Shown here: piece after piece, positions 1-64,000 of the stretch
Layout of the letters: each line of letters begins with the position of its first letter
Position numbering within the stretch: the first letter of the stretch is position 1
DNA from: a virus
Lineage: Duplodnaviria; Caudoviricetes
Strand: one strand, 5' to 3'
Length of the DNA stretch: 64,000 nucleotides
IMG/VR virus record: IMGVR_UViG_3300021387_000661
Location: 224,001-288,000 of that record
Position numbers and translations under genes: made by a program
Notes under the pieces: model-generated
What the model saw: only the letters and a program-made list of their open reading frames with translations
Databases searched by the model: none
Told to the model about the DNA's origin: nothing

Positions 1-1323
1 GAATGGCTCATTGACTACTTCCAGAAGAACTTCTTTGACCTCCCTCTCAATAGGGTTATGAAGGAATACAAGTTCACTATGAATATCCAGATTGGTGAAG
101 GAAATTATGATGTTGAACCAATTGAAAAACTCCACACCCTGGGTTATCTTCCTTTGGAAATCAATGCACTTCCTGAAGGTTCACTAGTGAATATGGGTGT
201 TCCTTGTATTGAAATTACAAATACAGTTGATGGGTTTGCTTGGTTAGTTCAGTGGATTGAATGTATCCTTCAGTCTGAACTCTGGAAAACCTCCAACCAT
301 GCTACAATTGGTCACATGTACTACAAACTGGCCAAGTACTGGTATGACAAGACTGTTGATGATGGTGTCGACCCGCGAAACGCATTCGCAGACTTTGGTA
401 TGAGGGGTATGAGTTGTATGAATGAGGCTGTCCGCTGTTCCGCTGCCTGGTTACTCTCATCCAACAAGACCAGTACCATTGCTGCCATCCCTTATCTGGA
501 TGAGTACTATGATGCGGACTGTTCCTTCAACCATATAGGTATTGGTGCAGTCTCCACTGAACACTCTGTAATGGGTGCCAACTTTGCTCTGGATGGAGAT
601 GAGAGAACCTTTGTCAAAAGACTCCTCACTGAACTCTATCCTAACTCCAGTTTCTCTATGGTGTCTGATACCTATGACTACTGGAATATGGTGGAGAACA
701 TCATCCCTTCACTCAAGAAGGAAATCCTGGAACATAAGGGTAAACTCCTTATCCGTCCTGACTCTGGTGACCAGTATGAGACCACTGTTGAAACCATTCA
801 GAAACTCTGGGATACCTTTGGTGGAACAGTCAATACCAAGGGTTACAAAGTCCTTGATTCCCATATTGGTGTCATCCTTGGTGATGGATGTACTCTCAAT
901 GTCCTTCGTAAGATCTGGAAGGAACTGGATAGAAGGGGATTTGCTGCCAACAATGCCATCTTTGGTGTAGGTGCTTTCTGCTTCACCGCAATCTTTGAGG
1001 GTGACAAGATGATTGTAAACACCAGGGACACATTTGGTTGTGCTTGTAAAGCAACCTATGGTGTATTTGGTGACAAGGAACTCAAAATCTATAAGGATCC
1101 AAAGACTGACACCTCCCATCTCAAGAAGTCTCATAAGGGACTGGTCTTTGTGGAGAAGGTGAATGGTGAATACATCTACAAGGATGATATGCTCCAGGCA
1201 GAATATGATGAGTATGCAAAGACTCACACATCTGCAATGAGGACTGTCTTCAAGGATGGTAAGATGCATAACCGTGAGACCTTCACCACCATCCGTGAGC
1301 GTCTTGCAAATGAAAAGGATTAA
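1..1323 (+). CDS. nadV: Nicotinamide/nicotinate phosphoribosyltransferase (NAMPT/NadV family), 5'-partial
   Basis: Frame open from base 1; motifs DFGMRG, STEHSVM, VSDTYD, IRPDSGD, KDPKTD...KKSHKG. Confidence 0.9.
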   Translation, partial: EWLIDYFQKNFFDLPLNRVMKEYKFTMNIQIGEGNYDVEPIEKLHTLGYLPLEINALPEGSLVNMGVPCIEITNTVDGFAWLVQWIECILQSELWKTSNHATIGHMYYKLAKYWYDKTVDDGVDPRNAFADFGMRGMSCMNEAVRCSAAWLLSSNKTSTIAAIPYLDEYYDADCSFNHIGIGAVSTEHSVMGANFALDGDERTFVKRLLTELYPNSSFSMVSDTYDYWNMVENIIPSLKKEILEHKGKLLIRPDSGDQYETTVETIQKLWDTFGGTVNTKGYKVLDSHIGVILGDGCTLNVLRKIWKELDRRGFAANNAIFGVGAFCFTAIFEGDKMIVNTRDTFGCACKATYGVFGDKELKIYKDPKTDTSHLKKSHKGLVFVEKVNGEYIYKDDMLQAEYDEYAKTHTSAMRTVFKDGKMHNRETFTTIRERLANEKD

Positions 1324-1326
1324 ATT

Positions 1327-1869
1327 ATGAATGACCGGAAACAAATTGACATTTACAAGGCCATCTTAAGACTTGATGGTATTGATGAACCATTCAGTGA
1401 ATTTGGACCAAATCATCCAAAGATTGGTGACTTTGTATCCCCAAGTATATATTTCTCCAGTAACTTCACTTATAAGTTGGAGAAACCAGGTTCAAGTAAT
1501 CTCACAAGAGATGAAGTGAAATCTTCTTACTGGGAATGTGTTGGAATCAGACATACTGAATATCATATGTTTATGAAGTTCAGGTCTGTTGATAAAATCA
1601 ATGGAAGAAGGAGATTCCTCACATATAGAGACCCTTGGAAATTCACAGCAGAGATTGTTGATATGCCAGAAAAGGCAAAACTCATCATCAGGTATAAAAA
1701 TGGGGAGTTCACCCTTCTTGAACTGTTGGAAATCTTCAAGGAAAAAGGATATTCTTCAAGAATCCATTTCAAGTCTATTCTGTTTGATATTTCTGGTGAT
1801 GAATATCTTCAGGCAATGACAGAACTCCTTGAAGAAAATTGGAAAGATATGCAAAATAAAAAGTATTAG
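1327..1869 (+). CDS. Hypothetical protein
   Basis: 180-aa ORF tightly packed in operon. Confidence 0.7.
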   Translation: MNDRKQIDIYKAILRLDGIDEPFSEFGPNHPKIGDFVSPSIYFSSNFTYKLEKPGSSNLTRDEVKSSYWECVGIRHTEYHMFMKFRSVDKINGRRRFLTYRDPWKFTAEIVDMPEKAKLIIRYKNGEFTLLELLEIFKEKGYSSRIHFKSILFDISGDEYLQAMTELLEENWKDMQNKKY

Positions 1870-1872
1870 GTT

Positions 1873-2373
1873 ATGATAAAAGAAGTAGATGGAAACCTTT
1901 TGACCTACCCTGGTCTCAAGGTTATTGCACACCAGGTCAATGCACTTGCTGTAATGGGAGCAGGTATTGCTAAACAAATCAAGGCAAGATGGCCAGAGGT
2001 ATTCAAAGAGTATTATGATTACTGTAAGTCATTCAGTGATGCTCATAACCTCCTCGGAAAATGTCAGGTAGTAAAGACTGATGACGGGAAGTACATTGCC
2101 AATCTCTTTGGTGAGTATTCTTTCTGCGAAAGTATCGCACCGTATGAAGATGGTGGAAAACCCAGGCATACTGATTATGATGCATTGAAAGAATGTCTTC
2201 ACAGACTCCATACCTGGATGGTCCTGAATGACATCAAGATTGGGGGTGTACCATTTAGACTTGGATCAGGCCTGGCTGGCGGTAACTGGGATGGTGTAGT
2301 CTATCCAATGATTAAGAATGAATTTGAGGAAGATGAGGACATCACTTTATACATTGTAAAATATAATGGATAG
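1873..2373 (+). CDS. Macrodomain (ADP-ribose processing) protein
   Basis: GNLL..IAHQVN...MGAGIAKQIK..WP and RLGSGLAGGNW motifs. Confidence 0.9.
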   Translation: MIKEVDGNLLTYPGLKVIAHQVNALAVMGAGIAKQIKARWPEVFKEYYDYCKSFSDAHNLLGKCQVVKTDDGKYIANLFGEYSFCESIAPYEDGGKPRHTDYDALKECLHRLHTWMVLNDIKIGGVPFRLGSGLAGGNWDGVVYPMIKNEFEEDEDITLYIVKYNG

Positions 2374-2375
2374 TT

Positions 2376-2783
2376 ATGGAATGTAATTTGAAATCTCCAT
2401 TTAAGGAGGCATTTGAAAGTGGTGACTCTATTGACTACAAGTTGGTACCAGGTGCAAAGAAGACGGATCATGATGTAGTTAAGGAGATGGGTTATAAAAT
2501 ACAGATGAACTCTGATTGTTCATTTACTGCATCTGGTCTTCCTGGTTTTAGTCTGTCCAGTTATGGAGACTGGGGTACATTCTTTGTTGACTGGGGTACT
2601 TATACTGAAAAGAAACTTTTCCTTGATATGTGTAATGAAGGAATCATCACACCTTGGAGGGTAAGAAAGTATGTGAGAGAAGGAAAGAATATTGTACCTT
2701 ATGACTATGATGAGAGGGGATGGACAAAGCACAGTGAAGAACTTGGAAAATGGGTATCAACTGAATCCCCTTATACAAAATAA
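2376..2783 (+). CDS. Hypothetical protein
   Basis: 135-aa ORF in operon. Confidence 0.65.
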   Translation: MECNLKSPFKEAFESGDSIDYKLVPGAKKTDHDVVKEMGYKIQMNSDCSFTASGLPGFSLSSYGDWGTFFVDWGTYTEKKLFLDMCNEGIITPWRVRKYVREGKNIVPYDYDERGWTKHSEELGKWVSTESPYTK

Positions 2784-2793
2784 GTAAACTGAT

Positions 2794-3552
2794 ATGAAAA
2801 GAGAATATACTTTTAATGTAGAACAAGTAACCAATGAATGTATCCAGTGGATCAGGAATTGGTTTGAGAAGAACGGTCCTGGATGTAATGCCATTATCGG
2901 TATTTCAGGTGGTAAGGATTCTACCATTGTGGCAAAGCTCTGTGTGGAGGCGCTTGGTGCTGACAGGGTGATTGGTGTTATGATGCCTAATGGAATTCAA
3001 AAAGACATTTCTGATTCAATCAAAGTTTGTGAATTTCTCGGTATTAAAAACTATACTATCAATATTGAGAATTCTGTAAATTCAATCCTCAAACAGATGG
3101 CTGAATCAGGTATTGAAATCACAGAACAGACAAAGACAAATCTTCCTGCAAGAATTAGGATGTCTACACTTTATGCAGTTAGTCAGTCAAATGTAGGTAG
3201 GGTTTCAAACAACTGCAACAGAAGTGAAAACTATGTTTCATATGAGACTAAATATGGTGACGGTGCGGGAGATTTCGCACCTATTGCAAACCTTACTGTA
3301 AGGGAACTTCTGAAAATTGGAGATTATCTTGGATTACCATATGAATTGGTACATAAGACCCCAATTGATGGACTCAATATAAACCCAGATGGTTCATATG
3401 TTACAGATGAGCAGGGACTTGGTTTCTCATATGCAGAACTTGATGATTATCTTCTTTATGGGATTAAACCAGAGTCAAAGAAGTTGGAAAAAATTGAGAG
3501 AATGCATCAGAGGGGGGTTGCAAAAAATCGGATGCTGAGTTTTGAATTTTAG
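2794..3552 (+). CDS. nadE: NH3-dependent NAD+ synthetase
   Basis: IGISGGKDS PP-loop, NLPARIRM, TKYGDGAGD, DEQGLGFSY. Confidence 0.93.
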   Translation: MKREYTFNVEQVTNECIQWIRNWFEKNGPGCNAIIGISGGKDSTIVAKLCVEALGADRVIGVMMPNGIQKDISDSIKVCEFLGIKNYTINIENSVNSILKQMAESGIEITEQTKTNLPARIRMSTLYAVSQSNVGRVSNNCNRSENYVSYETKYGDGAGDFAPIANLTVRELLKIGDYLGLPYELVHKTPIDGLNINPDGSYVTDEQGLGFSYAELDDYLLYGIKPESKKLEKIERMHQRGVAKNRMLSFEF

Positions 3553-3565
3553 AAAAGAGTGGTTG

Positions 3566-4807
3566 TTAATCAACCACTCTTTTTAATATATCATCTTTAT
3601 TTTCAATAACTTCATATGGATAATCAATTTTAAGATTTGAAAAATATATTAAAGTAACATTATGTTCATCACACAGTTTCTTTTTAAGTTTATCATTATT
3701 CCATATGTATTCAAAAGATGATTCACCACCAAAAAAATCACTATTTTCAAAATGTTGTCTGCCTTGACATTCTATTGCTATATTTTTTGATGGAATATAG
3801 AAATCCAAAGATTTAAGTCCTAACCAGTCAAACTTTTTTTGCTCTTCAAATATAATCTCATTATCTATTAAAAGTCTTTTTATTTCAAGTTCAAGATGAC
3901 TTTGGTTGCATTTGGGACACCCTCTTAAATGATGTGTAAAATTATAAAAAGTACAAGTTCTCCACTCCTGATGACATTTCAAACATTCTAATATAAGATA
4001 TGTTGATGATCCATACCATTCACATTCATTACCATTTTTATCACAATATCCTTTAAACTTATAATCTCTTTTTTCACAAAGTTCCAAAATAAGAGGTAAA
4101 CATTCTTCTTCTTTTCTTATATGGTTTTTACCATTTTGTTTGTTTGAACAATTTGGACATTTTGATTTTGAATAAACTGTATTAAGTGATTTTCTCCATA
4201 TATGTCCACAAATATTACATTTTAATAAAGCATATGTTCCCATTTCCCATTTAACATTGTGTTGATAATCATCTTGGTATTCCAAAATATCCCAGTTATT
4301 TTTTTCACACAATGACTTAAAATGATTGAACCTATTTTCTTTAAAATAACTTTTACAATTTGGACATTTTCTACCTCTTATGAAATTATCATATGAACAA
4401 GTATACCAAACATTACCACAATTATTGCATCTAATTGCAAGGTATGTATTAGCAACACCATTCCAAGTTGATGCATTATGTTCTTTATCACAAAAATATA
4501 AAAATGTGTAATTAAGTTCTGTACAAATTTTCAATATATTTTTCCTTGCAGATTCTTCACTCACCCTTTTACAATTAGGGCATTTTCCTCCTTGCATAAA
4601 ACGATTGTAAGTTGTTGATGTCCAAATTTTATTACACTTTGGGCAGTATAATTTTAAGTATGTCTGGTTATTCTTGTATTCACATTCATTACCATCCTTA
4701 TCACAGAAAGATAAGAAATCATATCCTCTCTCTTCACATAAGATTTTTACTCTTTTGATGACCTCATCATTTGTGAGATTGTAACAGGTTTCAAATTTTT
4801 GACTCAT
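3566..4807 (-). mobile_element. Putative free-standing homing endonuclease: repeated CxxC zinc ribbons plus C-terminal PD-(D/E)XK-like domain
   Basis: Four repeats of L.CxxC..W.....F..G..CP.C; C-terminal LDFYIPSKNIAIECQGRQH; opposite strand and more AT-rich than neighbours. Confidence 0.7.
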
Positions 4808-5308
4808 AATTTTATATCATCTCATCTACATTAAAGTAAAATAGATTAAAAGAAATTTGGTTATACTATATTTATGTAAATTTATTTTGATTTTATTTGA
4901 TTTTTTCATAAAAAATTGTTATCTTTGTATTAGGAAAATAATAGTATTATGATAGTTAAGGTAAATAAAGTGCAGTACAATCCGGAGACCAATGGTTATC
5001 TGGATGATCTTCATTATGATTTAGATATCCCGGATGATAAAATCATCAAGGGTATCACAACCACGACTCCAACTTACTGGTATGCATTGATAGATGGGAA
5101 TCTCTTCAAGTCTGACCAGAGGAAAGGACTTAAAAATATCTATTTCTCTTCCAAGGATGAACTGGAAGATGCTCTCTCCCAGGCACTTTATTGGAGACAG
5201 AAGTTGGTACCTGGTATTGGGTGTGGTATAGGTTACGATTGCGAAGACTTCTATCACAAACTGAAACAGACTCATAATATTGAATTCAAAAAAGTACAGT
5301 TCTAATAT

Positions 5309-7195
5309 ATGGATAAGAGAGAACTTTATGATAAGGCAAAGGAAGCTTATTACAATGGTGGAGAACCCATTATGACTGACCAGGAGTTTGACCAGTTGGA
5401 GGAAGAATTGGGATTAACTAACCAGGGTTATGTTGGTACTCATCACCAGAAGTCCTATACAGTGAAACATCCATTCATTATGGGTAGTCTCTCCAAGGTA
5501 CAAATCAAGGAAGATGATAACCATAATGTGAATTGGTCAGGATTTCAGGAGAAGGTGATGACCTATCTCCGTAAGTCCAATGGATATGGGAAAAATAAAT
5601 GGTTCTATGAGGTGACACCCAAATATGACGGGTGTTCCTGGGAAGCTGTCATTGACCATAAGGGAAATCTTGTGTCTGTATCCAGTAGAGGTGATGGACA
5701 GTTTGGTAAAGATATCAAGGTCTGGTTTGAGAATGAGTGGAAGACCAACTATGAACCTTATGTGATGGACTACTACAGGTCTGCACTGGATGAACAATCT
5801 TATTTCTTCCTTAAATACTTGGTAATCAGGGGAGAATGCTTGATAAAGAAGTCTGTCTTTATGGACAAATACTCACAGGAATTCACTCTTCCCAGAAGTT
5901 TTGTTTCCGGTGTCCTTGGTCAGGACTGGGAAGATTCTGACAAGCAGAAGGAGATGAGGGATGACCTGTCCTGGGTTGCATATGATTTCAGGACTGTTTA
6001 TGAAAATGGTACCATCATTGAAGAAGGATATACCAAGTTTGATGAACTCTCAAAATACACCCTGGGGAACAGACCTGACTTCATCATTACAGGTAACAGT
6101 TATAACTTCAACCTTGACCACCTTTATGGTATCTTCGAGAAGGTCAGGCAGAACAGTGAGTTTGCTCTTGATGGATTTGTGGTGAAGCCTGGCGCTCATT
6201 TCAGACTTTTGGATGGTGGAAGGACAAGACAGGAAGACTGTGTTGCCATCAAGTACCTCCCAGAGATTGTGGATGCTGAACTCATTGATGTTGAGTGGAA
6301 TGTGGGAAAGACTGGTGAGTATTATCCAACAGGTATCCTTGCTGATGTCATCCTTGGTGGAAAGAATGTGAACAGGGTCAGCCTCTCCAACTATGGAAAG
6401 ATTGTTGAGGACAAGATTGGAATTGGATCCCACCTGAAAATCTCACTTGCGGGAGACATCATACCATTCGTTTTTCAGGTTGTCTCTGGTGGTGAGCATC
6501 CAGTTCCTGTTCCTGAAGATTCTTATGTGGATGGTGTACATCTGATGAAGACTATGAGTGAGAAGGACAAGATGTACATCAGGTTCATCAACTCTGTCAA
6601 TGTCATCAAACCAGATGGAATTGGCGAGAAGGTGGCAACCAAGTTGTTTGAAATCTTCCCCACAGACAACATCCTGGACTTTATGATCAATGACAAGTGG
6701 AAGGAAAGTCTTGATGACAGTAAGTCTTCACAAAACATCATCAACTCTCTCAATGAAAGGAAAAAGACTCTTTCTATGACAAATCTCATCCAGTCAATGG
6801 GTTATGAGAACTGTGGAGAAAAGAACAGTGCCTGGTTGGCAGATAAGCTGTGTGGTCTAAACCCTGACACAAAAGGTATCCCCACAACCATCATTGAACT
6901 CTCTGAAAACTATGAGTTCAACAGCAAGGTCACCAACTATATGCTGGCAATGGATGTGAAACCTGTCAAGAAGGAAGACACATCTGGAAAGACACCTGTC
7001 ATCCTCACTGGTTCTCCAAAGGAATGTGGGTACAATACCAAAGCAGATTTCCTTGCGAAACATCCGCAGTTCGTAGAGACGACAAAATGGAATGAATGCA
7101 AGACTCTCATAACAGATGATTTAGACTCCACCAGTTCAAAAATGCAGAAGGCAAAGAAACTGGGAATTGAAATCAAAACATATTTGGATTTCTAA
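5309..7195 (+). CDS. ligA: NAD-dependent DNA ligase
   Basis: KYDG adenylation motif, SRGDG, RGE, DGFVVK, AIKY, GDIIP, C-terminal BRCT (SSKMQKAKKLGI). Confidence 0.92.
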   Translation: MDKRELYDKAKEAYYNGGEPIMTDQEFDQLEEELGLTNQGYVGTHHQKSYTVKHPFIMGSLSKVQIKEDDNHNVNWSGFQEKVMTYLRKSNGYGKNKWFYEVTPKYDGCSWEAVIDHKGNLVSVSSRGDGQFGKDIKVWFENEWKTNYEPYVMDYYRSALDEQSYFFLKYLVIRGECLIKKSVFMDKYSQEFTLPRSFVSGVLGQDWEDSDKQKEMRDDLSWVAYDFRTVYENGTIIEEGYTKFDELSKYTLGNRPDFIITGNSYNFNLDHLYGIFEKVRQNSEFALDGFVVKPGAHFRLLDGGRTRQEDCVAIKYLPEIVDAELIDVEWNVGKTGEYYPTGILADVILGGKNVNRVSLSNYGKIVEDKIGIGSHLKISLAGDIIPFVFQVVSGGEHPVPVPEDSYVDGVHLMKTMSEKDKMYIRFINSVNVIKPDGIGEKVATKLFEIFPTDNILDFMINDKWKESLDDSKSSQNIINSLNERKKTLSMTNLIQSMGYENCGEKNSAWLADKLCGLNPDTKGIPTTIIELSENYEFNSKVTNYMLAMDVKPVKKEDTSGKTPVILTGSPKECGYNTKADFLAKHPQFVETTKWNECKTLITDDLDSTSSKMQKAKKLGIEIKTYLDF

Positions 7196-7601
7196 AATAA
7201 AATCACTATCTTTGTAAAAAGAAAAGATATGAATATAACACTACTCAAAAGTTATGATGACTTTATGAATCTGATTAATGAGAATACAGGTAATCTTGGA
7301 TTCTATGGTAGGACTGTTACTATGCTTGACTCAAGTGATGACACCAGACCTACAAAGTATCCTTGTGTTGCAGTATGGAATATTGAAGAGGATTCAAATG
7401 GTCCATCTTATCTTGAATCTGTATTTGTTTATCTTGATGATTTTGAATAATTATGTTTATTTATTTTAACAATACAAGAACTCATTCCAGTTGGAGATTC
7501 ACCATTCTTCCAACCATCTTTATAGAAAAAGATTATGATTATGAGGAACTTATAGTTTCCATTGAATGGTTGTGCTGGTCATTAAATTTTGAATTCAGTT
7601 T

Positions 7602-8039
7602 ATGGAAAAGATTAAAAAGGTAACAGCAGCAATAGTTATCATTGACAAAAATGGAAACATCCTTGGTTGTCATGCCACCGGGAAACCAGATTATACTGGA
7701 TATGATTTTCCAAAAGGTTGTGTTGAACCAGGAGAATCAGATATTACTACTGCAATCAGAGAACTAAAAGAAGAGACTGGACTATTTGTCTCTGAATCTG
7801 ATTTGATTGATGCAGGTGTTCATCCTCATAACAAAGAGAAGGACATTCACCTTTTCATTTACAGGGTCAATGTGTTACCAAATACAACAACTCTGAAATG
7901 TACATCCTATTTTGAACTCCCTGATGGTAGGAAGTTACCAGAGATGAATGGTTTCAAAATCATCTCAAAATCAGAAAGGGATATGTTCAACAAAGTATTA
8001 CAGAATAAGTTTGAAATTATAGATTCATTCAACAAGTAA
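7602..8039 (+). CDS. NUDIX hydrolase
   Basis: PKGCVEPGESDITTAIRELKEETG Nudix box. Confidence 0.92.
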   Translation: MEKIKKVTAAIVIIDKNGNILGCHATGKPDYTGYDFPKGCVEPGESDITTAIRELKEETGLFVSESDLIDAGVHPHNKEKDIHLFIYRVNVLPNTTTLKCTSYFELPDGRKLPEMNGFKIISKSERDMFNKVLQNKFEIIDSFNK

Positions 8040-10165
8040 TGGAAGATTTCATCAAATCATTAAGAATTTTTGAGAAGTATTGTGATGATTATCACAAGAA
8101 ATACCCATTCTGCTGTGACCATGACATCATTGTGTTCAATGGTGCCGGAAAGAATGATGTGTCACTTGAAGACATTGCTGAATTACATGAACTTGGATGG
8201 GATCCTTATGAAGATTTTGGATTCTATTCATTTAGATATGGAAGTAATTAATATGAATATTAAAGAGATATATAATATAATCAAATTTATTAGGAAGAGT
8301 AATTCTTGCCTAATTCTCAGAAATGATTTACAGTTAGGTTCATTTGGTTATCTTGATGATACTATGATGAAATTTCATGATTATATTATGAAAACTTCAA
8401 TTAAAAAATAATGAAACACACTATCACAGAATTTAAGGAATGGCCAAATGGTCTTGAACTGTGTTATCATGACTGGGTGGTGAAAGCATCCAAGAATGAA
8501 ATCACAGAGAAACTGGGTTTTGGACCGACAAAGGTCTATGAAGATAAGGACTGCACCTATCAGTGGAATTGTCTTCTGAATGGTAAATACTATTTTACCT
8601 TGTATGATATGAGTTATGATGAGACTCCTGGTGATGATGATGTGATTGAGTATCATATAGGGTTTTCAGATAAGTATGATGACATACACCATTTCTTCCC
8701 AGATTCAATTGAAGCACTTGATATGATAGAATCTCTTAGAGAAAGAGATTTTGATGTTGACCATTCAGAAACCTGGAAGAATTTCCATAATGATGGGATA
8801 TTAGACCAGATAGAGAGTTATATCAAACAGCAAATGATATTGAAGTAATATGAACAATAGCAAGAATTTATTTGACCTGGCAATGGATTGGTACAGAAGT
8901 GGCGATTCTGGAAAGAAGGCAGCTGCTCTTGACCTGTTCCCGGAAAATATGCTCAAAAAAGAAATTGAGGTATACAGGAAAAGGGATGAGAAAAAAAGAG
9001 TCAAGTTGAGGGAAGAGAACCTACAGAAGATGCTTGAAAGATGTAAAAAACTTTTTCATATTGGTGATGTCATTCAAAGTGATGACGGTACAGATTATCT
9101 TCCCAATCTCATCATCAGTGAACCCAGGATTCAAAAAGTGGAATATCTTCCTTTCTGTGTTGAAAGCAGTTGGAGATATGAAGACTCTGAAAAGAAAACC
9201 ATTGTAGTTGATACTGTGAGACTTTATATGAATAAACCACTGGAAAGAAAAAGTAAGGTCTGTCTGGAACAACTTCTTTATTATATGGATAAGCCAAAGG
9301 ATGATGTGTTCAGGAAAAATGGATTCATTGATCTGAAAGAATATGCAAAGAAACAGATTGAAAAAAAGAATAACGAACTGAAGGACCTCAAGGCAAGGGA
9401 ACAAAGAGCGCAGAAAGATTTGAGTGATATTCAAATGGATATTGCAGTCCTTGAAGACTATGACCCCAATGAGTTGACTTCTAAAAAGATAAATGAGATT
9501 TTGAAAAATGTCACAGAGACTCATTAACATACTCCCAAAGATTCCACAATATGAAGACATTCCATATGCAGGTGATTTAGAATGTCCTAAATGTGGAAAG
9601 ACTGGATTCTTTGACTATAACTGGAATCCAAAGCATGAAAAACCCAAGCTGGTAGGATGGTGTGACACAAACATAGGAAAGATGGGTGTGTTTGAATGTA
9701 CCTGTGGTCAGAGATACAGATTTCATTGTACTATTGGGACCTGGATTGCAGATGATGATGAGTTTGATATGTATCTTTACTATAAGGCAAAGGAATGTAC
9801 CAACTGGGAAGAGATTAAAAACAACTTGGTAACTAATGGAAAGGATAATTGCAGCAGCATATAAACTCAAACCAGAATATATCTGTAAGAAGGGGTCTGT
9901 CCTGAAGATAGGTACAAGAGAACTGGATGACATCTACCTATGCAGGATTGGAAGACATCATGCAGAGATACTACACATCTTTGGTGACCAGGTTGACCAC
10001 AAAACATCTGGGTTCTACACATCCTATGGTAGATATGTTGACAGGAAGGAAGCAGCCAGGATTGCAATAGAATCAGGGCAAATACAGAAGTGTCATTATT
10101 TTGGAGGCGAACAACTTGATTCCAGTGATATCTTTGATTTGGATTATGATGGGAATATGTTATGA
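8039..10165 (+). CDS. Run of small hypothetical phage proteins (8039-8251, 8411-8848, 8850-9527, 9508-9864, 9836-10165)
   Basis: Abutting or overlapping + strand ORFs, no recognisable motifs. Confidence 0.6.
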
Positions 10166-10611
10166 AACTGATTGAATTTGGATCAAGACATTCTTTCTAT
10201 GAGTGGTTTCGCAGGTGTGACAGAAGTGACAACTATCCTTTGATCAATTTCAACTATATACATTGCTGGGAAGAAGACACACATATTTACAGGTGTGTTG
10301 AAAAGGGAAAGGATGTTGGTGTGATATTCATCTCCTGTTGTTATCCAGGTGAGATGTGGATTGATTTGTTTGAAGTCAAGAAAGGAAAGCACAGAACTGG
10401 TATTGGAACAAAGATGTTCAGACTCTTGATGGAGAAACACACACCACTTTATGTCAAACTTGAATGTGTTGAGGAAGAAGACAAAGAAAAAGAAGCGCAT
10501 CATTTCTGGAGAAAGATGGGATTTCATAAGACATATGACAGGACAGTATTGGGTGATGCATTTGTAAAGACATATACAAAGAAATATTGGAAGAATTATG
10601 ACAAACTATAG
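10162..10611 (+). CDS. GNAT acetyltransferase
   Basis: HRTGIGTKM acetyl-CoA motif A; AHHFWRKMGF motif B. Confidence 0.8.
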   Translation: MKLIEFGSRHSFYEWFRRCDRSDNYPLINFNYIHCWEEDTHIYRCVEKGKDVGVIFISCCYPGEMWIDLFEVKKGKHRTGIGTKMFRLLMEKHTPLYVKLECVEEEDKEKEAHHFWRKMGFHKTYDRTVLGDAFVKTYTKKYWKNYDKL

Positions 10612-11050
10612 CGAACATATATCTGAAGAACTGGCCAGGAAACTTCTTGACTGGGGTTATCCCCTATTAAGTTATGCTCCTGGTACATATGATGGCGCTC
10701 CTTGTTTTGATATTCCAGGACCTGATGAACCTGGTTGGGCAGATGGTGACAGATACCAGATTCCCACATATGGTGAGGTGTTTGACTGGTTCTCAAGGGT
10801 AAAAGGTATTGTCATCACCCTTGAACCATTCCACACTTTTGCATTAAAAGGTCAGATAGGATATACCTGGAAGATAAACTATGTAGACCCTGAATTTGGT
10901 CTTGTATTGAGGACAGAAGAAAATGAATACCAATCAGGAGATGGATTTGGTGGTTCATTTAAACTCACTGCTGACGAAGCGATAAAGTCCGCAATGACTC
11001 TTGGTAAAAAGAAAGAGGAATATATTGAAGTAAACATTGATGAATTATAG
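10598..11050 (+). CDS. Hypothetical protein (paralog of 46132-46599)
   Basis: Shared PTY.EV.DWF motif. Confidence 0.65.
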   Translation: MTNYSEHISEELARKLLDWGYPLLSYAPGTYDGAPCFDIPGPDEPGWADGDRYQIPTYGEVFDWFSRVKGIVITLEPFHTFALKGQIGYTWKINYVDPEFGLVLRTEENEYQSGDGFGGSFKLTADEAIKSAMTLGKKKEEYIEVNIDEL

Positions 11051-11382
11051 TTATGGAAATTATTAAAGACTTGAATCCAGAAACCAGGAAATACAAATTC
11101 ATTCACTGGGGGTGTTGTGAGTTTACAGCCCTTGAAAATGAATTCAAATGGACTGCTGGACAATATAATGAGACAACTGCAAGTGTAGTTTGTCCAAAGT
11201 GTGGGAAACAGTTTTATCAAGATCCAGAAGAGATTAAACCAGAAACACCATCATTTGATGATTGGCCAAAGGTAACAAACTGTCCAAAGAATTGTAAGAT
11301 ATGTCAAGCCAAATGTTTATACAGGAAGGAGAAGTATAATGATTATGTGTCTCCAAAAGATTAATTTTTTTGTTATATTTAA

Positions 11383-11427
11383 TTTACATAAATACTTTAG
11401 AAAGTCAAAAATCAATTTACATAAATA
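11383..11427 (+). promoter_or_regulatory. Tandem TTTACATAAATA boxes (T4-late-promoter-like) ahead of leader 1
   Basis: Two copies here and two at 18651-18687; resembles TATAAATA. Confidence 0.6.
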
Positions 11428-11431
11428 TAGT

Positions 11432-11503
11432 ATGATGACATTAAATAACATATCAAATAGGAAATCCGATTTAAGAAAATTGGATTCTTTTGGTGTGGTA
11501 TAA
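11432..11503 (+). CDS. Leader peptide 1 (MMTLNNISNRKSDLRKLDSFGVV)
   Basis: 23-codon uORF forming a long hairpin; its 3' end is complementary to the downstream terminator arm. Confidence 0.75.
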   Translation: MMTLNNISNRKSDLRKLDSFGVV

Positions 11504-11531
11504 TGTCAATAAGATAACAAGCATATCATCT

Positions 11532-11567
11532 AAAACCACACCTTTGAAAAAAGATGTGGTTTTTTTT
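11532..11567 (+). terminator. Attenuator terminator 1
   Basis: AAAACCACACCTT / AAGATGTGGTTTT stem followed by T-run. Confidence 0.8.
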
Positions 11568-11576
11568 GATAAAATA

Positions 11577-11608
11577 TTTGGAAGTTTAAAAAAAAGTTGT
11601 TATATTTG
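11577..11608 (+). promoter_or_regulatory. Bacteroidota primary-sigma promoter (-33 TTTG, -7 TATATTTG); further copies near 15010, 17255, 19374, 24785, 47308, 50490, 57182, 59480, 62021
   Basis: Matches the Bacteroides TTTG / TAnnTTTG consensus at about 20-nt spacing, always intergenic. Confidence 0.85.
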
Positions 11609-11757
11609 TAGTGTTGAAAGTTCATTAAAATAAAGCCAATCCGCCCAGTCGGAAAAGTAAGATTATGGAAACATCCATGTGGGATGGTTTACGAATCATC
11701 AACACCGTCGATTCGGGACTTCTGAAATAAAAAAGTGGTACTTGACTTAAATTGATT

Positions 11758-11830
11758 GCAACCTTGGCGCAGTGGCTAGCGCAACTGACTTTTAATCAGT
11801 GGGTCTCGGGTTCGAATCCCGAAGGTTGCA
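11758..11830 (+). tRNA. tRNA-Lys(TTT)
   Basis: Cloverleaf; ACTGA ctTTTaa TCAGT. Confidence 0.92.
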
Positions 11831-12027
11831 CACAAAACATAAATTTATTTTGATATTTGAAAAATTTATGTTATATTTGTAATACACGTACCCAGGTTGA
11901 GATAAATTTTGCAAGAATTTATAATATAATTACTGATTCCCTGGGTTTTAAAATCCACAATGGCAGATGCGCACAGTCCCGGAGTGGTTGAGTGAGGAGG
12001 ACTTGCAATAACCTCCAAACAAAAGGA

Positions 12028-12103
12028 AGTCTTGTAGTTTAATGGTAGAATGCCTGCCTCGAAAGCAGGAGATGGATGCAGGGTTCGAATCCCCCCAAGA
12101 CAA
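12028..12103 (+). tRNA. Atypical tRNA, anticodon CGA (Ser-like)
   Basis: CCTGC ctCGAaa GCAGG; GGTTCGAATCC; first pair mismatched, odd variable region. Confidence 0.6.
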
Positions 12104-12127
12104 CAAAGTTAGTTCATTGAAAATATT

Positions 12128-12293
12128 GCCCTGGTGGTGGAATGGTAGACACGAGGGACTTAATTAGCAGAGTAAACTGTCTTAAAAAATCTTGTTTGGA
12201 AAATATAGGAACTTTGACAGGTTCAAATCCTGTTTCCAGACCAATCCCTTGGCCTGCAAGGCCTTGCGGGTTCGACTCCCGCCCGGGGCACCA
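12128..12293 (+). tRNA. tRNA-Leu(TAA) interrupted by 79-nt insert (12164-12242)
   Basis: Leu-type D and variable arms; removing the insert gives AGGGA ctTAAaa TCCCT; encoded CCA. Confidence 0.85.
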
Positions 12294-12355
12294 ACATAGT
12301 TGATTCTGACTGTTGTCAGACTTGAGGTTAATGACAGGACCTTCAACTATTAAAT

Positions 12356-12434
12356 GCGGGTGTATCGCCACTGTCTTATACACAGTCATTAACAGCGTAA
12401 TTGGTGTATGGGGGTTCAAGTCCCTCCACCCGTA
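12356..12434 (+). tRNA. D-armless tRNA-Ile(TAT) with long variable region
   Basis: GCGGGTG/CACCCGT acceptor; ACTGT ctTATac ACAGT; normal T arm. Confidence 0.7.
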
Positions 12435-12629
12435 CAAGCTTATTTGAAACAGCACTGGTACAAGGATCCATACCAGTAAAGATGAGATGGTAGCGCTGAA
12501 GTCTACGAACCTTAACAGGAAGTATCCGGATTCAAACTCCTGTCCTGTGTTACGGAACCAGTCTGGGTCACCAGGGTTTAATTGGGATGGAAACACCCAA
12601 GGAAGAGAAACCACCTTATGCTGTTATAT

Positions 12630-12701
12630 GCTTCCATAGGTCAACGGATAGACTGACTCTCCCCTAAAGAGTAGATACATGTTCAATTCATGTTGGGAGT
12701 A
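12630..12701 (+). tRNA. tRNA-Arg(CCT)
   Basis: ACTCT ccCCTaa AGAGT (C33). Confidence 0.8.
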
Positions 12702-12713
12702 CAAAACATAAAT

Positions 12714-12787
12714 GGCCCCTTAGCTCAGCGGATCAGAGCAACAGCCTTCTAAGCTGTGGGTCCTGCGTTCGAATCGCAGAGGGGTCA
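12714..12787 (+). tRNA. tRNA-Arg(TCT)
   Basis: ACAGC ctTCTaa GCTGT. Confidence 0.92.
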
Positions 12788-12807
12788 CAAAAAAAGTTTA
12801 AAAGATA

Positions 12808-12834
12808 ATGAGACAGTATAAACATAAACAGTAG
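12808..12834 (+). CDS. Leader peptide 3 (MRQYKHKQ) upstream of two tRNA-Lys(TTT)
   Basis: A-rich initiation context, two AAA codons, followed by mutually exclusive helices. Confidence 0.6.
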   Translation: MRQYKHKQ

Positions 12835-12885
12835 TTGTGTTGGTATCATCCAGAAAGATGAGACCAACCAAGTCATATATGGAAA

Positions 12886-12960
12886 GGTCTCGTGGCGCAA
12901 CTGGATGAGCGCACCTGTCTTTTAAACAGGGTGTTATGGGTTCGAGTCCCATCGGGACCA
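12886..12960 (+). tRNA. tRNA-Lys(TTT)
   Basis: CCTGT ctTTTaa ACAGG. Confidence 0.9.
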
Positions 12961-12969
12961 CAAGGTATT

Positions 12970-13042
12970 GGCCTTGTAGCTTAGATGGTAGAGCACCACC
13001 CTTTTAAGGTGGGAGTCGTGGGTTCGAGCCCCACCGGGGTCA
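12970..13042 (+). tRNA. tRNA-Lys(TTT)
   Basis: CCACC ctTTTaa GGTGG. Confidence 0.9.
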
Positions 13043-13267
13043 CAAAGATTAAAGTTTGAAATATATGGGTGGCTTGCATGCAGTTCTTGATAAGTCAGAT
13101 ATAGTACTTACTGATACTGTCTTGAACCAGAGTAAAAAGACCGGTACCTGATTGCAATAAGTTCCCACCCACCCTTTACCTGACAGGTCGAGCGTGATAT
13201 GGTCGCCTGTATTCACCAGACGTGGAGAAGAGACATTGAAACTCTGTCAGGTTTTTAATAGATTATT

Positions 13268-13624
13268 ATGGAAAAGAAACCAAAGATAAAGTGGAAGAAT
13301 TTTAAAATCTGGATCAAAGACCAGTTCAAGAGGAAGACCTGGTTCAGAAACTTTTTCATCACTGGGAATGCCTGGGGAGGGTTCAGTATCAACTCTCACA
13401 TCAACCAACATACAGGTGAACCAAAGATAACATACAATCATCTTGAATCCGCCCAGAAGGCTGCTGACAAGATGGGACAGAAACACAACACACACTTCAG
13501 TGTTTACAAGTGTCTTTACTGTGATGGTTATCATATTGGAAAGAACAGGGAGAACAAGACAGATTATGACAAGAAGGTAGTTACAAATGTTGAAGTAAAA
13601 GACAAGACTTTAATACTTAAATAA
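13268..13624 (+). CDS. Hypothetical basic protein with YKCxxCxGYHIG zinc motif
   Basis: ORF translation. Confidence 0.7.
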   Translation: MEKKPKIKWKNFKIWIKDQFKRKTWFRNFFITGNAWGGFSINSHINQHTGEPKITYNHLESAQKAADKMGQKHNTHFSVYKCLYCDGYHIGKNRENKTDYDKKVVTNVEVKDKTLILK

Positions 13625-13625
13625 G

Positions 13626-14078
13626 ATGAACACACTTGAAAATACAATTCAGAAGGATCTGGTTCAGGCAATGAAGAACCATCAGGAACACACTGTTGCA
13701 GCATTGAGGTCTGTTAAGACTGCCATTATGGAAGTGAAGACCGCTGCCAATGGTAAGAAGGATTTGGAAGATGGTGACATTGTGAAGATCATCCAGAAGT
13801 TAGTTAAGCAAAGGAAGGAGAGTATGGACATCTATTCCCAGGCAGGTAGGCATGAACTTGCAGACAATGAGCAGCAGGAGATGTTTGTGTTGATGAACTA
13901 TCTTCCAAAGATGCTCACTGAATCAGAGGTGGAGGAAATTGTTGTGAAGACGATCGCAGACCTTGGTGCAACCTCAATGAAAGATATGGGAAAGGTGATG
14001 GGATTCATCAATAAGACTTATGCTGGACAGGTGGATGGTTCTATGGTATCAAGAATTGTTAAATCTAAATTAGGATAA
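13626..14078 (+). CDS. yqeY: GatB/YqeY domain protein
   Basis: AMK..LRSVK, KLVKQRKES..Y..AGR.ELA..E, YLPK, DMGKVMG. Confidence 0.9.
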   Translation: MNTLENTIQKDLVQAMKNHQEHTVAALRSVKTAIMEVKTAANGKKDLEDGDIVKIIQKLVKQRKESMDIYSQAGRHELADNEQQEMFVLMNYLPKMLTESEVEEIVVKTIADLGATSMKDMGKVMGFINKTYAGQVDGSMVSRIVKSKLG

Positions 14079-14491
14079 TATGGCAAAGTTTGTTGTTTAT
14101 GCTCATGACAAGACTGATGTAGAATCAAATCTCATCTATGTATGTACCTGTGACACCAAAAATATGGCAAAGAGTATTACAAGTGCTATGAGGTTCAGGG
14201 ATTCCGGTGGAAGGAATGATGGGTCGGGTTTATATGATTATTATGTTAGAAAAGAAGATTGGATAGTATGAAAACCTGGATTATAGTTTTAGCAATTGTA
14301 TTTGTTGTTTTAAAGTTAGTTCAGCGGTTTCTTGCAAACTATATCAGAAATGACAGATTGGAAAGTGTAAAATACTACTTTCTTGATGGTGCAACAACAC
14401 TTGGGGTGATACATGGACTTGTTTCTTTATTTTGTATATTGGTTGGTTGTACAGATTTGATTTTATTGTTTATTTATTTGTTGAATTTAGT

Positions 14492-14983
14492 ATGAAGAAT
14501 ATAGCATTGGTTGCCCATGATGGAAGAAAGAAAGAATTGATGGAGTGGGTAAGGTATAATTGGGAAACTCTTTCAAAGCATAATTTATATGCAACTGGTA
14601 CAACTGGAAAATTGATTAGTGGTATTGAAGTGGATCTTGGATTTGGTGGTGGAGAAGGAGTTTATAGGAGACAGATTGAGTATCCTTTGAGGAGTAAAGT
14701 AACATGTCTCAAATCTGGTCCACTTGGTGGAGATCAACAGATTGGAGCAATGATTGCAGAAGGAAAGATAGATGTATTGATATTTTTCTGTGACAATCTC
14801 ATTACACAAGGTCACCAGACAGATGTGTCTGCACTTACCAGACTTGCATCACTTTATAATATTGCATTTGCAACAAACAGGACAACTGCTGATATGATTC
14901 TTACATCACCATTGTTCAATGATGAAAATTATAAGATGATTGTTCCTGATGTGATTGAGAAATATAAAAACAGACAAATTTAA
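14492..14983 (+). CDS. mgsA: Methylglyoxal synthase
   Basis: IALVAHD, ATGTTG, SGPLGGDQQIG, H.TDV.AL.R, ATN.TAD. Confidence 0.95.
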   Translation: MKNIALVAHDGRKKELMEWVRYNWETLSKHNLYATGTTGKLISGIEVDLGFGGGEGVYRRQIEYPLRSKVTCLKSGPLGGDQQIGAMIAEGKIDVLIFFCDNLITQGHQTDVSALTRLASLYNIAFATNRTTADMILTSPLFNDENYKMIVPDVIEKYKNRQI

Positions 14984-15083
14984 TAAAAACATAAATATTT
15001 TTATCTGGGATTTGGAAAATAAAATATTTTTTGTTATATTTGTATTGTTATTCAGAAAGAGTTCTTTGAATTTAGAAATATAT

Positions 15084-15420
15084 AGGTCTTGTTGATGCTT
15101 TCAGGAAAGACTGTAGGACAAGGGTTCGAGTCCCTTCAGGTCCACAAATAAACACACTTAAGTCATCGGAGTACGCCTCTGTAATGATTGAGGAATTCAC
15201 TAAACGGTGTGGAAAATCAGGTTGAGTAGGCTTCGTATCTCAACCAACTTTGGGCCTGCCTGGTTTTGACTGCTTTTGAGTATGGAGAGTGGAGAGGTCT
15301 ATTGCCAATAACTGGCAAAAACAACGGTTTCTCTGTAAACTTTGGCCCTGTCGCACAGACAGCTACTCCAAAGGCTATGGTTGCTTTCGCTTAATTGCAG
15401 GCTTGAACATAGTAGATCTT
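15084..15420 (+). ncRNA. ssrA: Circularly permuted (two-piece) tmRNA; tag frame 15314-15394
   Basis: T-arm/acceptor 3' strand (GGAC..GGGTTCGAGTCCC..CAGGTCCA, ends 15144) precedes the 5' strand GGGCCTG..TTTTGAC (15252); G3.U70; resume context ATAACT-GGC; outer ends approximate. Confidence 0.85.
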
Positions 15421-15505
15421 TCACCAGGTGGATGATCCAGAGGGTTTCTCATTCCATCTTTCCAAATAAGATGGATACTTTGAAAGTTCTTTATAATAAA
15501 TATTT

Positions 15506-15681
15506 GGCCAGGTAGCTCAGCTGGTTTAGAGCAGCGGACTGTATAAGGAGTGGTTTACCGAAACAAACCAATCTGGTATAGTTTAATGGCAAAATGCCTC
15601 GGGTCGTAGATGATGGTGGTTCGATTCCACCTACCAGATCTAATCCGCGGGTCGTGGGTTCGAGTCCCTCCCTGGCCGCCA
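15506..15681 (+). tRNA. tRNA-Asn(GTT) interrupted by 98-nt insert (15543-15640) containing a tRNA-like fold
   Basis: Removing the insert gives GCGGA ctGTTaa TCCGC; G73; CCA. Confidence 0.85.
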
Positions 15682-15683
15682 AA

Positions 15684-15763
15684 GTACATAGGATGTAAGT
15701 GCACACATATGTTGGGTTCGGGTATGATTAACCCACAGAGGTTTGAGTCCTCTCTATGTACCA
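15684..15763 (+). ncRNA. tRNA-like RNA without a canonical anticodon loop
   Basis: GTACATAG/CTATGTAC stem, T-arm AGAGG tttgagt CCTCT. Confidence 0.5.
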
Positions 15764-15800
15764 AATATAAGTTCTTTGAAAAATAAAAACTTCATACAAT

Positions 15801-16071
15801 GGAGGAGTGGGAGAGTGGTTTATTCCAGCGGTCTTGTTAATTCGAGTGCTTCCAGAGGAATCTGGAAAGTAGAATTCCCCTAATTCGGTGGAACCTTAAC
15901 AGGTAATGCTGATGGTAATACCGAGCCAATGTTTAAAGACAGTGTGTAGAGACTTTACAGGGAACATCCAGAACGGATGAAGATAAAGTCCAGACCACAA
16001 TATGAAAGTAATGTGTGTAAGGAAAACCGCCGCTCCGAAAGGGGCCGTCGGTTCGAATCCGGCCTCCTCCG
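15801..16071 (+). tRNA. tRNA-Ser(TGA) with group I intron
   Basis: Spliced loop GCGGT ctTGAaa ACCGC; long variable arm; G73. Confidence 0.88.
15836..16021 (+). mobile_element. Group I intron (IC3-like, ORF-less, 186 nt)
   Basis: 5' exon ends in U, intron ends in G; P/Q/R/S-like AATTCGGTGGAAC, AATACCGAGC, GTAGAGACT, AAGATAAAGTCC. Confidence 0.88.
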
Positions 16072-16137
16072 CTAAATATACAAATTTCAAAAAAGTTTGT
16101 TATATTTATTAAGGTTTTGTTATGTGTTTGTTTGTTT

Positions 16138-16203
16138 AAAGATTCATACCGCAACAATTAAAAGCTCAAACTGATAATTTGATTACTTTCTTTTGAATCT
16201 TGT
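16138..16203 (+). repeat. AAAGAnnCATACCGCAACA...nnTCTTGT hairpin element (second copy 18481-18546)
   Basis: Two copies with compensatory closing stems (AAGATTC/GAATCTT; AAGAACC/GGTTCTT). Confidence 0.7.
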
Positions 16204-16259
16204 TTTCTTTAACAAACATAAATTTAACCAGGCTTTTATAAACAATTAATAATTAAAGT

Positions 16260-16886
16260 ATGAAGAAATTTTTAGTATTTCTTATGAGTATTATGCTCAT
16301 GATTGGTGTGAGTGCATGTACTTGCTCCCAGCAGAAGAAAACTTCTGAACTAAAGGCTGGTGAACTGGTTGTTGAGAATGTCATCTCCCTTGACCGTCAG
16401 GCAATGAACCTTGCACATGGTGGTAATTACAGGTGGTTTGAGACTGGTGTTCAGCTCAAGAACTTCCTTGATGAGGAAAATGATGGTACCATTGATTTGG
16501 TTGTCAATGTTTTCCAGGTAGTTGAGGAGTATGATTCTACAAGTTTTGATACCTTTGTTTACAAGTATCAGCACTTCTCTGATGGTTCATTTAATGAGGA
16601 AGGTGTTCATGGTTTCTGGGTTGAAGATTACCCTCTTGAGAATGAAGCAATCAAGGTAACCTTCAAGGAAGCTTTTGAAAAGGTCCAGGAAGTTAATCTC
16701 CCTAAACCTCACACCCGTCAGGTAGTATTGAGGAAGCAGGTTGGTCCTGTTGAGGCAAATCCTCAGTGGATTTTTGGTAACCTCCATTCACAGATTTATG
16801 TTGATGCTGTGACTGGTGCAGTTTCAAAGGACAATCCTGCATTCAATGGTCTCAATCTTGGTACACCTCTTGGTGAATGGCCTTAA
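16260..16886 (+). CDS. Putative lipoprotein
   Basis: Hydrophobic signal peptide with lipobox-like VSAC. Confidence 0.7.
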   Translation: MKKFLVFLMSIMLMIGVSACTCSQQKKTSELKAGELVVENVISLDRQAMNLAHGGNYRWFETGVQLKNFLDEENDGTIDLVVNVFQVVEEYDSTSFDTFVYKYQHFSDGSFNEEGVHGFWVEDYPLENEAIKVTFKEAFEKVQEVNLPKPHTRQVVLRKQVGPVEANPQWIFGNLHSQIYVDAVTGAVSKDNPAFNGLNLGTPLGEWP

Positions 16887-17097
16887 TAGAAATCGGTGAG
16901 GTAGTTAGTTTTGCACTCTCGTCATAAATAAAATGCAGACTTGGCAATCTGGAACAGACAGATATTACTATGATGTGACAAGGAAGTGGAATACTTGCGC
17001 CACGAGATAATATCAGATGGAGGAAAGAGGAAGGGTTCTTCGTAAAAGTTGCCCAATAGGGAATGGAGGTTCGAGTCCTCCCATCATAGCCAAACAT

Positions 17098-17172
17098 TGC
17101 GGGGTAGACTGGAGAGGTTCCAGCCCGGTCTCATAAGCCGGTCCACGTGGGTTCGAATCCCACCCACCGCTA
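17098..17172 (+). tRNA. tRNA-Met(CAT), initiator-like
   Basis: CCGGT ctCATaa GCCGG; 1:72 mismatch. Confidence 0.82.
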
Positions 17173-17321
17173 CTAAATGCCAGTATAAGACAGTATATAT
17201 GTAAGTTCAACTCTTACTATTGGCGCAAAAAAATACAAAATATTTTCATAAATATTTGGATATTTCAAATTTTTTTGTTATATTTGTATTGTTAAGTTCT
17301 TTGATAAATATTGTAAAAATA

Positions 17322-18395
17322 TAAGGGTGGGTTTCTCATCCTTCCTGTATCCTTCGGGAGAAAGGAGAAAGATAACCAGTGAATACATAAGCTGGGAAAG
17401 TCAGTGTGGCGCAATCTTGCCCCTGGCGGAGGAGTTTTCCTCTCTACAAGAAAACCAAGGCAGTCAGCATATCCTGGAATGGCAGGACACTGTGAAAGGG
17501 ATATGCGGGGGTTCTTACCAAGTCTCCTTGAGTGGTAACACTGACAAGTGCTGTTTTGCTTCCAGACAAGAAGATTACCAGTCTTATGGTTTGGATGACC
17601 AAAGTTTATTGATGTCCAAAAGGAATTACCAGATTCCTCTAACAGGTGGTGCTGAGATCAGAAATGGTTGGATGTTAGAATGAGTAGAATGAGTAACACA
17701 GCGGTGTGTGAAAATAGAAAGGCGATGTATCTAACCCTCTCAAAAGGAGGCAGGATAGCAAGGGCAACCTCGTCTTTCAAATGGTAGAGTGCTAAATGAT
17801 TCATTAAAGATTATGACCAAAATGATCAATAAAAAATTATTAAGCAAGCAAAAGTGTTGCCCACACTACAGGACAATATGGTTATGCTTCTGTGATATGA
17901 AGCCTTATGGAACTCGCAAGGTGAAGTAAGAGTATTGTAAGTAGGGACAATGCAAGAGGAGGCATCCTCTTAACTCGGCAGAGGTCTTTGGCTTGAACAC
18001 ATCTATATAATGTAGTGTAGTGACTGTGGTAGTCTTGGTGGAAACACCATAAATCCATCCATATCCTCCTTACCAGTAGCGATGCTGGTGTGTATAAACT
18101 CTGGGCGACCAGGGCTTGTCCTGAAAGGGAAGAGAACAGGAGGCGATTAGGGTCAACACTCAGCCCCAATCAAACAAAAATTTATTCAGTGTCAGTAACC
18201 AGTCTGGTATGGAAGAGCGAGACTTCCCCGAATAACAAAAGTCATTTCATAAAGGTACAGAACCTCTGCGAAATAGAACCACAAGGAGGGTTTTCCAAGG
18301 CCAGGGACTTGACTTGAAACATACTTTCTTGGGTTCTAAAGGAAGTTGAAGAGTGAGTTTGCATTCAGTCTATGAGTGGTTTTATCTCTTCATCC
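17322..18395 (+). ncRNA. Large structured ncRNA (about 1.07 kb), possibly GOLLD-like
   Basis: No credible ORF, raised GC, many short hairpins, own promoter plus boxA, abuts tRNA-Asp; family assigned from size and context only. Confidence 0.5.
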
Positions 18396-18397
18396 AT

Positions 18398-18472
18398 AGT
18401 GCGTTAGTTCAGCCTGGTTAGAATGCCACACTGTCACTGTGGAGGTCACGGGTCCGAATCCCGTACGCACTG
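18398..18472 (+). tRNA. tRNA-Asp(GTC)
   Basis: CCACA ctGTCac TGTGG. Confidence 0.92.
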
Positions 18473-18706
18473 CAAATGGTAAAGAACCATACCGCAACAT
18501 TTGAATGAAATACATTTTTGGGTTATGTAGCAATTTTGGTTCTTGTTTTTCCTTGTTTAGCAAAACAAGGTGGTGGAGTTGGGTGGAAACACTGTCCTCT
18601 GTGAGTGGTAATCTCACATAAATAACTTACCATTTATTTTGAAATTTTAATTTACATAAATATATTAGAAAGTAATTTACATAAATACTTTAAAAGAATA
18701 AAAATT

Positions 18707-18829
18707 ATGATGACATTGCATACACATATGGTATTTGCTGCTATTGCAGGTAAGCCAGGTTGCTACCGTTTTTGGGAACAACTCGGACAGAAGGGTGTGT
18801 GTATGTCATCTGAAAATGAAAAACAATAA
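18707..18829 (+). CDS. Leader peptide 2 (MMTLHTHMVFAAIAGKPGCYRFWEQLGQKGVCMSSENEKQ)
   Basis: 40-codon uORF; same ATG ATG ACA TT start and tandem upstream boxes as leader 1; alternative helices with the terminator. Confidence 0.75.
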   Translation: MMTLHTHMVFAAIAGKPGCYRFWEQLGQKGVCMSSENEKQ

Positions 18830-18883
18830 GTGGAGACCATTATAGGAGAAAGGTTAAAACTTAAACAAATATAGAAGAACGAC

Positions 18884-18923
18884 ATCTCACACAAATCACA
18901 AAAAGGTTTATGTGAGATTTTTT
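18884..18923 (+). terminator. Attenuator terminator 2
   Basis: ATCTCACA...TGTGAGAT stem plus T-run, 10 nt before tRNA-Pro. Confidence 0.78.
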
Positions 18924-18932
18924 AATTTATAT

Positions 18933-19008
18933 TGGGTAGTGCGGTAGTTGGTCACCGGCTGCATTTGGGATGCAGACATTCACGCAGGTTCGAGTCCTGT
19001 CTACCCAA
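18933..19008 (+). tRNA. tRNA-Pro(TGG)
   Basis: CTGCA ttTGGga TGCAG. Confidence 0.88.
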
Positions 19009-19018
19009 CAAAGTGAAT

Positions 19019-19093
19019 GGGCTGGGTAGTGTAATCTGGAAGCACATCACTCTGGCAGAGTGAAGGATGGGGTTCAAATCCCCCCTGTGTCCA
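19019..19093 (+). tRNA. tRNA-Ala(GGC), non-canonical acceptor stem
   Basis: TCACT ctGGCag AGTGA; G3.U70. Confidence 0.7.
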
Positions 19094-19115
19094 CAAAGAT
19101 AATAAAACAAAGTTT

Positions 19116-19358
19116 ATGGAGACACTCAAACAGATTGTAAAAGGTAGTGCAAAATTGGACTGCATCAAGAGTGGTGGTGTTGCTGAATACATCATTACAT
19201 CAGAAAGCAACAACAAATATATGTTGGAAATAGATTTATCTGATAAAGTTGATTGTGGAGAGAGTGCATCATTTATGCCTTTTTATGAGAAAGCTATAAT
19301 TCTTATGCGATGGATTCGTCGTGCGATGGATAAAGGTGAATTAATTGAACTTTGTTAA
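19116..19358 (+). CDS. Hypothetical protein
   Basis: 80-aa ORF with AT-rich leader. Confidence 0.7.
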   Translation: METLKQIVKGSAKLDCIKSGGVAEYIITSESNNKYMLEIDLSDKVDCGESASFMPFYEKAIILMRWIRRAMDKGELIELC

Positions 19359-19420
19359 AAAAATACTAAAAGATTTGGAAGTTTCAAATATTTTTGTTAT
19401 CTTTGCAGTAGAAAATAAAT

Positions 19421-19495
19421 GCTGGGATATCTGCTAGTGGTCCAGGCGATGTGCCTTTCAAGCATGTGACACGGGTTCGAATCCCGTTCCCAGTA
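19421..19495 (+). tRNA. tRNA-Glu(TTC), atypical
   Basis: TGTGC ctTTCaa GCATG. Confidence 0.72.
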
Positions 19496-19654
19496 CAAAG
19501 GAGTGAAGGGAAAATCCAACCAACACTTCACATAGAGCGAAACAGAACCTGATAATGATTCCTGCTGAAGGATAAGGCAAGGTGAAGATAGGGGTTCAAT
19601 GAGGTTGAAATGATGCATGCTCAAAGTAAACAATATATAATGCTCGACAATTAT

Positions 19655-19732
19655 GGAGCTGTCGTATAGGTGGTTATTGTACAATGGACTGAAAATCCAT
19701 AGGCAGTGGTTCAACTCCACTCGGCTCCACCA
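19655..19732 (+). tRNA. tRNA-Phe(GAA)
   Basis: ATGGA ctGAAaa TCCAT; CCA. Confidence 0.85.
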
Positions 19733-19940
19733 AGGTTTGGTGTAAGGTGACTTGCATTGATGAGAGTAAATGAAGATAGGATGAATGATCAACATCCAAA
19801 AAGAAATGAAATCATCTAAAGTCAAACCAATGAAATCATTACAGATACTAGTCAATGTAGTGAGGAAATTGCAGAGGCATTTAGCACACCTGTCTATGTC
19901 ACAGGTGATTCATAAGCAAGTAAAGTGAGACCTTGACCTC

Positions 19941-20022
19941 CGGGATGTGCTGGAACTGGTAGACAGACCAGACTAAGGATCTGGTGCTGCAAGGCGTGAG
20001 GGTTCGAGTCCCTCCATCCCGA
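19941..20022 (+). tRNA. tRNA-Leu(AAG)
   Basis: CCAGA ctAAGga TCTGG; Leu-type body. Confidence 0.85.
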
Positions 20023-20182
20023 CTTGATGTAAAAAGACGTTAAACCTTGTGGGAGTTAGTCTTCTCCCTTGTGGGATAATGGTGCCGGCATCATAGTAGA
20101 TTGCCAAGGAAACTGCCCGAGTCAGCGGGGTCTGAACAGTGGGGTTCGATACCCTGGGCACCATCAAAAAAGTTCTTTGATT

Positions 20183-20255
20183 GTCTCTGTAGCTCAATTG
20201 GTAGAGCACCTGACTCTTAATCAGGGGGTTCCGAGTTCGAGCCTCGGCAGGGACA
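20183..20255 (+). tRNA. tRNA-Lys(CTT)
   Basis: CCTGA ctCTTaa TCAGG. Confidence 0.92.
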
Positions 20256-20430
20256 CAAAACAAATGCCGGTTTATCACAGTATATTGGTGACTGTGGCTG
20301 CCCTGTACAGGTGGGTTTGACTTCAAGTGAAAGTATACAGCTCGAGACAATGTATATGAGTAAAGGTCAGATATGGGTTTGGTTCGATTCCCCCGATGGC
20401 ACAAAGTTCTTTGAATTGTTATATTTAAAT

Positions 20431-20507
20431 GGGCCGGGTAGTGTAAAGGTTTAGCACGTCACACTTGCACTGTGACAGAGGGGTTCGAATCCCACCTGTG
20501 TCCACCA
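20431..20507 (+). tRNA. tRNA-Ala(TGC), non-canonical acceptor stem
   Basis: TCACA ctTGCac TGTGA; G3.U70; CCA. Confidence 0.72.
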
Positions 20508-20608
20508 CTTATTACCATATTATCTTTCAGAGAAATGGTTGACTAAAACTCGCAGACTCATCCGGTAATTGGTTGTAAAAGTGCAGTTAAAGGTTAGATG
20601 AGTATTTT

Positions 20609-20682
20609 GGGCTTGCATGTACCAAGGTTGGCGGAACTCCCTTGCAAGGAGATCGTGGAGGGTTCGATTCCCTTCGGGTCCA
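20609..20682 (+). tRNA. tRNA-Ala(TGC), atypical D region
   Basis: CTCC ctTGCaa GGAG; G3.U70. Confidence 0.7.
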
Positions 20683-21118
20683 CAAAACAGGTGAAGTTGT
20701 CATACATATAAGCCTGTTTCACAAGTTCAGAAGGTGATGCATACACACTGACTTGTCGGCATATGAGAGTGTCGGAGACACACAGAAGTGGAAACCACAT
20801 TCAGGATTGAATTGAAGTGCAAATAGATTCTTTCTGTTAGGATGAAGGTCTGCCGGACACAAAGCTCGCCAGGAAGATTACCCTGGAAATACTTGGTTCG
20901 ACTCCAAGATATGCTACAAAATCACAGAGTGCCCAGAGCATTGAAGCATTGAAGGTATGATGCTTTTGAACAAGTTTGAACCCTGTAATCGAAAGAGGGC
21001 AATGCAGCAAGCAATACTTTGTGAGATAACAACTTTTCTATGGTATCATATAGAGGTTAGTATGGCGGTCATTCAGTGCTGCAACAGAGGTTCGATTCCT
21101 CTTACCATAGCAACATTT

Positions 21119-21210
21119 GGGTAGGTAACGGCGCTGGACTGTAAATCCAGTCTGAACACAAATTGTCGTATTGGCCTTGCAGTAAGGGGGTTCGAGTCCC
21201 TCCCTACCCA
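21119..21210 (+). tRNA. D-armless tRNA-Tyr(GTA) with long variable region
   Basis: GGGTAGG/CCTACCC; CTGGA ctGTAaa TCCAG. Confidence 0.7.
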
Positions 21211-21217
21211 CACAAAT

Positions 21218-21291
21218 GCGGAGTTAGTTCAACGGTAGAATGTCAGCCTTCCAAGCTGAATATGAGGGTTCGATTCCCTTACTCCGCTCCA
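21218..21291 (+). tRNA. tRNA-Gly(TCC)
   Basis: TCAGC ctTCCaa GCTGA; U73; CCA. Confidence 0.92.
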
Positions 21292-21376
21292 AACTGTGGG
21301 TGTAGTGTAATATTATAGATTCAGCACACAGGGGATACCCTGGAATGATGGTATGAAATCCATCCACTCATAACAT

Positions 21377-21451
21377 ACCGATGTAGCTCAGTTGGTGGAG
21401 AGCGACAGATTCATATCCTGTAGGTCATTGGTTCGAACCCAATCATCGGTA
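21377..21451 (+). tRNA. tRNA with CAT anticodon (Met or Ile2)
   Basis: ACAG a-ttCATat-c CTGT. Confidence 0.8.
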
Positions 21452-21464
21452 CATATAATTAAAA

Positions 21465-21635
21465 ATGATATTATGGATAACTGTGGGGCTAAAAGAGTAT
21501 CTGTTTAATGAGTGGAAATATAATGTACACAAAAGATACTTGAAATACTTTGATGAATGGTATGACAATCTTCTGGATTCCCAGAAAGAATTTTACAAGA
21601 GTTGGATGGAAGGGTATATGAGTCCATATCATTAG
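21465..21635 (+). CDS. Small hypothetical protein (56 aa, below ORF-track cut-off)
   Basis: MILWITVGLKEYLFNEWKYN...SPYH fills the gap between tRNAs. Confidence 0.55.
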   Translation: MILWITVGLKEYLFNEWKYNVHKRYLKYFDEWYDNLLDSQKEFYKSWMEGYMSPYH

Positions 21636-21664
21636 GTCTTTGAAATGTTGATTATGAATTATAT

Positions 21665-21755
21665 AGGTCGGTGGCCGAGTGGTTGAAGGCGGCGGTCTCC
21701 AAAACCGTTAGGATATTTTGAAAAATCCTCGAGGGTTCGAATCCTTCCCGGCCTG
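21665..21755 (+). tRNA. tRNA with CCA anticodon (Trp) and long variable arm
   Basis: GCGGT ctCCAaa ACCGT; AGGAT..ATCCT variable hairpin; G73. Confidence 0.8.
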
Positions 21756-21763
21756 CTTAAGAT

Positions 21764-21835
21764 TGAGGTATGGTGTAATGGCCAGCACCTTGGATTTTGG
21801 TTCCAATAGTCCAGGTTCGAATCCTGGTACCTCAA
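21764..21835 (+). tRNA. tRNA-Gln(TTG)
   Basis: TTGGA ttTTGgt TCCAA. Confidence 0.9.
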
Positions 21836-21843
21836 CAAAAAAT

Positions 21844-21917
21844 GTCGGGTTGGCCGAGCGGTCAGGTCCTGGTCTGCAAAACCAGTTAGATTGGTTCGAC
21901 TCCAATACCCGACTCCA
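21844..21917 (+). tRNA. tRNA-Cys(GCA)
   Basis: CTGGT ctGCAaa ACCAG; U73; CCA. Confidence 0.92.
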
Positions 21918-21920
21918 TTT

Positions 21921-21992
21921 GCCCCTGTAGTGTAATGGATCGCACACAGCACTACGGATGCTTTAGAGAGGGTTCGAGTCCTTCCAGGGGTA
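21921..21992 (+). tRNA. tRNA-Arg(ACG)
   Basis: AGCA ctACGga TGCT. Confidence 0.88.
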
Positions 21993-22113
21993 CAAAATTA
22001 TAAATATAATAGATGGTCTTTGACGAAAGAATCGTATCGCAGTTGAGCTTTGTCCTCACTGACAGAAACGTAAGTCTGGGGTGTACTACAAGCCTGTGAT
22101 TGTAGTATTTTTT

Positions 22114-22185
22114 GCGGCATTCGTATAATGGTTATTATACCAGCTTGCCATGCTGGGGACGGGAGTTCGATTCTCCCATGCCGCT
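22114..22185 (+). tRNA. tRNA-Gly(GCC)
   Basis: CCAGC ttGCCat GCTGG. Confidence 0.9.
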
Positions 22186-22193
22186 CTCAATAT

Positions 22194-22270
22194 GGTGACT
22201 GTGGCCGAGTGGTTTAGGCGCAACACTGTGGATGTTGTTTACGTCAGTTCGAGTCTGACCAGTCACCCCA
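22194..22270 (+). tRNA. tRNA-His(GTG) with encoded G-1
   Basis: CAACA ctGTGga TGTTG; G-1:C73; CCA. Confidence 0.92.
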
Positions 22271-22280
22271 AAAATAAAGT

Positions 22281-22988
22281 TATGGAAAAGGTAGTAAGAT
22301 TTTTTAAACAAGATAATAAGTGGTATGCAGATATTCCAAACCACACTCTTGAAGAGAATGAGATGGTAATGGGTGCAGATATTGCTCTTGAGTATCTTGC
22401 AGAAGAGAGGAAAGAGTTACACATCACATTCACAGATGAGAATCCAGGATGGAATGTTCCTCTGGCACTCACTCTGAAAGATCATGATGATGAGGGTGGA
22501 TACTATGATGTATCAGGAATTCTCTTTATGGATTTTATGCTCACTTATGGTAAAGAGTTCATTGGAGTCAAACCACAGGTTTGGATTTGTAATGTTACAC
22601 ATGATGTATTTGGTGAACATCCAGAACACATTTACATCACAAAGATTGAATCAAAACATTAGTTATGGACAAAGATTTTAAGAAGAGGTTCTTAATGAAC
22701 CGTGATGAGACAGGTAGGTTCATTGTCAAGTCAATGAAGACTGGTAAATCCTATTATGTTGAAGCAATTGATGGTGACGAAAGGACTATCTGGGGAGATG
22801 TGGATCCAGTAACAAAAAAGTTGACAGGTAGTTATGGTGACAAGTACAAGGGAAGTATCAGACCTGAACAGTCACTTATTACCAATGAGAATGGGTTTGA
22901 CAAGATTCATACTCTTGGTCCTGGGGAATCACCATTGGATTATATTAACAGGATTGATGATGAGTACTTTGAAAAGATGAGTAAATAG
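22281..22988 (+). CDS. Two hypothetical proteins (22281-22662, 22665-22988)
   Basis: First ORF most likely starts at MEKVVRFF, after tRNA-His. Confidence 0.65.
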
Positions 22989-22996
22989 TTTTTTGG

Positions 22997-23078
22997 GGGA
23001 GAGTCGCATAGTGGCAATTGCAAGGGACTGTAAATCCCTCGCCTTCGGGCTTCAGAGGTTCGAGTCCTCTCTCTCCCA
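22997..23078 (+). tRNA. tRNA-Tyr(GTA)
   Basis: AGGGA ctGTAaa TCCCT; long variable arm. Confidence 0.92.
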
Positions 23079-23193
23079 CAGCCTATCAACCAAGTTGTTG
23101 AAAAGGGTAACGGATGCGCAGCGATTGCGGATCTTGCAAGTTTTTCGCCAGGGTTTCCTTGGTCTCTTTGAGATGAATAAATCTTGGATTTAT

Positions 23194-23275
23194 GGGGGTG
23201 TGGTGGAATGTAGACACCCCAGACTTAGGATCTGGTGCCAGTAATGGCGTGAGGGTTCGAGTCCCTCCATCCCCA
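23194..23275 (+). tRNA. tRNA-Leu(TAG)
   Basis: CCAGA ctTAGga TCTGG. Confidence 0.9.
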
Positions 23276-23410
23276 CACTGACACTACTCTATGAGTAGAT
23301 GTCTTGGTTGGTCACAATACTGTAATTGTGATAGTCCTCTGGGACTTAAAAGAGTTGCAGTGATGCAATCTGTCAAGGTCAGTCTGGAACCAGTTAATCC
23401 AGACATTTAT

Positions 23411-23493
23411 GCAGCAGTGGTGGAATGGTAGACACGCTACTTTGAGGGGGTAGTCTGGGCAACTGGGTGTGAGTTCGAGTCTCACCTGCCGCA
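23411..23493 (+). tRNA. tRNA-Leu(GAG)
   Basis: CTACT ttGAGgg GGTAG. Confidence 0.88.
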
Positions 23494-23501
23494 CAAAACA
23501 T

Positions 23502-23574
23502 AGCGGTATAGCGCAATTGATAGAGCATCAGATTCTGGCTCTGAAGGTTGGGAGTTTGAACCTCTCTACCGCTA
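23502..23574 (+). tRNA. tRNA-Gln(CTG)
   Basis: TCAGA ttCTGgc TCTGA. Confidence 0.8.
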
Positions 23575-23676
23575 CAAACAAAAAAGGGTGGGTCAACCAG
23601 GTAAAGGCAGGGTAAGTCTCTGGTTCTTCTCTGATGATGGCGCAAGTAGTCAGAGTTTCTTAAATTACCCATATAT

Positions 23677-23751
23677 GGGTGTGTAACTCAGTTGGTACAG
23701 AGTACCTGTCTGATACACAGGAAGTCGATGGTTCAAGTCCATCCACACCCA
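23677..23751 (+). tRNA. tRNA-Ile(GAT)
   Basis: CCTGT ctGATac ACAGG. Confidence 0.88.
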
Positions 23752-23760
23752 CACAAATAT

Positions 23761-23835
23761 GGTCCTGTCGTCTAGTCTGGCCAAGGACATCACCCTCTCA
23801 AGGTGGAGACCCGGGTTCAAATCCCAGTGGGACTA
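23761..23835 (+). tRNA. tRNA-Glu(CTC)
   Basis: TCACC ctCTCaa GGTGG. Confidence 0.88.
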
Positions 23836-24400
23836 CAAAAAATATTTCAAATTTATTTTGAAATTAAAAATATTTTTGTTATATTTGTATTACAAAAAAG
23901 TTCATTGACATATAATAAGTGATGACTACATAGACATAATCAATGCCACAATGTTGAGCTCTTGAGAATATGGCAGATAAAAGTCTTTAGACAAACTCAA
24001 CTATGGTCATCACTAAATTATAAGAACAGCAAGATGGGGTACTGATAATCTTCACACAAGGAGTTCTAGATTGAGGGTGTGTGAAGGAAAGGTATAAATA
24101 TTGTTAAAGAGGAATACCTGACCCCTGTCCAATTGTGGCAAGTGGAGAAATATGGATTGTCTATCTGGGGTTCTCCTGTCCTCTGACAACAGTGACTACG
24201 GAAGTCTGTTGTGTTCTTTTATTATATTGAGAATCCAAGGTGGGTGCTTTTATAGAATACTCTCTTAAAATGGATAGAGAGGAAAGAAGTGTAATATAGG
24301 TGAAGTTTCTTAGTTGTTACACATCCTGGTGATGGGGAATGTCATCACGGTGAGACTTCAAGAAGGTGACTACGGAAATCCTTTTGTTCTCAATTTCTAT

Positions 24401-24483
24401 GCCCGAGTGGGGGAATGGTAGACCCAGCAGACTCAAAATCTGCCGTCTGCAAAGACGTGCGAGTTCGACTCTCGCCTCGGGCA
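24401..24483 (+). tRNA. tRNA-Leu(CAA)
   Basis: GCAGA ctCAAaa TCTGC. Confidence 0.92.
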
Positions 24484-24849
24484 CAACAGTCCATCCAGTA
24501 TTGAGGATAAGGTAAACTTGAAAGTACAGGAAAATTCACCTTGTTCAGCGGTTGCCGATACGCAATATATAAGGACCACACAAGTAGTACATTGCAGTTG
24601 AAACATTACCCGACATAGAGACTACATAAGAAATGTGCTTTATTGGATTTGAGACTGTAAAAGAAGGGTGAAGTACAAACCCTGTTCAGTTATGATGGAA
24701 TAACCAAAGTCCAATGGCAGGGAGGGATATAATGGTGTGAAGTTGCTATTCACCATATTTAAAATTAAAAAAAGATAAAACAAATTTGGATAATTCAAAA
24801 AAAGTTGTTATCTTTGTATTGAAAGTTCATTGATATTTGTTGTTTTATA

Positions 24850-25445
24850 TTTGGAAAGTTTCTGACCTGGATTAAACCCTCATTATTGGTAGGGGAATTA
24901 AGGGACTAAACCCAACCACAAGATAATGTCCTGATGTGACAGAAGTCCTGTAGTTTTTATCTCTGTGGGTAGGTTGGCTTTGTATAATAATACCACAGCA
25001 GAAATAAGTTTCTGGTCTTAAACAATCCATACGTTTTATGATGGGGTTCGTAAACCTAACCATTCGCATCTTTTGGAAAGATGTGTTACCGTGCCGTGAA
25101 ATTCGGAGGAGTCAATTCCACAGACCAACAGAAAGAATGTACACATTGCTTACAGTTGGTCAGTGCTGTGCCCACCCAGCGAGGTTGTTATGCAGTTTAT
25201 CAACAGGGTGTGGGAAAAGTGTATGAGAGAAGACTGAATGTTCCTGGACAATGGTGTTGGAATCTGGGATAAAACAAAGAGTAGGTTGGATCAAGAAGAG
25301 AACTGGTAGGAGTTACTGTGACTTTCTGATGTTTGTCCATCAGAAAACCAGGGAAGATAATGGACACCAATATGGCAAGAGATTTTTGATAGGGATTCAC
25401 AAATCAGTGAGGTGGCCATGCACCTATGACAACACTGATTTACTT
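24850..25445 (+). ncRNA. Large structured ncRNA (about 600 nt), possibly ROOL-like
   Basis: No credible ORF; many hairpins; own promoter and boxA; abuts tRNA-Glu; family assigned from size and context only. Confidence 0.45.
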
Positions 25446-25447
25446 AT

Positions 25448-25519
25448 GGCGGGTTCGTCTATCGGTGAGGACACCAGATTTTCATTCTGGGAAGAGGAGT
25501 TCGATTCTCCTACCCGCTA
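25448..25519 (+). tRNA. tRNA-Glu(TTC)
   Basis: CCAGA ttTTCat TCTGG. Confidence 0.9.
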
Positions 25520-25639
25520 CAAATAAAAGTTGAAATGGAAGAAGAGTAACATTCCATATCCACTTAATGATTGAGTTTGTAAGAAAGTACTTTGAGACTG
25601 ATGCTTCCTACTGTACAGATTTCAACTTTTTTAGAAAAT

Positions 25640-25743
25640 TGCGGGGGAGTGAAACGGATAGGAACTCCTGAAAGGGTTGTTCAAAAATCATATCAGGCCC
25701 ATAACCTGATGATACTGGCTTCGACTGCCAGACCCGCTACCAA
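25640..25743 (+). tRNA. tRNA-Met(CAT)-like with a hairpin inserted in the D loop
   Basis: TCAGG ccCATaa CCTGA; T arm CTGGC/GCCAG; CCA. Confidence 0.62.
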
Positions 25744-25769
25744 GTATTAATTTAAAAATAGGTTTAACA

Positions 25770-25910
25770 ATGGCAGTTATTAAGACAGGTTCAACCTCAA
25801 GGAGAGAGGTGAAACACAAGAAGCGCCCTGGTATTGTCTCCAAGTGTAAGACTTCAAGGAACAAGAATTCCAAGCACTATGTGAAACCTTACAGAGGTCA
25901 GGGCCGATAA
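25770..25910 (+). CDS. Small basic protein ending KPYRGQGR (46 aa)
   Basis: MAVIKTGSTSRREVKHKKRPGIVSKCKTSRNKNSKHYVKPYRGQGR; AT-rich leader. Confidence 0.7.
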   Translation: MAVIKTGSTSRREVKHKKRPGIVSKCKTSRNKNSKHYVKPYRGQGR

Positions 25911-26052
25911 AAATACAGGTTAGAAGGCGATGGTTATTCCATAATGGTTGTGTACAGACCGGTGGAGACCTTCTGTGAAAGTCAGACGTGAAAGTAAACG
26001 AAATGAGTTCTCAGGGCAGCTGTGCCGAAGGATTATAGAAAACAGCACTTAT

Positions 26053-26128
26053 CGGGGTGTAGCTCAGTTGGTAGAGCGGGTGGTTTGGGACCATCAGGTC
26101 GCACGTTCGAGTCGTGTCACCCCGACCA
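26053..26128 (+). tRNA. tRNA-Pro(TGG)
   Basis: GGTGG ttTGGga CCATC; CCA. Confidence 0.9.
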
Positions 26129-26325
26129 AAATATGGCCTGGTGGGCAAATGGTAAAGTCACCCCTGAATGATGGGGGAGGTGTGTAATAAGGGTTACCTG
26201 ACAGTGCGGAGTAACAGTGTCGCGAACTGCCAAAGGTTGGGTACAAGAATAAGCACAGGTCTGGAGGTATTCGCGATGCCAAAGGATGAATGCGGGTTCA
26301 ACTCCCGTTCGGGGCCACAAATTTT

Positions 26326-26400
26326 GGGAGGTTAGCTCAGTTGGGTCAGAGCATCTGGTTTACACCCAGAGGGTCATAGGTTCGAATCCTATATCTCCCA
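26326..26400 (+). tRNA. tRNA-Val(TAC)
   Basis: TCTGG ttTACac CCAGA. Confidence 0.92.
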
Positions 26401-26750
26401 CAAACAACTTTGAGTATGACAGTATATGATACATGTTAAAGGCTGGAGGAAAGAAGTTGTCAGAACCTATAGTGGTGAAGCAAAGGTGAGATTCCTTTGT
26501 GGAGAGTGGTCAAAACAATACCAGACGGTAGAGATGGGGAGTTCGAGTCTCCTTAGGTTCGCAAAGAGTGCAGTGTCAATCTCCCGTTGGGGCTGGGGTG
26601 AGACCTCTTAAAATAGAGTGAAAAAATGAATTAGCTCCACCAATACAGTTATTACTAATCTGTGAAAGTAATCGTCTTGAGTTGACGGTGATGGTTGAGT
26701 TTGAGGAAACGTTCCAGGTTCGAGTCCTGCAACCATAACAAAAAATACTT

Positions 26751-26905
26751 GCCGAGGTAGCTTTAATGGTAGAGCACCTGACTTCTACAGATTTATCCAC
26801 TGTGACGGATATTGGGTAATATGGGAGAAGAAGTCAACTTTTACGTCCGAAGCGTAAGTTATCCACGTAATCAGGGGGTTGCAGGTTCGACTCCTGTCCT
26901 CGGCT
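26751..26905 (+). tRNA. tRNA-Thr(TGT; CGT possible) interrupted by 82-nt insert (26785-26866)
   Basis: Removing the insert gives CCTGA ctTGTaa TCAGG; Thr-type GCC..GGC acceptor. Confidence 0.82.
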
Positions 26906-26960
26906 CAAACAAAGATTTTAGCCTGTTAGTTAAAATCTATATAAAATAACAATCAAATTT

Positions 26961-27581
26961 ATGTCAAAATTTATGAAAGAAGAAGACCGTGAGCAGCAGA
27001 TAAATGATTTGATGCTTGCAATTAGAAGGAACACACAGGGTTCCAAATGTATTGATGTTTTTGAAAATCTCTTGAGAGAGATTCCAGACAAGAATGTTGT
27101 AGATACAGTTATTGTTGATACACACCGTTTTATTACAGAGTTTTCCAGGTTGTGTAAAGATGTTGACAATATGAAAAATTTGGATTATATTGCCAGGATT
27201 CTTACATATGATTTCATTCAACCAAAAAGATATTTTTCAAAATCAAGGAAGAATGCACAATTGTATTTGATGATGAGTGATATGCTCACCACTAAATACA
27301 CACATCCAATCTTTGATGTTGAGAAAAAGATTCAACTTCCAAATGAAAATTTCATTGGGGATATTTATCATAAGGAGATTTTCTCTGCGAATGATATCGT
27401 AGAAGTATTTAAATACTTTGGAGATCTTTCTGGTTTGTCTGTTGAGAAAGTGAAGGAGAAGATGGAACTTGCAAGAAAGGTTGTCCTCCTTTACAATTAC
27501 CAACCTGCCATTGTGAAGGCACTCATCCAGACAAAGAGAAGGGGACTTAATCTGGATAAGAACTCAAAAATGTTTAAATAA
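26961..27581 (+). CDS. Hypothetical protein
   Basis: 206-aa ORF. Confidence 0.7.
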   Translation: MSKFMKEEDREQQINDLMLAIRRNTQGSKCIDVFENLLREIPDKNVVDTVIVDTHRFITEFSRLCKDVDNMKNLDYIARILTYDFIQPKRYFSKSRKNAQLYLMMSDMLTTKYTHPIFDVEKKIQLPNENFIGDIYHKEIFSANDIVEVFKYFGDLSGLSVEKVKEKMELARKVVLLYNYQPAIVKALIQTKRRGLNLDKNSKMFK

Positions 27582-27654
27582 TTAACAAACAATCAACTAA
27601 CAGGCAAAATTTTTGTTATATTTACATAAATAACCTAATGTTATTTGGAATAAT

Positions 27655-27727
27655 GGGGGATTAGCTTAGTTGGTAGAGCGCAGCCTTTGCACGGCTGAGG
27701 TCAGGGGTTCGAATCCCCTATCCTCCA
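27655..27727 (+). tRNA. tRNA-Ala(TGC), canonical
   Basis: CAGCC ttTGCac GGCTG; G3.U70. Confidence 0.93.
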
Positions 27728-27752
27728 CAAAATTGAGTTCTTTATATTCTAT

Positions 27753-27904
27753 GCCGGAGTAGCTTTAATGGTAGAGCATCTGACTTCTACAGAGTGGTTT
27801 CTGAAATAAACCTTGGGTAGAATGGGAGAATGATTATACAAACGTCCGAAGCGTTATCTACTCACGTAATCAGAGGGTTGTCGGTCCGAATCCGGCCTCC
27901 GGCT
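27753..27904 (+). tRNA. tRNA-Thr(TGT; CGT possible) interrupted by 79-nt insert (27787-27865)
   Basis: Removing the insert gives TCTGA ctTGTaa TCAGA. Confidence 0.82.
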
Positions 27905-27955
27905 CTTAATTGGATAGAAATCTTGTTAATTTCTGTCTTTTTTTTTATAACTATT

Positions 27956-28888
27956 ATGAAGTTTTTTAAAATATTTATTATTACAGTTTGTTTATTGTTT
28001 GGTGGTTTGGTTAAAACATATTCTCAAAATATTGAAACCATATCATCAACAGATGAGATTGTTGTAAACACAAGTAATTCCATCACAAATAAAAATTATG
28101 AAAGGTATGCTGATGAGATTGTTCCTATAATCAAAGATAATTCAAATAACATCTTACTGATTGGTCCTGTATCATCAGAGGGAAATAATAAAGTAAGTAT
28201 AAGAGATACTATCAAAATCAAAGATGTCATAGAAAAGATAGACATTGTATATACTAACAAGTCAATTGAAAAATCTTGTAACAAATTAGTATTCTCTCCA
28301 TATAACAACCTTATGACTGATCTCATCAAGACACCTGGAATTGGTCTTGAATTTTATTTTCATCAGATGAGTTTCTTTGTTGAGGGAAATTTTGCAAATA
28401 CGACATTAGCAGGAAAGAAATTCACATATGACCTCTGTCATACTGGATTCAGAAAATATTTCAATGATGATTATGATAAGATATTCATAGAAATATATGG
28501 AAGAACTGGATATTTTGATATGGATATTTTTGGTGAAAAACCTGGTAGGTTTGGTGTTCCTTTTGGTATAGGTCTTGGACTTGGTTGGAAATTCAGTCTT
28601 TGCTCACATATTAAATTATATCCTTTGGTAAGATTTGGATATGACCATATTAAGTTTATAGATTATTACTATACAGAAACTGGTGTTGGAAATATTGGTG
28701 TGACATTCAATCAATATACAGATTATAAAGACAATACTCCTGAAAATACAAATAGTTCTGTTGTTGAATACAGTCCAGAGAATAGATTTATAAACAGAGA
28801 ATTTTTTGAAAAGGCAAAAACACTCCATTGGTTCGGACCATCTTATGTTGGTTTAGTTATTCAATTGGATTTACATAATAAGAAATAA
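27956..28888 (+). CDS. Secreted outer-membrane beta-barrel protein (DUF3575-like)
   Basis: Signal peptide; NLMTDL..TPGIGLEF; GFRKYF; C-terminal HWFGPSYVGLVI. Confidence 0.6.
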   Translation: MKFFKIFIITVCLLFGGLVKTYSQNIETISSTDEIVVNTSNSITNKNYERYADEIVPIIKDNSNNILLIGPVSSEGNNKVSIRDTIKIKDVIEKIDIVYTNKSIEKSCNKLVFSPYNNLMTDLIKTPGIGLEFYFHQMSFFVEGNFANTTLAGKKFTYDLCHTGFRKYFNDDYDKIFIEIYGRTGYFDMDIFGEKPGRFGVPFGIGLGLGWKFSLCSHIKLYPLVRFGYDHIKFIDYYYTETGVGNIGVTFNQYTDYKDNTPENTNSSVVEYSPENRFINREFFEKAKTLHWFGPSYVGLVIQLDLHNKK

Positions 28889-28911
28889 TATAAATTTAAA
28901 AAGAAAAAGTT

Positions 28912-30492
28912 ATGAAAACATTAAAAAGATTTTTTATGATTATTGTTTCAGTTTTACTTCTCTTTGTGAGTTGTGCAAAGGTAGAAAATCCTTACAATAA
29001 TCAAGTCCCTGTAAATAGCAAGGGTGAATATGCTATTACATTTACAAAGATTCCTACTACAAAGGCAAGTGTTACTGCTTGGTCAACATTTGGTGGTTAT
29101 GACAAGTTCCAGCTCTTCACTTGGAATACAGATGAGGCAATTATGAATCCTTTCAAGGTTGAGGGAGAAGGTAGTGAATATAAGTATGAGGGTGTAGGCA
29201 CTCAGGCACTTCAATATTTCAAGAAGCAGTATGATGCTTACAATTTCATTGGTATTATTCCTGAAGATGCATCTGCTACATTGACAGATACAACTGTTAC
29301 TGTTACTGGTGTTGAGTCATTTGTAGTTGATGACAAGAGAGTTGAAACTGACATTGTTGCTGATTCTCCAAAGGAATTTCTTTATGCACAGACTACTGTA
29401 GCAAAAGCAGATTATGGTAATAATGTAACTCTTCCTTTCAAGCATGGTAATGCTCTTTTGAAGTTGAGTTTCAAGTCTGACAAGAGTGATACAGAACTTT
29501 TAGATTATACTCCTTACGATCCAGGCACTCCTGGAACTCCTGGAACTCCTGCATGGGATGAAGATGTTGTTACATATACTTATAGTGTAACTGGCAAACC
29601 TTTTGCTGCACAGGGTCCTGTATTTGCAACATCAGCAATTACTCAAGAAGACATTGATTATGTTAATTCTAAATATTCAACAACAGGTACATGGGCAACA
29701 TATTATAGTTCAAGTGTTGCTGTTAATGGTCCACTTAATGAGGATATGTGGAGTTATCTAACAAGTAAATATTCAACACTCGCATCTGAAGATTTAAAGC
29801 AGTGGGCATCTCAGGTAACAAACTCTAATATGAAACTTGTTCATATGGAAGTTATTTCTGGTAGTGGTGATAGTACCCTTGATGGTTGTATTAGAGGATG
29901 GTTTGTTAATATTGTGAATATGTCTAATAATCCACAGGAAGTTCATACAACAGTTCATCATGATGCAATCCCTGGTACACCTGGAACTCCTGCAACTGGA
30001 CTTGCTGGTATCAGAGTATTTTCAGCTGATTCAACTTCTACAGGATTTGTACATATTGCACACACACTTAATACAAAGGCTGTTGTAACTCCTGTTACAT
30101 TTACTTGGGAAGACAGAGCTACTGCAACTGATTCTATTCAGTTCTCACTTCCTGCAACAACAGTACTCGCATCAGAACAGTGGTCACCTACTACATTCTA
30201 TGCAATCCCTGGTGATACTAATTTGAATTACTTTGTTGTTAAGTTCAGTTACAAGTATAATGGCACAACAGTATATGATGTGAGAGTACCTCTTAAACTC
30301 CCTGTAGGTGGTCTTGTTGCTGGTAAGTACTATCATTATATCATCAATATCACTTCAACAGGTAATGGTACAAATGACCCAACTGAAGCAGAAGGTGATA
30401 AGGATGTGATTGACATTGTAGACAATCCTATTGTTGTTACTGTAAGTACAACAGATTACACAGAAGGTACTACTACAACAGTTACCATCTAA
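28912..30492 (+). CDS. Fimbrillin / type V pilin-like lipoprotein
   Basis: Lipobox FVSC, TKA processing-like site, LPFKHGNALLKL, L.AGKYYHYII.I, terminal beta strand. Confidence 0.7.
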   Translation: MKTLKRFFMIIVSVLLLFVSCAKVENPYNNQVPVNSKGEYAITFTKIPTTKASVTAWSTFGGYDKFQLFTWNTDEAIMNPFKVEGEGSEYKYEGVGTQALQYFKKQYDAYNFIGIIPEDASATLTDTTVTVTGVESFVVDDKRVETDIVADSPKEFLYAQTTVAKADYGNNVTLPFKHGNALLKLSFKSDKSDTELLDYTPYDPGTPGTPGTPAWDEDVVTYTYSVTGKPFAAQGPVFATSAITQEDIDYVNSKYSTTGTWATYYSSSVAVNGPLNEDMWSYLTSKYSTLASEDLKQWASQVTNSNMKLVHMEVISGSGDSTLDGCIRGWFVNIVNMSNNPQEVHTTVHHDAIPGTPGTPATGLAGIRVFSADSTSTGFVHIAHTLNTKAVVTPVTFTWEDRATATDSIQFSLPATTVLASEQWSPTTFYAIPGDTNLNYFVVKFSYKYNGTTVYDVRVPLKLPVGGLVAGKYYHYIINITSTGNGTNDPTEAEGDKDVIDIVDNPIVVTVSTTDYTEGTTTTVTI

Positions 30493-30622
30493 TAATTACT
30501 CAAATATGAGCAAACTATGAGGGGGTTGGTTACCCCCTCATTTTTATTGTCATAAATATTTTATCAAAAAGAATTTAAAAACTTTTTGTTATATTTAATT
30601 TATACAAAATAAAAGTTTTATT

Positions 30623-30958
30623 ATGACTGATCTCAATAAAAAAAATCTAAAAAATTTTGGTAAAGCTTTAGCTGTTGCTCTTCCTGTTTTTATTGCAATT
30701 ATTGCCTTTATGGGAATTCTTAATGGTGTGATTGTTAATAAGTTGGATTCTTTCTATGGTTGGATTGGTGGTATAAACTTTGTTATTGAAATTTTCTTGC
30801 TTTATAGATTGTATAAAAGTCTATTCAAGAAAGAAGATAAGGAAGTTAAACCTAATACCCCAGTTGTAAATCATCCAGTTGTGGTGAATCCAATAGAAGA
30901 ACCAATTGTATATGGTGATGATACTGAAGGTGATGAATATGACATATATAATTATTAA
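30623..30958 (+). CDS. Small membrane protein (2 TM)
   Basis: Two hydrophobic segments. Confidence 0.6.
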   Translation: MTDLNKKNLKNFGKALAVALPVFIAIIAFMGILNGVIVNKLDSFYGWIGGINFVIEIFLLYRLYKSLFKKEDKEVKPNTPVVNHPVVVNPIEEPIVYGDDTEGDEYDIYNY

Positions 30959-31022
30959 GCATTGACACTACTTAAAGAGATGATATCTTGGTTGACCACA
31001 TTACCATAAATGTGGTATATCT

Positions 31023-31109
31023 GGAGGGTTGCCGGAGAGGCTGAACGGGACTGCCTGCTAAGCAGTTGAGCCCTTATGGGTTCCAGAGGTTCGAATCCTC
31101 TACCCTCCG
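31023..31109 (+). tRNA. tRNA-Ser(GCT)
   Basis: ACTGC ctGCTaa GCAGT; long variable arm; G73. Confidence 0.92.
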
Positions 31110-31215
31110 CAAAATATACAATGTCTTTGGTCCAGAGGATTCCGGAACCTTTTGAGTGTTAGTAAAAGACACAAATGGATTGGAGACAGTTAAATACAAA
31201 ATAATTTAATAAAGT

Positions 31216-32025
31216 ATGTCTAACTATTTAACTACAGAGGTATTAGCTAAAATTGCTATTGCCAAAAATCTAATCAAGGAATACAAAAGTTCTGAATCTG
31301 ATAGAACTGTGTACCTCAATGATGGTACTGAATTCCAAATCTATCTCAAAAATCCATATCAAAATCATCTTGGTATTAAAATCTATGTCAACAACCAAGC
31401 AATTGGAGGTAATATGCTTGTATTAAGACCTGGACAAAGTTTCTGGCTTGACAGATTCTTGAATGATAATAAAAAATTCCTGTTCTCAACATATGATGTA
31501 GAGAATACTCAAGAAATGAGATATGCAATCAACAATAATGGAAAGGTCAAAATTGAATTCTACCATGAAAAAGAGGAGACTCCATATTTTACAACAGCAC
31601 CATTAAAAACAAATTTTGATTGGACAAATTACAATATTACTTGCAGTTCTGCAATATCATCCAATGTTCCAGCAAGTACTTTTTATTGCTCAACTGGTGA
31701 TATTGGTAATGTATCTGCAAGTGCTGCAACACATTCAAAATTAAGATCCACATCATATGTCACATCTGCAAGTACAACAAAGACAGATGATTTATCATTT
31801 GAAACTGGTAGAGTTGAAAAGGGTGGAGTATCAAGACAGGAATTTGAATATTGTGATATCAATTTTGATTATTATCCATTCAAGACTGAAAATATTTTGA
31901 TTCTTCCTGTATCACGAAAACAAATTCGTGCTGAAGAAACAAGAAGGAGATATTGTAGTCAGTGTGGTAAGAAAGTAAATCCAAAAGACAAATTCTGTTC
32001 TAATTGTGGTGCAAAGTTAAACTAA
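31216..32025 (+). CDS. Zinc-ribbon domain protein
   Basis: C-terminal YCSQCG...KFCSNCGAKL. Confidence 0.75.
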   Translation: MSNYLTTEVLAKIAIAKNLIKEYKSSESDRTVYLNDGTEFQIYLKNPYQNHLGIKIYVNNQAIGGNMLVLRPGQSFWLDRFLNDNKKFLFSTYDVENTQEMRYAINNNGKVKIEFYHEKEETPYFTTAPLKTNFDWTNYNITCSSAISSNVPASTFYCSTGDIGNVSASAATHSKLRSTSYVTSASTTKTDDLSFETGRVEKGGVSRQEFEYCDINFDYYPFKTENILILPVSRKQIRAEETRRRYCSQCGKKVNPKDKFCSNCGAKLN

Positions 32026-32388
32026 CCATTAAAAATAATAAATTATGTCTATTTTAATTATCATTGTGATTATTGTACTTTTGATTGGTGGTGCATTTGT
32101 AACATATAAAACAGCAGAAGTACATGAACTACACAAAATGAGAGCAACCTTTTCTGACATTAAAAGACACATAGAAATGGTCAAGTCAGAATATGAAAAA
32201 GGTAAGGATCAAGATGATTACACTGATGGTAAGTATGCTGGGGAACTTGAGGAGATTGATGAAGCCATTAATCTAATCAATGATGAACTTGATGAATTGA
32301 AGAGCTTTGATTTTGGGAACTCTGATTAAAATTGTGGGAGATTTTCTCCCACAATTTTTTATAAATACTTATATAGAAATGATTATAT

Positions 32389-32793
32389 ATGAAAAAATTA
32401 AGTTCAATATTTGAAGCATACAATAATATAGATATAAAATTTGGAGAGGAGATACAAATTGAAGACAAAGAAGCAGTTATGTTACCTGTTATTGTAAATG
32501 GTGTAGAGATGTCAACAGATGATATAAAATTCTCTATAACACCTGAATATCTTGACAATAAGGTTTGTTATAGACCTGACATATTCATTAAAGAAGAATT
32601 AAGAGGTAAAGGTATTGGATATAATATATACAAGGCATTCATACATGAATTTGGAAATGTAATCAGTCCAGATGCATTCAGGGAGAATGATGTTGAAATA
32701 CCAAAAATATATAATAGACTTGCAAAAGAACCAGATATTGTTGTTGAAAGAAAACCTGGTGGTTATTATGCATATTTGAAAGGTCAGAGATAA
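32389..32793 (+). CDS. GNAT-like protein
   Basis: EELRGKGIGY motif; TATAAATA upstream at 32360. Confidence 0.55.
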   Translation: MKKLSSIFEAYNNIDIKFGEEIQIEDKEAVMLPVIVNGVEMSTDDIKFSITPEYLDNKVCYRPDIFIKEELRGKGIGYNIYKAFIHEFGNVISPDAFRENDVEIPKIYNRLAKEPDIVVERKPGGYYAYLKGQR

Positions 32794-32844
32794 ATCTTTG
32801 ACCTTTTTTTGTTATATTTACTTATGGATTAAATTTATTTATAT

Positions 32845-33957
32845 ATGCAGATTATTGATAATGTACAACTTGATTTTTCAGATGTGTTAATCAAACCAAG
32901 AAGGTCAAGTATTGATTCAAGAAGTAAGGTAGATATTACCAGAGAGTATAAATTCAAATGGTGTCCTTATGTCATCAAGGGAACTGGTATTATGCAGGCC
33001 AATATGGGAACAATTGGAAACTTTGATGTGAGTAGAAGGATGTTGGACAATGGTTTATTCGCCTGTCTTCACAAGCATCACAAAGTAGAAGATCTCATAG
33101 AATTCTATAATGAACTTATTGATAAGGGTGATGATACCTGGAAGAGATGTCTTCTGTCTATTGGTCTCCGTGATAATGGTATTGAGAAGTTAAGAATGCT
33201 CAAAGAAAAACTTGGCATCCAGGTCGGTATCAAGTTTGATGTTCCTAATGGTTATATTCCCCAGGTAAAGGAAAGAGTCATTGAACTCAGGAAAGAGTTC
33301 CCAGAGATGTTCATTATGGTTGGTAATGTTGTCACTGGAGACATCACTGAAGACTTGATTCTATCAGGTGCAGACTGTGTTGCAATTGGAATTGGAAATG
33401 GGGCACAGTGCCTAACCAGGAGACAGACTGGATGTGGAAGACCACAATTCTCTGCCATTGTTGAATGTGCAGATGCTGCTCACCAGGTTGGAGGTATGGT
33501 TTGTTCTGATGGTGGGATAACCTGTCCTGGAGATTTGGGAAAGGCATTTGGTTCTGGTGCTGATTTTATTATGATTGGAAGTCTGTTTGCAGGTACTGAT
33601 GAGGCAGAAGGAGAAATCATCACAAAGCATATAATCACAAATGAATATGATATGATTCATGAGTGTCCTTGTCTTGAAAAAAAGAAGTTTAAACAGTTCT
33701 ATGGTATGAGTTCAACTCTGGCCCAGGAGAAGTTTGGAAATGGTAAACCCAGTTACCGTGCAAGTGAAGGTCGTGTTACTTTGATGCCTTATACTGGTCC
33801 AATCAATGATGTCATTGAAGAACTACTTGGTGGTTTGAGATCAACAATGACTTATATTGGAGCCTGGACACTGAAGAATATACCAAAACAATGTGTATTC
33901 TATAAGGTTAACCATCAGTTGAACCAGACATATGAAAGTAATACAATAGGTAAATAA
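32845..33957 (+). CDS. guaC: GMP reductase
   Basis: LDFSDVLIKP.RS, LHKH, GNVVTG, GIGNGAQCLTR, SDGG, FYGMSS, YRASEG. Confidence 0.93.
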   Translation: MQIIDNVQLDFSDVLIKPRRSSIDSRSKVDITREYKFKWCPYVIKGTGIMQANMGTIGNFDVSRRMLDNGLFACLHKHHKVEDLIEFYNELIDKGDDTWKRCLLSIGLRDNGIEKLRMLKEKLGIQVGIKFDVPNGYIPQVKERVIELRKEFPEMFIMVGNVVTGDITEDLILSGADCVAIGIGNGAQCLTRRQTGCGRPQFSAIVECADAAHQVGGMVCSDGGITCPGDLGKAFGSGADFIMIGSLFAGTDEAEGEIITKHIITNEYDMIHECPCLEKKKFKQFYGMSSTLAQEKFGNGKPSYRASEGRVTLMPYTGPINDVIEELLGGLRSTMTYIGAWTLKNIPKQCVFYKVNHQLNQTYESNTIGK

Positions 33958-33961
33958 AAAC

Positions 33962-33998
33962 AAAAAACCTGTCAGCTGGGAAACTGACAGGTTTTTTT
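33962..33998. terminator. Bidirectional intrinsic terminator
   Basis: AAAAAACCTGTCAG...CTGACAGGTTTTTTT. Confidence 0.85.
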
Positions 33999-35010
33999 GA
34001 CCACTTATTACATCGCTGCGACTGAGGAACCTCGGTTGTCTGGAGCATCCCATCCCCCAATGGGACTCTGTACGAGGATTACATTACCTTTGGGAACAAG
34101 TCCTTTACAAGGTTTTACCCACCTGTTGGCAAGGCGCATCTCTCAAGATTTATGAATTATATTCTTGAATACAAGTCTCATAGGCAACCTGACATCAATT
34201 CTTCCCGGGGCCAGTTTCATTTACCCTATTACCTACTTGGTAAGTTCCTTTCCCTATTAAAAGGATGAAGTGGATTTCATATTAAATATAACAACTTTTT
34301 GTTATTTTTATATTAAAACATTCAATAATATATATTAAACTACAGCAATATCATTTTAAACAACATAAATAAAATATGGGTAAAATATTAGATTTCTTTA
34401 AAAAAATTAAATGTTCTCATAATACAGAACTTGATTTGCAGCAAAACAGACCTGTTGCACTGGGAGTTAATACCTCAGCATCCAAACAATATGAATGTGC
34501 CATAGGTAAATACAACTTCCCCATAAAAAATCTCCTGTTTAGTGTGGGTAATGGATATGATAATGACAATAGAAGAAATTCTGTGGCAGTAATAGCAGAT
34601 CACCCATCTCTTTATATCTGGGGTATTGGTGAATATGATGGACAGAATACAGAGAATGCATTTGATTTGCGAACAGTACTTTCAAATTTGTTCATTAATT
34701 ATATCCAATCATATGGACCATGCTCAAAGAGAGAATTGGCCAAGAAATTAAAAATACCTGAAAGTGGTATAGATTTGTTGCTAAATGGAGGTACCAGATC
34801 TATCAGATTCCAATATAATGGATATATTCTAACATTCCCATATGCTGGTGGAGCAGTAATTGGTGATGAGGTAGATTCATATGCTATCTATGAATTGACA
34901 CCAACAGCAGGTAGTGTCATGGATATTTCCTATTATGGAACATTTATGATTCATAAAAATGAAAATGAAATTTATGATTGTAAATTCATTATAGATACAT
35001 ATAACTATTA

Positions 35011-35658
35011 ATGAAAACTATTGCAATTATAACAATGGGTGGAGTTGGACAAAGATTTAATTCACCTACACCCAAACAATATATGGAAATAAAGGGTTTC
35101 CAGGTATGGGAATACCCTTTAAAAACATTTATGGATTCTTCCAGGGTTGATTTCATTGTATTGGTTGTCGATTATCCCCATATTGATTTTGTCAAAGATA
35201 AAATCAAATCATTTCAAAACATTTCAGTTATTGAAGGCGGGGATACTGCAAATGAAAGTAGACTTAATGCATTGATATATCTAAAAAGTATCAACACATC
35301 AGATGAGGATATTATAATCATCCATGATGCTGTCAGACCTTACTTGAACAATAAAATTATCAATGACTGTGTAGAAACCTGCAAACAATATGATGTTGCC
35401 ATACCCATAATTCCCATAAATGATTGTCTACTGGAAACTACAGAAAAGTTACATGCAGTTCAAACACCCCAGGCATTTAGATTTAAAGATATATATTCAT
35501 CCCATATTAATATTGACTTAAGTACAACACATCTTCGGGCACCCTATGAAATCTGGAAAGAATACACAAAAAAAGATTATAAAACATATAATGGAGATCC
35601 CAGATGTTTGAAAATAACAAACCCAGAAGATATAAATTTAATTAATGGATTATGGTAA
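35011..35658 (+). CDS. IspD/TarI-family cytidylyltransferase
   Basis: GGVGQRF..PKQY, GGDT..ES, IHDAVRP, QTPQAF, KIT.PED. Confidence 0.88.
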   Translation: MKTIAIITMGGVGQRFNSPTPKQYMEIKGFQVWEYPLKTFMDSSRVDFIVLVVDYPHIDFVKDKIKSFQNISVIEGGDTANESRLNALIYLKSINTSDEDIIIIHDAVRPYLNNKIINDCVETCKQYDVAIPIIPINDCLLETTEKLHAVQTPQAFRFKDIYSSHINIDLSTTHLRAPYEIWKEYTKKDYKTYNGDPRCLKITNPEDINLINGLW

Positions 35659-36575
35659 AACTCAATATAAAACTTCCAGAAAACTTTTTTGATGAGGAAT
35701 ATATTCAAAAATATAATTACACAGTAACCAAGTTTCAAAAAGAAATCTGGGCGGTGGAATTGGATATTGCAGAACAAATATCAAACATATGTAAAAAATA
35801 TAATCTTAAATTATATGCAGATGGAGGAACACAATTGGGATGTATCCGACACAACAACTCCTTTGTCCCCTGGGATGATGATATTGATTTTGCAATGCTC
35901 AGGAAAGACTATGATATATTCAAGGAAGTTGCCAAAAAAGAATTAAAATATCCATATTTCTATCAAGACAGTTCTGTAGATGATGTAAGATTTCACTCCA
36001 TAAAAATCAGAAGAAGTGATACAACTGCAATACATCGAAATGTGCTAAATAAAATAGATGCATCTGCAAATTATGGAATTTTTGTAGATATTTTCCCCCT
36101 TGATGTCGTACCTGAAAACCTTGATAGTAGAGGTGAATTTAAAAAAGTTCTACAAAATATAAATAAAAAATGTCAAAGTAAAGATCAAAATATTGATAAA
36201 AAAGAATGGGACAAATATTATAATTGTACCTGTATATCTTTTAATAAATCAAGTTCCACATCTTTGGCCAACTTATCATTCCCAAGAGACATATACATAT
36301 ATAAACAACTATATCAATATGAAGAGGCAACACCTATTAAATTTTGTGGATTAATTGATATATATCTTCCAAAAGATTCTGAAGAAACACTTGAGTCTCA
36401 ATATGGTAACTGGTTAAAACCTATAATAAATGGTTCCAAGCACAGAGGTACAATCTATAATACAAATATTTCATATAAAGAAATACTATTGCATAAAGAA
36501 CAATTGATTATAAACAACCCGTTACATTTAGTAACTATTGATGATTATGATAATAATTATGATAAATATTATTAA
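35652..36575 (+). CDS. LicD-family phosphotransferase
   Basis: GGTQLGCIRH..FVPWDDDIDFAM.R.DY; VDIFPLD. Confidence 0.9.
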   Translation: MVKLNIKLPENFFDEEYIQKYNYTVTKFQKEIWAVELDIAEQISNICKKYNLKLYADGGTQLGCIRHNNSFVPWDDDIDFAMLRKDYDIFKEVAKKELKYPYFYQDSSVDDVRFHSIKIRRSDTTAIHRNVLNKIDASANYGIFVDIFPLDVVPENLDSRGEFKKVLQNINKKCQSKDQNIDKKEWDKYYNCTCISFNKSSSTSLANLSFPRDIYIYKQLYQYEEATPIKFCGLIDIYLPKDSEETLESQYGNWLKPIINGSKHRGTIYNTNISYKEILLHKEQLIINNPLHLVTIDDYDNNYDKYY

Positions 36576-36634
36576 AAAGTGACCTGAAAAACAGGTCACT
36601 TTTGTTATCTTTATATTGATAAAATTTTAGAAAT

Positions 36635-37222
36635 ATGAGCAGACCTAACAAATGTATTAAAGATGAGAATGGAAATGATGTATGGATTTCCAGAAGTACT
36701 GTTGTCATACCCATTGTGTTTAAGATGAATGAAGAGACTGGAGAAATATTTACCCTTGTGGAAAAGAGGGGACCAGCAGTATCACATCCTGGTGAATGGT
36801 GTTGCCCTTGTGGGTATATAGATTGGGATGAAACACTTGAAGAGGCATGCCAAAGAGAAGTGAGAGAAGAAACTGGTCTCACACTTGATATAAAAAATAT
36901 TATTTTCACTGATATTGATACTAATCCAAAATCAGCCAATCAATCTATTGACTTATGGTATATGTGCTGGGTAGAAGATGGTCAGGACTTTGATTTATCA
37001 AAAATAGAAACTACTGATGAAATTTTAGATGTAAAGTGGTTAAAGGTTGCCAAAGTATATTACAAAAGGGAACTGTTCTTCAAAAAAGTCTATATGAACA
37101 TCTTCAAGAAATCCATCTATAACAGTTATGGTACCTGGGCATTTAAGACTCATAAAAATAGAATCATAGAGATGCTGAAGATGACAGTTAAAGGAGGTAG
37201 AATAACTGAAGTAGATGAGTAA
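36635..37222 (+). CDS. NUDIX hydrolase
   Basis: [22 protein letters not shown]. Confidence 0.9.
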
Positions 37223-38699
37223 CAAAGGCAAATATAAAAATGAACTTGACCATGGATATTCCATCTGGTTACCTTTTGTTCTGAACTCACAGCAGAAAGA
37301 GGTCATCAAACAAATAGATGACTTCATTAACAGTCCTGATGAGTTTGCTATGACTATATCTGGTTGGGCTGGTACTGGTAAGACCACACTTATGGAGATT
37401 GTGAACAAGAGGTACTGGATGAGTCATACTGTCCACTTTGCTGCAACAACCCACAAGGCTGCTGGTGTTCTGAAGGAGAAGGTTGGTAAGAAAGTCTTCA
37501 CAGTGAACTCACTCTTTGGTATTATGATTGAAACAGATATGGAAGGAGAGACATATGATGTATCAAAGAAGGCAAGAAAACTTTCAGATGACAAGGTAAA
37601 ACCTAACTCTATCATAATCATTGATGAGGCATCTATGTTGTCCATCCAGAACTATATTGATGTTATCCTCAAGGCAAAGGAAAGAAAGTGTAAAATTATC
37701 TTCATAGGTGATTCTGCACAGCTCTCCCCGGTGAATGAAGATGACATCTCTATTGTGTTCAGGAATGTAGATCATAGGATAGTGGAACTCACTAAAGTGA
37801 TGAGGACAGATGACAATGCCATTCTTGATGAATCCACATCTGTGAGAATTAATGGTGGTTTTACTTATGTGACACATATCAATGAGAATGGAGATGGTGT
37901 GAAATACATTAACCATAATGACACAAAGGAAATTCTCAATGTCATAGACACACGCATTAGTGGCCTCAAAGATAATCCCAATTATTTCAGGGTACTCACC
38001 TATACCAATGCCAATGTGGAGAAACTGAATAGGGTTATCAGAAAGAAACTTGGATATGATGGTCTCAATCCTCAACCAGGAGAACCTCTTATGGCATACA
38101 ATAACTGGGGTTATGAAGGAATGGGTATCTCTGGTGCAGTCTATACCATTGTCAATTCAGAGGCATATATATGTAAGGACATCTTGGAAGAACATGATGA
38201 AGATGTGATGAATATGATTACCTACACCTCTGTGGATCCATTTGGAGATTATAAACTACACATCATTGAACTTAATGTGGAGGACTCTCTTGGTAAACCT
38301 ATCACTGTCCCTCTTATTGATGTGAAGAACAATCCTCACAACCGGGAGATTGTTGTTGCACTTGCATATGAAAAAGTAAATCAATGGAACAAGTATAGAC
38401 AGACAGAAGAGAAAACAGAAAAACTCAAATGTCTTGAGAAGATAAATGCCATAGATGATTTCCTTTTTGTGAATGACAATGTATATGATCAGTATGGAAC
38501 TCTCATCCAAGCAAAGGTCATTGACTATGGATATGCTCACACAATTCACAAAAGTCAGGGTAGTACATTCACACATGTATTGATAAATGATGATGACATA
38601 AGTAGATGTCAAGATAAAAATGTAAGAAGACAATTGAGATATGTTGCTGTCACAAGAGCGACTACATCTGCGAACATAATTACATCGCACAATGTTTAA
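37215..38699 (+). CDS. SF1B DNA helicase (Dda/RecD-like)
   Basis: [37 protein letters not shown]. Confidence 0.9.
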
Positions 38700-39342
38700 C
38701 AAATTATAAATATGGGTTACAGAATAAGTTTATACAGGTGTCCTAAAAAGGATGTTGACAAAATCAGGGACATCACAAATGAAGATGTTGAAAAGAGTGA
38801 GTATGGAATATTTGATGTGTTGGAAAAAGACCGAATAAAATATGATACCCTTGCACATGTGCTTGATACAGGAACAGAAGTAGAAGATGGTCTTTGCAGT
38901 AGAATCTTCACAAACAGATTGGATGCAGAGGATGATGAATCATTCTATACAATATCTAAAGAACAGCTCCTGAACATTATTGAATATATTAGAAAAAACA
39001 ATATATTTGATTATCAATGGTCTCATACTGTTGATTATGATAAGAAAATAATTGGAGAAGGTCTTACTGGGAGATTTGGAGAACCAGCCACTTGGGATGA
39101 GGCAGTCCGGAGTGTCTGTCTGGATGCAAGATTTGATGCAAGATTGTGGAATGATTACTGGACAGATGATGATGGTACAAAGCATTATATGAATATTGAT
39201 TTGTCTGACAACAAGTGGTGGATATCAGGAGGAATGTCATACAGATATGCCATTTTCAATTTCATTCATATCTTAAAGTGTTTTGATTGGGACAATGATT
39301 ACCTAGTCGCCATTGGTGGATAACAACTTACATAAATAAAGT

Positions 39343-39774
39343 ATGAAAAAATATAGAATGTACAGTTTGGTATTGAGACAGTTAAGTCCAATGCAGAAAG
39401 GAGTCCAATCTGCCCACTCTATTGTAGAGTATGGAAACAAATATCATAAGTTATCAGAATATATACAGTGGGTAAATGTGGATAAGACTATTATTGTCCT
39501 TGATGGTGGTACATATCCAGAACTCAAAGAATGTAGGGATAAACTTATGGAACTTGATGTACCTTTTGCATCTTTCTATGAAGAAGATCTTGGAAACATC
39601 CTTACATCAATTTCATTTTTAGTTGAAGACAAAGTTTGGGATCACAAGAGTTATCCATCATTTGAGGAAGAACTTGATGATGAATCTGAAAACCCAGTGT
39701 GGTTGATTACAATGGGTGGGAAACGAAATCTTGAATTCAGAAAATTCTTATCAAGTAAGAGATTATCAATGTAA
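39343..39774 (+). CDS. Peptidyl-tRNA hydrolase 2-like protein
   Basis: LVLRQLSPMQKGVQSAHS..EY, TIIVL, FYEEDL...LTSI pattern of phage Pth2-fold proteins. Confidence 0.6.
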   Translation: MKKYRMYSLVLRQLSPMQKGVQSAHSIVEYGNKYHKLSEYIQWVNVDKTIIVLDGGTYPELKECRDKLMELDVPFASFYEEDLGNILTSISFLVEDKVWDHKSYPSFEEELDDESENPVWLITMGGKRNLEFRKFLSSKRLSM

Positions 39775-41260
39775 GAGTGGTGAGTGAATCACCACTCTTT
39801 TTTGTTATATTTACATTGTATAATTTAATCTATTAATTATTATGAATACACATAAAGAATTTAACATTGATAAAGTAATATGTGACATTGATGTCAGGTA
39901 TTATGTTGACTGTTCTTTCTCAAAGGACAATGGCAAGACCTGGGAAGAAGATTTTGAAGATGATGACAATGCAGATGACTATGTGAAGTCACAACTCCCC
40001 TGTATGAAAGAGATGACTTACAAAAAGTATGGTATCTGGTCTAAAACAGAAACAACAATGACCAGAACAGATTGGTGTCCTGTTATTGATGTTAATGAAG
40101 GAAAGGTACTTGACTGGCCAGAAGGGTTCATTCTCAAAACCCACTTCAAAGTATGTGACCAGGGTGTCTATGTGTATTCCAATTATGATGAATCAGCACA
40201 GATAGTCTCAACAGACTGTGATGAGTATTATGTACCACGTTGGTTTAATATGAAAAATGGATATGGTGATTATCTCATTATGACTATCAATGGAGATGGT
40301 ACAATCCAAGACTGGGATAAGTTACAGAAGAAACTCATTGAGTATGCCAATGATTATTTGGATCCAGAAAAAGTAAAATCACATATAAACATTGAAGAGT
40401 ATGTCAGCTGATGAACTTTATCAATATATCTGCATGTATGTTGTAGATGATGTCTTCACATTTGAGGAAAGAAGAAGTATGGGTCTTGAATCTTTTCATC
40501 AATATGTGAAAGAACATTTTGTACCTATTCCAAAATCAGAACTTGTTGTTGGTCAGGAATACAATGGACATTGTAGAAATGCCAGTAGAGCAACCTGGAA
40601 TGGAAAAGTATTTCAGTATATGAGAAAGAAATTTGGTGGTGAATTTCTTGAAGAAATAAATCATTATGAGGATGATTATGACCCAGGTATAGATGTGTTT
40701 GTACCAGTAAAGGAGATTTGAATATGAAAATTTATAAAGAGAAATCTTTGTTTCACCCAGATACTGAAGAAAATGTTTATGTGCTTGAAACACTTGAGGA
40801 CTGGGATGAATATGAAAAGTATCTGAATGATAAAAACCCTGATTATATTCCACAATGTAATCCAAACTTTCACTCATTCAAAGAAGACTTCAAACAATAT
40901 ATTGGTAAAATTTGGCAGGATAAAAACCAATTAAGATACACATATAATAGTGTTCCTGTTTATGTTGAGTATAGGGTCATTGCTATAGAAGACAATGATG
41001 CTATGCTTGATTGGTATTGGATTGTTCAAAATGTTGATGATGATAGGGATATTAAATATATCCTTGCCAATGGTTATGATTTGATAAATGGAATAAAAAA
41101 ATAAAATAAATTATGAAAGTGTTTAGATATAAAATCATAAGGACCAAGACAGATATGGGTGAAACAAAACTCAATGAATTTGGTCGTCGAGGATATGAAC
41201 TCACAAGTGTTATTACTGATGAACATGGTTTCACATATTATTTCAAAACAGAGGTAGAAA

Positions 41261-41830
41261 ATGGGTAAACTCACATTTACATATGCTTGTATGGGCGCCG
41301 GAAAGACAACCCAGATGCTCACAATGTTTGACCAATATAAGAGAAGAAAGAAGAAACCTGTCATCATCAAACCACAGATGGATGTAAGGGAAGGTGTGTT
41401 CACAGGTTGGGGTATCACACGATCACGAATTGCGAAAAATGAAGAACCAACTTATTATTATAAAGACCTAAAGACAGAGCTGGAGAATCTTGAATTTGGT
41501 GTTCTCTTTGTTGATGAAGCACAGTTCTTATCCAGGGAAGATGTATTGGTGCTGTGTAATGTATGTGACAAACAGAACATAGATGTATATTGTTTTGGAT
41601 TAAAGACTGATGTGACAGGAAACCTCTTTGAAGGAAGTAAACATCTTCTTGCCTTGGCAGATGTCATAAATGAACTCCAGACACCATGTGAAATTGAAGG
41701 ATGTAACTGTAATGCAACCTGCCACATCAGATATGTTGATGGTATAAGAGAGGTAGATGGTAAATCTGTTGCTATTGAAACTGGAAATGTAACTTATAAA
41801 TCTGTATGCAGAAAACATTGGTTACTATAA
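41261..41830 (+). CDS. tdk: Thymidine kinase
   Basis: MGAGKT, VDEAQF, FGLKTD..G.LFEGS, YKSVCRKH. Confidence 0.93.
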   Translation: MGKLTFTYACMGAGKTTQMLTMFDQYKRRKKKPVIIKPQMDVREGVFTGWGITRSRIAKNEEPTYYYKDLKTELENLEFGVLFVDEAQFLSREDVLVLCNVCDKQNIDVYCFGLKTDVTGNLFEGSKHLLALADVINELQTPCEIEGCNCNATCHIRYVDGIREVDGKSVAIETGNVTYKSVCRKHWLL

Positions 41831-42491
41831 ATTTGGAATTGTAAATAAAAAACATTATATTTGTTATGACTTACAATGATTTTATAACTGAAATTTGGTT
41901 AAATGTAGATAATTGCCCTAAAGCATGGAGAAAAGGTCAAAAGGTATTCAATGTAATTGACAAATTATATGGTAATGTTGCCAGGGATGTTCAGTTCATT
42001 GATGGTGTTGACTGTTTCTATGATGACAGAGAAGAAACAATCAATCTCTTCATTGATAAGTGCTGGATCAGATTCATCTCAAACGCACATCCTATAACCC
42101 CAAGAGAGAAAAAGTAATATGAAAGTAAGTGAAATTATAATTGGTAAGAAAGTTTATTACCATCCTATCATTGGTGGTAAAGAAAAGAAAGAAGCAACCA
42201 TCACAAGTGATGTATTTGAAATTGGAGGTACACCCTGTTGTATGGTGGATTCTGTATCTGGGTGTGTTGACATTGAAGCATTAACAGAAAGATAATATGA
42301 CAGTAAAAAATTACAAGTAATCCTGAAATACTTTGAGATTGACCCAGATAGGCATGTAAGAATAACTGTTAAAAAAGCAGAATGTTTAATATCATTGTAA
42401 AAGTTGATAATGAACTATAAGAAAACTTAATCCACATATGTGAAGGGTAATAAGATTACTCTTCACAAATGTGTTATTAAAAACATCAAGA

Positions 42492-43364
42492 ATGGGTACA
42501 AGAGTAGATAATAAAAACAAAGACTTCAAATTCAGTGAAGAATTTATACAGATTGCACTCAATGGATTCTTTGCATACAACTCTGTCAAATATAATATAG
42601 ATGGGTTGTATGTGTTTGACTGGGAGTCTGATAAGTTACTTGAAACAAAATCTGGTTATATCTATGAGTTTGAAATAAAAATCTCAAAAGCAGATTATAA
42701 AAATGACTTCAAACATAAGAAGGACAAGCATATCATCCTTGCTGGTGAAGAAAGATATGGTGACAAGTATCTTCCAAGATATTATGAATTCCTGGAAGAA
42801 AATAGGAAAAGAGGAAACTGGTGTGAACAGAACTTTATAAAATCTGCATCAAATAATCCTTATTATTTAGTTGGAGGTCACAAAAGACCAAACTATTTTT
42901 ACTACACAGTACCAACAGACCTGATAACTGTTGATGAGGTTCCAGAATATGCAGGACTCATTTATGTTGATGAGAATAAGAACCTAACAATAAAAAAGAA
43001 GGCACCTTGTCTCCATAAAGAAAAATACAAGGACAGTGATCTCAATCTTGGTGAAAAGTTCTACTACAATATGGACAGTTGGAGAAGTAAATGTAAGAAA
43101 GCCTGGACAGAATCTAAAATGTGGAGAGAAAAACTTCTATCAGAGATTGAATCAAAGGGTCAAGGAAGAGCATATAAAGACTTGGAAAATGAACTTGAAG
43201 GATATGAGATAGCATATCATGATTTATCTAAATCAAAAGAGCAACTTCACAGAGACCTATATAGACAAAACAGAATGGTAACTTTACTTGCCAGAGAACT
43301 TCAGAAATACAATCCCGAATTCAATTTATTCACATTTGAAGAAGAACATTTTGGAAAACAATAA
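42492..43364 (+). CDS. PD-(D/E)XK (MmcB-like) domain protein with coiled-coil tail
   Basis: WESD..YEFEIKISKADY.ND.K; PNYFYY.VP; PEYAGLI. Confidence 0.6.
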   Translation: MGTRVDNKNKDFKFSEEFIQIALNGFFAYNSVKYNIDGLYVFDWESDKLLETKSGYIYEFEIKISKADYKNDFKHKKDKHIILAGEERYGDKYLPRYYEFLEENRKRGNWCEQNFIKSASNNPYYLVGGHKRPNYFYYTVPTDLITVDEVPEYAGLIYVDENKNLTIKKKAPCLHKEKYKDSDLNLGEKFYYNMDSWRSKCKKAWTESKMWREKLLSEIESKGQGRAYKDLENELEGYEIAYHDLSKSKEQLHRDLYRQNRMVTLLARELQKYNPEFNLFTFEEEHFGKQ

Positions 43365-46300
43365 TATGGAAAGAAAGAAAATTTGTGCATCATGTTTATA
43401 CTGGGAACCTGGAGACTTTTGGGGAACTGGTGAAGGAAACCATGGTGTCCTTGTTGAATCAAAGGGATGGTGTATGTCAAAGAAGGATAAGAATGGGAAC
43501 ATTGTAAAAAGAAAGAGATGGAACTATTGTCCTGCTTGTATATACTTTATGAAGAAGAAGATGACAGGCTTTATCTACAAGGGTGGTGGTGGAAATACTG
43601 TTTATGAAGATTTACAGAATATCGGTGAACTTATGAAAGAAACATTTGAAGACAATGAGTAAGAAAATATATTCAGATAAAAGGATGCCTTTCCCTATGT
43701 TTGGTTTGGAAATGGCAGATGGGTGGAAACCAATTGCAATGAAAGTTGTCAATGCAATACAGGAATATAATGACAATTCTCCAGAGAATAGTGTCATATA
43801 CATTGACCAGGTGAAAGAAAAATTTGCGGGTCTCAGAATTTATGTCACTTATGATAATGTTCCACAAGATGTTATAGATAAGATTGAAGGTCTCATTAAG
43901 GAAGCAGAGGTAGAAGCAGCCAACACATGTGAAGAGTGTGGCAGTAAGAAAAACATTGGTATGAGAATCAATGGTTGGTACACTGTAATGTGTGAAGATT
44001 GTACAAAGAAAATTGTTCAAAGTGATCCTGTTTACAAATACATCAAGTGGAAAAGAAAGAATGATGGTAAGGTGTTTATGATAACTAAAGAAGGTATGGA
44101 GGAATTAAATGATGGAAAATGACAACACACTTGATATGAGACATCTCATCAGATTGGCAGATGATAATCAAGAACCCAGTGGAGATTGGAAAGATTATTC
44201 TGAATCTACAACATCACTTGAGAGTATTATGGAAGAAAACTACTTAACTGGACAACAGAAAAGAAGATTAAGAAGATTACAAGAAAGGAAACTTAAAAAC
44301 AAATAGTTATGAAAAAATGGAGAATTAAAGAAGTAACCTATTATTCAGGTACAAAGTATGAAAGAAAAAAGTACTTTATTCAAAAACGATTTCTTGGATT
44401 TCTCTGGTGGTATGATCCATATGAGGATGGACTTTATAGTGATGGTGAGTGTAGTACATATGAAGAAGCATTAAAAATTGTAACCAGAGAACTCACCTAC
44501 AATAAAAAAACTAAAATAGTCTGGACAAATGAAGATTAAAATTTCACAAGAAGATTATGAGTTCCTGAAGAATATTCAGTATGAACTCAATGTACAGGAA
44601 CATGATGGTAATGCAGACCCAGTTTTCTGGGGTGTAGAAGAAACTGTTGAAGAATGTAGGGGTGGAGATGGTGAGTATGGTGGAGACCCTTATATCACAT
44701 TTGATTATGGTAAATTGTCTCTTGAAGAAGCAATTGAGGAAATTGAAGAAGCATTCAAGAATGAACCGGAAGAATATGATGATGACATCCAGGCAGTCTG
44801 GGAAGATGTTGATAAGACTTGTGCAGAAGATGTCTATGAATTTATGACAGACCATCTTGGGTGGTCAAATGTATGTGGTGTTGTTTATGTGGAAGATGTT
44901 AAAAGGGTGACTCCTTATACAGGAGCATTCATTACCAAGAAAGCATGCAAAGAATACATCAAAAAATATGGATACAACCATAATGATCCTCACACATATG
45001 CAATGACAGCATACAGGAACTTTGAACTTGAGAGACTCATCAATATCTTGAAGAATCTTAAATTTGAAGTATAATGGGACTGGACACACAAACCATCAAC
45101 AGATGGGACACATATGAAATGAGAGTAAAAAGGGCAGAAAGTGCCCTAAAATCAATTGAAAGTGATGGGATGAGAATTTGGTTGTCTGACATATTAAACG
45201 CTCTTAAAATGGGCAAATATGCAAGAATATGGACAAAATCAAAACACCTCATAGATGTGTCAGCAGTTGCTTATACATATGAGTATGCATCTTTCTTTGA
45301 TGTGTATAATCATATAGAAAAATTTGACACAACAATAAAACCTGTTATGGTTGAAAAATTAGAATATGCACTTATAAGTTATCATTATTAATTATGGTCT
45401 ATTATTTAGGATACACACCAAAAGATAAACAAAACACAAGGGGTTTTGTTATGTTTGATATTGAATATTATCAGGAGCAGTATAAAGAAGAATGGTACAG
45501 TGAGATATGTTGCCTTCCTTGTGTTGATGGTCTCACAAGATTTTTGAAAGATAAATTCAATGAGCCTGGATTTGATTATGAGCAGTTTATCAAAGATGCA
45601 AATGAAATTCAGGAAGTAAGGGGACTTTTGTATGAACATAAGTGGGAAGGTCAGGACAATTGCCCAAAATCCTCCAAAGATTCAGATAATTTTCATTACC
45701 ATATTTTTGGTAAAGTCATTGAAAAATTATTTGATGACTTCACAAAGAAATATGGAATGTGGATTAATATAGATTAATATATGAAAGAACAAGACATTAA
45801 AGAATTAAAACTATGGTTGCATGACCATAGTTATTATGTTGGAGACTCAAGTGTTGCAGACTCATTGAGGAAACTTGCAGATGAATATGATGATTAAAAT
45901 TTAAGATTATGTATAAAGCAGGAGATTTTCTTTATAAACTTGGTGATAAAGGTATTAAGAAAGAATCACAGAGGGTTTTTATTTATACTGGTTATATAAC
46001 TGGTGATGGTTATGGTGTCCTCATTGGATTTGATTCTGATGGTAAGCTCAGGAAATCAACAGGGTATGGAAACTACCAATATGGAAATGATGTCAGACTT
46101 GCAACAGAAGAAGAAATCAAAGCATTTGTAAATGAGGTATTCAACTATCAGGATCCAATCAGAGAATATGGAAGACCTTAAATTTTATACAGCAACTGTA
46201 CCTTTTGATGTTGCAGTTGAGTTAAAGCAGGCCGGATACTGGAAACCAAGATGCACTTATGAAACAAGTTACAATGGTCCATGTTACTTCATTCCAGGTA

Positions 46301-46595
46301 AACGATACTATGCAGAAGGCGTTATTGCCTCTTGGGATAAACTTGTTCCTGCACCAACATATGCAGAAGTCATTGACTGGTTTTTCAATAAAGAAATAAT
46401 ATTATGTGTTGATTATGAATCATTAAATCCATTAACTTGGACTTGGTGTATTCAGTGTATTGGTAACAGGAGAAATGATGCAAAAACAAGTGGTTACACT
46501 GGTTTAACTATAACAGAAGAACAGTTTGATTCTTTTTCTAACTGTGTAAATAGTGGTATCAAAGCAGTTATATCTTATTTTTTTCAAGATAAGTT

Positions 46596-47303
46596 ATGAA
46601 ACTAAAACATATTACATTTACTGGACTTGATGAACACACTGATATAGATGTGTTAAAGTCAATCAAACAGAAATATCCTTTTGTAGAATTTGGAGTACTG
46701 ATGTCAAAGAACTGGAATACTAATGGTAACCGCTATCCAAACCCTGACATTATTTCAAGATTCACAAACCAAGGACTTGATTTGTCTGCTCACCTTTGCG
46801 GATCATTCGCACGGGAGGCATATGCTGGAAACTTCAATAATATTTTAGATAAGTATCCTATCTTTATACACCAAGACTTCAAAAGAACCCAACTCAATGT
46901 TGCTCCATATGAGAACATCTTTGAGACTGCCGGTACACTTGAAACTACAATAAGGAAGGAGATTATCATTCAACAGCGGTCTCCAAGTATAAAAGACTCA
47001 CATGCCTTCACCAGGTTTGAATTAAAAAACCCCAATATAAATGTCACTCTATTGGTTGATCCATCTGGCGGTAGAGGAATTGATGAAGGTCTTGACATCA
47101 TTGCCACAAATTACAAGACTGGTTATGCTGGTGGTATCAATACAGATAATGTGGAAGACAAGTTAAAACACCTGATGGAGATGGAAACTGTTGGTGACTT
47201 CTGGATTGATATGGAATCTGGTGTGAGGACTGATGATTGGTTTGATGTCAATAAGGTGATAGACATCATTGAAAAATGTAATGATATTCTTAAAAAATAT
47301 TAA
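46596..47303 (+). CDS. TrpF-like TIM-barrel protein
   Basis: LLVDPSGGRG, GYAGGI..DNV, WIDMESGVR. Confidence 0.65.
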   Translation: MKLKHITFTGLDEHTDIDVLKSIKQKYPFVEFGVLMSKNWNTNGNRYPNPDIISRFTNQGLDLSAHLCGSFAREAYAGNFNNILDKYPIFIHQDFKRTQLNVAPYENIFETAGTLETTIRKEIIIQQRSPSIKDSHAFTRFELKNPNINVTLLVDPSGGRGIDEGLDIIATNYKTGYAGGINTDNVEDKLKHLMEMETVGDFWIDMESGVRTDDWFDVNKVIDIIEKCNDILKKY

Positions 47304-49931
47304 AAAATTTGGTTATTTAAAATATTTGTTGTATCTTTGTATCAGAAAGATTAACAAAGTACAACTATGTCTCTGAAAAAAATCAAAGAACTGAAGGTTG
47401 GTGACAAGTTTAAATTCAACAATGCTGTCATCATGAAAGGAACATATGTGAAGAAAACAAATTCATTCAAAGGGTATTGCATCATTGGTGATGTATCCCT
47501 TCCAGGTAATATGTTTGCATCTTCAGAAAACAACTTTGTAAATTCAATAGATGAATAACCATGAAAAATCAAACTATAAAAGAAATCAATAAGAAGAAAG
47601 AAGAGTGTAAAAATAACCCTTCCATTTCTCCAATTGATATTGTTGATGACATCCTTGATATCATCAACAAGTTTCCTGATGAAGAAACAATCCAAAAGAA
47701 AATTGACAAATGGTTACCTAAAAAAGAACACATTGATACACTCTTTAAAATTTACAACACCAGGCAACTAACAAGAGAAGACAAACTTGTTGTTCTGGAT
47801 ATTTACAACACATTCATAGAACTCCTTGGAGAACCCAGGGTTTAATTGTATATAGATATGATGATTAAAAAGAAACCAAACTTTAGAATTGTACATGTGG
47901 AGAATGACCCTAACTTTGGTTCATATTACAAAATTGAAATAAGGGAACTCTTCTGGTACAAGACTTATTATTTCAGAGTACCTAACTCTATTTTCTTTGA
48001 TCAGAATGAGTTCAGGTTTAAAAACTTTAAAGATGCAAAAGAAGAACTGGATCTGCTTGTCCAAGGAAAATCAAAATACAACTGCTTCAGTAAAGTTGTT
48101 TATGAAGCAAACCAGGGTACAATGGAACATAATATGCAATAAGATATGAAAAAAAACTTTAATTCAATCTACAGTATATTACTTGGGGTAATATTAGTAC
48201 TTTTCATCCTTGTTTCCTGTTGTGAATCAAATGACAACAGAGGTTATGGTTACCAGCAGACATCTACACAAAGTTCTGGAGATGAAGTTATAAACAAAAT
48301 AGCTTCAAGAAGGAGTGCAATCAAGATGTATCTCAAAGGAACAGATGGGGTTATCAGAAGTAGTTGTACTGTCTACAAGGGAGAATATGATGGTCACACC
48401 TGGTATGTCTTCTATGACAACCTGGCCTCACCATCTGTAGTGCATGATCCAAATTGTAAATGTCTTAACAAATAATAACTATGAGACAACTTACAGAAGA
48501 AGAAATCAAAAAGGGTTGGATAATTCATGATAAAATCAAGAACCATGATTTCAGAAAGCAACCTGAACTCTATCTTCTTGAGGAGTATGAAAATCTTGTC
48601 TATAAGCAATTGTATGAACTTGTTTGTGGATGGAGTGTAAAAGATATTGTTACCAATGAAAATGGTGAAAAGGTATATGAGTATGCCTTCCATAATCTTG
48701 AAGAGGAAACATGCAATGTTTCCTGGTCTAGTACACCACAAACTATCAGTATAGATGTGTGGTCCAATCCTAACATTGCACTCATTAATGATGCAATTCA
48801 TGACTTCAATGGTATCCGGTGGAGGTTGAGGTCAAGATGGAATAGTATGGGTATAGATGATCCTATCACACAAATCCTTCTTGGAAAATTCATTGAGACT
48901 GTTGAACTTATGCTTATGCTTTTTCATAGTCTTCTTGATGGTGTTGAAATCACAGAGGTGAAATATCCAAAGGATAACTCCAACAAAGATTCATATGTAC
49001 TATATAGATATGAGAGAAATCCCAGGTTCAACAACAACTGGACATATCCTTGCTTCAACAAGGAAGGATTTTATGTAAATGAATAAAGTAGAGTGGAACA
49101 AGGAACACTCCTGGAAAGTCACAAAGAAACTTTACAAGGATGGTATAGAACACTATCTTTCCTGGAATAATCTCATATGGTCTGAACATGGCAATGGGAA
49201 ATTTAATATGTCTGATTTTTGATTATAAAAATGACTCAACAATTATGAAGACAGTATACACAAACATTCATGACAGGAATGGTAACAGAGTACCTTACAA
49301 TGTCCCCATTGATTTTACCTGGTGGGAATATCCTGGATATGAATTGGAACTACATCTGGTGGCAAAGATAAGAAAAAGAAAGAGTGGTGACATATTTGAA
49401 TTTATAAAAGATGATAGAGGTAAGGATTGTCACTTCACACACAGACTTTCTGCCCTTAATTGGTGTGGTGATGATCTTGAACTTATTAAAGAAAATTAAT
49501 ATGTCAGAGGAAAAACTTATAGATAACATTTGTGAATATCTGGGTAAAAACTATCTCTTGAAAAGTAATAAGACTATGAGATGGACACCCATAAACAAGA
49601 TCAAAGAAGAGTTGTTTCAGTATTGTACACTCACCAAGATGGACAAGAAAAAATTTTATACTGATTTGTGTGAAAAACTCAATACACTCATACCCTGTAA
49701 GAATCAGGAAGATATTGATAAAATGATGAAACTTCTTCAGGATATGGTTGATTTTCCATCACAGGTAAACCCCCAGATTTATTGGGACAGAGAAGTATGG
49801 ATTGATTCTGGATTCAATGATGAGATTTGTATGAATATGCTCATCAAGACAGACAAACTTTATTTTGAACCATCTGATGATGTAAATGAGCACCCTGGTG
49901 TATGGGTAAAATATAAATGGATGAAAGAACA

Positions 49932-50468
49932 ATGAAAGAATACAAAAAAATAATTTTTCTTGACATTGATGGTGTAATGGCATCCATTCCTTATCTCTGT
50001 ACAGGTAAAGGATATGTTGATCCTTCCAAGTGTAAACTCCTGAACCAGTTGGAAGACATTGGCGCAGAAGTGGTCATCTCATCTTCCTGGGGGAATGATA
50101 ATGGAAGAACAGAGGAAACATTAAGGAAGTGTGGTTTAACACTTCCAATTATAGGTTATACACAGCACTACTATGAGGAATGGTTATGTAGAGGAAATGA
50201 AATTGAGAAATGGTTAAGAGATAACTTTGGAGGTATGTGTACCAAACATGGTTGCGATGACGATGGCGAACCATATTACAGGAAACACTATGATGATACT
50301 GACATTGATTATGAGTATGTTATCTTTGATGATGACAGTGACTTCCTTCTTGGTCAGAAAGACAACTTCATCCAGACAAATCAACAAACTGGTCTCACAC
50401 AAAGGAACATCAACAAGGCTATTAAAATTCTAACAAGAAATGATACACAAAACAGAAAGACAAGTTAG
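49932..50468 (+). CDS. HAD phosphatase (Swiss-Army-knife RNA-repair-like)
   Basis: IFLDIDGV, VVISSSW, RGNEI..W, YVIFDDD. Confidence 0.8.
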   Translation: MKEYKKIIFLDIDGVMASIPYLCTGKGYVDPSKCKLLNQLEDIGAEVVISSSWGNDNGRTEETLRKCGLTLPIIGYTQHYYEEWLCRGNEIEKWLRDNFGGMCTKHGCDDDGEPYYRKHYDDTDIDYEYVIFDDDSDFLLGQKDNFIQTNQQTGLTQRNINKAIKILTRNDTQNRKTS

Positions 50469-50541
50469 ATTATGATTAATGACCATTTAATTTGGAAATT
50501 GAAAAAATTATTATTATATTTGTATTAGAAAATAAAGTATT

Positions 50542-51342
50542 ATGGCACAAATAAAAGACAATGAACAAAAGGAAGTCATTACACCAAGTCAGTATTTTGA
50601 TTTCCTTAAAGGTGCAAAACAGAACATCACCACTGAAGCACTTAAGAATTCATATGATTCTTTTCTGACACTTGCAAGTAAGTATCAGAAACTTGGTCAG
50701 GTAGAATCTCTCAAGAAACTCTGTTTCCTGGCAGATACTCTTGTCAAGGAAGAAAAACTCATTGAAATGGGTATCACCACCTATGTGTATAAGGATACCA
50801 TTGAAGACTACATCACCAATGTGGCAGACAAGACTGTCAAAATCATTGAACTTTCCCGTTATATGAGAGAGATTCCTGATGAACTTGTTGATACAGTTGA
50901 GAAAACAAAGAATATATTTGATGAGTTCTATGTTGTTTTCACTGACTATACTGGAAAAGAGGAAAGAAAAATTGAGAAAGAAAGGAGAGACAAAGACCCT
51001 ATCCTCTTTGGTGTGTTCAAGAACCAGACCAATGTAGCAGACCGTTTCTACTTCCTTGGTGACTGGGTTGATGAATTCTGTGACCTTACCCTTGACAAAA
51101 TGATTGAACAGTATAAGAATAAGAAAGGATTTTCACCTACAAATGAAACTGAAATTCCTAAAACAAGTGAGGAACTTGTTGCAATTCTCAAGACATATAA
51201 GATTGATGAAAATAAACGGGAAGGAAGTTTTATAGAAATTAATAGTGTGCAATCACTCCCTGTTCAAACTTATAAACTTGATCCACAGATTGAAAAGAAG
51301 CAGGGATTCTTCTCCAAGATTCGCAGTGTATTTAAAAAATAA
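50542..51342 (+). CDS. Hypothetical protein
   Basis: 266-aa ORF downstream of a host-type promoter. Confidence 0.7.
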   Translation: MAQIKDNEQKEVITPSQYFDFLKGAKQNITTEALKNSYDSFLTLASKYQKLGQVESLKKLCFLADTLVKEEKLIEMGITTYVYKDTIEDYITNVADKTVKIIELSRYMREIPDELVDTVEKTKNIFDEFYVVFTDYTGKEERKIEKERRDKDPILFGVFKNQTNVADRFYFLGDWVDEFCDLTLDKMIEQYKNKKGFSPTNETEIPKTSEELVAILKTYKIDENKREGSFIEINSVQSLPVQTYKLDPQIEKKQGFFSKIRSVFKK

Positions 51343-52107
51343 TCAGATATGCTCCCATCAAACATTGACCTGACAGAAAGAGCAGACTTTGGTTATCCTT
51401 CTTTAATAGCAATGGATATACCTGTTGACTTGGATGACCTTTATACTAGAAATAATTTGTCAATTGATGAATATGATTATCTTGTTTGGTGGGAAAGTAT
51501 CTTTGGAAAAAAACATCGTAATCAAAAATGGAAATTATTTCCAAAAATAGGTGTAGATGTATCTTATGATTCAGATAAACTAAATTATTCACATTGTGTA
51601 AGATGTGGTAAAGAAATAAGAATTCCCTGGAAAAATTATTATGGACTTTGTTTTGAATGTAACAATAAAATAGAAACAACAGTTGAGGGTAAAATACCTT
51701 GGAATCATACTATGAATTTTTCTTCCAGAAATGATGAAAGAGGTTATAACTTATTTAACAGGAGATAAATTTATGAGTGTTTGGAATGACATAAGAAAAA
51801 GATCTAATGGTTCTGAAATTAAAAAAGAAGATGAATATCAAAATATTCAGGAATTTTCAGATATAGTAAACCCATTAATATATGTAGGAATTATTAATCA
51901 ATCAGCCATACCTTCTCATCCAGAGACTGGACAAATATATTATGTACAAGACACTGTATCTATCAATGGTATTACATTTCCTTCTGGGGGTATGATTCTT
52001 TTTGATGGAAATAATTGGTATAATATTGGTATTTTTCAAGAAACAAAAATAGACAGTAACATTGGATATTATCAGCCTGTAGATGCCCAATAATCTTCAA
52101 TAATTTA

Positions 52108-53424
52108 ATGAATATGAAACTCACATTAGAAAATATTACAATCAAAAACCACAAAATTTATGACCAGGATGGAAAATTCCGGGGAGAAATCTTGTATGAG
52201 TACATCCGAGGTTCTCAACTCTACCATACCAATGTAGCAACCTCTGATGAAGACCATGGTGGTATCTACATTATGCCCAATGATGCTCTTCTTGGACTTG
52301 GCCTTGATTATCAAAATGAGATTAAGGATAAGACCAATGACAAGTGTATCTGGGAACTGGGAAGATTTCTGGAATTGGCGCTCTCTTCCAATCCCACTGT
52401 TCTGGAAGCACTCTTTGTTCCTGATGACAAGGTTATCTATGAACATCCTGTCATTAAAGAAATCCGTTCTCACAGGGAAGAGTTCATTTCCAAGAAATGT
52501 TTTGCACCCTTTGGTGGTTATGCAGTGAGTCAGATTAAGAAGGCCCAAGGCCAAAACAAAAAAATTCACTGGGACATCAAGCAGATGGTAAGGAAGACAC
52601 CTATGGATTTCTGTTATACTTTCAAGAACCAGGGGAGTAGACCTATGCAGGAGTGGCTTGATGCAAGAGGTCTTGACCAGAGGAACTGTGGATTGGTCAA
52701 TGTCCCTAATATGCCTGACATCTATGGTGTGTATTATGACTGGGGTCAGCACATCAGACTTGCCTTTATCACAAAGGAATACTTCACAGATGAATCCAAT
52801 TACTCAAAAGACAAGTTCATCAGGACTATGGTTGACTGGTTCAAAGATGAAATCTATTATGATGATGCCAATCTAAATGATGTACTGAATTTTATTTGGG
52901 ACAAGCATTCTACTCCTCTTGGAGGATACTGTGGAATCATCTCCCCAGATGGTGACTCTAACACCATCAGGTTCTCATCTGTTGCAAAAGAAGACAAACC
53001 TATCTGCTTTATGTCCTACAATGGTAATGCTTATGCAACACATTGTAGAGAATACAAAGAGTATGAAGAATGGAAAAACACCAGAAATCCTGCCAGGTAT
53101 GAGTCCAACCTGGAAGGTGAAAAATCCGGCAATCCAGATTTGAAATATGATTCAAAGAATATGATGCATTGTTTCAGACTGATGGCGATGGCGAAAGAAA
53201 TCGCAGAAGGAAAGGGTGTAATTCTTGACAGAACTGGTATTGACCGGGACTTCCTCCTGGATGTGAGAAACAGGAAGTATGGTTACTCTGAACTCCAGAA
53301 AAGGATGCTTACACTCAAAGATGAAATGGATAAAGCAATTGTGAACTCCACCATCAAGGAAGAAATCGATGCAAGATTTGTAAATGATATCCTCCTGAAA
53401 GCCAGAAAAGAGTTTAATAATTAA
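52108..53424 (+). CDS. Pol-beta superfamily nucleotidyltransferase (RlaP/YcgL-like)
   Basis: GSQLY.TN...SDED..GIY, NPTVLEALF, YDSKNMMHCFRL. Confidence 0.8.
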   Translation: MNMKLTLENITIKNHKIYDQDGKFRGEILYEYIRGSQLYHTNVATSDEDHGGIYIMPNDALLGLGLDYQNEIKDKTNDKCIWELGRFLELALSSNPTVLEALFVPDDKVIYEHPVIKEIRSHREEFISKKCFAPFGGYAVSQIKKAQGQNKKIHWDIKQMVRKTPMDFCYTFKNQGSRPMQEWLDARGLDQRNCGLVNVPNMPDIYGVYYDWGQHIRLAFITKEYFTDESNYSKDKFIRTMVDWFKDEIYYDDANLNDVLNFIWDKHSTPLGGYCGIISPDGDSNTIRFSSVAKEDKPICFMSYNGNAYATHCREYKEYEEWKNTRNPARYESNLEGEKSGNPDLKYDSKNMMHCFRLMAMAKEIAEGKGVILDRTGIDRDFLLDVRNRKYGYSELQKRMLTLKDEMDKAIVNSTIKEEIDARFVNDILLKARKEFNN

Positions 53425-53714
53425 ATTATAAAATATGACTATTGGAATTATTTTAGCAATAACTGCAATTGTTTGTTGCTTAATTGGTTTTATTATTGAT
53501 GTTATCCATTCTGATGGGGGAAGTGCAATATGTATGCTTTTACTTGTTTTTCTTAATGCATACATACTGAAGTATAATCTTGATAAGCTTAATGAATCAC
53601 AAGAAATTCATACAACCATTGTAAAAGATATACAAGGATTTTCTGTTGACAGCACTCTCACTATTTCTGGTGCAGATACAACTAAAACATATACACTAAC
53701 TTATTGGAAATAAA

Positions 53715-54173
53715 ATGAACAGTAAAAACAGAGTAAAATTAAATAAGGCCATTAAAATCCTGAATGGTCTTCACTTCAAGAATGAAAACATTATGGTCAC
53801 AGGTAGTATCGCTCTTGATGCACAGGGATTGTTGACTAGTAGAATCGCCCATGATATTGATCTCATTATCAAGATGGATGAACAGGCCTGGAGATGTCTC
53901 AAACTTATTGAAGCCATTAACCTTATTGATGATAAAAATGAAAAGTTCAAAGATTATGATTCTCCAGCAAGAAAGAACACCATCTTTCTAAAAGTTGATG
54001 GTTTAGTACTGAACATCTGGAGATATGATGAGGGTTCTGACTGGTCTTGTATCAAAGATTCTGAAACAGGTGTGTATGTTGCCACTGTGAATCACATCAT
54101 TGAAGCAAAAAAGAAATATGCCCGTGATAAAGACTTCAAGGACATATATGAAATTATAAAGGGATTATTATGA
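53715..54173 (+). CDS. Minimal nucleotidyltransferase-like protein
   Basis: VTGS.AL...HDIDL; R.KD..DI. Confidence 0.6.
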   Translation: MNSKNRVKLNKAIKILNGLHFKNENIMVTGSIALDAQGLLTSRIAHDIDLIIKMDEQAWRCLKLIEAINLIDDKNEKFKDYDSPARKNTIFLKVDGLVLNIWRYDEGSDWSCIKDSETGVYVATVNHIIEAKKKYARDKDFKDIYEIIKGLL

Positions 54174-54397
54174 CATTCAAGTTCAATGGAGGTAGAGGTG
54201 CCATACTCTGTGAAAAGTGTGGAGTAATCCTAAAAGAAGGAAACCAGATTCCGGAATATGTCTGGGAAGCAGTAAGGAATGGCACGGTGAAAGACCTCCC
54301 TGGTATGTACTGTGAAGATAACTGTGAAAGGAGCAAGAGAATTCTTGGAGACCTCTACACAGGTGACGCCAAAGATGTTGAACAATAAATTAAGATT

Positions 54398-55234
54398 ATG
54401 CATTTCAAAACATTGAAAGATAAGTGCGAATTTTATCGTTCACTCACTGATTATAAACTGATGCCGAACTCTTATGTCTTGGCAATGGTAGATGGTCACT
54501 GTTTCAGCAAGCTCATCAAGAACAAGTTTGACAAGCCATTTGATGATTTGTTCATAAAGATGATGAATGAGACTGCCAAGTATCTGTGTGAGAACATCCA
54601 GGGTGCCAAGTTTGCTTACACACAATCTGATGAGATTAGTATCCTCATCACAGACTTTGACACACCAATGACTGATTCTTACTTCAGTTTCAGACTCTGT
54701 AAGATGCAGTCTCTCATTGCTGCAATGGCAACTGCAAAATTCAATCAGATGTATGCAAAACTGGCAAATGACTACAAGGGGTTTGGTCTCAAGAAGTTTG
54801 ATATGAAGGAATATCCTACCTGTACATTTGACTGTAAGGTCTGGACTGTTCCAAATGCCAATGATGCTTATGCCTGGTTCCTTTACAGACAAACAGACTG
54901 CATCAAGAACTCAAAGGCACAGACTGCACAGGCATATCTTTCCCACAAAGAACTGGTAGGTCTAACATCAGATGAGATGATTGCCAAACTTAAGAATGAG
55001 AAGAATATTGACTGGTATGACTTTGAGAGTGGTAAGAAATATGGCAGGGTCATCAAGAAGGTGGAGACTCCTATGGAGAAAGACCTCCCTGATGGAAAAC
55101 ACATCAAGTTCACCAGGAATGTATGGACACCTGTGGAGATAGATGACCTGAAAGAAGATGCTTCATCTGTCAGGGACTTGATACCTGTACTCCAGAGTCC
55201 AGGTTTGACACTTAATGATATTTTAGGTGAATAA
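54398..55234 (+). CDS. Thg1-like tRNA-His guanylyltransferase / 3'-5' polymerase
   Basis: VDGHCFS, KPFD, YTQSDEIS, TFDCK, WFLYRQ.D..KNS. Confidence 0.9.
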   Translation: MHFKTLKDKCEFYRSLTDYKLMPNSYVLAMVDGHCFSKLIKNKFDKPFDDLFIKMMNETAKYLCENIQGAKFAYTQSDEISILITDFDTPMTDSYFSFRLCKMQSLIAAMATAKFNQMYAKLANDYKGFGLKKFDMKEYPTCTFDCKVWTVPNANDAYAWFLYRQTDCIKNSKAQTAQAYLSHKELVGLTSDEMIAKLKNEKNIDWYDFESGKKYGRVIKKVETPMEKDLPDGKHIKFTRNVWTPVEIDDLKEDASSVRDLIPVLQSPGLTLNDILGE

Positions 55235-55398
55235 TGAATAAAACTGAATTATATAAATTACTAAAAGAGAACTTGTCAATCAAAACAAATGTTGGTTGGC
55301 AAGGTTATCAAAAAATATTGAGTGTAAAATTACTTTTTGACAATAAAGAAATATGTAAAAGTGAAGTTACACTTGAATTGGATGATGATTTTTAACAT

Positions 55399-55803
55399 AT
55401 GATTATAGCAATTGATTTTGATGGGACTTGTGTGAAGCATGCATATCCCAAGATTGGAGAGGACATAGGTGCAGTCCCTGTATTGAAAGAGATGGTCAAG
55501 AATGGTCATCAGCTTGTACTTAACACTATGAGATCTGGTAAACTTCTTGATGAGGCAGTAAACTGGTTTGAAAATAATGGTATCAAACTCTCTGGCGCAA
55601 ACCACACCCCCGGACAGGCAACCTGGACTTCATCTCCAAAAGTGTATGCCGATGTCTATATAGATGATGTCGCACTTGGCTGTCCAACAACAATGGATAA
55701 TAATGGAAACATTTATGTTGACTGGAAAATTGTTGCCAGGGCATTTGGTTATGATTATAATAAACTGATTGATAATGGAACAGAATCTATTGAAAACCGC
55801 TAA
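55399..55803 (+). CDS. HAD-like hydrolase
   Basis: IAIDFDGT, LNTMR, KVYADVYIDD. Confidence 0.85.
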   Translation: MIIAIDFDGTCVKHAYPKIGEDIGAVPVLKEMVKNGHQLVLNTMRSGKLLDEAVNWFENNGIKLSGANHTPGQATWTSSPKVYADVYIDDVALGCPTTMDNNGNIYVDWKIVARAFGYDYNKLIDNGTESIENR

Positions 55804-55925
55804 TAAACGGAATGCACAAATTCTCATTACTCAAATTAATGATGAGATTGAATATGTTGAAAGGTATCTTTCAAAACTGAAAGTTGAAATCAATGAATTG
55901 GAATCAATTATAAAAGATATTTAAT

Positions 55926-56558
55926 ATGACATTAGATAACAAATATTATAGATTGATGGTTGATGAAATTGATACCATCAAAGACATTGACAACAGGAAA
56001 TTTGCATTAATTCTATTAAGTAATGTACCTGATTATTTCTTCAGTGCACCTGCCAGTTCATCTGGAAAATATCACCCAAAGAATGATCTTGGTGAAGGTG
56101 GATTGGTTAGACACTCCATCAGTGTTGCAAGAATGTTAGACCATCTTCTTGAACCTTATGGATATTTTGATTTTAATGAAGAGCAGAAAGACCTTCTCAA
56201 AATTGCTGCACTATTCCATGACTGTATGAAGTCCGGGACACAGGAAGAATATGAAAAGGGTAAGCACACAAAGTTTCTTCATCCACTCTATGCTGCAAAC
56301 TTCATTATGACTGTGGCAATTACCAATTCATATTCTTATGAAAAGGCACTCTTCATCTATAATGCAGTAATTGCACATATGGGTCAGTGGAACACCAATG
56401 TAACTGGAAATCTTCCAACACCAAAGACACCAGACCAGAAAGTCTTACACCTGGCAGATTATCTTGCATCAAGGAAAGACATCAATATGGAACTTGATGA
56501 AGTGTACTTTGATAAAGAAAATAATGATGAAACACCAGCAAAGGAGGTAAAAGAATGA
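55926..56558 (+). CDS. HD-domain phosphohydrolase
   Basis: PASSSGKYH, GGLVRHS, LFHD, HP, AHMG, LHLADY. Confidence 0.85.
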   Translation: MTLDNKYYRLMVDEIDTIKDIDNRKFALILLSNVPDYFFSAPASSSGKYHPKNDLGEGGLVRHSISVARMLDHLLEPYGYFDFNEEQKDLLKIAALFHDCMKSGTQEEYEKGKHTKFLHPLYAANFIMTVAITNSYSYEKALFIYNAVIAHMGQWNTNVTGNLPTPKTPDQKVLHLADYLASRKDINMELDEVYFDKENNDETPAKEVKE

Positions 56559-56844
56559 AACCCAAATACTACCTTGCAAGAATCCTTGCTGGTTCAATGC
56601 AGTATTCATCAGATTATTACACATCATATGCCAAAGCAGATCAAGTAAGAAGGAGACAAGTCAACCCACAGCAGTGGATGATTATAGTCAATCCCATTTT
56701 CAATAAATCTCCATATAACATCAATATGGATGATGTTGAAAAGAACCAGTGGGGTAAATTGAAAGAGGCATATAAGATTCTCCAAGAATTTGTCCATTGA
56801 CGATTGCGACTTACGAAAAATGAGGATGAATTAACATCCTCATT

Positions 56845-57147
56845 TTAAGTTGATTGTTGAGACTCATCAATGATTCCGGAATCACCATTGTCTTCTTGAA
56901 CAGTGTTATCATCACCAGGTAATGGTGTCTTGAATCTTTTTTCAAACACACCAATACCTAAAAGTGCAAATGCTCCAATCATCAATGTGAGTACAGCTTC
57001 ACCAAGCCAGGTGCCTTCATACCCTGTAAATATGCATATGACTACGACTGTGAGTAATACAAGAAGAATGAACACACCAAGAACCCTTTTAGATGAAATC
57101 CTACCATTGGCACCAGTAAGCATTGTATCCCATTTATTCTTTTTCAT
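56845..57147 (-). CDS. Holin-like two-TM protein
   Basis: G..SSKR followed by two TM helices; CATAAATA box upstream on the minus strand (57168-57175). Confidence 0.5.
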   Translation of the reverse strand: MKKNKWDTMLTGANGRISSKRVLGVFILLVLLTVVVICIFTGYEGTWLGEAVLTLMIGAFALLGIGVFEKRFKTPLPGDDNTVQEDNGDSGIIDESQQST

Positions 57148-60100
57148 ATTGTTATTGTTGTTTTAAGTATTTATGATATGATTTGGATTTATCAAATTTT
57201 TCTTTTATATTTGTAATAGAAATCAAACACTAACATTATGAATCTAAAATTTAAGATTGGACAGTTTATTGTCATTAAGTGGAGACCTGTTGAGAGTATG
57301 ATGCCCACACCACTTGGGATTATATATTCATCCAAAAATGAACCCACATATGGTGTCTGGAAAATTGAACCATATAAGTTCGGGGGTATTGATTACAAGA
57401 TGCACCTGGTACCTGTTGGAGAGTCAGCAAAGATGTTCCTCCCTATGGACAGATACACTATGGACTATAATGACTTGAAGGATGAATTCATCTTTGAGAG
57501 TCAGTCTCTTGCTGAAAAGTTTGTAAAAGAATTTTTAATTGATTAAAAATATGAAAGTAGTAAATGCACATCTGAATCCTACACAGGAGATTAAAGAAGG
57601 TGTAATGGTAAGATGGTCAGAGTACCCTGATAGACTTTATTATGTGACCAAGACTGGTATCAACCACTGTGGTAGGAATGACTATTGTAGGATTGAAACC
57701 ATTGACCACAAAAGGATTGGTATTGTTCCTATCACAGATCTTGTCTGGGATGATGTTGATTATATTGAAATAGAATCTTAAAATTATGATAGCAACCATT
57801 TTTCTACTCATTTTATTATATTTTGCAATTGGATTATTTGCTACTGCGCCTTATGCAATAATTCATAATTGTGATTTTATATTTTCTCCCAGCAACACAG
57901 AAGATGAAAATAATATACTTCTTCTCATCTGGACATTCTGGCCATTTTATGCAATATACATAATCATCAAAGTAATTGTGTATTATTTCAAACATCTATA
58001 CATTGCCATAAAGGATATATCAAAAAAGTATATTAAATTCAACTAATATGAAGAAACTACTTATTTTACTTGTGTCTTTTTTGTGTATATATTCATGTGT
58101 ACCAACTAATAAAACTGTTTATGAATATACCATAACATATACAATTGCTGGTGCACAAATCACAGAGGTACACAGTATTGATATGCCCTCACAATATGTA
58201 CCTTCATATAGACTTGACCAAAATTCTCTCAAAATTATTGGATCATATGGAACATCATCTATGTCTTATACAACCATCTATAAAGGTTCATTGGATGTTA
58301 AGGTGATAGATTTTGACTACAAAACCATAAGGTATTACAAAGCATCCTCTTGGGATGGGCATGAAATTAAAAAAACACCTATTTGTTATTTTTAGATTAT
58401 GAAAGTATTTGTAGAATTTGACCTTGATTGACCTAATTATGAAAATGTAAGTGATGAACTCATATGGAATGGACAAACTATGACATTGAAATGCTCGAAG
58501 ACATCCTAAATGATATAAAACAAGATGTACATTATCCTGATCAGATAAAATATCTTGAAGGTCTTCTTGAAAAAGCAAAACAAAATGTAACTACTGATAA
58601 AAATTAAAAACTACATACAAGACAAGTTTGAAGACTTGATTATGTGTTATGTAAAATTCTCCAGGTAGGTATCTGCAAGGCAATAAAGAGAATGTAATTT
58701 TTGATAAACAATTATAAATTAAACTATTATGATTTTTGAATATGGCGCAATGAGTTCCAAATACTCAATTGAGGCAGAAAACAAACTGACTGCATATGCA
58801 GCGATGATTATTCATTTTGGTCCTAACTCGGCAAACCTTATTGCCATCTACTCACCAGAGGAATTGAGAAAGACTGATTCCTGGTTACTTGCATCTCCAC
58901 TTGAGAAAAGACTGGATGAGATTTTTGGTGGAGATGGTTCATTCTTCAAATATCTTGATAAACACCAGGATGAAATCAAGAAAGCATTGGATACCATCAA
59001 GCAACTTGTATAATGAAATATGTAATTTTTGAAGGTAATGGGTTGGTGCATCCTGTTGTCTTTGGTGAACACACAACCCATTCACAAATAACTGTTGCCG
59101 GGGCAAAACCAATTGCGGCAGGATTTGTAACCTTTGACAAATTTAGTTGTCCTCACTGTAATGGTGAATCTGATTCTCTGAAACTCAAATGTAGAGGAGA
59201 AATAGATGAGGACATCATCAGGAGAGCATACAATGACTGTGGAACTTATATGTTCATTGCTGATTTTTATACAGAAGAAAAATACAATCCAAAAGATAAA
59301 TGATATAAGACACAGAACTGACTACACCACCAGATTCAAATGTCCACATGAATGTTGTTGTCTGGAAATGGAACACTACATAGAAAATCTAATACTATAA
59401 CAACGATTACGAACTACGAAACTGTGAATCACTGATAACTCCAGACCAGATCATCAGTGGTAAAAAAATTAAAGAAATATTTGGAATTGTCATTTTTTTG
59501 TTGTATCTTTGTATCAAGAAACAAAAAACACAGGAATTATGACAGACAAAGAACTTTTTAATGAGGTGTTTAAAAACCTCTCTGCAAAAAACAGTAGGAT
59601 TTATATGTCTGGTACCATTGTGTGTTATAATGGTCGCCTGATGTTCAACACAGATGGTTACAATCTGGGATATAATCTCTTCAGGCTCACCAAACTCCTG
59701 AATGAAATTGGTGAATTTGATTAAACAACAACAATATGAAACTGATTTGTAAGAAAACTGATGGGGAAGTGAAATTCATCAACCCCAATTTTGTCAGAAG
59801 TGTAAAACAAACACATTCAGACATCAATGATGATTGGTGTATTGTCATTGAGATGGATGACCACAATGTAGAAACATTTCTATCCAAGACTGAAGAAGAA
59901 TCCAATTGTAAATTAATTGAGATCACAGAGGCAATGGAATATGATTCTAATAATTAGAGATATGAAAAAGATTATATAAATTATGAGAATAGAAACTATC
60001 AAAGAAAAAGTCAAGTTCCTTAAGATACATAGTGATGCATACATCAAAGATGTGCATGAGTATATGGTCAAGACCAACTGGGTTTGGTACAAAAGTGATC

Positions 60101-60470
60101 TTCCTCCAACAGAAGAAGAAATCAAGAAGACTTTCTTCTCAATACTTGATGAACTCAATTCAGTCACATCTTCACTCTCCACTGGTGGATTCTATGTCTG
60201 CATCAATGATGACCTTCACAGGATTGAGTGTTACTTTGGTGGAGATTCTATGAAGAAGGCGGGTATCAAACTTGTCTCTGATGAAAAGGGAAGTACCATC
60301 TATGACTTCATCAATGTTCTTTGTGCAGACTTCCCTATATTGAACAGGGATTATCTTCTTCAGAGATATAATCATTTGATATAATTTAATCTTTTCCATT
60401 TTTTTGATTTATTATGTATAATTTAAAAAGGTCTCGCTGTGAAGTGTGACCTTTTTGTTATTTTTATAGT

Positions 60471-61328
60471 ATGATAATACCTCCAATTAAAATACAGGGA
60501 AAGAAAACAAAGATTGTCTCAAAGATAATGGAAATTGCTGATGAACTCTTGAGTGAACATCCGGAGATTGATACCTGGGTGGAACCATTCCTGGGTTCTG
60601 GTGTTGTTGCATTCAACTGTCCAAGCAGAATCAAGAAGGTGATTGTAAATGACATCAATCCTCATATCATCAAGTTCTATCAAGGTATTGCAAATGATAT
60701 CGTCACAGCAGACTCAATAAGAGAAGTGTTTGATATTCATAATCAGAATCTTATCAAAGATGGATATGATTATTATAACCAAATCAAGGATAGGTTCAAC
60801 CAGTCATTTGACACAATGGACTTCCTCTTCCTCACCAGGACCGGTTTCAATGGTGTAATGAGGTTCAATAGTTCAGGGAAATGGAATGTCCCCTTCTGCA
60901 AACTCAACAACAGACTGTCAAAGAATGTGATTGATGACTTGGCACATTCTGTTGATGAATTATCCAGACTATTCAAGTCAAAGGACTTCACCTTCTATAA
61001 CAAATCCTTCGAATCTGTCATTGAATCAGCGCCAGACAACTCCATCTTCTATTGTGATCCTCCTTACTATGGTCTCCAGGTCCAGTACTTCAAGGGATGG
61101 GGTAAGGAAGATGAGGTGAGACTCAATGGGATGCTGAAAGACAAGGTGTTCATCTACTCCACTTGGTTGGAAGATGGAATCAGGGAGAATCCAATGATTG
61201 ATGAGTACTGGGGAGAGTATGAGATTGAAGGAAAGAGACACAAGTATAATGTAGCAGAGAAAGCAGAAAAAAGAAATCAGGTCACTGAAGGTCTCATCTA
61301 TCCAAAGACAAAAGGAATTTTATTTTAA
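60471..61328 (+). CDS. dam: Dam-family DNA adenine methyltransferase
   Basis: GKK, EPFLGSG, NDIN, GFNG.MR.N..G..NVPF, YCDPPY. Confidence 0.88.
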   Translation: MIIPPIKIQGKKTKIVSKIMEIADELLSEHPEIDTWVEPFLGSGVVAFNCPSRIKKVIVNDINPHIIKFYQGIANDIVTADSIREVFDIHNQNLIKDGYDYYNQIKDRFNQSFDTMDFLFLTRTGFNGVMRFNSSGKWNVPFCKLNNRLSKNVIDDLAHSVDELSRLFKSKDFTFYNKSFESVIESAPDNSIFYCDPPYYGLQVQYFKGWGKEDEVRLNGMLKDKVFIYSTWLEDGIRENPMIDEYWGEYEIEGKRHKYNVAEKAEKRNQVTEGLIYPKTKGILF

Positions 61329-61335
61329 TTGAGTT

Positions 61336-61962
61336 ATGAGTAGTCAGGGAAGTAATGCTGCCAAAAATGGGGCAGACTTTGAAAATTTAGTATATGCAGT
61401 TATGCATTATAAAATAAAAAAGAACTATCAAGTAAAATCAGAAATAAAAGATAATAAAGGTAAAACACCCATTTATTATGAATTATGGAAAGATGGTAAA
61501 TTATATTGCATCTATTCTGCACAGACTAGTTTCAAAAATACATTTCTTAAAAATTTTGACATCATTCCCAAAAAAGATAAAAGACCTGATGGTTTCTTCT
61601 ATTTTCCTGACACAAATAAATCAAATATACTTGAAATCAAAAATCAAAAATCACCTGGAAGTGTTGCTGAAAAACTTGGGTTTTGTGTATTCTTAAGAGA
61701 TCAAACATATGAAAAAATCCTCCGACCATTAAATTGTACAAGAGATATTTCATATGTATTATCAGACTATTTTGATGATGAAAGCAATGAGGATTACTTT
61801 GAATATATGGATAAAAATAATGTCAGATATAATTTTGGTATCAATTTTCCTTTGACAATGGTTGGTCTTGATGAAGAAATCCCAACATCAGAAGAAGAAA
61901 TAAACAAAATCATTGATGACCTCAACAAAAATTATGATGACCCATTATTTGATTTATTCTGA
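61336..61962 (+). CDS. Putative restriction-endonuclease-like PD-(D/E)XK protein
   Basis: G..FE, RPDG....ILEIKNQ..PGSV.EKL; adjacent to the methyltransferase. Confidence 0.65.
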   Translation: MSSQGSNAAKNGADFENLVYAVMHYKIKKNYQVKSEIKDNKGKTPIYYELWKDGKLYCIYSAQTSFKNTFLKNFDIIPKKDKRPDGFFYFPDTNKSNILEIKNQKSPGSVAEKLGFCVFLRDQTYEKILRPLNCTRDISYVLSDYFDDESNEDYFEYMDKNNVRYNFGINFPLTMVGLDEEIPTSEEEINKIIDDLNKNYDDPLFDLF

Positions 61963-62073
61963 CGACTGCGGTCTGCGAAAAGATGAATGATTGAAAAATC
62001 TTCATCTTTTTTCAATTTTATTTGGATAATTCAAAAAAAGATATTATCTTTGTAGTGAAATCAAGATAGATAT

Positions 62074-62394
62074 ATGAAATACACAATCTTACAACTTGAC
62101 ACAAACAACCTGAATGTACTAAGAGACCACAAGCTCTTTGAGTCTTGGGATATACTCAACAAGACTGCCGGATTCAATATCCATCAGTACAAGAAGGTTT
62201 ATGAAGGTGAGGTGGAAGACCAGGGAAGCATCCTGAAAACTCTTGACCATCTCTTTGAGAAGTTCAACCTCTATCACCCAGAAGACTTCAGGGGTCATTC
62301 CCTCTCTGTCTCTGATGTAATCAACCTGGATGGGGTAGATTACTACTGTGACTCCTACACCTGGGTGAACATTAAAGAAGACAAATCAATTTAA
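62074..62394 (+). CDS. YodL-like protein
   Basis: Y.KVYEG, LDHLFEKFN..HPEDFRGHSLSVSDV, YYCDS. Confidence 0.8.
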   Translation: MKYTILQLDTNNLNVLRDHKLFESWDILNKTAGFNIHQYKKVYEGEVEDQGSILKTLDHLFEKFNLYHPEDFRGHSLSVSDVINLDGVDYYCDSYTWVNIKEDKSI

Positions 62395-63070
62395 CAAAAA
62401 ATCAACAAATGAAATCAAACGAAGAATTGCTTGATGCAATCTATGCTCACTTTCCTGATTCCGAGGACAAGGATGAAACTATGTGTAACCTCATCACCGA
62501 CTGTATTGAAACTGGTATCACTTACTGGAACACCAAGTGGCCAAAGGTGTCCAATCCTGATGATGAGGAACACTTCTACAGTGAGAAGGTGTGGGAGGAT
62601 GTGAAGGCAGGAAAGACCCTCATCTTTGGTGATGAGGATGAAACAGGTGATCTCAACCTGGAAACCATTCTCAAGTCACTTGACACTCTGAAGAAAAATT
62701 CACCTGACACATATGCAAACATTCAGGAAGAGAACTGGGATGCCTACTCCTGTGATGAGTTCTTCCAGACTGCTGTCTTTGGTGAAATGGTGTTCAGTTA
62801 AACAATCAAGAATCATGGATAAAAATATTGAAATCATTGGTAAAATCGCCAACCGTGCTGTCGCCATCAATCCTGCTTATGACAAGACTACTGTGACAAT
62901 GGATCTCCTGGTCCTCTATGAGACTGGAGTGGAGATGAGATGGGAAGAGTTCCTCAATGCCCCTGTCTTTGACTTTATGCATGACATCAATGGTATCAAC
63001 CAGCACCTCAACAGGAACACCTACAAGCTTGAAGACTGTTTCTGGCCAAGGTATGCAAAATAAACACAAT

Positions 63071-63559
63071 ATGAAACACATAAAAACCTATCTGCTCTAT
63101 GCAGTTTTCTTCATCTCAATGATGACAAACTTTATCCTGGCAATCAAGGTCAACCATCCAAAGGGTAATACTTTCCTTACGGAAGAAACCGCAATCGCAC
63201 AGGACACTCTTTCTGACTGGGATGTATTCACCCTTGCACTGATGAAGGTTGAGTCAGAGTACAACAACAATGCAGTTTCTTCTGTCGGTGCAAAAGGATA
63301 TTTCCAGATGACTCCTATCTATGTAAAGGAAGTGAACAGAATTCACAAGACCAACTTCACATTTGACCAGGTAACTGACTTTGACAAGGCATATGAAATC
63401 TTTGACCTGATGCAGAAAGCTCACAATCCTGATTATAATATGGATAAGGCTCTTGAACTCCATAATGGTAAGCATGCTTGGTATAACAAAAGAGTATACC
63501 GGGAAATGAGAAACATCAGGATGTATGAAGATATGAGAAACAAAATTAAAAATATTTAA
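63071..63559 (+). CDS. Lytic transglycosylase (SLT-like) with N-terminal TM anchor
   Basis: VES.YN..AVS.VGAKGYFQMTP; HNG. Confidence 0.8.
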   Translation: MKHIKTYLLYAVFFISMMTNFILAIKVNHPKGNTFLTEETAIAQDTLSDWDVFTLALMKVESEYNNNAVSSVGAKGYFQMTPIYVKEVNRIHKTNFTFDQVTDFDKAYEIFDLMQKAHNPDYNMDKALELHNGKHAWYNKRVYREMRNIRMYEDMRNKIKNI

Positions 63560-63564
63560 CAATT

Positions 63565-64000
63565 ATGATTTATAAATTTATTATTGGATTGGTTCTTATT
63601 GCAACCATTATCTATTATTTTTTCTGTTTCCTGGAAATCTTCGGGTTGGTGAAATTCACTGAAAAGAATGTAACTGTGAAGATTCCACAGATGTTCATCC
63701 CCTTCTATTATCTCCTTGTTTCTGGAGAGGAAAAGGTTTATGAGTCTCTACCAAAAGATTCCAGAATCTCTGTCTTCATTGGTGATCGAAAATCCATTGA
63801 TGTAGGTCATAATATTGCTCAAGTATCCATTGCCATTACTGATGAATTCGACCATGGGTGGAAGATTGATCTCCCGGAGTGGGTAACTCTTGAAAACAAT
63901 GTCGGTCAGGGTTCCAAGTGTGTTGTCATCACAGTGAAAAAGAATTCAAGAAAGAATGCCAGAAATGGTATCATCACCATCACAGACCTTCTGACCGGAG
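63565..64000 (+). CDS. Membrane-anchored protein with BACON-like domain, 3'-partial
   Basis: N-terminal TM; W....PEWVTL....GQGS..V.ITV.KN....RNG.ITI. Confidence 0.6.
   Translation, partial: MIYKFIIGLVLIATIIYYFFCFLEIFGLVKFTEKNVTVKIPQMFIPFYYLLVSGEEKVYESLPKDSRISVFIGDRKSIDVGHNIAQVSIAITDEFDHGWKIDLPEWVTLENNVGQGSKCVVITVKKNSRKNARNGIITITDLLTG

Follow-up and report, generated by a model that had tools for sequence, protein, structure and literature searches.

The 64,000-nt window analysed here (positions 224,001-288,000 of IMGVR_UViG_3300021387_000661, Caudoviricetes) belongs to a 345-kb phage genome from the rumen. It contains two blocks of tRNA genes, each preceded by its own short-ORF cassette with a switchable terminator. 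In each cassette a phage-type promoter box leads into a short ORF of 23 (leader 1) or 40 (leader 2) codons, accompanied by mutually exclusive 1:2, 2:3 and 3:4 helices and an intrinsic terminator. We consider it moderately likely, from sequence analysis, that both are ribosome-mediated (leader-peptide) attenuators by which the supply of tRNAs acts in feedback on their own transcription from the phage-type promoters. The output of tRNAs would then probably rise when ribosomes read the leader codons slowly. A shared cassette heading both blocks had been described in a previous sequence-only reading, and all of its elements were found where that reading had placed them (Table 1). No published description of leader-peptide control of tRNA genes was found in a literature search.

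Organization of the tRNA array

Block 1 carries three copies of Lys-TTT together with Leu-TAA, Ile-TAT, Arg-CCT, Arg-TCT, Asn-GTT, Ser-TGA, a CAT tRNA and Asp-GTC. It also includes an odd 77-nt tRNA (anticodon CGA), a permuted tmRNA, a GOLLD-like RNA and small ORFs. Default ARAGORN overlooks Leu-TAA, Ile-TAT and Asn-GTT; these three genes, reported in the sequence-only reading, are present. The syntenic counterparts of the insert-bearing genes are uninterrupted in two relatives. Block 2 includes Pro, Ala, Glu, Phe, Leu (AAG, TAG, GAG and CAA), Lys-CTT, Gly, Met, Trp, Gln, Cys, Arg-ACG, His, Tyr, Ile-GAT, Val and Thr isotypes. Both cassettes also occur in the giant phages G001 and G002, at the same positions of syntenic arrays.

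Table 1. Features of the two leader cassettes and tRNA blocks (window coordinates)
Feature	Position	Strand	Remarks
Leader 1 phage-type promoter-like boxes (two)	11383..11427 (11383-11394, 11416-11427)	+	exact 12-nt motif
Leader 1 ORF	11432..11503	+	23 codons + stop; conserved in G001, G002
Leader 1 region 1	11436..11457	+	within ORF; MFE fold in three phages
Leader 1 region 2	11489..11508	+	across stop codon; 8-nt core 11492-11499 complementary to 11535-11542
Leader 1 intrinsic terminator (3:4)	11533..11567	+	-11.2 kcal/mol, 8-T run
Host-type promoter-like site, leader 1 terminator to first tRNA	11577..11608	+	Bacteroidota -33/-7 match
tRNA block 1	11758..18473	+	syntenic in G001, G002
Host-type promoter-like sites within block 1	11849, 15011, 17255		
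Leu-TAA	12128-12293		79-nt insert, anticodon loop
Ile-TAT	12356-12434		Rfam tRNA, 31.7 bits
Asn-GTT	15506-15681		98-nt insert
Leader 2 promoter-like boxes (two)	18651..18687 (18651-18662, 18676-18687)	+	exact 12-nt motif
Leader 2 ORF	18707..18829	+	40 codons + stop
Leader 2 region 1	18709..18725	+	takes in second AUG
Leader 2 region 2	18795..18811	+	pairs with region 1 or with 18876-18892
Leader 2 region 3 and terminator	18876..18923	+	hairpin 18883-18919, -12.8 kcal/mol; T run 18918-18923 (6 T)
tRNA block 2	18933..27905	+	24 distinct anticodons
Host-type promoter-like sites within block 2	19374-19405, 23857-23887, 24785-24816	+	-33/-7 match
Terminator-like hairpin, array end	27911..27946	+	9-T run
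Ser-GCT	31023		beyond block 2

Leader reading frames

The two leader ORFs share their first 11 bases. The conservation that the sequence-only reading had called for is observed: leader 1 is in frame in three phages (n=3 sequences) and leader 2 is represented by 22 distinct ORFs from metagenomes. All indels located 5' of region 2 are multiples of three and many of the substitutions there are synonymous. Downstream of region 2, the nucleotides are retained while the reading frame shifts among phages. By this comparison the leader ORFs are under coding constraint, and we infer that they are translated in vivo. Leader 2 exhibits a 13-residue core that is near-invariant in the 22 ORFs with synonymously varying codons; no comparable invariant peptide core is observed in the three leader 1 sequences.

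Codon partition between the two leaders

Codons 4-19 of leader 1 include none that is read solely by block 2 tRNAs and cover all 8 assigned block 1 anticodons. Such a 16-codon run without a block-2-only codon is matched by none of 82,127 in-frame gene windows (maximum 14) and by none of 20,000 composition-preserving shuffles. Codons 1-33 of leader 2 include none read solely by block 1 tRNAs and cover 21 of the 24 block 2 anticodons, a combination absent from all 82,127 gene windows, and block 1 codons are in free use in its last 7 codons. Among 2,733 small ORFs genome-wide, both marks are carried by the two leaders alone. In the permutation test of leader codons against block anticodons, 44 of the 47 leader codons are read by tRNAs of their own block, a value equalled by 0 of 100,000 random tRNA partitions. 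The match is far beyond chance and the partition proposed from the sequence is real; base composition does not account for it.

The 22 leader 2 ORFs show the same confinement. Block-1-only codons account for 8 of the 645 codons that precede region 2 and for 61 of the 109 that follow it; the genome average is 30%. In split codon families the ratio of block 1 to block 2 type is 1:146 before region 2 and 48:5 after. Before region 2, Lys is encoded by AAG, Arg by CGT or CGC (CGT represents 7% of the Arg codons of the genome) and Ser by AGT or AGC, and TTA is never used for Leu. In all three versions of leader 1, each of the 8 block 1 anticodons still has one matching codon in spite of amino-acid changes. 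There are a few exceptions: an Asn codon at codon 3 or 4 in four leader 2 variants, single Asp and AAA codons elsewhere, and, in the G001 version of leader 1, a CTC at codon 4, a change that restores helix 1:2. The TCC codon of leader 1 has no clear reader in block 1 of this phage.

Alternative helices and terminators

Folding bears out the alternative helices and terminators claimed for both cassettes. Left free, the RNA folds as 1:2 plus 3:4; with its 5' segment masked and before region 4 is synthesized, it forms 2:3. The result is the same for leader 2 and, in each of the three phages, for leader 1. Within 21 kb no hairpin-plus-T-run site is stronger than the two leader terminators, and the leader 2 terminator is 99% paired across 14 sequences. 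Helix 2:3 of leader 2 includes a U-A to C-G change in G002 and an A-U to G-U change in two other sequences. It is 85% paired, versus at most 62% when slid, and its covariation score exceeds those of 500 of 500 shuffles. In leader 1, G001 carries a compensatory change at both positions of one pair in the outer helix of 1:2.

For the full-length RNA, the MFE structure still contains the terminator when the 5' part is masked, which implies that 2:3 can win only kinetically. In a simple 28-nt footprint model, a ribosome frees region 2 only while it occupies codons 1-9 in leader 2, or codons 1-13 in leader 1. The sequence-only reading held that loss of any listed tRNA would be sensed; for leader 2 this model retains only codons 1-9. 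Most of the one-of-each codons of leader 2 lie within the loop closed by 1:2, and in the model could act only through steric hindrance or ribosome queuing.

Promoter-like sequences

The 12-nt box TTTACATAAATA is found twice ahead of each leader. A further copy lies at 27621 and another, on the minus strand, at 4869; there are 9 matches with at most one mismatch versus 1.3 expected. The same motif class is present 17-33 nt 5' of many large genes, including those for the tail sheath and head protease. The box belongs to a promoter-like motif found across the phage genome, of which it is a variant, and is not peculiar to the tRNA blocks. The tandem arrangement is present at both leaders here but is not conserved, most relatives having a single box; all leader 2 relatives carry one or two boxes 9-22 nt 5' of the ORF. 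Only 4 nt separate the end of leader 1 box 2 from the AUG, so that RNA initiated there would be either leaderless or devoid of the start codon. The phage genome encodes two sigma-70-like proteins and includes no RNA polymerase beta or beta' gene, suggesting that the transcribing enzyme should respect intrinsic terminators. The boxes presumably act as promoters, and are probably read by the host RNA polymerase with a phage sigma factor.

Bacteroidota-type (-33/-7) promoter-like sites are also abundant (16 in the window versus 3.2 expected). Six are internal to the two blocks, besides the one that follows the leader 1 terminator and is kept in all three phages. Because of these sites the attenuators can govern only part of array expression, and a large share of it may bypass them. 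For read-through of leader 2, dependence is strict only for Pro-TGG and Ala-GGC. All sequence-level predictions of the multiplexed stalling sensor previously proposed are borne out (in-frame ORFs, codon confinement, compensated helices, strong terminators). However, the wording that it "switches on the block" was too strong, given the host-type promoters after the leader 1 terminator and within both blocks.

Proposed mechanism

Transcription would begin at the phage-type box, with the short ORF first on the RNA. If the ORF is read fast, region 1 would re-pair with region 2, the 3:4 terminator would form and transcription would stop before the tRNAs. A ribosome lingering in the 5' part would cover region 1, allowing region 2 to pair with the terminator 5' arm (2:3) and the polymerase to enter the tRNA block. 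Since the codons before region 2 are almost solely of the own-block type, with about one per anticodon, shortage of any such tRNA should raise transcription of the block. Each tRNA block would in this way be tied to a translated test track listing its own anticodons, and each cassette would form a negative-feedback loop on tRNA supply. The scheme supposes stalling at single codons and read-through that would vary with tRNA supply.

Classical attenuation theory attributes low sensitivity to one codon per tRNA (PMC1183508). On a more tentative reading, the switch would, with a single codon per tRNA, be tuned to near-total tRNA loss and not to mild starvation. A host anticodon nuclease might cause such a loss by cleavage, as might a new host that lacks the tRNA; any link to anticodon nucleases is purely conjectural. 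We propose only tentatively that codon inventories are a general, undescribed form of on-demand tRNA control in large phages, serving as sensor and actuator in counter-defence and host adaptation.

Alternative explanations

The cassettes might be real attenuators that report general translation capacity (ribosome availability, transcription-translation coupling or amino-acid starvation) and not single tRNAs, the block-specific codons being secondary or non-sensing. This would fit the simple footprint model, in which only the first 9-13 codons open the antiterminator, the weakness of one codon per tRNA as a sensor (PMC1183508) and the burial of the start codons in 1:2, through which the initiation rate could itself decide. 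It leaves unexplained both the exclusion of block 1 codons before region 2 against their free use after it and the retention in leader 1 of exactly 8 block 1 anticodon types despite amino-acid changes, and we regard it as unlikely. Nascent-peptide arrest of the TnaC, SecM or SpeFL type, with leader 2 stalled by a ligand or a ribosome state in place of tRNA supply, appears very unlikely. The near-invariant 13-residue core with its synonymous codon variation would suit an exit-tunnel peptide; however, it also holds the sole Pro, Cys, Tyr, Arg, Trp and Gln codons, for which an inventory predicts equal conservation. Moreover, leader 1 is without such a core, arrest gives no reason for which Lys, Arg, Ile, Leu and Ser codons are used, and a stall in the core falls in the 1:2 loop and leaves 1:2 intact in the footprint model.

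The ORFs could also be ordinary small genes, each with its own promoter and terminator, that yield micropeptides or small RNAs, with host-type promoters running the blocks and no regulatory link between the two. The strong amino-acid conservation of the central segment of leader 2, the host-type promoters throughout the array and the general nature of the box motif are compatible with this. Independent small genes do not explain why region 2 is complementary to both the ORF start and the terminator 5' arm, with compensatory changes, or why the 3' parts of the ORFs are conserved as nucleotides across frame shifts. Nor do they explain the position of tRNA-Pro, which starts 10 nt 3' of the leader 2 T run with no promoter between, and no protein-function model predicts a partition at the codon level. 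We therefore consider this explanation quite unlikely, and retain leader-peptide attenuation by tRNA supply as the preferred one.

Relation to known systems

Four of the features by which an attenuator is recognized are present: a constrained 5' ORF, an intrinsic terminator, exclusive 2:3 versus 1:2 pairing and cognate codons 5' of region 2, these in the unusual form of one codon per anticodon. A fifth is predicted, namely read-through that would increase on scarcity of the cognate charged tRNA. The enterobacterial leaders of ilvGMEDA (Ile, Leu and Val codons), thr (Thr and Ile), trpL, hisL, pheL and leuL likewise consist of a short ORF directly 3' of the promoter, with 1:2, 2:3 and 3:4 helices, an intrinsic terminator and regulatory codons 5' of region 2. 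In the multivalent ones (ilvGMEDA and thr), several codon kinds are also read by one leader. However, they control biosynthetic enzymes and include runs of 2-7 codons for one to three amino acids, whereas the phage leaders precede tRNA genes and list about one codon for each of 8 or about 21 anticodons. Unlike them, the phage leaders discriminate isoacceptors (AAA from AAG, AGR from CGY, ATA from ATT) and are phage-borne, behind a phage-type promoter motif. The pheM leader attenuator of E. coli pheST places a component of the translation apparatus under the supply of its cognate charged tRNA; it controls a synthetase with a single amino-acid specificity, whereas the phage leaders precede tRNAs.

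T-box riboswitches also convert tRNA status into a choice between terminator and antiterminator 5' of translation-related genes. However, they bind uncharged tRNA directly, without translation, whereas the phage sensor would be a conserved translated ORF. A T-box was rejected here, as no Rfam family, the T-box model (specifier loop and T-box motif) included, matches 11383-11570 or 18650-18925 at E<=1.

Phage-encoded tRNAs replace depleted or cleaved host tRNAs (PMC10264068, PMC11464382), and block 1 carries Lys-TTT, a classical nuclease target. These studies treat the tRNAs themselves; leader-peptide regulation of their expression was not found described there. The carriage and use of tRNAs by phages have been argued over for decades. 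If the attenuation reading is true, feedback from codon-by-codon decoding speed would constitute active tRNA regulation, and classical attenuation would be extended to a new gene class and to isoacceptor-level, many-input sensing. It would also tie tRNA-targeting defences to phage counter-measures in a directly testable way. The leaders would then serve as compact parts for tRNA-availability sensors, and their sequence as a signature by which to recognize this control in uncultured phages.

The leader cassettes and their predicted RNA switch

Both tRNA blocks are preceded by a cassette composed of promoter-like boxes, a short ORF and a terminator, located where the earlier sequence-only reading had placed them (see table). 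The terminators were found with a custom hairpin-plus-T-run scan, since a standard terminator scan passes over both owing to their bulges and loop size. Two weaker terminator-like sites (22108 and 25627) were considered as a third cassette and ruled out, since both lack a box and an ORF.

Coordinates of features in the tRNA array and its surroundings
Feature	Position in the window	Remarks
Leader 1 boxes	11383, 11416	
Leader 1 ORF	11432-11503	
Leader 1 terminator	11533-11567	
Leader 2 boxes	18651, 18676	
Leader 2 ORF	18707-18829	
Leader 2 terminator	18883-18923	
tRNA-Pro	starts at 18933	next after the leader 2 terminator
Further motif sites	4869 (-), 27621, 39327	
tRNA-Leu-TAA	12128-12293	79-nt anticodon-loop insert
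tRNA-Ile-TAT	12356-12434	atypical; Rfam score 31.7 bits
tRNA-Asn-GTT	15506-15681	98-nt anticodon-loop insert
tRNA-Ser-TGA	15801-16072	with insert
tRNA-Thr-TGT (two)	26751-26906, 27753-27905	with inserts
tRNA-like genes	12028-12104, 15685-15763, 16969-17092, 17172-17235	identity ambiguous
Permuted tmRNA	15053-15485	ARAGORN tmRNA*, 26-residue tag; Rfam 41.7 bits, under the gathering score of 47
GOLLD-like RNA	17717-18166	Rfam RF02032, 87.6 bits, E 7.7e-22; gathering score of 150 not reached
G-rich 26-nt element	26580-26605	

Four regions can be distinguished in each leader. Region 1 lies within the ORF; pairing 1:2 forms the anti-antiterminator, 2:3 the antiterminator and 3:4 the terminator helix. 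When folded freely, leader 2 RNA forms a 16-bp helix between 18709-18725 (the ORF start, including the second AUG) and 18795-18810, together with the terminator, and its regions 1 and 2 alone form a duplex of -22.6 kcal/mol. When the first 24-84 nt are masked and the terminator still lacks its 3' arm, the minimum free energy structure pairs 18795-18811 with 18876-18892, which is the 5' arm of the terminator. Equivalent switching folds are observed for leader 1 in this phage and in the two related giant phages G001 and G002. In leader 1, region 2 extends across the stop codon and the antiterminator is an 8-bp helix (11492-11499 with 11535-11542).

Among 14 leader 2 sequences, pairing amounts to 99% in the nearly invariant terminator, to 83% in helix 1:2 and to 85% in helix 2:3, where slid partners reach at most 62%. 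In helix 2:3 a clean compensatory change is found in G002, and two other sequences carry changes compatible with G-U pairing. The covariation score of this helix, which is inflated by the relatedness of the sequences, exceeds those of all 500 shuffles.

Pattern scans of IMG/VR for additional cassettes retrieved G001 and G002 only. The hits L016-L020 and L044-L049 are chance matches within unrelated genes, and the metagenome hits L023, L026, L029, L038 and L043 match protein genes by chance, in other reading frames. The leader 1 comparison consists of three sequences; the contigs bearing leader 2 begin within block 1.

The tRNA array

In the window (bases 224001-288000 of an IMG/VR virus record of 344,746 bases with 35% G+C and about 94% completeness), some 45 tRNA-like genes form an array on the plus strand, from 11758 to 31110. 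The close relatives of the phage are metagenome-derived and many are apparently ruminal; when 9000-30000 was compared with deposited phage genomes by megablast, short tRNA matches were the only result and no relatives emerged. The tRNA list of the sequence-only reading proved correct, including three genes overlooked by default ARAGORN (Leu-TAA, Asn-GTT and Ile-TAT), which occupy equivalent places, free of inserts, in G001 and G002.

Anticodon-loop inserts of 79-186 nt interrupt five tRNA genes (Leu-TAA, Asn-GTT, Ser-TGA and two Thr-TGT). The two that were inspected, in Leu-TAA and Asn-GTT, each terminate in a tRNA-like acceptor/T-arm minihelix, and the latter contains an entire tRNA-like unit. 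Uninterrupted versions of some of these tRNAs are present in relatives. Our guess is that RNase P and RNase Z cut the inserts out and that the ends are then ligated. Among the tRNA-like genes of ambiguous identity, one of 77 nt has the anticodon CGA (AGA in G002) without a Ser-type long variable arm; others are minihelices reduced to acceptor stem and T-arm.

The array also includes other RNAs. The permuted tmRNA is kept in G001 and G002 with a near-identical tag. The GOLLD-like RNA lies within block 1, downstream of a box with one mismatch (17243) and of a promoter of host type (17255-17286), and a matching arrangement is found around 4893 in the relative L064. The G-rich element, which has no Rfam match at E<=1, also occurs 3' of tRNA-Pro in L021, L031, L037, L040 and G002. 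Exact or near-exact copies adjoin tRNA-like T-arms in several relatives, and the element possibly belongs to a small RNA that is mobile or self-processing.

Leader codons and the tRNA blocks

The central claim of the sequence-only reading was that each leader lists the anticodons of its own block. Codons were assigned to anticodons by standard wobble rules; those read solely by tRNAs of one block (block-1-only or block-2-only) represent 29.7% and 59.3% of phage codons, respectively. The match between leader codons and block anticodons is 44/47, a value that random re-partition of the 33 anticodons reached in none of 100,000 trials; the codon partition is confirmed.

Codons 4-19 of leader 1 include no block-2-only codon and cover all 8 assigned block-1 anticodons. 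None of the 82,127 23-codon windows of phage genes equals this run (maximum 14), nor does any of 20,000 mononucleotide shuffles preserving base composition. Codons 1-33 of leader 2 are free of block-1-only codons and account for 21 of 24 block-2 anticodons; both properties together are found in 0/82,127 windows. Only two of the 2,733 small ORFs of the genome, leader 1 and leader 2 themselves, reach both marks.

The three versions of leader 1 each retain one codon for every one of the 8 anticodons, relocated among versions by Asn/Asp, Lys/Arg and Arg/Asn replacements. The 22 distinct leader 2 ORFs, whose codon counts are non-independent trials since the sequences share ancestry, contain 8/645 block-1-only codons before region 2 and 61/109 after it. 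In the split codon families, the ratio of block-1 to block-2 types passes from 1:146 to 48:5. Before region 2, Lys is AAG in 39 of 40 cases and Arg is CGT or CGC in 22 of 22 (CGT representing 7% of the Arg codons of the genome); ATA does not occur for Ile nor TTA for Leu, and Ser is encoded by AGT or AGC. This contrast within a single molecule, together with the many amino-acid replacements that stay in the permitted set, indicates that selection on codon identity is ongoing.

An A-rich composition could be considered as the source of the leader 1 match. It is ruled out by the shuffles and by the codon choice of leader 2, which uses third-position A freely and yet, in this phage, never AAA before region 2. 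The partition has a few exceptions: an Asn codon at codon 3 or 4 in four leader 2 variants, and a TCC in leader 1 without an assigned block-1 reader. In leader 1 of G001, codon 4 is the sole rule-breaking codon and belongs to a two-sided change that preserves helix 1:2. Co-variation in relatives between the presence of tRNA-Ala-GGC after tRNA-Pro and GCY codons in leader 2 is inconsistent, as some contigs fit and others do not, and supports no claim.

The ORFs themselves are conserved, as had been anticipated. In the leader 2 sequences selection keeps the reading frame 5' of region 2, where the lengths of all indels are divisible by three and synonymous substitutions are numerous. Beginning at region 2, nucleotides are kept while the frame shifts (in the G001-type leader 2 and at the 3' ends of the three leader 1 ORFs). 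Such a pattern is that expected if the 5' part functions through its codons and the 3' part through its RNA.

Promoter-like boxes and the possible extent of control

The genome contains 29 copies of a motif, TTT[T/A/C]CATAAATA, of which the 12-nt box is a variant. The motif often follows just 3' of a terminator hairpin with a T run and often precedes a TATA-like element; its usual distance to a downstream gene is 17-33 nt. In 21 of 29 cases it lies 17-110 nt (mostly 22-33 nt) 5' of the ATG of an ORF of at least 60 codons, and the downstream genes include those for tail sheath and head maturation protease. The tandem arrangement noted at each leader of this phage is not general, most relatives having a single box 4-22 nt 5' of the ORF. 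The motif resembles the T4 late promoter core, and the box is probably a phage-specific promoter element of late type, possibly served by one of the sigma factors of the phage. The genome encodes two sigma-70-like proteins (one gene at 290715 of the whole record, just beyond the window end) and neither the beta nor the beta' subunit of RNA polymerase, suggesting that the phage probably redirects the host polymerase.

Bacteroidota-type promoter-like sites (TTTG, 17-21 nt, TAnnTTTG) number 16 in the window versus 3.2 expected, seven of them within the array. In each of the three phages one such site separates the leader 1 terminator from the first tRNA; others occur inside both blocks. Because of these sites attenuator control would be partial: it could only concern the share of transcription begun at the phage-type boxes. 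If the boxes are late promoters, we conjecture that this share could be dominant late in infection.

A footprint model was used to define which ribosome positions on the leader ORF free region 2. In this model only a ribosome at codons 1-9 of leader 2, or 1-13 of leader 1, does so. The codon inventory of leader 1 is mostly inside this range; that of leader 2 is mostly outside, and its out-of-range codons would act only if the long-range helix were sterically excluded or ribosomes queued.

Comparison with known attenuators

The paired cassette element is a real, conserved and statistically robust feature. Its likeliest reading, favored here with moderate confidence from sequence, is a pair of tRNA-supply attenuators. 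At the sequence level the cassette anatomy is that of classical leader-peptide attenuators. The element is not a T-box riboswitch, as neither leader matches the T-box or any other Rfam family at E<=1. The closest likeness is with the multivalent ilv and thr leaders, while the pheST leader resembles it in controlling the translation apparatus. The cassettes differ in input number, in their one-codon-per-anticodon design, in isoacceptor discrimination and in the regulated product, which here is tRNAs. No account of tRNA genes controlled by attenuation came up in a full-text literature search. A single codon is most responsive when almost all of a tRNA is lost, which makes a putative link with anticodon nucleases (PMC10264068, PMC11464382) plausible.

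Follow-up and report, generated by a model that had tools for sequence, protein, structure and literature searches.

How does a phage that carries some 40 tRNA genes control their transcription, if it does so at all? To our knowledge, phage tRNA arrays are usually seen as constitutive add-ons that serve codon usage or defence evasion, and the control of their expression is largely unknown. The window analyzed here, a stretch of 64,000 nucleotides, represents bases 224001-288000 of a 344,746-bp virus record (34.7% G+C, estimated 94% complete), which derives from a 345-kb gut/rumen phage. Its tRNA genes, about 40, and a permuted tmRNA are all encoded on the + strand, from 11758 to 31110, and two attenuator-like elements separate the tRNA genes into block 1 (11758-18473) and block 2, which runs from 18933 onward. 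The first of these, attenuator 1 (11432-11567), is likely to be a leader-peptide, i.e., ribosome-mediated, transcription attenuator that gates late-promoter transcription into tRNA block 1, an interpretation founded on sequence analysis and folding models without any experiment. A blastn search of positions 9000-13100 against GenBank phages found matches at the level of tRNAs only and no relative. The features discussed below are the following.

11381-11394, + strand: distal late-promoter box AATTTACATAAATA, from which a transcript would have a 5' UTR of about 32 nt
11414-11427, + strand: proximal late-promoter box, 4 nt before the ATG
11432-11503, + strand: leader ORF, 23 codons plus TAA, peptide MMTLNNISNRKSDLRKLDSFGVV
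11436-11472, + strand: strand 1, the 5' arm of the 1:2 hairpin (MFE fold, covariation)
11477-11508, + strand: strand 2, the 3' arm of the 1:2 hairpin, containing GGTGTGGT (11492-99)
11532-11567, + strand: intrinsic terminator 3:4, with a hairpin at 11532-11563 (-13.2 kcal/mol); strand 3 includes ACCACACC
11577-11609, + strand: host-type promoter (Bacteroidetes sigma-A-like), TTTG-N21-TATATTTG, which would bypass the attenuator
11758-18473, + strand: tRNA block 1, with Lys-UUU (three genes), Arg-CCU, Arg-UCU, Leu-UAA, Asn-GUU, Ser-UGA, a CAU tRNA, Asp-GUC and two atypical genes
11758-18473, + strand: other genes of block 1, namely a permuted tmRNA, a YqeY-like gene, an MGS-like gene and a GOLLD-like RNA
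18649-18925, + strand: attenuator 2, before tRNA block 2, with two boxes, a 40-codon leader, a hairpin and a terminator

The whole attenuator 1 element is modular and about 190 nt long. Codons 1-12 of its leader read ATG ATG ACA TTA AAT AAC ATA TCA AAT AGG AAA TCC, and codons 13-23 with the stop read GAT TTA AGA AAA TTG GAT TCT TTT GGT GTG GTA TAA; codons 2 to about 15 form the sensing part, the FGVV tail is inside strand 2, and the stop codon (11501-03) marks the 5' edge of the outer-helix arm in strand 2. The MFE fold of 11425-11575 consists of a long imperfect hairpin (11436-11508) and then the terminator hairpin with a run of eight U (eight T in the DNA, 11560-67). Helix 1:2 has an outer segment, TGACATTA/TAATGTCA (11436-43 with 11501-08), a middle segment, CATATCAAA/TTTGGTGTG (11449-57 with 11489-97), and an inner segment, GGAA.TCCGATTT/AAATTGGA.TTCT. 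The energy of the fold is -43.8 kcal/mol as opposed to -21.5 +/- 3.4 for dinucleotide shuffles (z = -6.6), none of 200 shuffles being as good. The antiterminator 2:3 has 8 bp, as GGTGTGGT (11492-99) is the exact complement of ACCACACC (11535-42), and since the strand 2 bases of this duplex also belong to helix 1:2, the two pairings are mutually exclusive. This architecture had been proposed in an initial annotation made from the letters alone, and every feature that it placed in attenuator 1 is present, with all coordinates right: codons 4-19 of the ORF at 11432-11503 do encode only L, N, I, S, R, K and D, the three segments of helix 1:2 are all found in the MFE fold, the strands proposed for the antiterminator (11492-11499 with 11535-11542) are exact complements, and 3:4, taken as the terminator, has its hairpin at 11532-11563 and its eight T.

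The spacer between hairpin 1:2 and the terminator (11513-11531) carries a motif, AGCGTATCATC, that is conserved in homologues. The UCAUC of this motif and the GAUGA of the start codons are complementary and pair with each other in some folds, so that the motif may serve in start-codon sequestration, or else be a pause or processing signal. A strong and covarying structure, together with a conserved spacer motif whose role is unknown, is also what an element acting as RNA alone could present, either in processing, stability or protein binding or as a small late RNA, the reading frame then being incidental. Rfam gives this idea no help, as a search of 11300-18950 with E up to 1 returned no leader-family, T-box or other cis-regulatory match, and further objections come from the reading frame and its codons, as described below.

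The two boxes in front of the leader are informative about the time at which it would be transcribed. The 14-mer AATTTACATAAATA has five copies in the genome, four of which lie at the two attenuators (11381-94, 11414-27, 18649-62 and 18674-87). The 8-mer CATAAATA is more enriched than any other in the 100 nt that precede long ORFs (52 of 295 genes, 15-fold), is typically located 15-35 nt before the ATG, and stands in front of the tail sheath, portal and head maturation protease genes. Because the boxes before the leader carry the motif of these structural and maturation genes, they are interpreted as late promoters. The late promoter consensus of phage T4 is TATAAATA, which CATAAATA matches at 7 of 8 positions, T4 having C instead of the first T; both motifs precede structural genes. 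Six other genes have their ATG 4-5 nt after CATAAATA (genome starts 198527, 258376, 263343, 342574, 72013 and 9957), which points to leaderless late mRNAs as a common feature of this phage, and since the proximal box is likewise 4 nt before the ATG, the leader 1 mRNA is probably leaderless or nearly so, with the reservation that start sites are inferred. One relative (L027) has the proximal box only. The absence of a Shine-Dalgarno-like motif at leader 1 is normal for this phage, as such a motif occurs in only 17 of 295 genes. A sigma-70-type reading of the boxes (TTTACA-18-AAAAAT) was rejected, as it would use the first box in one element and the second box in the other.

A second class of enriched upstream motifs, TTTGTTATATT, fits the Bacteroidetes consensus TTTG...TAnnTTTG and occurs just past the terminator (11577-11609) and at several sites inside block 1; the host-type motif GTTATATTTGTA is repeated before other RNA genes of the block, and the promoter is conserved in relatives. 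The first tRNA gene (11758) is 190 nt past the terminator, on the same strand and with no further terminator predicted in between, and the host-type promoter intervenes. With this promoter downstream and others inside the block, the attenuator can govern only transcripts that come from the late promoters, and their share of the tRNA output is unknown. The initial annotation had raised this very caveat, with a host-type promoter at 11577 that is indeed there (TTTG, 21 nt, TATATTTG), and had suggested that control may be confined to late transcripts, which fits the late-promoter boxes before the ORF. Two further late-promoter-like boxes, TATTTACATAAATA and TATTTTCATAAATA, occur at 27619-27632 and 17241-17254 without a leader ORF, directly before tRNA-Ala-UGC (27655) and the GOLLD-like RNA, respectively; thus, some RNA genes may have unregulated late expression.

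An ORF behind a late-promoter box is how real genes of this phage are arranged, and here a separate promoter follows the terminator, so that the locus could be no more than a small late gene for a 23-residue peptide with an ordinary terminator, in which the hairpin stabilizes the mRNA and no regulated read-through occurs. The first 16 residues are fairly conserved across relatives, as they would be in such a gene, and its terminator would simply be the structure that prevails at equilibrium in every state (see below). This reading has to be confronted with the codons of the leader and with its relatives.

When codons were assigned to tRNAs by plain wobble rules, codons 4-19 of leader 1 comprised 13 that are read by block 1 only, one shared codon (TTG), two Ser codons (TCC and TCT) covered by isotype only, and none that is read by block 2 only, while the tail TTT GGT GTG GTA consists of four block-2 codons. 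For comparison, 28% of the codons in the long ORFs of the genome are block-1-only and 54% are block-2-only. A stop-free window of 16 codons without any block-2-only codon was found at just four loci in the six frames of the 345-kb genome, leader 1 being one of them, and this result hardly depends on the ambiguous block-1 anticodons. In this genome, codon 3 of the leader, Thr ACA, is off-list. The initial annotation was right on both of its reservations about the match, i.e., that Thr ACA has no counterpart in the block and that the CGA tRNA has no TCG codon in the leader.

The isotypes that it assigned to block 1 (K, R, I, L, N, D, S and M) held for K, R, L, N, D and S, less so for the remaining two, as the CAU tRNA (17099-17171) is weak and the UAU (Ile) gene at 12356-12434 is atypical, with the anticodon loop CTTATAC and no alignment with the clear Ile-UAU genes of relatives. 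The unambiguous genes are the three Lys-UUU, Arg-CCU, Arg-UCU and Asp-GUC. Three others have insertions of 79-186 nt in the anticodon loop, which make the anticodon ambiguous by ARAGORN alone. Among these, 15506-15681 is Asn-GUU, as 76 of 78 exon positions are identical to the uninterrupted tRNA-Asn(GUU) of a relative; 12128-12293 is an interrupted tRNA with a long arm that aligns with the Leu-UAA of a relative; and 15801-16072 is an interrupted long-arm Ser tRNA with the anticodon UGA, or possibly GGA. Block 1 of the relatives has clean Asn-GUU, Leu-UAA, Ile-UAU, Ser-UGA, CAU and Asp-GUC genes.

Some other properties of the array deserve mention. Insertions of 79-186 nt in the anticodon loop occur in five tRNA genes of the window (12128-12293, 15506-15681, 15801-16072, 26751-26905 and 27753-27904); they are too short for group I introns, and the orthologues in relatives are uninterrupted. 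The insertion in Asn-GUU contains a tRNA-like sequence related to an odd tRNA at 12028-12104, a conserved tRNA-like gene of 77 nt without a long arm that follows the first tRNA-Lys. Homologues of this gene exist in relatives (L019:6587-6663, and also L016, L023, L024 and L037), and its predicted anticodon varies, being CGA here and AGA, ACA or unclear in the relatives. The permuted tmRNA (15053-15485, tag GKNNGFSVNFGPVAQTATPKAMVAFA) has its own host-type promoter at 15012-15044 and is kept in relatives, where the YqeY/GatB-like gene (13626-14078) and the gene with an MGS-like domain (14432-14983) of block 1 are syntenic. Finally, the match to GOLLD RNA (RF02032) at 17717-18166 on the + strand, which sits between the CAU tRNA and tRNA-Asp, scores 87.6 bits (E 2.9e-22), below the gathering score of 150.

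The same correspondence is found at the paralogous element. The ORF of attenuator 2 begins with ATGATGACATT, the same start as that of leader 1, its boxes precede tRNA-Pro at 18933, and a long hairpin encloses most of the ORF. Block 2 can read every one of codons 1-33 of leader 2, and 17 of the 18 block-2 isotypes are represented in codons 3-33; a window of 31 codons made of block-2 codons only occurs once in the six frames of the genome, and that is at leader 2. In a relative, the leader 2 of 38 codons is listed as an unannotated gene in public gene calling (L041:9516-9632 and L042:4801-4917).

If the structures of attenuator 1 form a switch, the position of the ribosome should decide among them, and this was modeled by folding the nascent RNA up to the terminator loop, i.e., before strand 4, with a mask of +/-15 nt around the A-site codon. 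Without a ribosome, helix 1:2 forms and strand 3 is free (paired with a probability of 0.00). With the A site at any of codons 2-13, strand 3 is predicted to pair with strand 2 (P 0.98-0.99); the probability that strand 3 is paired falls to 0.2-0.6 at codons 14-16 and to 0.02 or less from codon 17 to the stop, where the terminator is free to form. Thus, the co-transcriptional folding with a ribosome footprint that had been put forward as a check of the attenuator yields the antiterminator for stalls at codons 2-13 (P about 0.99). The sensing window obtained in this way coincides with the block-1 codons and leaves the off-list tail outside, in agreement with the earlier proposal that FGVV, which is encoded within strand 2, is the antiterminator strand that a terminating ribosome covers. 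A thermodynamic switch was considered and dropped, as the antiterminator never appears when the full-length RNA is folded at equilibrium with a stalled ribosome; the terminator is present in every stall state with a probability of 0.92 or more. Because the terminator wins at equilibrium on the full-length RNA, the switch can work only kinetically, as in the trp attenuator, in which the terminator is also favoured at equilibrium by established energetics. The masked nascent folding gave the same profile for all 16 homologues of attenuator 1, and so, in the folding model, which is not a measurement, every one of the 17 family members has 1:2, 2:3 and 3:4 structures that act as a kinetic switch. 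The measure used, namely whether strand 3 is paired, is uninformative on attenuator 2 owing to its long structured spacer, and no conclusion is drawn on the switch of the paralogue.

These homologues came from metagenomes. Both attenuators are present in the same places in two IMG/VR contigs of 153 and 411 kb, and a pattern scan of metagenomes recovered 16 true homologues of attenuator 1 along with two chance matches. The pattern required ATGATGAC, GGTGTG and ACCACACCTT and left the sensing region free; the invariance of these three motifs in the homologues is therefore no evidence. The terminator is present in all homologues, although its motif belonged to the search pattern. Exact matches to the double box in IMG/VR were discarded, as they were only AT-rich tandem repeats of unrelated giant-virus contigs and non-homologous. 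A search with a 208-aa protein of block 1 found one more distant phage (L022), which has scattered tRNAs and no comparable element, and the attenuator family appears to be restricted to one clade.

Within this family, indels notwithstanding, all 17 members retain an ORF of 23-24 codons that begins at the same start. The last third of leader 1 is frame-shifted in several of them (e.g., ...RKSGSSWCVL), and the stop codon nevertheless falls at the 5' edge of the 3' arm of the outer helix in all members, frame-shifted ones included. A C-terminal third that shifts frame while the RNA pairing and the position of the stop are kept is hard to reconcile with a gene maintained for its peptide. Conversely, a frame with a constant start and a structurally placed stop, preserved through indels, and a codon set that is near-unique in the genome and tracks the tRNA content argue against an RNA for which translation is incidental, so that this last reading is given very little credence.

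The pairings themselves covary. The outer helix appears as ACATTA/TAATGT, ACACTT/AAGTGT and ACACTCA/TGAGTGT in different members, and in a model-based alignment 91.8% of the cells pair; ten pairs of 1:2 have changed on both sides, as compared to 2.8 +/- 1.2 in shuffles (0 of 500) and to 1-5 when the partners were slid, and RNAalifold agrees on the covariation. The core of 2:3 was fixed by the search pattern and is uninformative, but its extension lies outside the pattern and covaries, as in GTTGAAG/CTTCAAC (L028), GTTGAGA/TCTCAAC (L036), GTTAA/TTAAC (L023) and GTTTT/AAAAC (L033). This extension had to be judged from the duplexes of each sequence, which range from -14.6 to -20.9 kcal/mol, as its columns cannot be aligned and a formal pair count is thus lacking. 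A covarying antiterminator is not something that a plain peptide gene accounts for.

The codons of the family extend the match seen in this genome. Of codons 4-16 in the 15 distinct leaders, 184 are on-list as opposed to 11 off-list, and the choice among synonyms is exclusive: AAA 24 times and AAG never, ATA 15 times and ATY never, AGR 30 times and CGN never, TCN 32 times and AGY never. Genome-wide, the share of these block-1-type codons is 54% for AAA, 30% for ATA, 88% for AGR and 70% for TCN. The family counts are not phylogenetically independent; still, Lys and Arg codons that newly arose in family leaders are always AAA and AGR. Codon 4 is CTY in four members, and off-list codons occur in L029 (Phe), L030 (Gly) and L038 (Tyr), where the matching tRNAs cannot be checked on the short contigs. 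The exclusive use of AAA, ATA, AGR and TCN is another property that a small peptide gene leaves unexplained.

Further support came from lineages in which the tRNA content has changed. In the L033 lineage, block 1 contains a tRNA-Phe(GAA) that is not an orthologue of the block-2 gene, and the usual Phe position of block 2 is empty over the approximately 5.3 kb visible before the contig ends. The leader 1 of L033 (...NRFSDFRK...) encodes Phe at its sensing codons 11 and 14, and the two Phe codons of its leader 2 are gone, one TTT having become ATT and the other, in a stretch that is otherwise conserved, CCA. The pattern is the opposite in the three lineages whose tRNA-Phe belongs to block 2: Phe is encoded twice in leader 2 and nowhere among the sensing codons of leader 1. 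Similarly, the Thr-UGU that L024 and L034 carry in block 1 goes with an additional ACA at codon 11. In these sequences, leader codons change together with tRNA content, as the attenuator hypothesis predicts and its rivals do not, although the events are few, with one lineage for Phe and one for Thr. The shift of Phe codons between leaders alongside the tRNA-Phe gene is the last of the observations that a peptide gene does not account for, and that explanation is accordingly regarded as improbable.

The same lineages bear on a subtler possibility, namely that the element is an attenuator that reports general translation capacity or amino-acid supply, the codons for phage tRNAs being there only to keep the leader translatable as host tRNAs run out. 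Stalling does report charged tRNA, so that amino-acid starvation would trigger the switch as well, and late in infection all phage genes need phage tRNAs. Translatability alone would, however, permit the codons of either block, whereas the leaders are partitioned strictly by block and are re-partitioned when a tRNA gene changes block. A general sensor is for these reasons doubtful, if somewhat less so than a mere peptide gene. The interpretation that remains best supported, in silico only, is the one first suggested for the locus, an attenuator whose sensing codons match the tRNAs encoded downstream; the ORF, the structures, the partition of codons and tRNAs, the conservation, the covariation and the concerted change of leader codons and tRNA genes can all be read from the genomes.

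If this attenuator operates as proposed, transcripts late in infection would start at the CATAAATA boxes, and the 23-codon leader would be translated from or near their 5' end. When the tRNAs for AAA, AAY, AGR, AUA, UUR, GAY and UCN are plentiful, the ribosome would reach the stop codon at the base of 1:2 and cover strand 2, with the result that terminator 3:4 would form, ending transcription at about 11565. Should one of those tRNAs be scarce, the ribosome would stall within codons 2 to about 15 and strand 2 would be free to pair with strand 3 (GGUGUGGU with ACCACACC); no terminator would form, and the polymerase would enter the tRNA block. In the absence of translation, 1:2 would form and termination would follow. 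The outcome would be negative feedback on the supply of exactly the tRNAs that are encoded downstream. Attenuator 2 would exert the same control on the second tRNA block, and early in infection the host-type promoters past the terminator would express the block free of attenuator control. The transcription start sites, the translation of the ORF, the termination and the read-through upon stalling are inferences, as no transcript, ribosome or termination data exist.

A broader proposal is more tentative and, on present evidence, rather unlikely, although it is given somewhat more weight than the alternatives above: the two attenuators would make up a demand-driven tRNA homeostat with two channels, in which the codon inventory of each leader evolves in concert with the tRNA genes behind it, and this homeostat would double as a counter-defence sensor. 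Host tRNAs such as those for Lys, Asn, Asp and Arg are the usual targets of anticodon nucleases. If these were cut or depleted late in infection, stalling on the leader would turn on the phage replacements.

The element resembles several known systems without being equivalent to any of them. Like the multivalent attenuators of the enterobacterial amino-acid operons ilvGMEDA (ilvL), ilvBN (ivbL) and thr (thrL), it has a short leader in which several amino acids are represented by regulatory codons, helices 1:2, 2:3 and 3:4 that exclude one another, an intrinsic terminator, and a stop codon at which a ribosome that completes the leader blocks the antiterminator. Those attenuators control biosynthetic enzymes, whereas the phage element precedes tRNA genes; they have runs of one to three amino acids, whereas the phage leader samples seven to eight isotypes, mostly once or twice each. 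Unlike them, it chooses at the codon level (AAA and not AAG, AGR and not CGN), begins at a late promoter, is probably leaderless, and has neither sequence similarity to them nor a match to an Rfam leader. The E. coli trp attenuator (trpL) shares a terminator that is more stable than the antiterminator, a decision made by the position of the ribosome when strand 3 emerges, and termination in the absence of translation, but it senses a single amino acid and controls enzyme genes, and in the phage the sensing region is the whole 5' arm of a long hairpin. The attenuator of E. coli pheST (pheM leader) likewise controls part of the translation machinery in response to how much charged tRNA is available; it does so with a run of Phe codons and controls a synthetase gene, not the tRNA genes themselves. 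T-box riboswitches also choose between terminator and antiterminator in response to the state of tRNA, but they bind one uncharged tRNA directly and need no ORF, whereas the phage element needs a ribosome and samples many codons. A search of the full-text literature found no report of leader-peptide attenuation before any tRNA gene, in cells or viruses; E. coli pheV, considered as a possible precedent, was set aside, as its upstream region has no Phe-rich leader.

As the leaders have already been rewritten in nature when tRNA-Phe changed block, the element seems to be programmable, and it might serve as a natural part for sensing how available chosen tRNAs are. A signature with which other large phages can be searched for similar controls is offered as well, i.e., a short ORF, ahead of a terminator, in which the set of codons equals that of the downstream anticodons. 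For the phage itself, the analysis suggests that the tRNAs of the block are probably made on demand and, if this is true, there would be direct feedback from the speed of decoding to the synthesis of tRNA.

Follow-up and report, generated by a model that had tools for sequence, protein, structure and literature searches.

In a gut phage of 345 kb (344,746-bp genome, 35% G+C), inserts whose structure is conserved as RNA split the anticodon loop of four tRNA genes. The design of these inserts is repeated, with compensatory changes, in about 30 distinct inserts found elsewhere, and its recurrence is therefore far beyond chance. The reading favored here, held tentatively and at slightly less than an even chance, is that the inserts are RNA-level introns of a phage-specific family, which would be classed together with the tRNA introns of Lak megaphages and would be removed by proteins and not by self-catalysis; we infer both the splicing of the inserts and the identity of the cutting and joining enzymes. 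In bacteria and their phages, the only introns generally recognized are self-splicing ones (group I/II), and tRNA introns that are spliced by enzymes count as a textbook hallmark of archaea and eukaryotes. If spliced, the inserts would constitute a ribozyme-less family of phage tRNA introns and a third route that draws on ordinary enzymes of tRNA trimming and on a ligase for RNA repair.

The four genes lie on the plus strand of the window, the 64,000-nucleotide stretch of the phage genome that was analyzed, and the Rfam tRNA model spans each of them end to end. The tRNA-Leu(UAA) gene (39.6 bits over 12128-12290) comprises a 5′ exon at 12128-12163, the last base of which is position 36, and a 3′ exon at 12243-12293 with a long variable arm and an encoded CCA. 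The exons of tRNA-Asn(GUU) (48.6 bits over 15506-15678) lie at 15506-15542, ending at position 35, and at 15641-15681. Copy 1 of tRNA-Thr(UGU) (Thr-1; 50.2 bits over 26751-26905) is divided into 26751-26784, ending at position 34, and 26867-26906, and copy 2 (Thr-2; 46.2 bits over 27753-27904) into 27753-27786 and 27866-27905. The junctions fall at 36/37 in Leu(UAA), 35/36 in Asn(GUU) and 34/35 in both Thr(UGU) genes. A first-pass annotation of the window had placed the inserts at 12164-12242, 15543-15640, 26785-26866 and 27787-27865, and these limits agree with the Rfam tRNA matches, with ARAGORN run with introns allowed (79, 98, 82 and 79 nt for Leu, Asn, Thr-1 and Thr-2) and with the sequence itself; removal of the inserts in silico yields canonical tRNA-Leu(taa), Asn(gtt), Thr(tgt) and Thr(tgt). 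The boundaries of the Thr-1 insert are fixed independently, because the insert-free gene in three other viral contigs (L002, L003 and L004) is identical to the joined Thr-1 exons.

The split genes look functional, as had been proposed. They were described as the window's sole genes for Asn, Thr and Leu-UAA tRNAs, and according to ARAGORN this holds for the whole 344,746-bp genome; the phage has 38 tRNA genes, which serve all 20 amino acids, and leaving out the split genes would reduce the number served to 18. The exons of Thr-1 and Thr-2, read directly, show compensatory differences in the acceptor, anticodon and T stems, which points to selection for tRNA function. The codons concerned (TTA, AAT/AAC and ACA) do occur in two short leader ORFs.

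In sequence, the inserts display the nTA..GA(G/T) start, the terminal acceptor-like stem around a T-loop-like hairpin and the single final C that the first-pass annotation had listed, and the motif common to the Asn and Thr-2 inserts is present with a one-base gap. The main structural feature at the 5′ side had been overlooked, namely a pseudoknot formed by helices S1 and S2 directly at the 5′ junction, which occurs in three of the four inserts. In the Asn insert, the pseudoknot module occupies 15543-15570 (model R2, 34.7 bits, with pair counts on alignment A5), with S1 at 15544-15548/15558-15562 and S2 at 15552-15556/15565-15569. It is followed at 15571-15640 by a nested cloverleaf tRNA-like domain and the final C (15640); within this part, 15572-15639 matches Rfam tRNA (RF00005) at 44.8 bits, exceeding the gathering score of 29, and has a terminal helix of 8 bp and the T-loop TTCGATT. 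The Thr-1 insert (model R1, 97.6 bits) forms S1 at 26786-26790/26800-26804 and S2 at 26794-26798/26807-26811, and its mini tRNA-like domain contains a helix (26813-26820/26858-26865), GGGAGAA and a T-like loop (26846-26852), with C 26866 as the last base. In the Thr-2 insert (model R1, 93 bits), S1 is formed by 27788-27792/27801-27805, S2 by 27796-27800/27808-27812 and the helix of the mini domain by 27814-27821/27857-27864, before the last base C 27865; near-identical copies of this insert occur in contigs L308, L322 and L327. The acceptor-like helix and T-like arm of the Thr inserts are backed by covariation, and the anatomy of both rests on sequence, fold and pair counts. In sequence and fold, the Leu insert opens with N-U-A and continues with S1 as a plain hairpin (12167-12170 with 12177-12180) and an A-rich linker; the tRNA-like domain, in which 12194-12202 pairs with 12233-12241, is followed by the last base, C 12242. 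This domain aligns weakly to the tRNA-Sec type (18.5 bits), with a 9/4 stack.

The relatives, gathered from viral and metagenome contigs, share one grammar with the window inserts, and the proposal that the inserts form a coherent family is borne out. An N-U-A trinucleotide is followed by helix S1, either as a hairpin or in a pseudoknot with S2, then by a tRNA-like domain with a 13-bp acceptor/T stack, and a single C comes last. The inserts measure 78-109 nt, with a leader of about 26-31 nt before the tRNA mimic. The final base is C in every member, four Lak introns included, and the 3′ junction lies 14 nt past the T-loop in 21 of 22 mini-type members. Alignment counts for the S1 pair 5/18 gave A-U in 11 sequences, G-C in 11 and unpaired bases in none, and two-sided changes were found in all five S2 pairs and all seven pairs of the terminal helix. 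Among the unpaired bases of the pseudoknot, U2, A3, A16 and A22 are invariant, and position 23 is mostly C. The 3′ domain ranges from a 50-nt mini form up to a full cloverleaf; in the mini type, the tRNA mimicry is imperfect because 1-3 unpaired bases interrupt the stack of the T-like stem on the terminal helix. Hairpin-only members (the window Leu insert, L302 and all four Lak introns) keep N-U-A and a 4-6 bp hairpin. All 28 genes spliced in silico fold as canonical tRNAs with the expected anticodons, and every insert-bearing gene found retains a perfect cloverleaf and a 7-nt anticodon loop after removal of the insert. Across the family, the junctions in the host tRNAs range from 33/34 to 36/37 without an exon consensus, the last base of the 5′ exon being A (Leu) or U (Asn and Thr) in the window and C or A in relatives, so the cuts would be specified by the intron. 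The distribution is sporadic, with presence and absence between otherwise identical genes, and the family, taken to be phage-specific, is probably mobile.

The first-pass annotation had regarded the inserts as a new class, and this part does not stand. "Enigmatic" tRNA introns were described in Lak megaphages as anticodon-loop inserts with no Rfam match (Devoto et al. 2019, Nat Microbiol, PMC6784885, Fig. 4, Table S6), one of which was noted to "encode a tRNA", and which are present or absent between otherwise identical genes (PMC6784885); such introns were also noted for jumbo phages (PMC13037316, 2026). Read by eye from Table S6, the Lak Phe, Gly, Thr and "Tyr" introns follow the grammar of the window inserts, with N-U-A and a hairpin, an A-rich linker, a tRNA-like domain and one final C, and the 5′ hairpin of the Lak Phe intron differs from that of the window Leu insert by one base. 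The window inserts, in turn, share the anticodon-loop position, the lack of a match to Rfam introns or ribozymes, the tRNA-like domain and the presence or absence with identical exons. Judged by sequence, they are thus not a new class and belong to the same kind as the Lak introns, although the window phage, with its 345-kb genome and 35% G+C, is not a Lak phage. The Lak set shows neither the pseudoknot, which three of the four window inserts have, nor the reduced mini tRNA-like domain. The Lak papers list sequences alone and offer no model of the structure, no rule for the boundaries and no mechanism; the present analysis adds the pseudoknot module, the rule that places the boundaries and the ruler at the 3′ end.

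A possible removal mechanism can be proposed from this anatomy. The 3′ half of the intron, a tRNA mimic with its 13-bp acceptor/T stack, may recruit a host RNase Z-type endonuclease, which would measure from the elbow and cut after the first unpaired base, the invariant C, to free the 3′ exon with a 5′ phosphate. The 5′ junction may be defined by N-U-A and helix S1, locked by the S1/S2 pseudoknot in three of the four window inserts, and a second endonuclease would cut one base ahead of U-A; candidates are RNase P, if the pseudoknot is read as a mimic of the acceptor/T stack, an RNase E/G/Y-type enzyme, or a new phage enzyme. The exons could be held together by pairing in the tRNA body and joined by the Rnl5-type ligase of the phage, with the neighboring kinase and phosphoesterase healing the ends if needed. 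The 13-bp stack and the junction 14 nt past the T-loop would correspond to RNase Z/P substrates in geometry only. RNase P acting on the tRNA-like domain would be predicted to cut 26-31 nt inside the intron, away from the 5′ junction, and a simple scheme of RNase P plus RNase Z would thus be insufficient. Recognition of the pseudoknot as an RNase P substrate cannot apply to the hairpin-only members, and the invariant C, U2-A3 and the other fixed unpaired bases exceed the needs of a pure shape mimic. MALAT1/mascRNA and other tRNA-like handles are processed by RNase P and RNase Z and receive CCA. In MALAT1, as proposed for the inserts, a tRNA mimic within the host transcript guides the enzymes of tRNA end processing to defined cut sites, but the outcome is 3′-end formation in mammalian nuclei and not intron removal and ligation.

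Removal of the inserts probably requires tRNA-trimming enzymes and an RNA ligase, and the option of tRNA-end processing plus ligation, raised in the first-pass annotation beside an unidentified ribozyme, fits the anatomy and the gene content of the phage. A Pnkp-like kinase, a metallophosphoesterase, a DRB0094/Naegleria-type (Rnl5-type) RNA ligase and a CCA-adding enzyme are encoded in one genome neighborhood. The suggested search for RtcB or Rnl elsewhere in the genome thus recovered an Rnl-type ligase, which matches PHROG 968, TIGR02306 and the OB domain of the Naegleria ligase, and RtcB was not found in the phage. Genes for EndA (PF01974) and an RNase Z-type enzyme are absent from the phage genome, so a host enzyme would be needed. 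T4 Pnkp/Rnl1 reseals anticodon-loop breaks, and the Rnl5 family comprises the Naegleria and Deinococcus DRB0094 ligases. Like T4, the window phage encodes a kinase, a phosphoesterase and a ligase capable of closing anticodon-loop breaks in tRNA, but the T4 pathway is known as damage repair, not splicing, and the window-type ligase is common in intron-free phages. Homologs of the ligase occur in two other insert-bearing contigs, but of 47 contigs with the ligase, no more than 2-3 carry the 5′ module; since the ligase is so much commoner than the introns, its presence is not specific evidence. A more detailed version of the favored reading, possible but doubtful, is protein-dependent tRNA splicing in the bacterial world with two intron-borne handles, in which the pseudoknot or hairpin would recruit a host endonuclease (possibly RNase P), the 13-bp mimic would recruit RNase Z, and the resulting 3′-OH and 5′-phosphate ends would pass to the phage Rnl5-type ligase; a reversed cut-and-ligate reaction could explain the spread of ORF-less introns to many tRNAs at 33/34 to 36/37.

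The inserts might instead remain unspliced, either as selfish DNA that silences dispensable tRNA genes or as cassettes that release a tRNA-like RNA (through RNase P and RNase Z, then CCA addition) or tRNA halves, for example as decoys against host tRNA-targeting defenses. The sporadic presence and absence between otherwise identical genes (own contigs; PMC6784885) would suit this explanation, as would the CCA-adding enzyme of the phage and a tRNA-like domain that has all requirements for release by RNase P and RNase Z. Among RNA contigs of three metatranscriptomes, one with the Leu exon junction carries a foreign 3′ flank. That the inserts remain unspliced seems unlikely, as the split genes keep a perfect cloverleaf and 7-nt anticodon loop after removal, supply the only Asn and Thr tRNAs of an otherwise complete set and, in the Thr copies, have diverged through compensatory changes; moreover, a product consisting of the tRNA-like part alone would leave the exact 5′ boundary and its conserved module without purpose. 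Still less probable is a new small RNA, forming all or part of the intron, that cleaves or splices itself. Here, the 5′ pseudoknot would cleave its own 5′ edge, the 3′ cut would be made by RNase Z or by a second RNA-catalyzed step, and the phage kinase, phosphoesterase and ligase would heal and seal the ends. Covariance models of known small self-cleaving ribozymes (hammerhead, HDV-like, twister, pistol, hatchet and others) were unmatched by the inserts, and Rfam intron and ribozyme families gave no match in the Asn, Thr-1 and Leu inserts at E values up to 10. The N-U-A and 4-6 bp hairpin of the hairpin-only members is too small for any known catalytic core, and a 3′ domain that varies from mini form to cloverleaf is better suited as a protein handle than as an active site. 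On the other hand, HDV-like and hatchet ribozymes self-cleave at their own 5′ edge, and the cut site of the inserts likewise directly borders the 5′ side of a conserved structure with invariant unpaired bases and an unconstrained upstream exon, in a phage whose kit is exactly that which heals 2′,3′-cyclic phosphate and 5′-OH ends.

The anticodon loop is the classic site of bacterial group I introns, for example in cyanobacterial tRNA-Leu(UAA) and Azoarcus tRNA-Ile, and these resemble the inserts in their sporadic distribution and insert-free alleles. A genuine 186-nt group I intron in tRNA-Ser(UGA) of the same window matched RF00028 at 42.2 bits and served as a positive control, but the inserts remained unmatched by Rfam intron and ribozyme families, RF00028 included, over 12000-28100 at E values up to 1. 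As the first-pass annotation had noted, group I/II cores are absent; the inserts lack the catalytic core, the terminal G and the U-G pair at the 5′ junction, and reach less than half the length of the smallest group I introns. Group I identity is opposed by the lack of an RF00028 match, the terminal C, a last exon base of U, C or A and the insert sizes of 78-109 nt. Archaeal and eukaryal tRNA introns share with the inserts a short anticodon-loop intron and, as proposed here, protein-dependent removal followed by ligation, but their junction is at 37/38, and the recognition elements of the insert family are wholly intron-internal. Inspection of the four inserts by eye showed no complementarity between intron start and end for the central helix of a bulge-helix-bulge, in which a 4-bp helix separates two bulges of 3 nt. 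This identity is opposed by the fact that the motif cannot be drawn and by the lack of EndA in the phage; EndA is not known from bacteria either. That the inserts are extremely reduced group I or archaeal-type bulge-helix-bulge introns is thus very improbable, even though a mini module lies inside one metagenomic group I intron.

For the favored family of protein-removed introns, the grammar of N-U-A plus S1, a leader of about 26-31 nt, the 13-bp mimic and a C at a fixed distance past the T-loop allows introns to be found and bounded exactly, and it yields precise substrates for in vitro work. tRNA calls in large phages become correctable, and under the rule, the Lak "tRNA-Tyr(GTA)" becomes Asn(GUU). 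The split site in the anticodon loop is the target of host anticodon nucleases, and the inserts therefore bear on phage-host tRNA conflicts; the first-pass annotation had suggested that they might keep tRNAs in a nuclease-proof form. A point against the favored reading is that the mini module is found within a large non-coding stretch as well as in the metagenomic group I intron, and may thus be a general structural module.

The Rfam tRNA model covers, from first to last position, each of four over-long genes at 12128-12290, 15506-15678, 26751-26905 and 27753-27904, scoring 39.6-50.2 bits (gathering score, 29), and ARAGORN with introns allowed gave insert sizes of 79, 98, 82 and 79 nt. The first-pass annotation had placed the inserts at 12164-12242, 15543-15640, 26785-26866 and 27787-27865, and excision at exactly these coordinates generated canonical tRNA-Leu(UAA), tRNA-Asn(GUU) and two tRNA-Thr(UGU), referred to here as Thr-1 and Thr-2. 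Its description of inserts that begin with nTA..GA(G/T), contain a terminal stem around a T-loop-like hairpin, leave a single C ahead of the 3' exon and occupy three different insertion points was also borne out from the sequence. A 28-nt exon probe identified insert-free tRNA-Thr genes in three other viral contigs, which correspond base for base to the joined Thr-1 exons; because these identical insert-free genes exist, the Thr-1 insert is fixed at 26785-26866 and no sliding is possible. Without the split genes, the phage tRNA set would lack Asn and Thr but no other amino acid, and exon comparison revealed that the two Thr copies diverge by compensatory changes in three stems. Together with exons that are intact everywhere, these features suggest that the split genes are in use.

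The 5' end of the inserts consists of a variable base (N1) followed by the invariant U2 and A3. Bases 2-6 are paired with a segment ~10 nt downstream to form the helix S1. The Leu insert, L302 (an insert from another contig) and the introns of the Lak megaphages have S1 as a simple hairpin. In the Asn insert and both Thr inserts, the S1 partner is located within the loop of a second hairpin, S2, resulting in an H-type pseudoknot. A comparison of 22 distinct 5' modules showed G-C in every case at S1 pair 6/17, an even split at pair 5/18 (11 A-U, 11 G-C, never unpaired), 19 C-G and one A-U at pair 4/19, and exclusively U-A or U-G at pair 2/21; A3 is invariant yet mismatched in 14 of them. S2 has both-sided changes at all five of its pairs. 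The observed score was matched by 0 of 500 shuffles, and shifting the pairing partners by one column decreased pairing from 89% to ~40%. The modules of loci L337 and L331 are identical except for exactly the compensating change, and L302 adds a U-A version.

The 3' domain of the inserts is tRNA-like. In the Asn insert, which possesses the full domain (cloverleaf type), it scores 44.8 bits with the Rfam tRNA model; the Leu insert gives a weak alignment of the domain as a 9/4 tRNA-Sec-type stack, and ARAGORN called the domain of one relative a class II tRNA. The Thr inserts possess a reduced domain (mini type), composed of a 7-8 bp terminal helix, A/UAUGGGAGAA, a variable stub and the T-like arm ACG-UCCGAAG-CGU. 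The terminal helix starts at intron base 27-32 and has both-sided changes at 7 of 7 pairs, with 95% of cells paired in an alignment that, being model-fitted, is biased towards the structure. In 21 of the 22 mini-type members, and by eye also in the Asn and Leu inserts of the window, the 3' junction follows the T-like loop by 14 nt; helix and tail counts of cloverleaf-type members were likewise made by eye. This spacing equals 5 + 8 + 1 nt, corresponding to a 13-bp acceptor/T stack plus a single unpaired base. The final intron base is C in every member, including members found with a probe that did not require C, and four published Lak introns also end in C (PMC6784885, Table S6). In a close relative, the homologous Asn intron (L473; G007:C1 ~72108-72250) contains a larger nested domain, called by ARAGORN as a complete class II tRNA-Ser(aga), suggesting that the nested domains originated from genuine tRNA genes of different classes. 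The mini module (stem, AUGGGAGAA, hairpin, ACG-UCCGAAG-CGU, stem) was also observed outside the inserts on the minus strand of two other loci, at L335:3753-3996 and L350:2320-2373; one of these sites falls within a genuine group I intron that interrupts a phage tRNA (RF00028, 60.6 bits) and the other in a ~700-nt non-coding stretch between tRNAs. The mini module may be portable as a structural unit.

Pattern scans, two covariance models and a scripted search of viral and metagenome contigs identified ~30 distinct inserts of the same design, a count in which subtypes without the window-derived probe motifs are under-sampled. The host tRNAs are Met/Ile(CAU), Arg(CCU, UCU), Asn, Leu(UAA), Val(UAC), Gly(UCC), Thr(UGU) and Lys(UUU), the insertion points range from 33/34 to 36/37, and insert removal gave a canonical tRNA in all 28 genes tested. 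Loose DNA patterns for the 5' module yielded mostly chance matches in coding DNA, and among the matches listed only those at L005 and L276 are real. The mini-domain pattern gave 39 matches in 185,579 bacterial and archaeal genomes, 0 of them inside a tRNA; as far as this probe reaches, the family is confined to phage-like DNA. Among 47 viral contigs sharing the phage RNA ligase, the 5' module was found in the two closest relatives only (perhaps one more), and the distribution of the family is sporadic.

In line with the first-pass view that the inserts lack group I/II cores, an Rfam search at E values up to 10 retrieved nothing but tRNA. The positive control for this search was tRNA-Ser(UGA) of the same window (15801-16072), whose 186-nt intron matched the group I model (42.2 bits, E 9e-10). 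This intron has an Azoarcus-like core, scores below the RF00028 gathering score of 50 and escaped both plain ARAGORN and the scan at the gathering score. Tests excluded a reduced group I or archaeal-type intron: the inserts have no RF00028 match, are 78-109 nt long, terminate in C, not G, and follow an exon base that is U, C or A; no bulge-helix-bulge could be drawn, and EndA is absent from the phage genome. A group I-like guide pairing between exon ends and intron was seen by eye in some Thr members and is not conserved. The S1/S2 topology is similar to P1/P2 of an HDV-like fold, but leaves no space for P3/L3 or P4. Single-strand transposition of the IS200/IS605 type was rejected because the target sites share no common tetranucleotide.

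The proposal of a new class could not be upheld. Devoto et al. (2019) described "enigmatic" introns interrupting tRNAs of Lak megaphages (PMC6784885); these lacked Rfam hits, occurred as presence/absence variants and included one that "may encode a tRNA". A 2026 survey made the same observation for jumbo phages (PMC13037316). The Lak introns (PMC6784885, Table S6) obey the same grammar as the window inserts, and the 5' hairpin of Lak Phe is nearly the same as that of the window Leu insert. A literature search found no paper on the structure or mechanism of such introns; the kind is therefore known but unexplained. New here are the pseudoknot and mini tRNA-like subtypes, the exact boundary rule with the 14-nt ruler, invariant C and 13-bp stack, the apparent phage restriction, and the predicted exclusion of RNase P at the tRNA mimic as the 5' cutter. 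Under the boundary rule (N-U-A...helix + C), the anticodon loop of the "tRNA-Tyr(GTA)" of Lak phages A1/A2 (PMC6784885, Table S6) becomes CUGUUAA, which makes it a putative tRNA-Asn(GUU) split at 35/36; its class I body is consistent with Asn rather than with bacterial-type Tyr.

The inserts are most likely removed by proteins, in a pathway of which we infer every enzymatic step. Both cuts would have to be specified by the intron, because the junctions shift within the anticodon loop and the junction exon sequence is free. The 3' cut would occur as if measured from the tRNA elbow, after the first unpaired base of the 13-bp stack. RNase Z-type enzymes cut after the first unpaired base of an acceptor/T stack, measured from the elbow, and after such a cut the 3' exon would carry a 5' phosphate. 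The 5' cut would be placed one base ahead of U2-A3, and RNase P acting on the tRNA-like domain would be unable to make it, because it lies 26-31 nt upstream of that domain. The highest-ranked candidate for this cut is RNase P, for which stacked S1 and S2 would serve as a second mimic of an acceptor/T stack; the S1+S2 stack has ~12 layers including an N1xA22 mismatch, followed by A-C. This reading cannot apply to hairpin-only members. An RNase E/G/Y-type enzyme cutting single-stranded N|N-U-A next to structure ranks second, and a nuclease of the phage's own third; the ORFs of the tRNA array (16260-16886, 26961-27581, 28912-30492 and others) gave no nuclease-naming Pfam, PHROG or NCBIfam match. 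The exons would remain paired within the tRNA body and could then be joined by an Rnl5-type ligase, an enzyme that seals 3'-OH/5'-phosphate nicks, with a kinase and a phosphoesterase covering other end chemistry.

An RNA repair cassette is encoded within ~7.5 kb, ~7-14 kb upstream of the window (G000:C1 ~210100-217600 of the phage genome; L065:7118-14626). It comprises a Pnkp-like P-loop kinase, a calcineurin-type phosphoesterase (metallophosphoesterase), a CCA-adding enzyme and a 478-aa Rnl5/DRB0094-type RNA ligase (PHROG 968, E 2e-46; TIGR02306/DRB0094) with a Naegleria-ligase-like N-terminal OB domain. Of the RtcB and Rnl enzymes suggested earlier as worth seeking elsewhere in the genome, the Rnl5-type ligase is thus present, and RtcB, EndA and RNase Z-type families were absent from the phage genome searched. 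T4 Rnl1 gave no match there either, a negative that carries no information because its control matched nothing. Ligase homologues occur in two further insert-bearing contigs. A ClpP-like protease and an F420-ligase-like gene are located close to the cassette.

A new small ribozyme is a rival reading, favoured by the unpaired bases that never vary and by the predicted cut at the 5' edge; it is opposed by the members that have only a hairpin and by 3' domains that are interchangeable. An unspliced selfish insertion, or a cassette yielding a tRNA-like RNA, would suit the sporadic distribution, but exon conservation and the precise, conserved 5' module argue against both. Among contigs from three ruminant-gut metatranscriptomes and one DNA run, none bridges an exon-exon junction with the phage's own flanks, evidence that consists of ambiguous assembled contigs and is uninformative for stretches without cover. 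One RNA contig (source X17) carries the Leu exons joined exactly at the predicted site and then a different 3' flank, so it represents an insert-free gene, or spliced RNA, of another phage. A contig from source X15 skips 12148-12264.

The source genome is a single viral contig of 344,746 bp with a G+C content of 34.7% and a CheckV completeness of 94%, of which the window occupies positions 224001-288000, and near-identical DNA is present in animal gut metagenomes, mainly ruminant. The window contains ~38 tRNA genes together with one tmRNA-like gene and one GOLLD-like RNA. The codons TTA, AAT/AAC and ACA, earlier assigned to leaders, are indeed present in short ORFs at 11432-11503 and 18708-18829, which lie upstream of tRNA blocks and are each preceded by tandem TTTACATAAATA elements. 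The tmRNA-like gene (15053-15485) was called by ARAGORN as a permuted tmRNA with a 26-residue tag and scores 41.7 bits with the Rfam permuted-tmRNA model, slightly below the gathering score of 47. The GOLLD-like RNA lies inside the tRNA array at 17717-18166 (87.6 bits, gathering score 150, E 6e-22), and an exact RNA contig from a metatranscriptome of the same sample series covers 17561-17909 at a depth of 85. Two odd tRNAs are located at 21119-21210 and 21665-21755: one couples a GUA anticodon with a long variable arm and a reduced D arm (37.2 bits), and the other has a CCA (Trp) anticodon on a class II (long-arm) body.

Follow-up and report, generated by a model that had tools for sequence, protein, structure and literature searches.

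Why should a phage tRNA gene be preceded by a short reading frame made up in part of the codons that its own tRNA reads, and by a hairpin that can pair with the tRNA itself? The question arises from a 344,746-bp record of an uncultured phage, of which we analyzed one stretch of 64,000 nucleotides (bases 224001-288000 of the record, hereafter "the window"). The window has a G+C content of about 35% and carries 34 tRNA genes and a permuted tmRNA, as identified by ARAGORN. Between the gene for tRNA-Arg(UCU) and two successive genes for tRNA-Lys(UUU) lies a "mini-ORF" of eight codons with a hairpin just beyond its stop codon (Table 1). A sequence-only reading of this DNA had described the frame and the hairpin and had proposed that translation of the one gates folding of the tRNA through the other; both structures are present. 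The comparative evidence presented below suggests that the element is probably a leader-peptide attenuator in which the acceptor stem of the tRNA serves as the final helix.

Table 1. Coordinates of the mini-ORF, the alternative pairing regions and the neighboring tRNA genes, in positions of the window.
Feature	Position	Strand	Basis or remark
tRNA-Arg(UCU), upstream neighbor	12714..12788	+	ARAGORN; Rfam RF00005, 65.1 bits
A-rich unstructured 19-nt stretch 5' of the ATG, without Shine-Dalgarno motif	12789..12807	+	sequence
Mini-ORF ATG AGA CAG TAT AAA CAT AAA CAG TAG (MRQYKHKQ*)	12808..12834	+	sequence; recurs in 28 other loci
Region 1, 5' arm of post-stop hairpin, GTTGGTATCATC	12839..12850	+	first arm base 4 nt past stop
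Region 2, 3' arm of hairpin, GATGAGACCAAC	12857..12868	+	predicted to pair with region 1 or with tRNA nucleotides 1-8
Region 3, tRNA-Lys nucleotides 1-8, GGTCTCGT (5' acceptor strand and U8)	12886..12893	+	
tRNA-Lys(UUU), putatively gated gene; anticodon 12921-12923	12886..12961	+	ARAGORN Lys(ttt); Rfam RF00005
Region 4, 3' acceptor strand CGGGACC, usual partner of region 3	12953..12959	+	ARAGORN cloverleaf
Second tRNA-Lys(UUU), 8 nt downstream, own leader absent	12970..13043	+	ARAGORN

The mini-ORF begins 19 nt from the 3' end of tRNA-Arg(UCU), and its stop codon (TAG, 12832-12834) starts 54 nt upstream of the start of tRNA-Lys. The presumed sensing codons are the AAA triplets at 12820-12822 and 12826-12828; AAA is the commonest codon of the window genome (46 per 1000), where AAA and AAG are used in the ratio 53:47. 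The tRNA-Lys(UUU) gene scores 65.3 bits against RF00005, for which the gathering score is 29, and so belongs to the tRNA family by that measure, and a scan of positions 11000-16000 at E <= 1 returned tRNAs as the only Rfam matches inside the element. A Shine-Dalgarno (SD)-like motif precedes just 9 of the 172 long ORFs of the window phage, fewer than in random genome windows. Most translation starts in this phage thus do without an SD motif, and because such motifs are so rare its absence before the mini-ORF is normal here.

The hairpin consists of 11 pairs and one A.G mismatch closed by the loop CAGAAA (12851-12856). The spacer that contains it folds at -16.9 kcal/mol (z = -2.97), and one of 200 shuffled sequences folds as well. 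Inside the 3' arm lies the "anti-acceptor" segment ATGAGACC (12858-12865), which can form seven Watson-Crick pairs and one G.U pair with GGTCTCGT. The pairing of GAGACC with GGTCTC that the earlier reading had noticed is exact (12860-12865 is the reverse complement of 12886-12891, the 5' end of the tRNA) and extends to tRNA nucleotides 1-8; the CCA (12868-12870) and TGG (12880-12882) that it had added to the alternative helix are also there. Its statement that no terminator is present likewise agrees with our scan, which found no terminator-like site within 12700-13100, and the hairpin is ruled out as an intrinsic terminator, a U-tract following it in none of the members of the family described below. 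In the window the AAACAG repeat might also pair with the anticodon arm, a possibility that we considered; inspection shows that this pairing is not conserved in the other members.

Taken alone, the complementarity at this locus is not beyond chance. Among the window's 34 tRNAs, a 6-nt complement of the tRNA's own 5' end occurs in the 60 nt before the gene in one case, against an expectation of about 0.46. Two further tRNA spacers of the window have z-scores similar to that of this one (-2.7 and -3.3). Its significance comes only from other phages.

By "module" we mean three elements in succession: a mini-ORF of the form M-x-K-[Q/H]-K-Q-stop; a hairpin that begins at the stop codon or closely follows it; and a tRNA-Lys(UUU) gene. 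Modules were found in 28 further viral and metagenome loci. Counting as independent those that differ in hairpin or acceptor stem, there are at least 17 versions, that of the window and those of at least 16 further independent phage lineages. A search pattern describing the ORF motif only gave 42 viral matches, three of them with tRNA-Lys(UUU) no more than 100 nt downstream. A second pattern did not demand an ATG but fixed the spacing of AAACANAAACAG to a T-loop and an anticodon loop with UUU. It matched 7 viral sites, 37 in metagenomes and 11 in bacteria; 5 of the viral and 23 of the metagenome matches are modules. None of the 11 bacterial matches is a module; three contain real tRNA-Lys genes, all without a mini-ORF. 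The remaining matches to this pattern are chance occurrences without a tRNA. An in-frame ATG, a few codons before the matched motif, opens a mini-ORF at every viral or metagenome match that has a real tRNA-Lys(UUU), except at one locus clipped by the end of its contig. The stop codon lies 28-57 nt before the tRNA, apart from loci L078 and L109, where the ORFs instead run into it. The window's element agrees with this description on each point: its ATG-initiated mini-ORF holds at least two cognate codons and ends within the 28-57 nt range, and the 3' arm of its post-stop hairpin pairs in register with tRNA nucleotides 1-8.

Examples of the leader peptides are MKQIKQKQKQV, MKQSKHKQT, MKYKHKHKQ, MGTKLKHKQM and MKYKQKQKFKRL, a likeness that is in part imposed by the search patterns. 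Lysine in the leaders is encoded by 74 AAA and 5 AAG codons (48 of the AAA codons are imposed by the pattern), with two to five AAA per leader. Leaders have an SD motif where the genes of the locus have one (L058, L078, L109 and L125) and are without it in SD-poor loci. TAG and TAA stop codons interchange among the window's close relatives.

Relatives of the window were also sought through a neighboring protein of 118 residues, which identified 11 related viral loci. The two of these with a similar tRNA array, L002 and L003, have neither the two tRNA-Lys genes nor the leader at the window's position, and since these are the nearest large relatives the module appears to be gained and lost easily. 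L003 carries a parallel module elsewhere in its tRNA array, in which the leader ATG ACA CAG ATG CTT AAA CAG AAA CAG GTA TAG is followed by a hairpin and then by tRNA-Lys(UUU). The homologue of the second tRNA-Lys(UUU) of the window is the copy that stands behind the leader in L003 and in L104-L106. Exact and degenerate patterns of the window's tRNA-Lys and hairpin had no matches in the viral contigs searched, and BLAST against cultured phages, with the window region and three modules as queries, gave no match spanning a leader; the sole match to the tRNA of L121 is a Lak phage suppressor tRNA(CUA). The tRNA-Lys gene of phage T5 is without a module and is preceded by an unrelated ORF of 55 codons.

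The sequence-only reading had named covariation between GAGACC and the tRNA 5' strand in homologs as the check on its proposal, and that check is positive. All 17 versions have a hairpin (about -8 to -17 kcal/mol) that begins at the stop codon, overlaps it or follows it closely, and the acceptor stems behind these hairpins are diverse (GGTCTCG, GGCCTTG, GGGGGCA, GCATTCG, GGCTCCG, TGGGTGC, TGCCCTC and others). The energy of the duplex between leader and tRNA nucleotides 1-9 averages -10.93 kcal/mol for the 17 cognate combinations and -7.11 kcal/mol when leaders and tRNAs are swapped; in 200,000 permutations the cognate mean was never attained (p <= 5e-6). Counting ungapped pairs in register gave the same permutation result, with 8 of 8 canonical pairs in 10 of the 17 versions. 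In 15 of the 17 it is the hairpin's 3' arm that carries the complementarity, and between three and six distinct canonical pair types occur at each tRNA position. Complementarity is weak in three versions (L034, L097 and L100). Locus L095 shares the 5' strand of the window's tRNA and has an unrelated hairpin, with complementarity kept, and the same is true of L058 and L122. Also, when 353 distinct tRNA contexts in the DNA that we fetched were ranked by the energy of the leader-to-acceptor duplex, the top of the list consisted almost entirely of Lys modules.

The arm resembles the 3' strand of the acceptor stem, with identity at 79 of 119 positions. At the 40 positions that differ, 31 arm bases still pair with the 5' strand, whereas a random change would preserve pairing at most one third of the time. 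This excess suggests that selection has kept the pairing, rather than that the arm was copied recently. Close relatives of the window all have the same 3' arm but differ in the 5' arm and loop, as would be expected for a segment with two partners.

The screen of 353 contexts brought to light a second type of leader, before tRNA-Ile(UAU), although no isoleucine pattern had been used to retrieve those genes. Six of the nine tRNA-Ile(UAU) contexts that have a mini-ORF carry frames of the form M..(L/F/I)II(Q/R)IG* with two or three ATA codons, for example MVQTLIIQIG, MLGKFIIRIG and MTMNLIIRIR. The stop codon lies 33-38 nt before the tRNA, and the hairpin beyond it has a 3' arm complementary to the 5' strand of its own tRNA; there are two different acceptor types and two matching arms. 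The isoleucine type comprises six loci from one rumen-type clade. For every other tRNA type, at most one context has at least two cognate codons, leaving aside tRNA-Met, for which the ATG start itself scores as cognate. A broad search for further isoleucine versions was dominated by an unrelated conserved C-terminus of a small protein, and a narrower pattern gave two chance matches only. That the codons of the frame change with the identity of the tRNA is, in our view, the strongest argument that ribosomes may read these frames.

In the mechanism that we propose, the two arms of the hairpin (regions 1 and 2), tRNA nucleotides 1-8 (region 3) and the 3' acceptor strand (region 4) would engage in two mutually exclusive pairings. 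A ribosome would translate the eight-codon frame while the RNA is being synthesized. If the AAA codons are decoded fast, it would reach the stop codon and lie on region 1, and region 2, now free, would capture region 3 as it emerges; no acceptor stem would form, and the precursor would stay unmatured or be lost. If lysyl-tRNA(UUU) is scarce, the ribosome would pause at AAA, upstream of region 1, allowing the 1:2 hairpin to form and leaving region 3 to region 4, so that the tRNA could fold and be processed. The phage would in this way supply its own tRNA-Lys on demand.

The geometry of the modules is compatible with this scheme. Assuming that a ribosome keeps 6-9 nt past the A-site codon single-stranded, a terminating ribosome covers 67-88% of the pairs of the 5' arm, and one with the last AAA in its A site covers 15-27%. 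The mean predicted energy of the 1:2 pairing is -14.1 kcal/mol, and that of the 2:3 pairing, with region 1 removed, is -11.7 kcal/mol. For a nascent transcript of the window ending at tRNA nucleotide 15, the predicted fold has the 1:2 hairpin when the RNA is free or when the ribosome is stalled at AAA, and the 2:3 pairing when the ribosome stands at the stop codon. Minimum-free-energy folds of the full-length RNA missed the cloverleaf entirely, making models of the complete precursor unreliable, and were set aside for that reason; the nascent-transcript folds alone were used. Once the ribosome has departed, strand exchange could restore the 1:2 hairpin; for repression to last, the frame would have to be translated again and again, or the misfolded precursor degraded quickly. 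The ORFs of L078 and L109, which extend into the tRNA, would fit a logic in which translation acts as a repressor. The gating interpretation of the sequence-only reading is thus supported by covariation, by retention of the ORF, by the codon switch and by geometry and predicted folds; from these we infer that the frame is translated, that the 2:3 pairing prevents maturation, and which way the control runs.

Other explanations of the same features have to be considered. The hairpin may be a processing or stability element in a module that is itself conserved and real: an acceptor-like minihelix that directs RNase P, RNase E or RNase III to cleave between the mini-mRNA and the tRNA, or that shields a 3' end, in which case translation would modulate cleavage and not tRNA folding. 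The resemblance of the arm to the 3' acceptor strand (the 79 identities above) agrees with such a role, as do a CAA-type trailer after the hairpin in several members, like the trailers that follow tRNAs, and the short interval, 1-20 nt, between the hairpin and the RNase P site downstream of it in every version but one. As far as we know, these nucleases do not read the sequence of the acceptor, so that this explanation gives no reason for the arm to track the particular sequence of each tRNA, and the preservation of 5'-strand pairing at most positions where arm and 3' strand differ also stands against it; we consider it unlikely. It is improbable that the mini-ORF serves to couple translation to transcription and protect the tRNA array against Rho, or that a stall uncouples them and lets Rho terminate, with the hairpin being incidental. 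The leader does contain C and is poor in G (AAACAGAAACAG), and an intrinsic terminator is absent, but the unstructured stretch is far below the length of a typical Rho loading site, the co-varying anti-acceptor arm is left unexplained, and termination would lower the output of tRNA-Lys exactly when that tRNA is scarce.

A historical origin would make the hairpin the relic of a partly deleted upstream tRNA-Lys, reduced to a minihelix of acceptor and T-arm, and the ORF a by-product of AT-rich sequence. The dimensions of the window's hairpin (12 stacked positions and a 6-nt loop, against 7+5 and a 7-nt loop in such a minihelix) invite the comparison, and the tRNA arrays of these phages are often rearranged. 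A relic would be expected to decay, yet the feature persists in no fewer than 17 lineages whose acceptor stems differ, unrelated hairpins stand before the same tRNA (L095 and the window; L058 and L122), and the start, frame, AAA codons and stop of the ORF are kept, with a switch to ATA before tRNA-Ile(UAU). These observations leave the relic very unlikely. Pure coincidence, with an ATG, two AAA triplets, a hairpin and a complementary hexamer falling together in an AT-rich spacer, would be in keeping with the single-locus counts and spacer z-scores in the window and with the abundance of AAA, but is scarcely credible given the recurrence of the module, its co-variation and the change of codon with tRNA identity. 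The probability that is left belongs to functions that we have not thought of.

The closest known parallels to the proposed attenuator are the leader-peptide transcription attenuators of amino-acid operons, classically trpL, hisL, leuL, thrL and pheL. The module resembles trpL and hisL in having a short leader ORF rich in the sensed codon (8 codons in the window, two of them AAA) and a stop codon that adjoins the first of what are predicted to be mutually exclusive helices, 1:2, 2:3 and 3:4. It would also resemble them in that the position of the ribosome selects the fold and slow decoding turns the output on. It differs in that helix 3:4 is a tRNA acceptor stem and not a GC hairpin with a U-tract, and the output would be folding and maturation of a tRNA rather than termination of transcription. 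What lies downstream is a pair of tRNA-Lys(UUU) genes, not an operon for an amino acid or an aminoacyl-tRNA synthetase. The element is borne by a phage, and its putatively regulated gene reads the sensed codon, so that the loop would close directly on the tRNA.

In the ermC and cat leaders a drug-induced stall acts on a hairpin that hides the ribosome-binding site of a protein gene. The module would share with them the remodeling of a downstream hairpin by a stalled leader ribosome, without a terminator and as post-transcriptional control. In contrast to them, it would hide a strand of a tRNA, the stall would depend on codon supply, and no ORF starts after the hairpin. The T-box binds uncharged tRNA through a specifier codon and the T-box bulge, free of the ribosome, and controls aminoacyl-tRNA synthetase and amino-acid genes; like it, the module would sense the supply of one tRNA through alternative RNA helices. 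The T-box family RF00230 had no match in 11000-16000 at E <= 1. In a search of the full-text literature we found no account of a tRNA gene controlled by a leader peptide.

If the proposal is true, ribosome-mediated attenuation gains a new output, the folding of a tRNA rather than the termination of a transcript, and the module would be the first case known to us of a tRNA gene controlled by decoding of its own codon. Phage tRNA genes, which have been treated as constitutive cargo, would gain a regulatory logic. They would also be tied to defenses that target tRNA-Lys, for which phage tRNA-Lys is already known as an antidote (PMC11464382). Host tRNA-Lys is cleaved by the AriB nuclease of PARIS, and the tRNA-Lys of T5 rescues infection (PMC11464382); PrrC cleaves tRNA-Lys(UUU) (PMC10264068). 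The phage-carried tRNA in the module is of the same species, and regulation of a phage tRNA is not described in either report (PMC11464382, PMC10264068). Because host tRNA-Lys is cleaved by such defenses and the T5 tRNA rescues, induction of a phage tRNA-Lys by stalling, as an answer to tRNA-Lys-cleaving systems, is an attractive idea.

A broader reading is possible, and we hold it only tentatively: phages may carry general "demand sensors" for single tRNAs, each combining cognate codons with a hairpin that traps the tRNA's own acceptor strand. The lysine version would then act as a defense alarm, stalling at AAA under attack by PrrC or PARIS AriB releasing a burst of phage tRNA-Lys. The isoleucine version would adjust how much of the AUA-decoding tRNA is available, a tRNA that AT-rich phages require and that hosts produce sparingly. 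The element is self-contained and about 80 nt long, and because versions that bear an SD motif exist (L058, L078 and L125) it is directly testable in laboratory strains or in cell-free systems.

The lysine module, in which an AAA-codon mini-ORF and a post-stop hairpin precede tRNA-Lys(UUU), has an isoleucine counterpart: an ATA-rich mini-ORF precedes tRNA-Ile(UAU), with a post-stop hairpin between the two. All examples observed belong to the rumen-type clade to which the window is related. The Ile mini-ORFs encode peptides such as MVQTLIIQIG, MLGKFIIRIG and MTMNLIIRIR, each followed by a stop codon, and the 3' arm of the Ile-type hairpin pairs with the tRNA-Ile(UAU) 5' strand, as the anti-acceptor arm of the lysine module does with that of tRNA-Lys(UUU). 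The tRNA-Ile(UAU) genes of two close relatives of the window, L093 and L103, carry an ATA-rich leader, whereas the tRNA-Ile(UAU)-like gene in the window itself has none; ARAGORN made no call for that gene.

Loci and features discussed in the text (L-numbers, fetched comparison loci)
Feature	Location	Strand	Remark
tRNA-Ile(UAU)-like gene, CTTATAC loop	window 12356-12434	+	weak Rfam tRNA match, 31.7 bits
Ile counterpart	L002:4235-4372		
tRNA-Ile(UAU) genes of the Ile counterpart	L105:3322, L106:4535, L104:634, L103:2881, L093:3804		ARAGORN
T5.065 ORF and tRNA-Lys(UUU), phage T5	L253:1163-1408 = NC_005859 32162-32407	minus	
ATGAGAC repeat	window 12808-12814	+	mini-ORF bases 1-7
Non-coding stretch, ~200 nt	window 13060-13267	+	between second tRNA-Lys and ORF 13268
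YqeY-like, MGS-like, permuted tmRNA (given jointly)	window 13626-14078, 14432-14983, 15053-15485	+	
tRNA gene with long insert	window 12128-12290	+	Rfam tRNA match over 163 nt
tRNA gene with long insert	window 15506-15678	+	Rfam tRNA match over 173 nt
Hairpin ATCTCACA...TGTGAGAT, then run of six T	window 18884-18924	+	

Among 120 pattern matches in viral contigs (loci L131-L250, with L149, L159 and L199 as examples), 90 have an in-frame ORF that stops 3-20 nt 5' of tRNA-Ile(UAU). Nearly all of these ORFs share the C-terminus ...PADD(E/D)LIRIHTELNNEA(Q/P/S) before the stop, an ending that contains two ATA codons (I-R-I), and the gap between stop and tRNA in these loci holds no hairpin. In phage T5 the 5' end of tRNA-Lys(UUU) directly adjoins the stop of T5.065, an ORF of 55 codons; the end of this ORF is not Lys-rich and no hairpin follows its stop.

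Within the lysine module, the anti-acceptor sequence of the hairpin 3' arm is repeated as ATGAGAC at the start of the mini-ORF, and in an unconstrained fold this copy pairs with the tRNA 5' strand. The motif is common to the window, L093 and L103 and is absent from the other groups.

The non-coding stretch 3' of the second tRNA-Lys is ~95% identical between the window and the comparison locus L002, despite the differing set of flanking tRNAs. Rfam gave no match within it, and the z-score of its fold reaches only -0.83. The stretch may serve the gene for the 118-residue protein as a conserved 5' leader.

Beside its tRNA array the phage carries genes for a YqeY-like protein (PF09424 match, E = 2e-46) and for a protein with an MGS-like domain, along with a permuted tmRNA. 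Two further elements are tRNA genes with long inserts, given the lengths spanned by their Rfam tRNA matches. The hairpin and T-run, which end 8 nt 5' of tRNA-Pro (18933), look like a terminator directly 5' of a tRNA block.

Follow-up and report, generated by a model that had tools for sequence, protein, structure and literature searches.

A non-decoding tRNA-like element nested in a phage tRNA-Asn gene and its relation to the introns of Lak megaphages

Group I introns occur in the anticodon loops of bacterial and phage tRNA genes, including those for Leu-UAA, fMet, Ile, and Arg. Archaeal and eukaryal tRNA introns form a bulge-helix-bulge (BHB) that is cut by EndA or Sen; in archaea their positions are variable, and some appear to be mobile. 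In bacteria and their viruses, tRNA splicing is to our knowledge known only through self-splicing introns. Signals shaped like a tRNA can also be cut by RNase P and RNase Z, as in mascRNA (the MALAT1 3′ end), plant mitochondrial t-elements, and mitochondrial tRNA punctuation. Broken tRNAs can be healed and sealed, as by T4 Pnkp and Rnl1, which repair tRNA-Lys cut by PrrC, and by Trl1 in fungi and plants.

The closest described counterparts of the element reported here are the “enigmatic” tRNA introns of Lak megaphages, which infect Prevotella; such introns were stated to be unreported for phages before (Devoto et al., 2019; PMC6784885). Comparison with intron-less variants placed the true borders of the Lak introns at an offset from the tRNAscan prediction, and the intron of the Lak tRNA-Thr(TGT) gene “itself may encode a tRNA,” with the remark that “rfam found a tRNA” (Devoto et al., 2019, Fig. 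4, Table S6; PMC6784885). A 2026 survey of jumbo phages repeats that such introns “could encode another tRNA” (PMC13037316). The Lak and jumbo-phage papers give neither a grammar nor a mechanism, and our literature search for nested or tRNA-like introns returned nothing besides them.

The window, meaning the whole stretch of 64,000 nucleotides analyzed here, comprises bases 224001-288000 of a 344,746-bp phage record in IMG/VR with an estimated completeness of 94%. Sequencing runs that hold this phage are animal-gut metagenomes, and its host is bacterial, as indicated by a phage-encoded tmRNA and a Bacteroidota-type DUF3575 protein. About 40 tRNA genes form an array in the window between 11.7 and 31 kb; the Asn gene, its insert, and the sister introns described below are on the plus strand. 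Upstream of the first tRNA block there is a short leader ORF (M-M-T-L-N-N-I-S-N-R-K), which uses ACA, UUA, AAU/AAC, and UCA, codons read by the interrupted tRNAs described below.

The tRNA-Asn(GUU) gene at 15506-15681 has an interrupted anticodon loop. The Rfam tRNA model matches it with 48.6 bits over 15506-15678 with one large insertion, and ARAGORN annotates the gene as “Ser(GCU)” containing an intron of 98 nt. Its body is class I, with the anticodon stem GCGGA/UCCGC, discriminator G, and a 3′ CCA. A related contig has a tRNA-Asn(GUU) without an insert at the syntenic position (L036:3541-3617). It agrees with the joined exons of the window gene at 76 of 78 positions, and in both cases tRNA-Ser(UGA) and a gene for the same 208-aa protein follow downstream. 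This intron-less allele fixes the insert borders exactly and unambiguously at 15543-15640, between U35 and U36. The 5′ exon (15506-15542; tRNA nucleotides 1-35), recognized by the Rfam model and the intron-less allele, ends in CUGU, and the 3′ exon (15641-15681; nucleotides 36-76) starts with UAA and ends with GCCA; joining them in silico restores the loop CUGUUAA. The interrupted gene is the only tRNA-Asn gene of the phage, and the genome likewise holds no intact copy for Thr or Leu(UAA).

The 98-nt insert has no ORF, starts with AUA, and ends with a single unpaired C; these limits agree with the intron-less allele and with the grammar of 11 introns set out below. Its 28-nt 5′ segment (15543-15570) folds as nine single-stranded bases (AUAAGGAGU) followed by hairpin H1, in which 15552-15556 pair with 15565-15569 around the loop ACCGAAAC. 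The remainder, up to the last base, is a tRNA-like element (15571-15639). As a separate query, 15572-15639 aligns with the Rfam tRNA model over its full length (1-71) at 44.8 bits (E 3.6e-9; gathering score 29). The original prediction of a near-complete tRNA nested inside the anticodon of tRNA-Asn at 15543-15640 is confirmed by this match together with the intron-less allele, and the arms it listed are all in place. The acceptor TCTGGTA/TACCAGA extends to 8 bp, as originally written, when A15571:T15639 is included (15571-15578 with 15632-15639), the D arm is GTTT-AATGGCA-AAAT (15581-15595), the T arm is GGTGG-TTCGATT-CCACC (15615-15631), and the anticodon arm is degenerate. A closing helix of at least 8 bp ending one base before the insert end was seen in 1.2% of shuffles. 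The final base of the insert (C15640) is invariant among the introns and is the single unpaired base after a stack of 13 positions.

A functional tRNA has a 5-bp anticodon stem, a 7-nt loop, and U33, and the nested element lacks this arrangement. Its anticodon arm (15597-15610) is a remnant of 14 nt compared with the usual 17, without a 7-nt loop; therefore the nested element cannot decode. The covariance model aligns this arm as three pairs plus 8 nt, and ARAGORN finds the element at relaxed thresholds only, with a 6-nt loop. The nearest match within the window is an odd free-standing tRNA at 12028-12103 (52 identities over 68 nt), and the case for specific descent from that gene is weak, given 48 identities for the next-best tRNA.

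Three further contigs, assembled in two other metagenome projects, carry homologous interrupted tRNA-Asn genes: L037, L049, and L060 (also numbered L002). The insert site is identical in all four alleles. The first 28 nt of the insert are well conserved in L060 (27/28 identical to the window) and less so in L037 (22/28) and L049 (18/28); the 5′ segment of a tRNA-Glu intron in contig L050 is also identical to that of the window Asn intron at 22 of 28 positions. The nested part diverges freely between the Asn alleles. In L060 it is a 92-nt class-II tRNA-like element with a 7-nt loop, UUAGAAA (“Ser-AGA” by ARAGORN; 45.8 bits with Rfam), and it differs from the window copy by compensatory changes in three stems, with C1:G72 for U1:A72 in the acceptor, GTCG/AGAC for GTTT/AAAT in the D stem, and GTTGG/CCAAC for GGTGG/CCACC in the T stem. 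The nested parts of L037 and L049 gave no tRNA match at E<=10, and they retain the closing helix and a T-like hairpin. What the aligned alleles conserve is the acceptor/T-arm stack and the elbow, not decoding. The neighboring tRNA-Ser(UGA), 160 nt downstream, has a 186-nt insert that is a group I intron (42.2 bits, E 1e-9). Among relatives, the presence or absence of the Asn intron is independent of that of the Ser intron, which is the behavior expected for mobile introns.

Sister introns interrupt three other tRNA genes of the window: tRNA-Leu(UAA), between nucleotides 36 and 37 (12164-12242), and two copies of tRNA-Thr(UGU), between nucleotides 34 and 35 (26785-26866 and 27787-27865). Of the tRNA fold, these three inserts keep a closing, acceptor-like helix and a T-like arm only. 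The Asn insert keeps its D arm and passes the tRNA covariance model, so its description as the least reduced family member holds within the window. Related contigs contain further introns, in tRNA-Arg(UCU) of L051 and in one gene of L050. All 11 introns compared here share a simple grammar: they start with N-T-A, carry a hairpin within a 5′ segment of 25-30 nt, form a closing helix of 8-9 bp, and have C as their last base. In all members the 7-nt T-like loop directly adjoins the 3′ strand of the closing helix, and the T-like stem and closing helix, counted from this loop, add up to a register of 13 positions in each of the 11 introns, three of which contain one or two mismatches. This register plus the one C means that the 3′ splice site always lies 14 nt 3′ of the T-like loop.

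The sequence of the closing helix differs in every intron, which amounts to covariation, and the stem of H1 also covaries (GGTTT/AAACC, GGTTC/GAAC, GATTC/GAATC, GATT/AATC, and AGTCT/AGACT). The 5′ segment has two layouts. Type B (Asn, Thr, Arg, Glu, and Met) has nine nucleotides, a 5-bp hairpin, and an 8-nt loop that is mostly ACYGNNAC. Type A, found in the Leu intron of the window, has its hairpin directly after N-U-A, followed by an A/U-rich linker. The nested part has a length of about 45 to 93 nt across the family and almost no conserved sequence. Descent of the family from a tRNA, as originally suggested, is well supported by the T-like loop of every member and by the fuller nested tRNAs of relatives.

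The grammar can be applied blind. ARAGORN reads the interrupted gene of L050 as “Ile(UAU), intron at 39,” whereas the grammar gives the loop UUUUCAU and thus tRNA-Glu(UUC), in agreement with the Glu-type D arm of its body (UCGUCUA..GG..AGGAC). A grammar scan of all loci compared found one more intron (L038:839-941) that ARAGORN had missed, with a nested tRNA-like element that has a D arm, an anticodon-like arm, and a T arm. Removal of the L050 and L038 introns in silico yields canonical tRNA-Glu(UUC) and tRNA-Met(CAU). These tests indicate that the intron, not the exon context, sets the splice sites, and this fits the variable positions of the introns (34|35, 35|36, and 36|37). Pattern searches of IMG/VR were less informative. 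The exon-intron context had no match; the type-B 5′ hairpin had 32 matches, among which the L002 contig alone was real and the others were mostly one conserved coding sequence (EWFKKET-type); and the type-A 5′ segment matched mostly coding or unclear sequences. Comparison of the Asn and Thr genes with GenBank phages by blastn gave short exon matches only.

The published Lak introns follow the same grammar. Inspected by eye, the Phe, Thr, Gly, and “Tyr(GTA)” introns (Devoto et al., 2019, Table S6; PMC6784885) agree with it in 4/4 cases, each with an N-T-A start and 13 nt from the T-like loop to the helix end, followed by one C and the exon. The published Lak Thr intron contains a nested tRNA-like element. 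The 5′ segment of the Lak Phe intron (TTAACAGAGTAAACTGT...) is homologous to that of the window Leu intron (TTAGCAGAGTAAACTGT...), with TTA[A/G]CAGAGTAAACTGT in common. The grammar also indicates that the Lak “Tyr(GTA)” gene, which is class I with discriminator G, is probably tRNA-Asn(GUU) split at 35|36. Lak introns and those described here are alike as ORF-less anticodon-loop inserts of about 80-120 nt, polymorphic for presence and absence, without a match to an Rfam ribozyme. The phages differ, in that Lak phages have genomes of 540 kb and an alternative code, whereas the present phage has 345 kb and the standard code (ORFs called with table 11). The Asn intron has the second type of 5′ segment (9 nt, 5-bp hairpin, ACYGNNAC loop) and shares with Lak the architecture alone. 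Judged by their sequences, the window introns belong to the published, unexplained Lak kind and extend it to a different phage lineage: they are ORF-less anticodon-loop inserts relative to an uninterrupted allele, with a tRNA fold inside and a shared architecture. New here are the grammar, as read from 11 introns plus four Lak introns, and the second layout of the 5′ segment.

On balance, we favor the view that the Asn insert is a mobile Lak-type intron whose core is a copy of a tRNA that has lost decoding and kept its “top half” and elbow, and that it is removed by proteins. Splicing itself, the nucleases that would cut, and the ligase that would seal are all what we infer from the locus. The strict layout suggests excision by enzymes that measure from the elbow of the inner tRNA. 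The gene would be transcribed together with the intron, and in the transcript three helices would join, namely the outer anticodon stem, H1, and the nested acceptor-like helix. An endonuclease would dock on the nested T-loop and elbow, as tRNA end-processing enzymes do. It would then make the 3′ cut directly behind the lone unpaired C, 14 nt downstream of the T-like loop, in an RNase Z-like manner and with an 8-bp acceptor like that of tRNA-His. The constant distance from the T-like loop to the 3′ site points to such an elbow-docking enzyme, cutting after the first unpaired base. A second cut would fall 5′ of the conserved N-U-A at the single-stranded start of the intron, a site that would suit a phage enzyme or a nuclease of the RNase E/G type; RNase E/G prefers U at +2. 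The outer cloverleaf would hold the tRNA halves together until an RNA ligase seals them, and the excised tRNA-like RNA may gain CCA.

The known end-processing enzymes fit this scheme in part. The introns present the fold that such enzymes recognize, an acceptor and a T stem stacked coaxially and capped by a T-loop. The usual RNase Z cut follows 12 bp plus 1 nt. In all 11 introns a single unpaired C separates the helix from the 3′ site, but the stack has 13 positions, not 12, so RNase Z would fit only if it reads the first unpaired base. At the other end, an RNase P cut would leave the 28-nt 5′ segment on the 5′ exon; thus RNase P and RNase Z alone cannot splice the gene. The 5′ splice site lies 25-30 nt from the nested tRNA, at a distance that is not fixed and not at the 5′ end of the helix, and the position of H1 differs between the two subtypes of 5′ segment. 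The original prediction proposed mapping RNase P and RNase Z cuts on the precursor; cuts by these two enzymes fit the 3′ end in part and leave the 5′ splice site unexplained. Several other arrangements were considered. A bulge-helix-bulge places the splice sites in two 3-nt bulges 4 bp apart; inspection of the junctions shows no pairing of this kind, and EndA is missing from the phage. A group-I-like P1 pairing (exon ACU with intron AGU/GGU), base pairing between the H1 loop (ACCG) and either tRNA, outer or nested, a helix spanning both splice sites with an RNase III-type stagger, and an alternative acceptor helix placing the 5′ site at the RNase P position all fail across members when inspected by eye. 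Exonuclease trimming of the 5′ segment is at odds with the conserved NUA.

Candidate genes for sealing are present in the phage. The same strand carries, some 8-14 kb before the window begins, genes for a P-loop kinase (G000 210117-210623) with an AAA_33 match of 58.9 bits, a calcineurin-like phosphoesterase (G000 210888-211475) whose 25.1 bits fall short of the cut-off of 27, a putative Rnl-type ligase, and a CCA-adding enzyme whose HD domain scores 87 bits. The best sealing candidate would be the phage’s own putative Rnl-type ligase, with the adjacent kinase and phosphoesterase if needed. This candidate of 478 aa (G000 211813-213249, same strand as the window) matches the PHA02142 OB domain with 46.9 bits, above the cut-off, and falls below the cut-offs for RNA_ligase PF09414 (23 bits; cut-off 27) and TIGR02306 (28.7 bits; cut-off 151). 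It also matches the Naegleria RNA ligase NgrRnl with E 4e-3, and its translation, compared with the nucleotidyltransferase motifs I (KxxG), IV, and V expected of such ligases, has the motifs VKVHGTS, EGFVLR, and WKLK. A search of the phage for Rnl1 (PF09511) gave no match, with a control that was silent too. EndA (PF01974) is absent from the phage by a search in which controls were detected, and no gene for RtcB, an RNase Z-type metallo-beta-lactamase, or Ro60/TROVE was found in it. Uncharacterized proteins in and near the tRNA array have no match in Pfam, PHROGs, or Atlas. The predicted kinase, phosphoesterase, and ligase set can heal and seal either type of RNA end. Large phages often carry RNA-repair genes as counter-defence, which makes the set permissive rather than specific support for splicing.

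Like mascRNA, t-elements, and tRNA punctuation, the Asn intron has a tRNA-shaped module without decoding function that would mark a cut in a longer transcript, and, as in RNase Z signals, its 3′ splice site is one unpaired base past an acceptor-like helix. Signals of the mascRNA type release their flanks without re-joining them. In the Asn gene the two flanking pieces are halves of one anticodon loop and would need ligation, and the 5′ splice site precedes the nested tRNA by 25-30 nt rather than coinciding with its first base. With T4 Pnkp/Rnl1 and Trl1 the phage shares candidate kinase, phosphoesterase, and ligase functions, here encoded by adjacent genes, and the putative substrate is a tRNA broken in its anticodon loop. 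The candidate ligase resembles the OB-fold Rnl5 type (NgrRnl/DraRnl), not T4 Rnl1. Group I introns share the anticodon-loop position and mobility, whereas the Asn insert is 98 nt long, ends in C rather than G, and has no catalytic core. Archaeal and eukaryal introns share protein-dependent excision from a tRNA, which is only predicted for the Asn insert, and they differ from it in having a bulge-helix-bulge; the present phage lacks EndA and its host is bacterial.

A different explanation is that the insert is selfish and never removed, the Asn, Thr, and Leu genes being dead and the phage using host tRNAs. We regard this as unlikely. RNA sequenced from the samples that gave the DNA (runs X15 and X18) was compared with 11700-28000 in the form of assembled contigs; no joint among those listed was informative, none of them matching a splice junction and many belonging to tRNAs of other organisms. 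That spliced RNA was not seen among these contigs is in line with dead genes, as is the fact that no endonuclease was identified. L037, L049, and L060 have a second, intact Asn gene besides the interrupted one. The window exons and the intron-less allele, at 76/78, are too close for selection since insertion to be judged from that pair. Against dead genes, the cloverleaves are perfect in eleven interrupted genes of several lineages and show compensatory changes; in the four diverged interrupted Asn alleles the exons are intact, with, for example, the acceptor GGCCAGG/CCTGGCC in place of GGGTCAA/TTGGCCC. A phage without an intact Asn, Thr, or Leu(UAA) copy is also hard to reconcile with this explanation. 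Finally, the ends of the introns are tightly constrained (NUA, the 13-position register, and C), also in Lak, and a dead insertion needs no such constraint.

Removal could instead be the work of the RNA, if the introns were self-cleaving or self-splicing RNAs of an undescribed class with the 5′ segment and the terminal C in a small catalytic core. Conservation of NUA, of the ACYGNNAC loop in H1, and of the final C would suit such a class, and the end-healing enzymes of the phage would suit 2′,3′-cyclic phosphate and 5′-OH ends. We nevertheless consider it improbable. Two 5′ layouts and a barely conserved nested part of variable length leave little room for a common core, and no ribozyme family was matched at E<=10 over 15560-15645, which spans the Asn intron from its nucleotide 18 onward, or over the two Thr introns in full. 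A search of the same kind does recover the group I intron of the neighboring tRNA-Ser(UGA). Group I introns have a P3-P9 core, a terminal G, and typically at least 200 nt; the Asn insert has 98 nt, a final C, and no Intron_gpI match in the scanned range. It is too small and variable, ends in C, and lacks a ribozyme match in the range scanned, which excludes self-splicing by a known route.

There is also a small chance that the nested RNA is itself the functional product, either as a tRNA or as a regulatory or decoy RNA of tRNA-like shape, comparable to Y RNA, with the outer tRNA serving mainly as a processing scaffold. The full class-II element of L060 and its 7-nt loop would agree with this idea, and so would the resemblance of the nested element to the free-standing odd tRNA of the window. 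A match to YrlA is weak (11.5 bits; gathering score 69), and the phage has no Ro60/TROVE gene, so neither hallmark of a Y RNA is found. In the window the anticodon arm is truncated, the reduced members have no decoding part, and the conservation of the outer exons would be left without an explanation. A functional nested RNA and splicing may coexist. An assembly chimera, which the original prediction named as its refutation, has virtually no chance of being correct, because a 3030-nt Logan contig of a separate assembly (DNA run X1, possibly the window’s own sample) covers 12917-15945 across both junctions without gaps and with one differing letter, and interrupted homologues occur on the three contigs from two other projects.

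Under the favored reading of a protein-removed intron, the locus is useful in several ways. It offers an allelic series that runs from a full nested tRNA through a truncated one to a bare minihelix, together with an uninterrupted allele. The grammar is simple and testable, and it predicts splice sites to the base. It corrects the anticodon calls of tRNA finders (“Ser-GCU” to Asn, “Ile” to Glu, and Lak “Tyr” to probably Asn); ignoring such introns leads to miscounted phage tRNA inventories and to skewed inference of codon use or recoding.

We tentatively propose, as a possibility still short of our working interpretation of the insert, a third route of tRNA splicing beside group I and BHB/EndA. 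In this route an embedded, degenerate tRNA would serve as the ruler for the splice sites, read by an elbow-docking nuclease and complemented by a nuclease acting at N-U-A and by a phage Rnl ligase, and the element would spread among the tRNA genes of large gut and rumen phages. If proteins do remove introns built from a tRNA, this would be a new splicing pathway and a new use of tRNA end-processing enzymes and phage RNA ligases.

Predicted structured RNA elements flank the tRNA-Asn(GUU) gene on both sides. Directly upstream, ARAGORN calls a permuted (two-piece) tmRNA (window 15053-15485), whose predicted tag of 26 residues ends in C-terminal AMVAFA and is near-identical in a relative (L002:8923-9269); its Rfam score is under the gathering score. 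Just 3' of tRNA-Asn, an uncalled tRNA-like element (window 15684-15765) combines a 7-bp helix (TACATAG/CTATGTA) with a T-like arm (AGAGG-TTTGAGT-CCTCT) and an extra hairpin. Its 3' terminus reads CCA, and its start is kept in the related contig L060.

The nested element in the tRNA-Asn intron is most closely related to an odd tRNA (window 12028-12103, 46.5 bits) with the loop CUCGAAA. This tRNA abuts the 3' side of a structured stretch of about 140 nt, and the two together occupy window 11885-12103. The stretch contains a hairpin (GGAGG...CCTCC) and a long stem (ACCCAGG...CCTGGGT), and it had zero matches to Rfam families. It is conserved with compensatory changes at locus L043 and in L060, where another odd tRNA comes next. 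The odd tRNA at 12028-12103 could serve as a signal for 3' processing. Other genes of the array include a YqeY/GatB-like protein gene (window 13626-14078, 158 bits), which sits among the tRNAs, and a tRNA with anticodon CCA (Trp; window 21665-21755, 91 nt, 53.1 bits). The latter has a long variable arm and a class-II body, which is unusual for tRNA-Trp, and its homologue is found at L002:16248-16335.

Two further introns that follow the same grammar as that of tRNA-Asn are present at L038:839-941, in a tRNA-Met(CAU), and at L050:607-680, in a tRNA-Glu(UUC); ARAGORN missed the former intron and called the latter gene 'Ile(UAU)'. The intron-bearing Lak 'tRNA-Tyr(GTA)' (Devoto et al., 2019, Table S6, PMC6784885) is more likely a tRNA-Asn(GUU) split between positions 35 and 36, because of its intron grammar, class-I body and discriminator G. 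Another tRNA-like gene, about 185 nt long (L036:870-1055 and L038:2769-2952; ARAGORN 'His, intron 104'), carries a large internal insert of a different kind, outside this grammar.

Some 8-14 kb upstream of the window, a stretch of genes all on one strand (G000:C1 210117-217625 of the full phage record, equivalent to L074:3118-10626) encodes an AAA_33 kinase, a calcineurin-like phosphoesterase, an Rnl-type RNA ligase of the OB-fold kind, whose motif I reads VKVHGTS, and a CCA-adding enzyme that contains an HD domain, with several unannotated ORFs interspersed. These four proteins make a putative RNA healing-and-sealing set near the tRNA array.

The neighboring tRNA-Ser(UGA) (window 15801-16072) is interrupted after U34 by a 186-nt insert (about 15837-16022), which matches the Rfam family Intron_gpI with 42.2 bits (E 1e-9), short of its gathering score (50). 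Within a single tRNA array, two unrelated types of intron thus lie 160 nt apart. L043 and L053 carry the tRNA-Ser insert; L036, L037 and L060 lack it. The two intron types come and go independently of each other.
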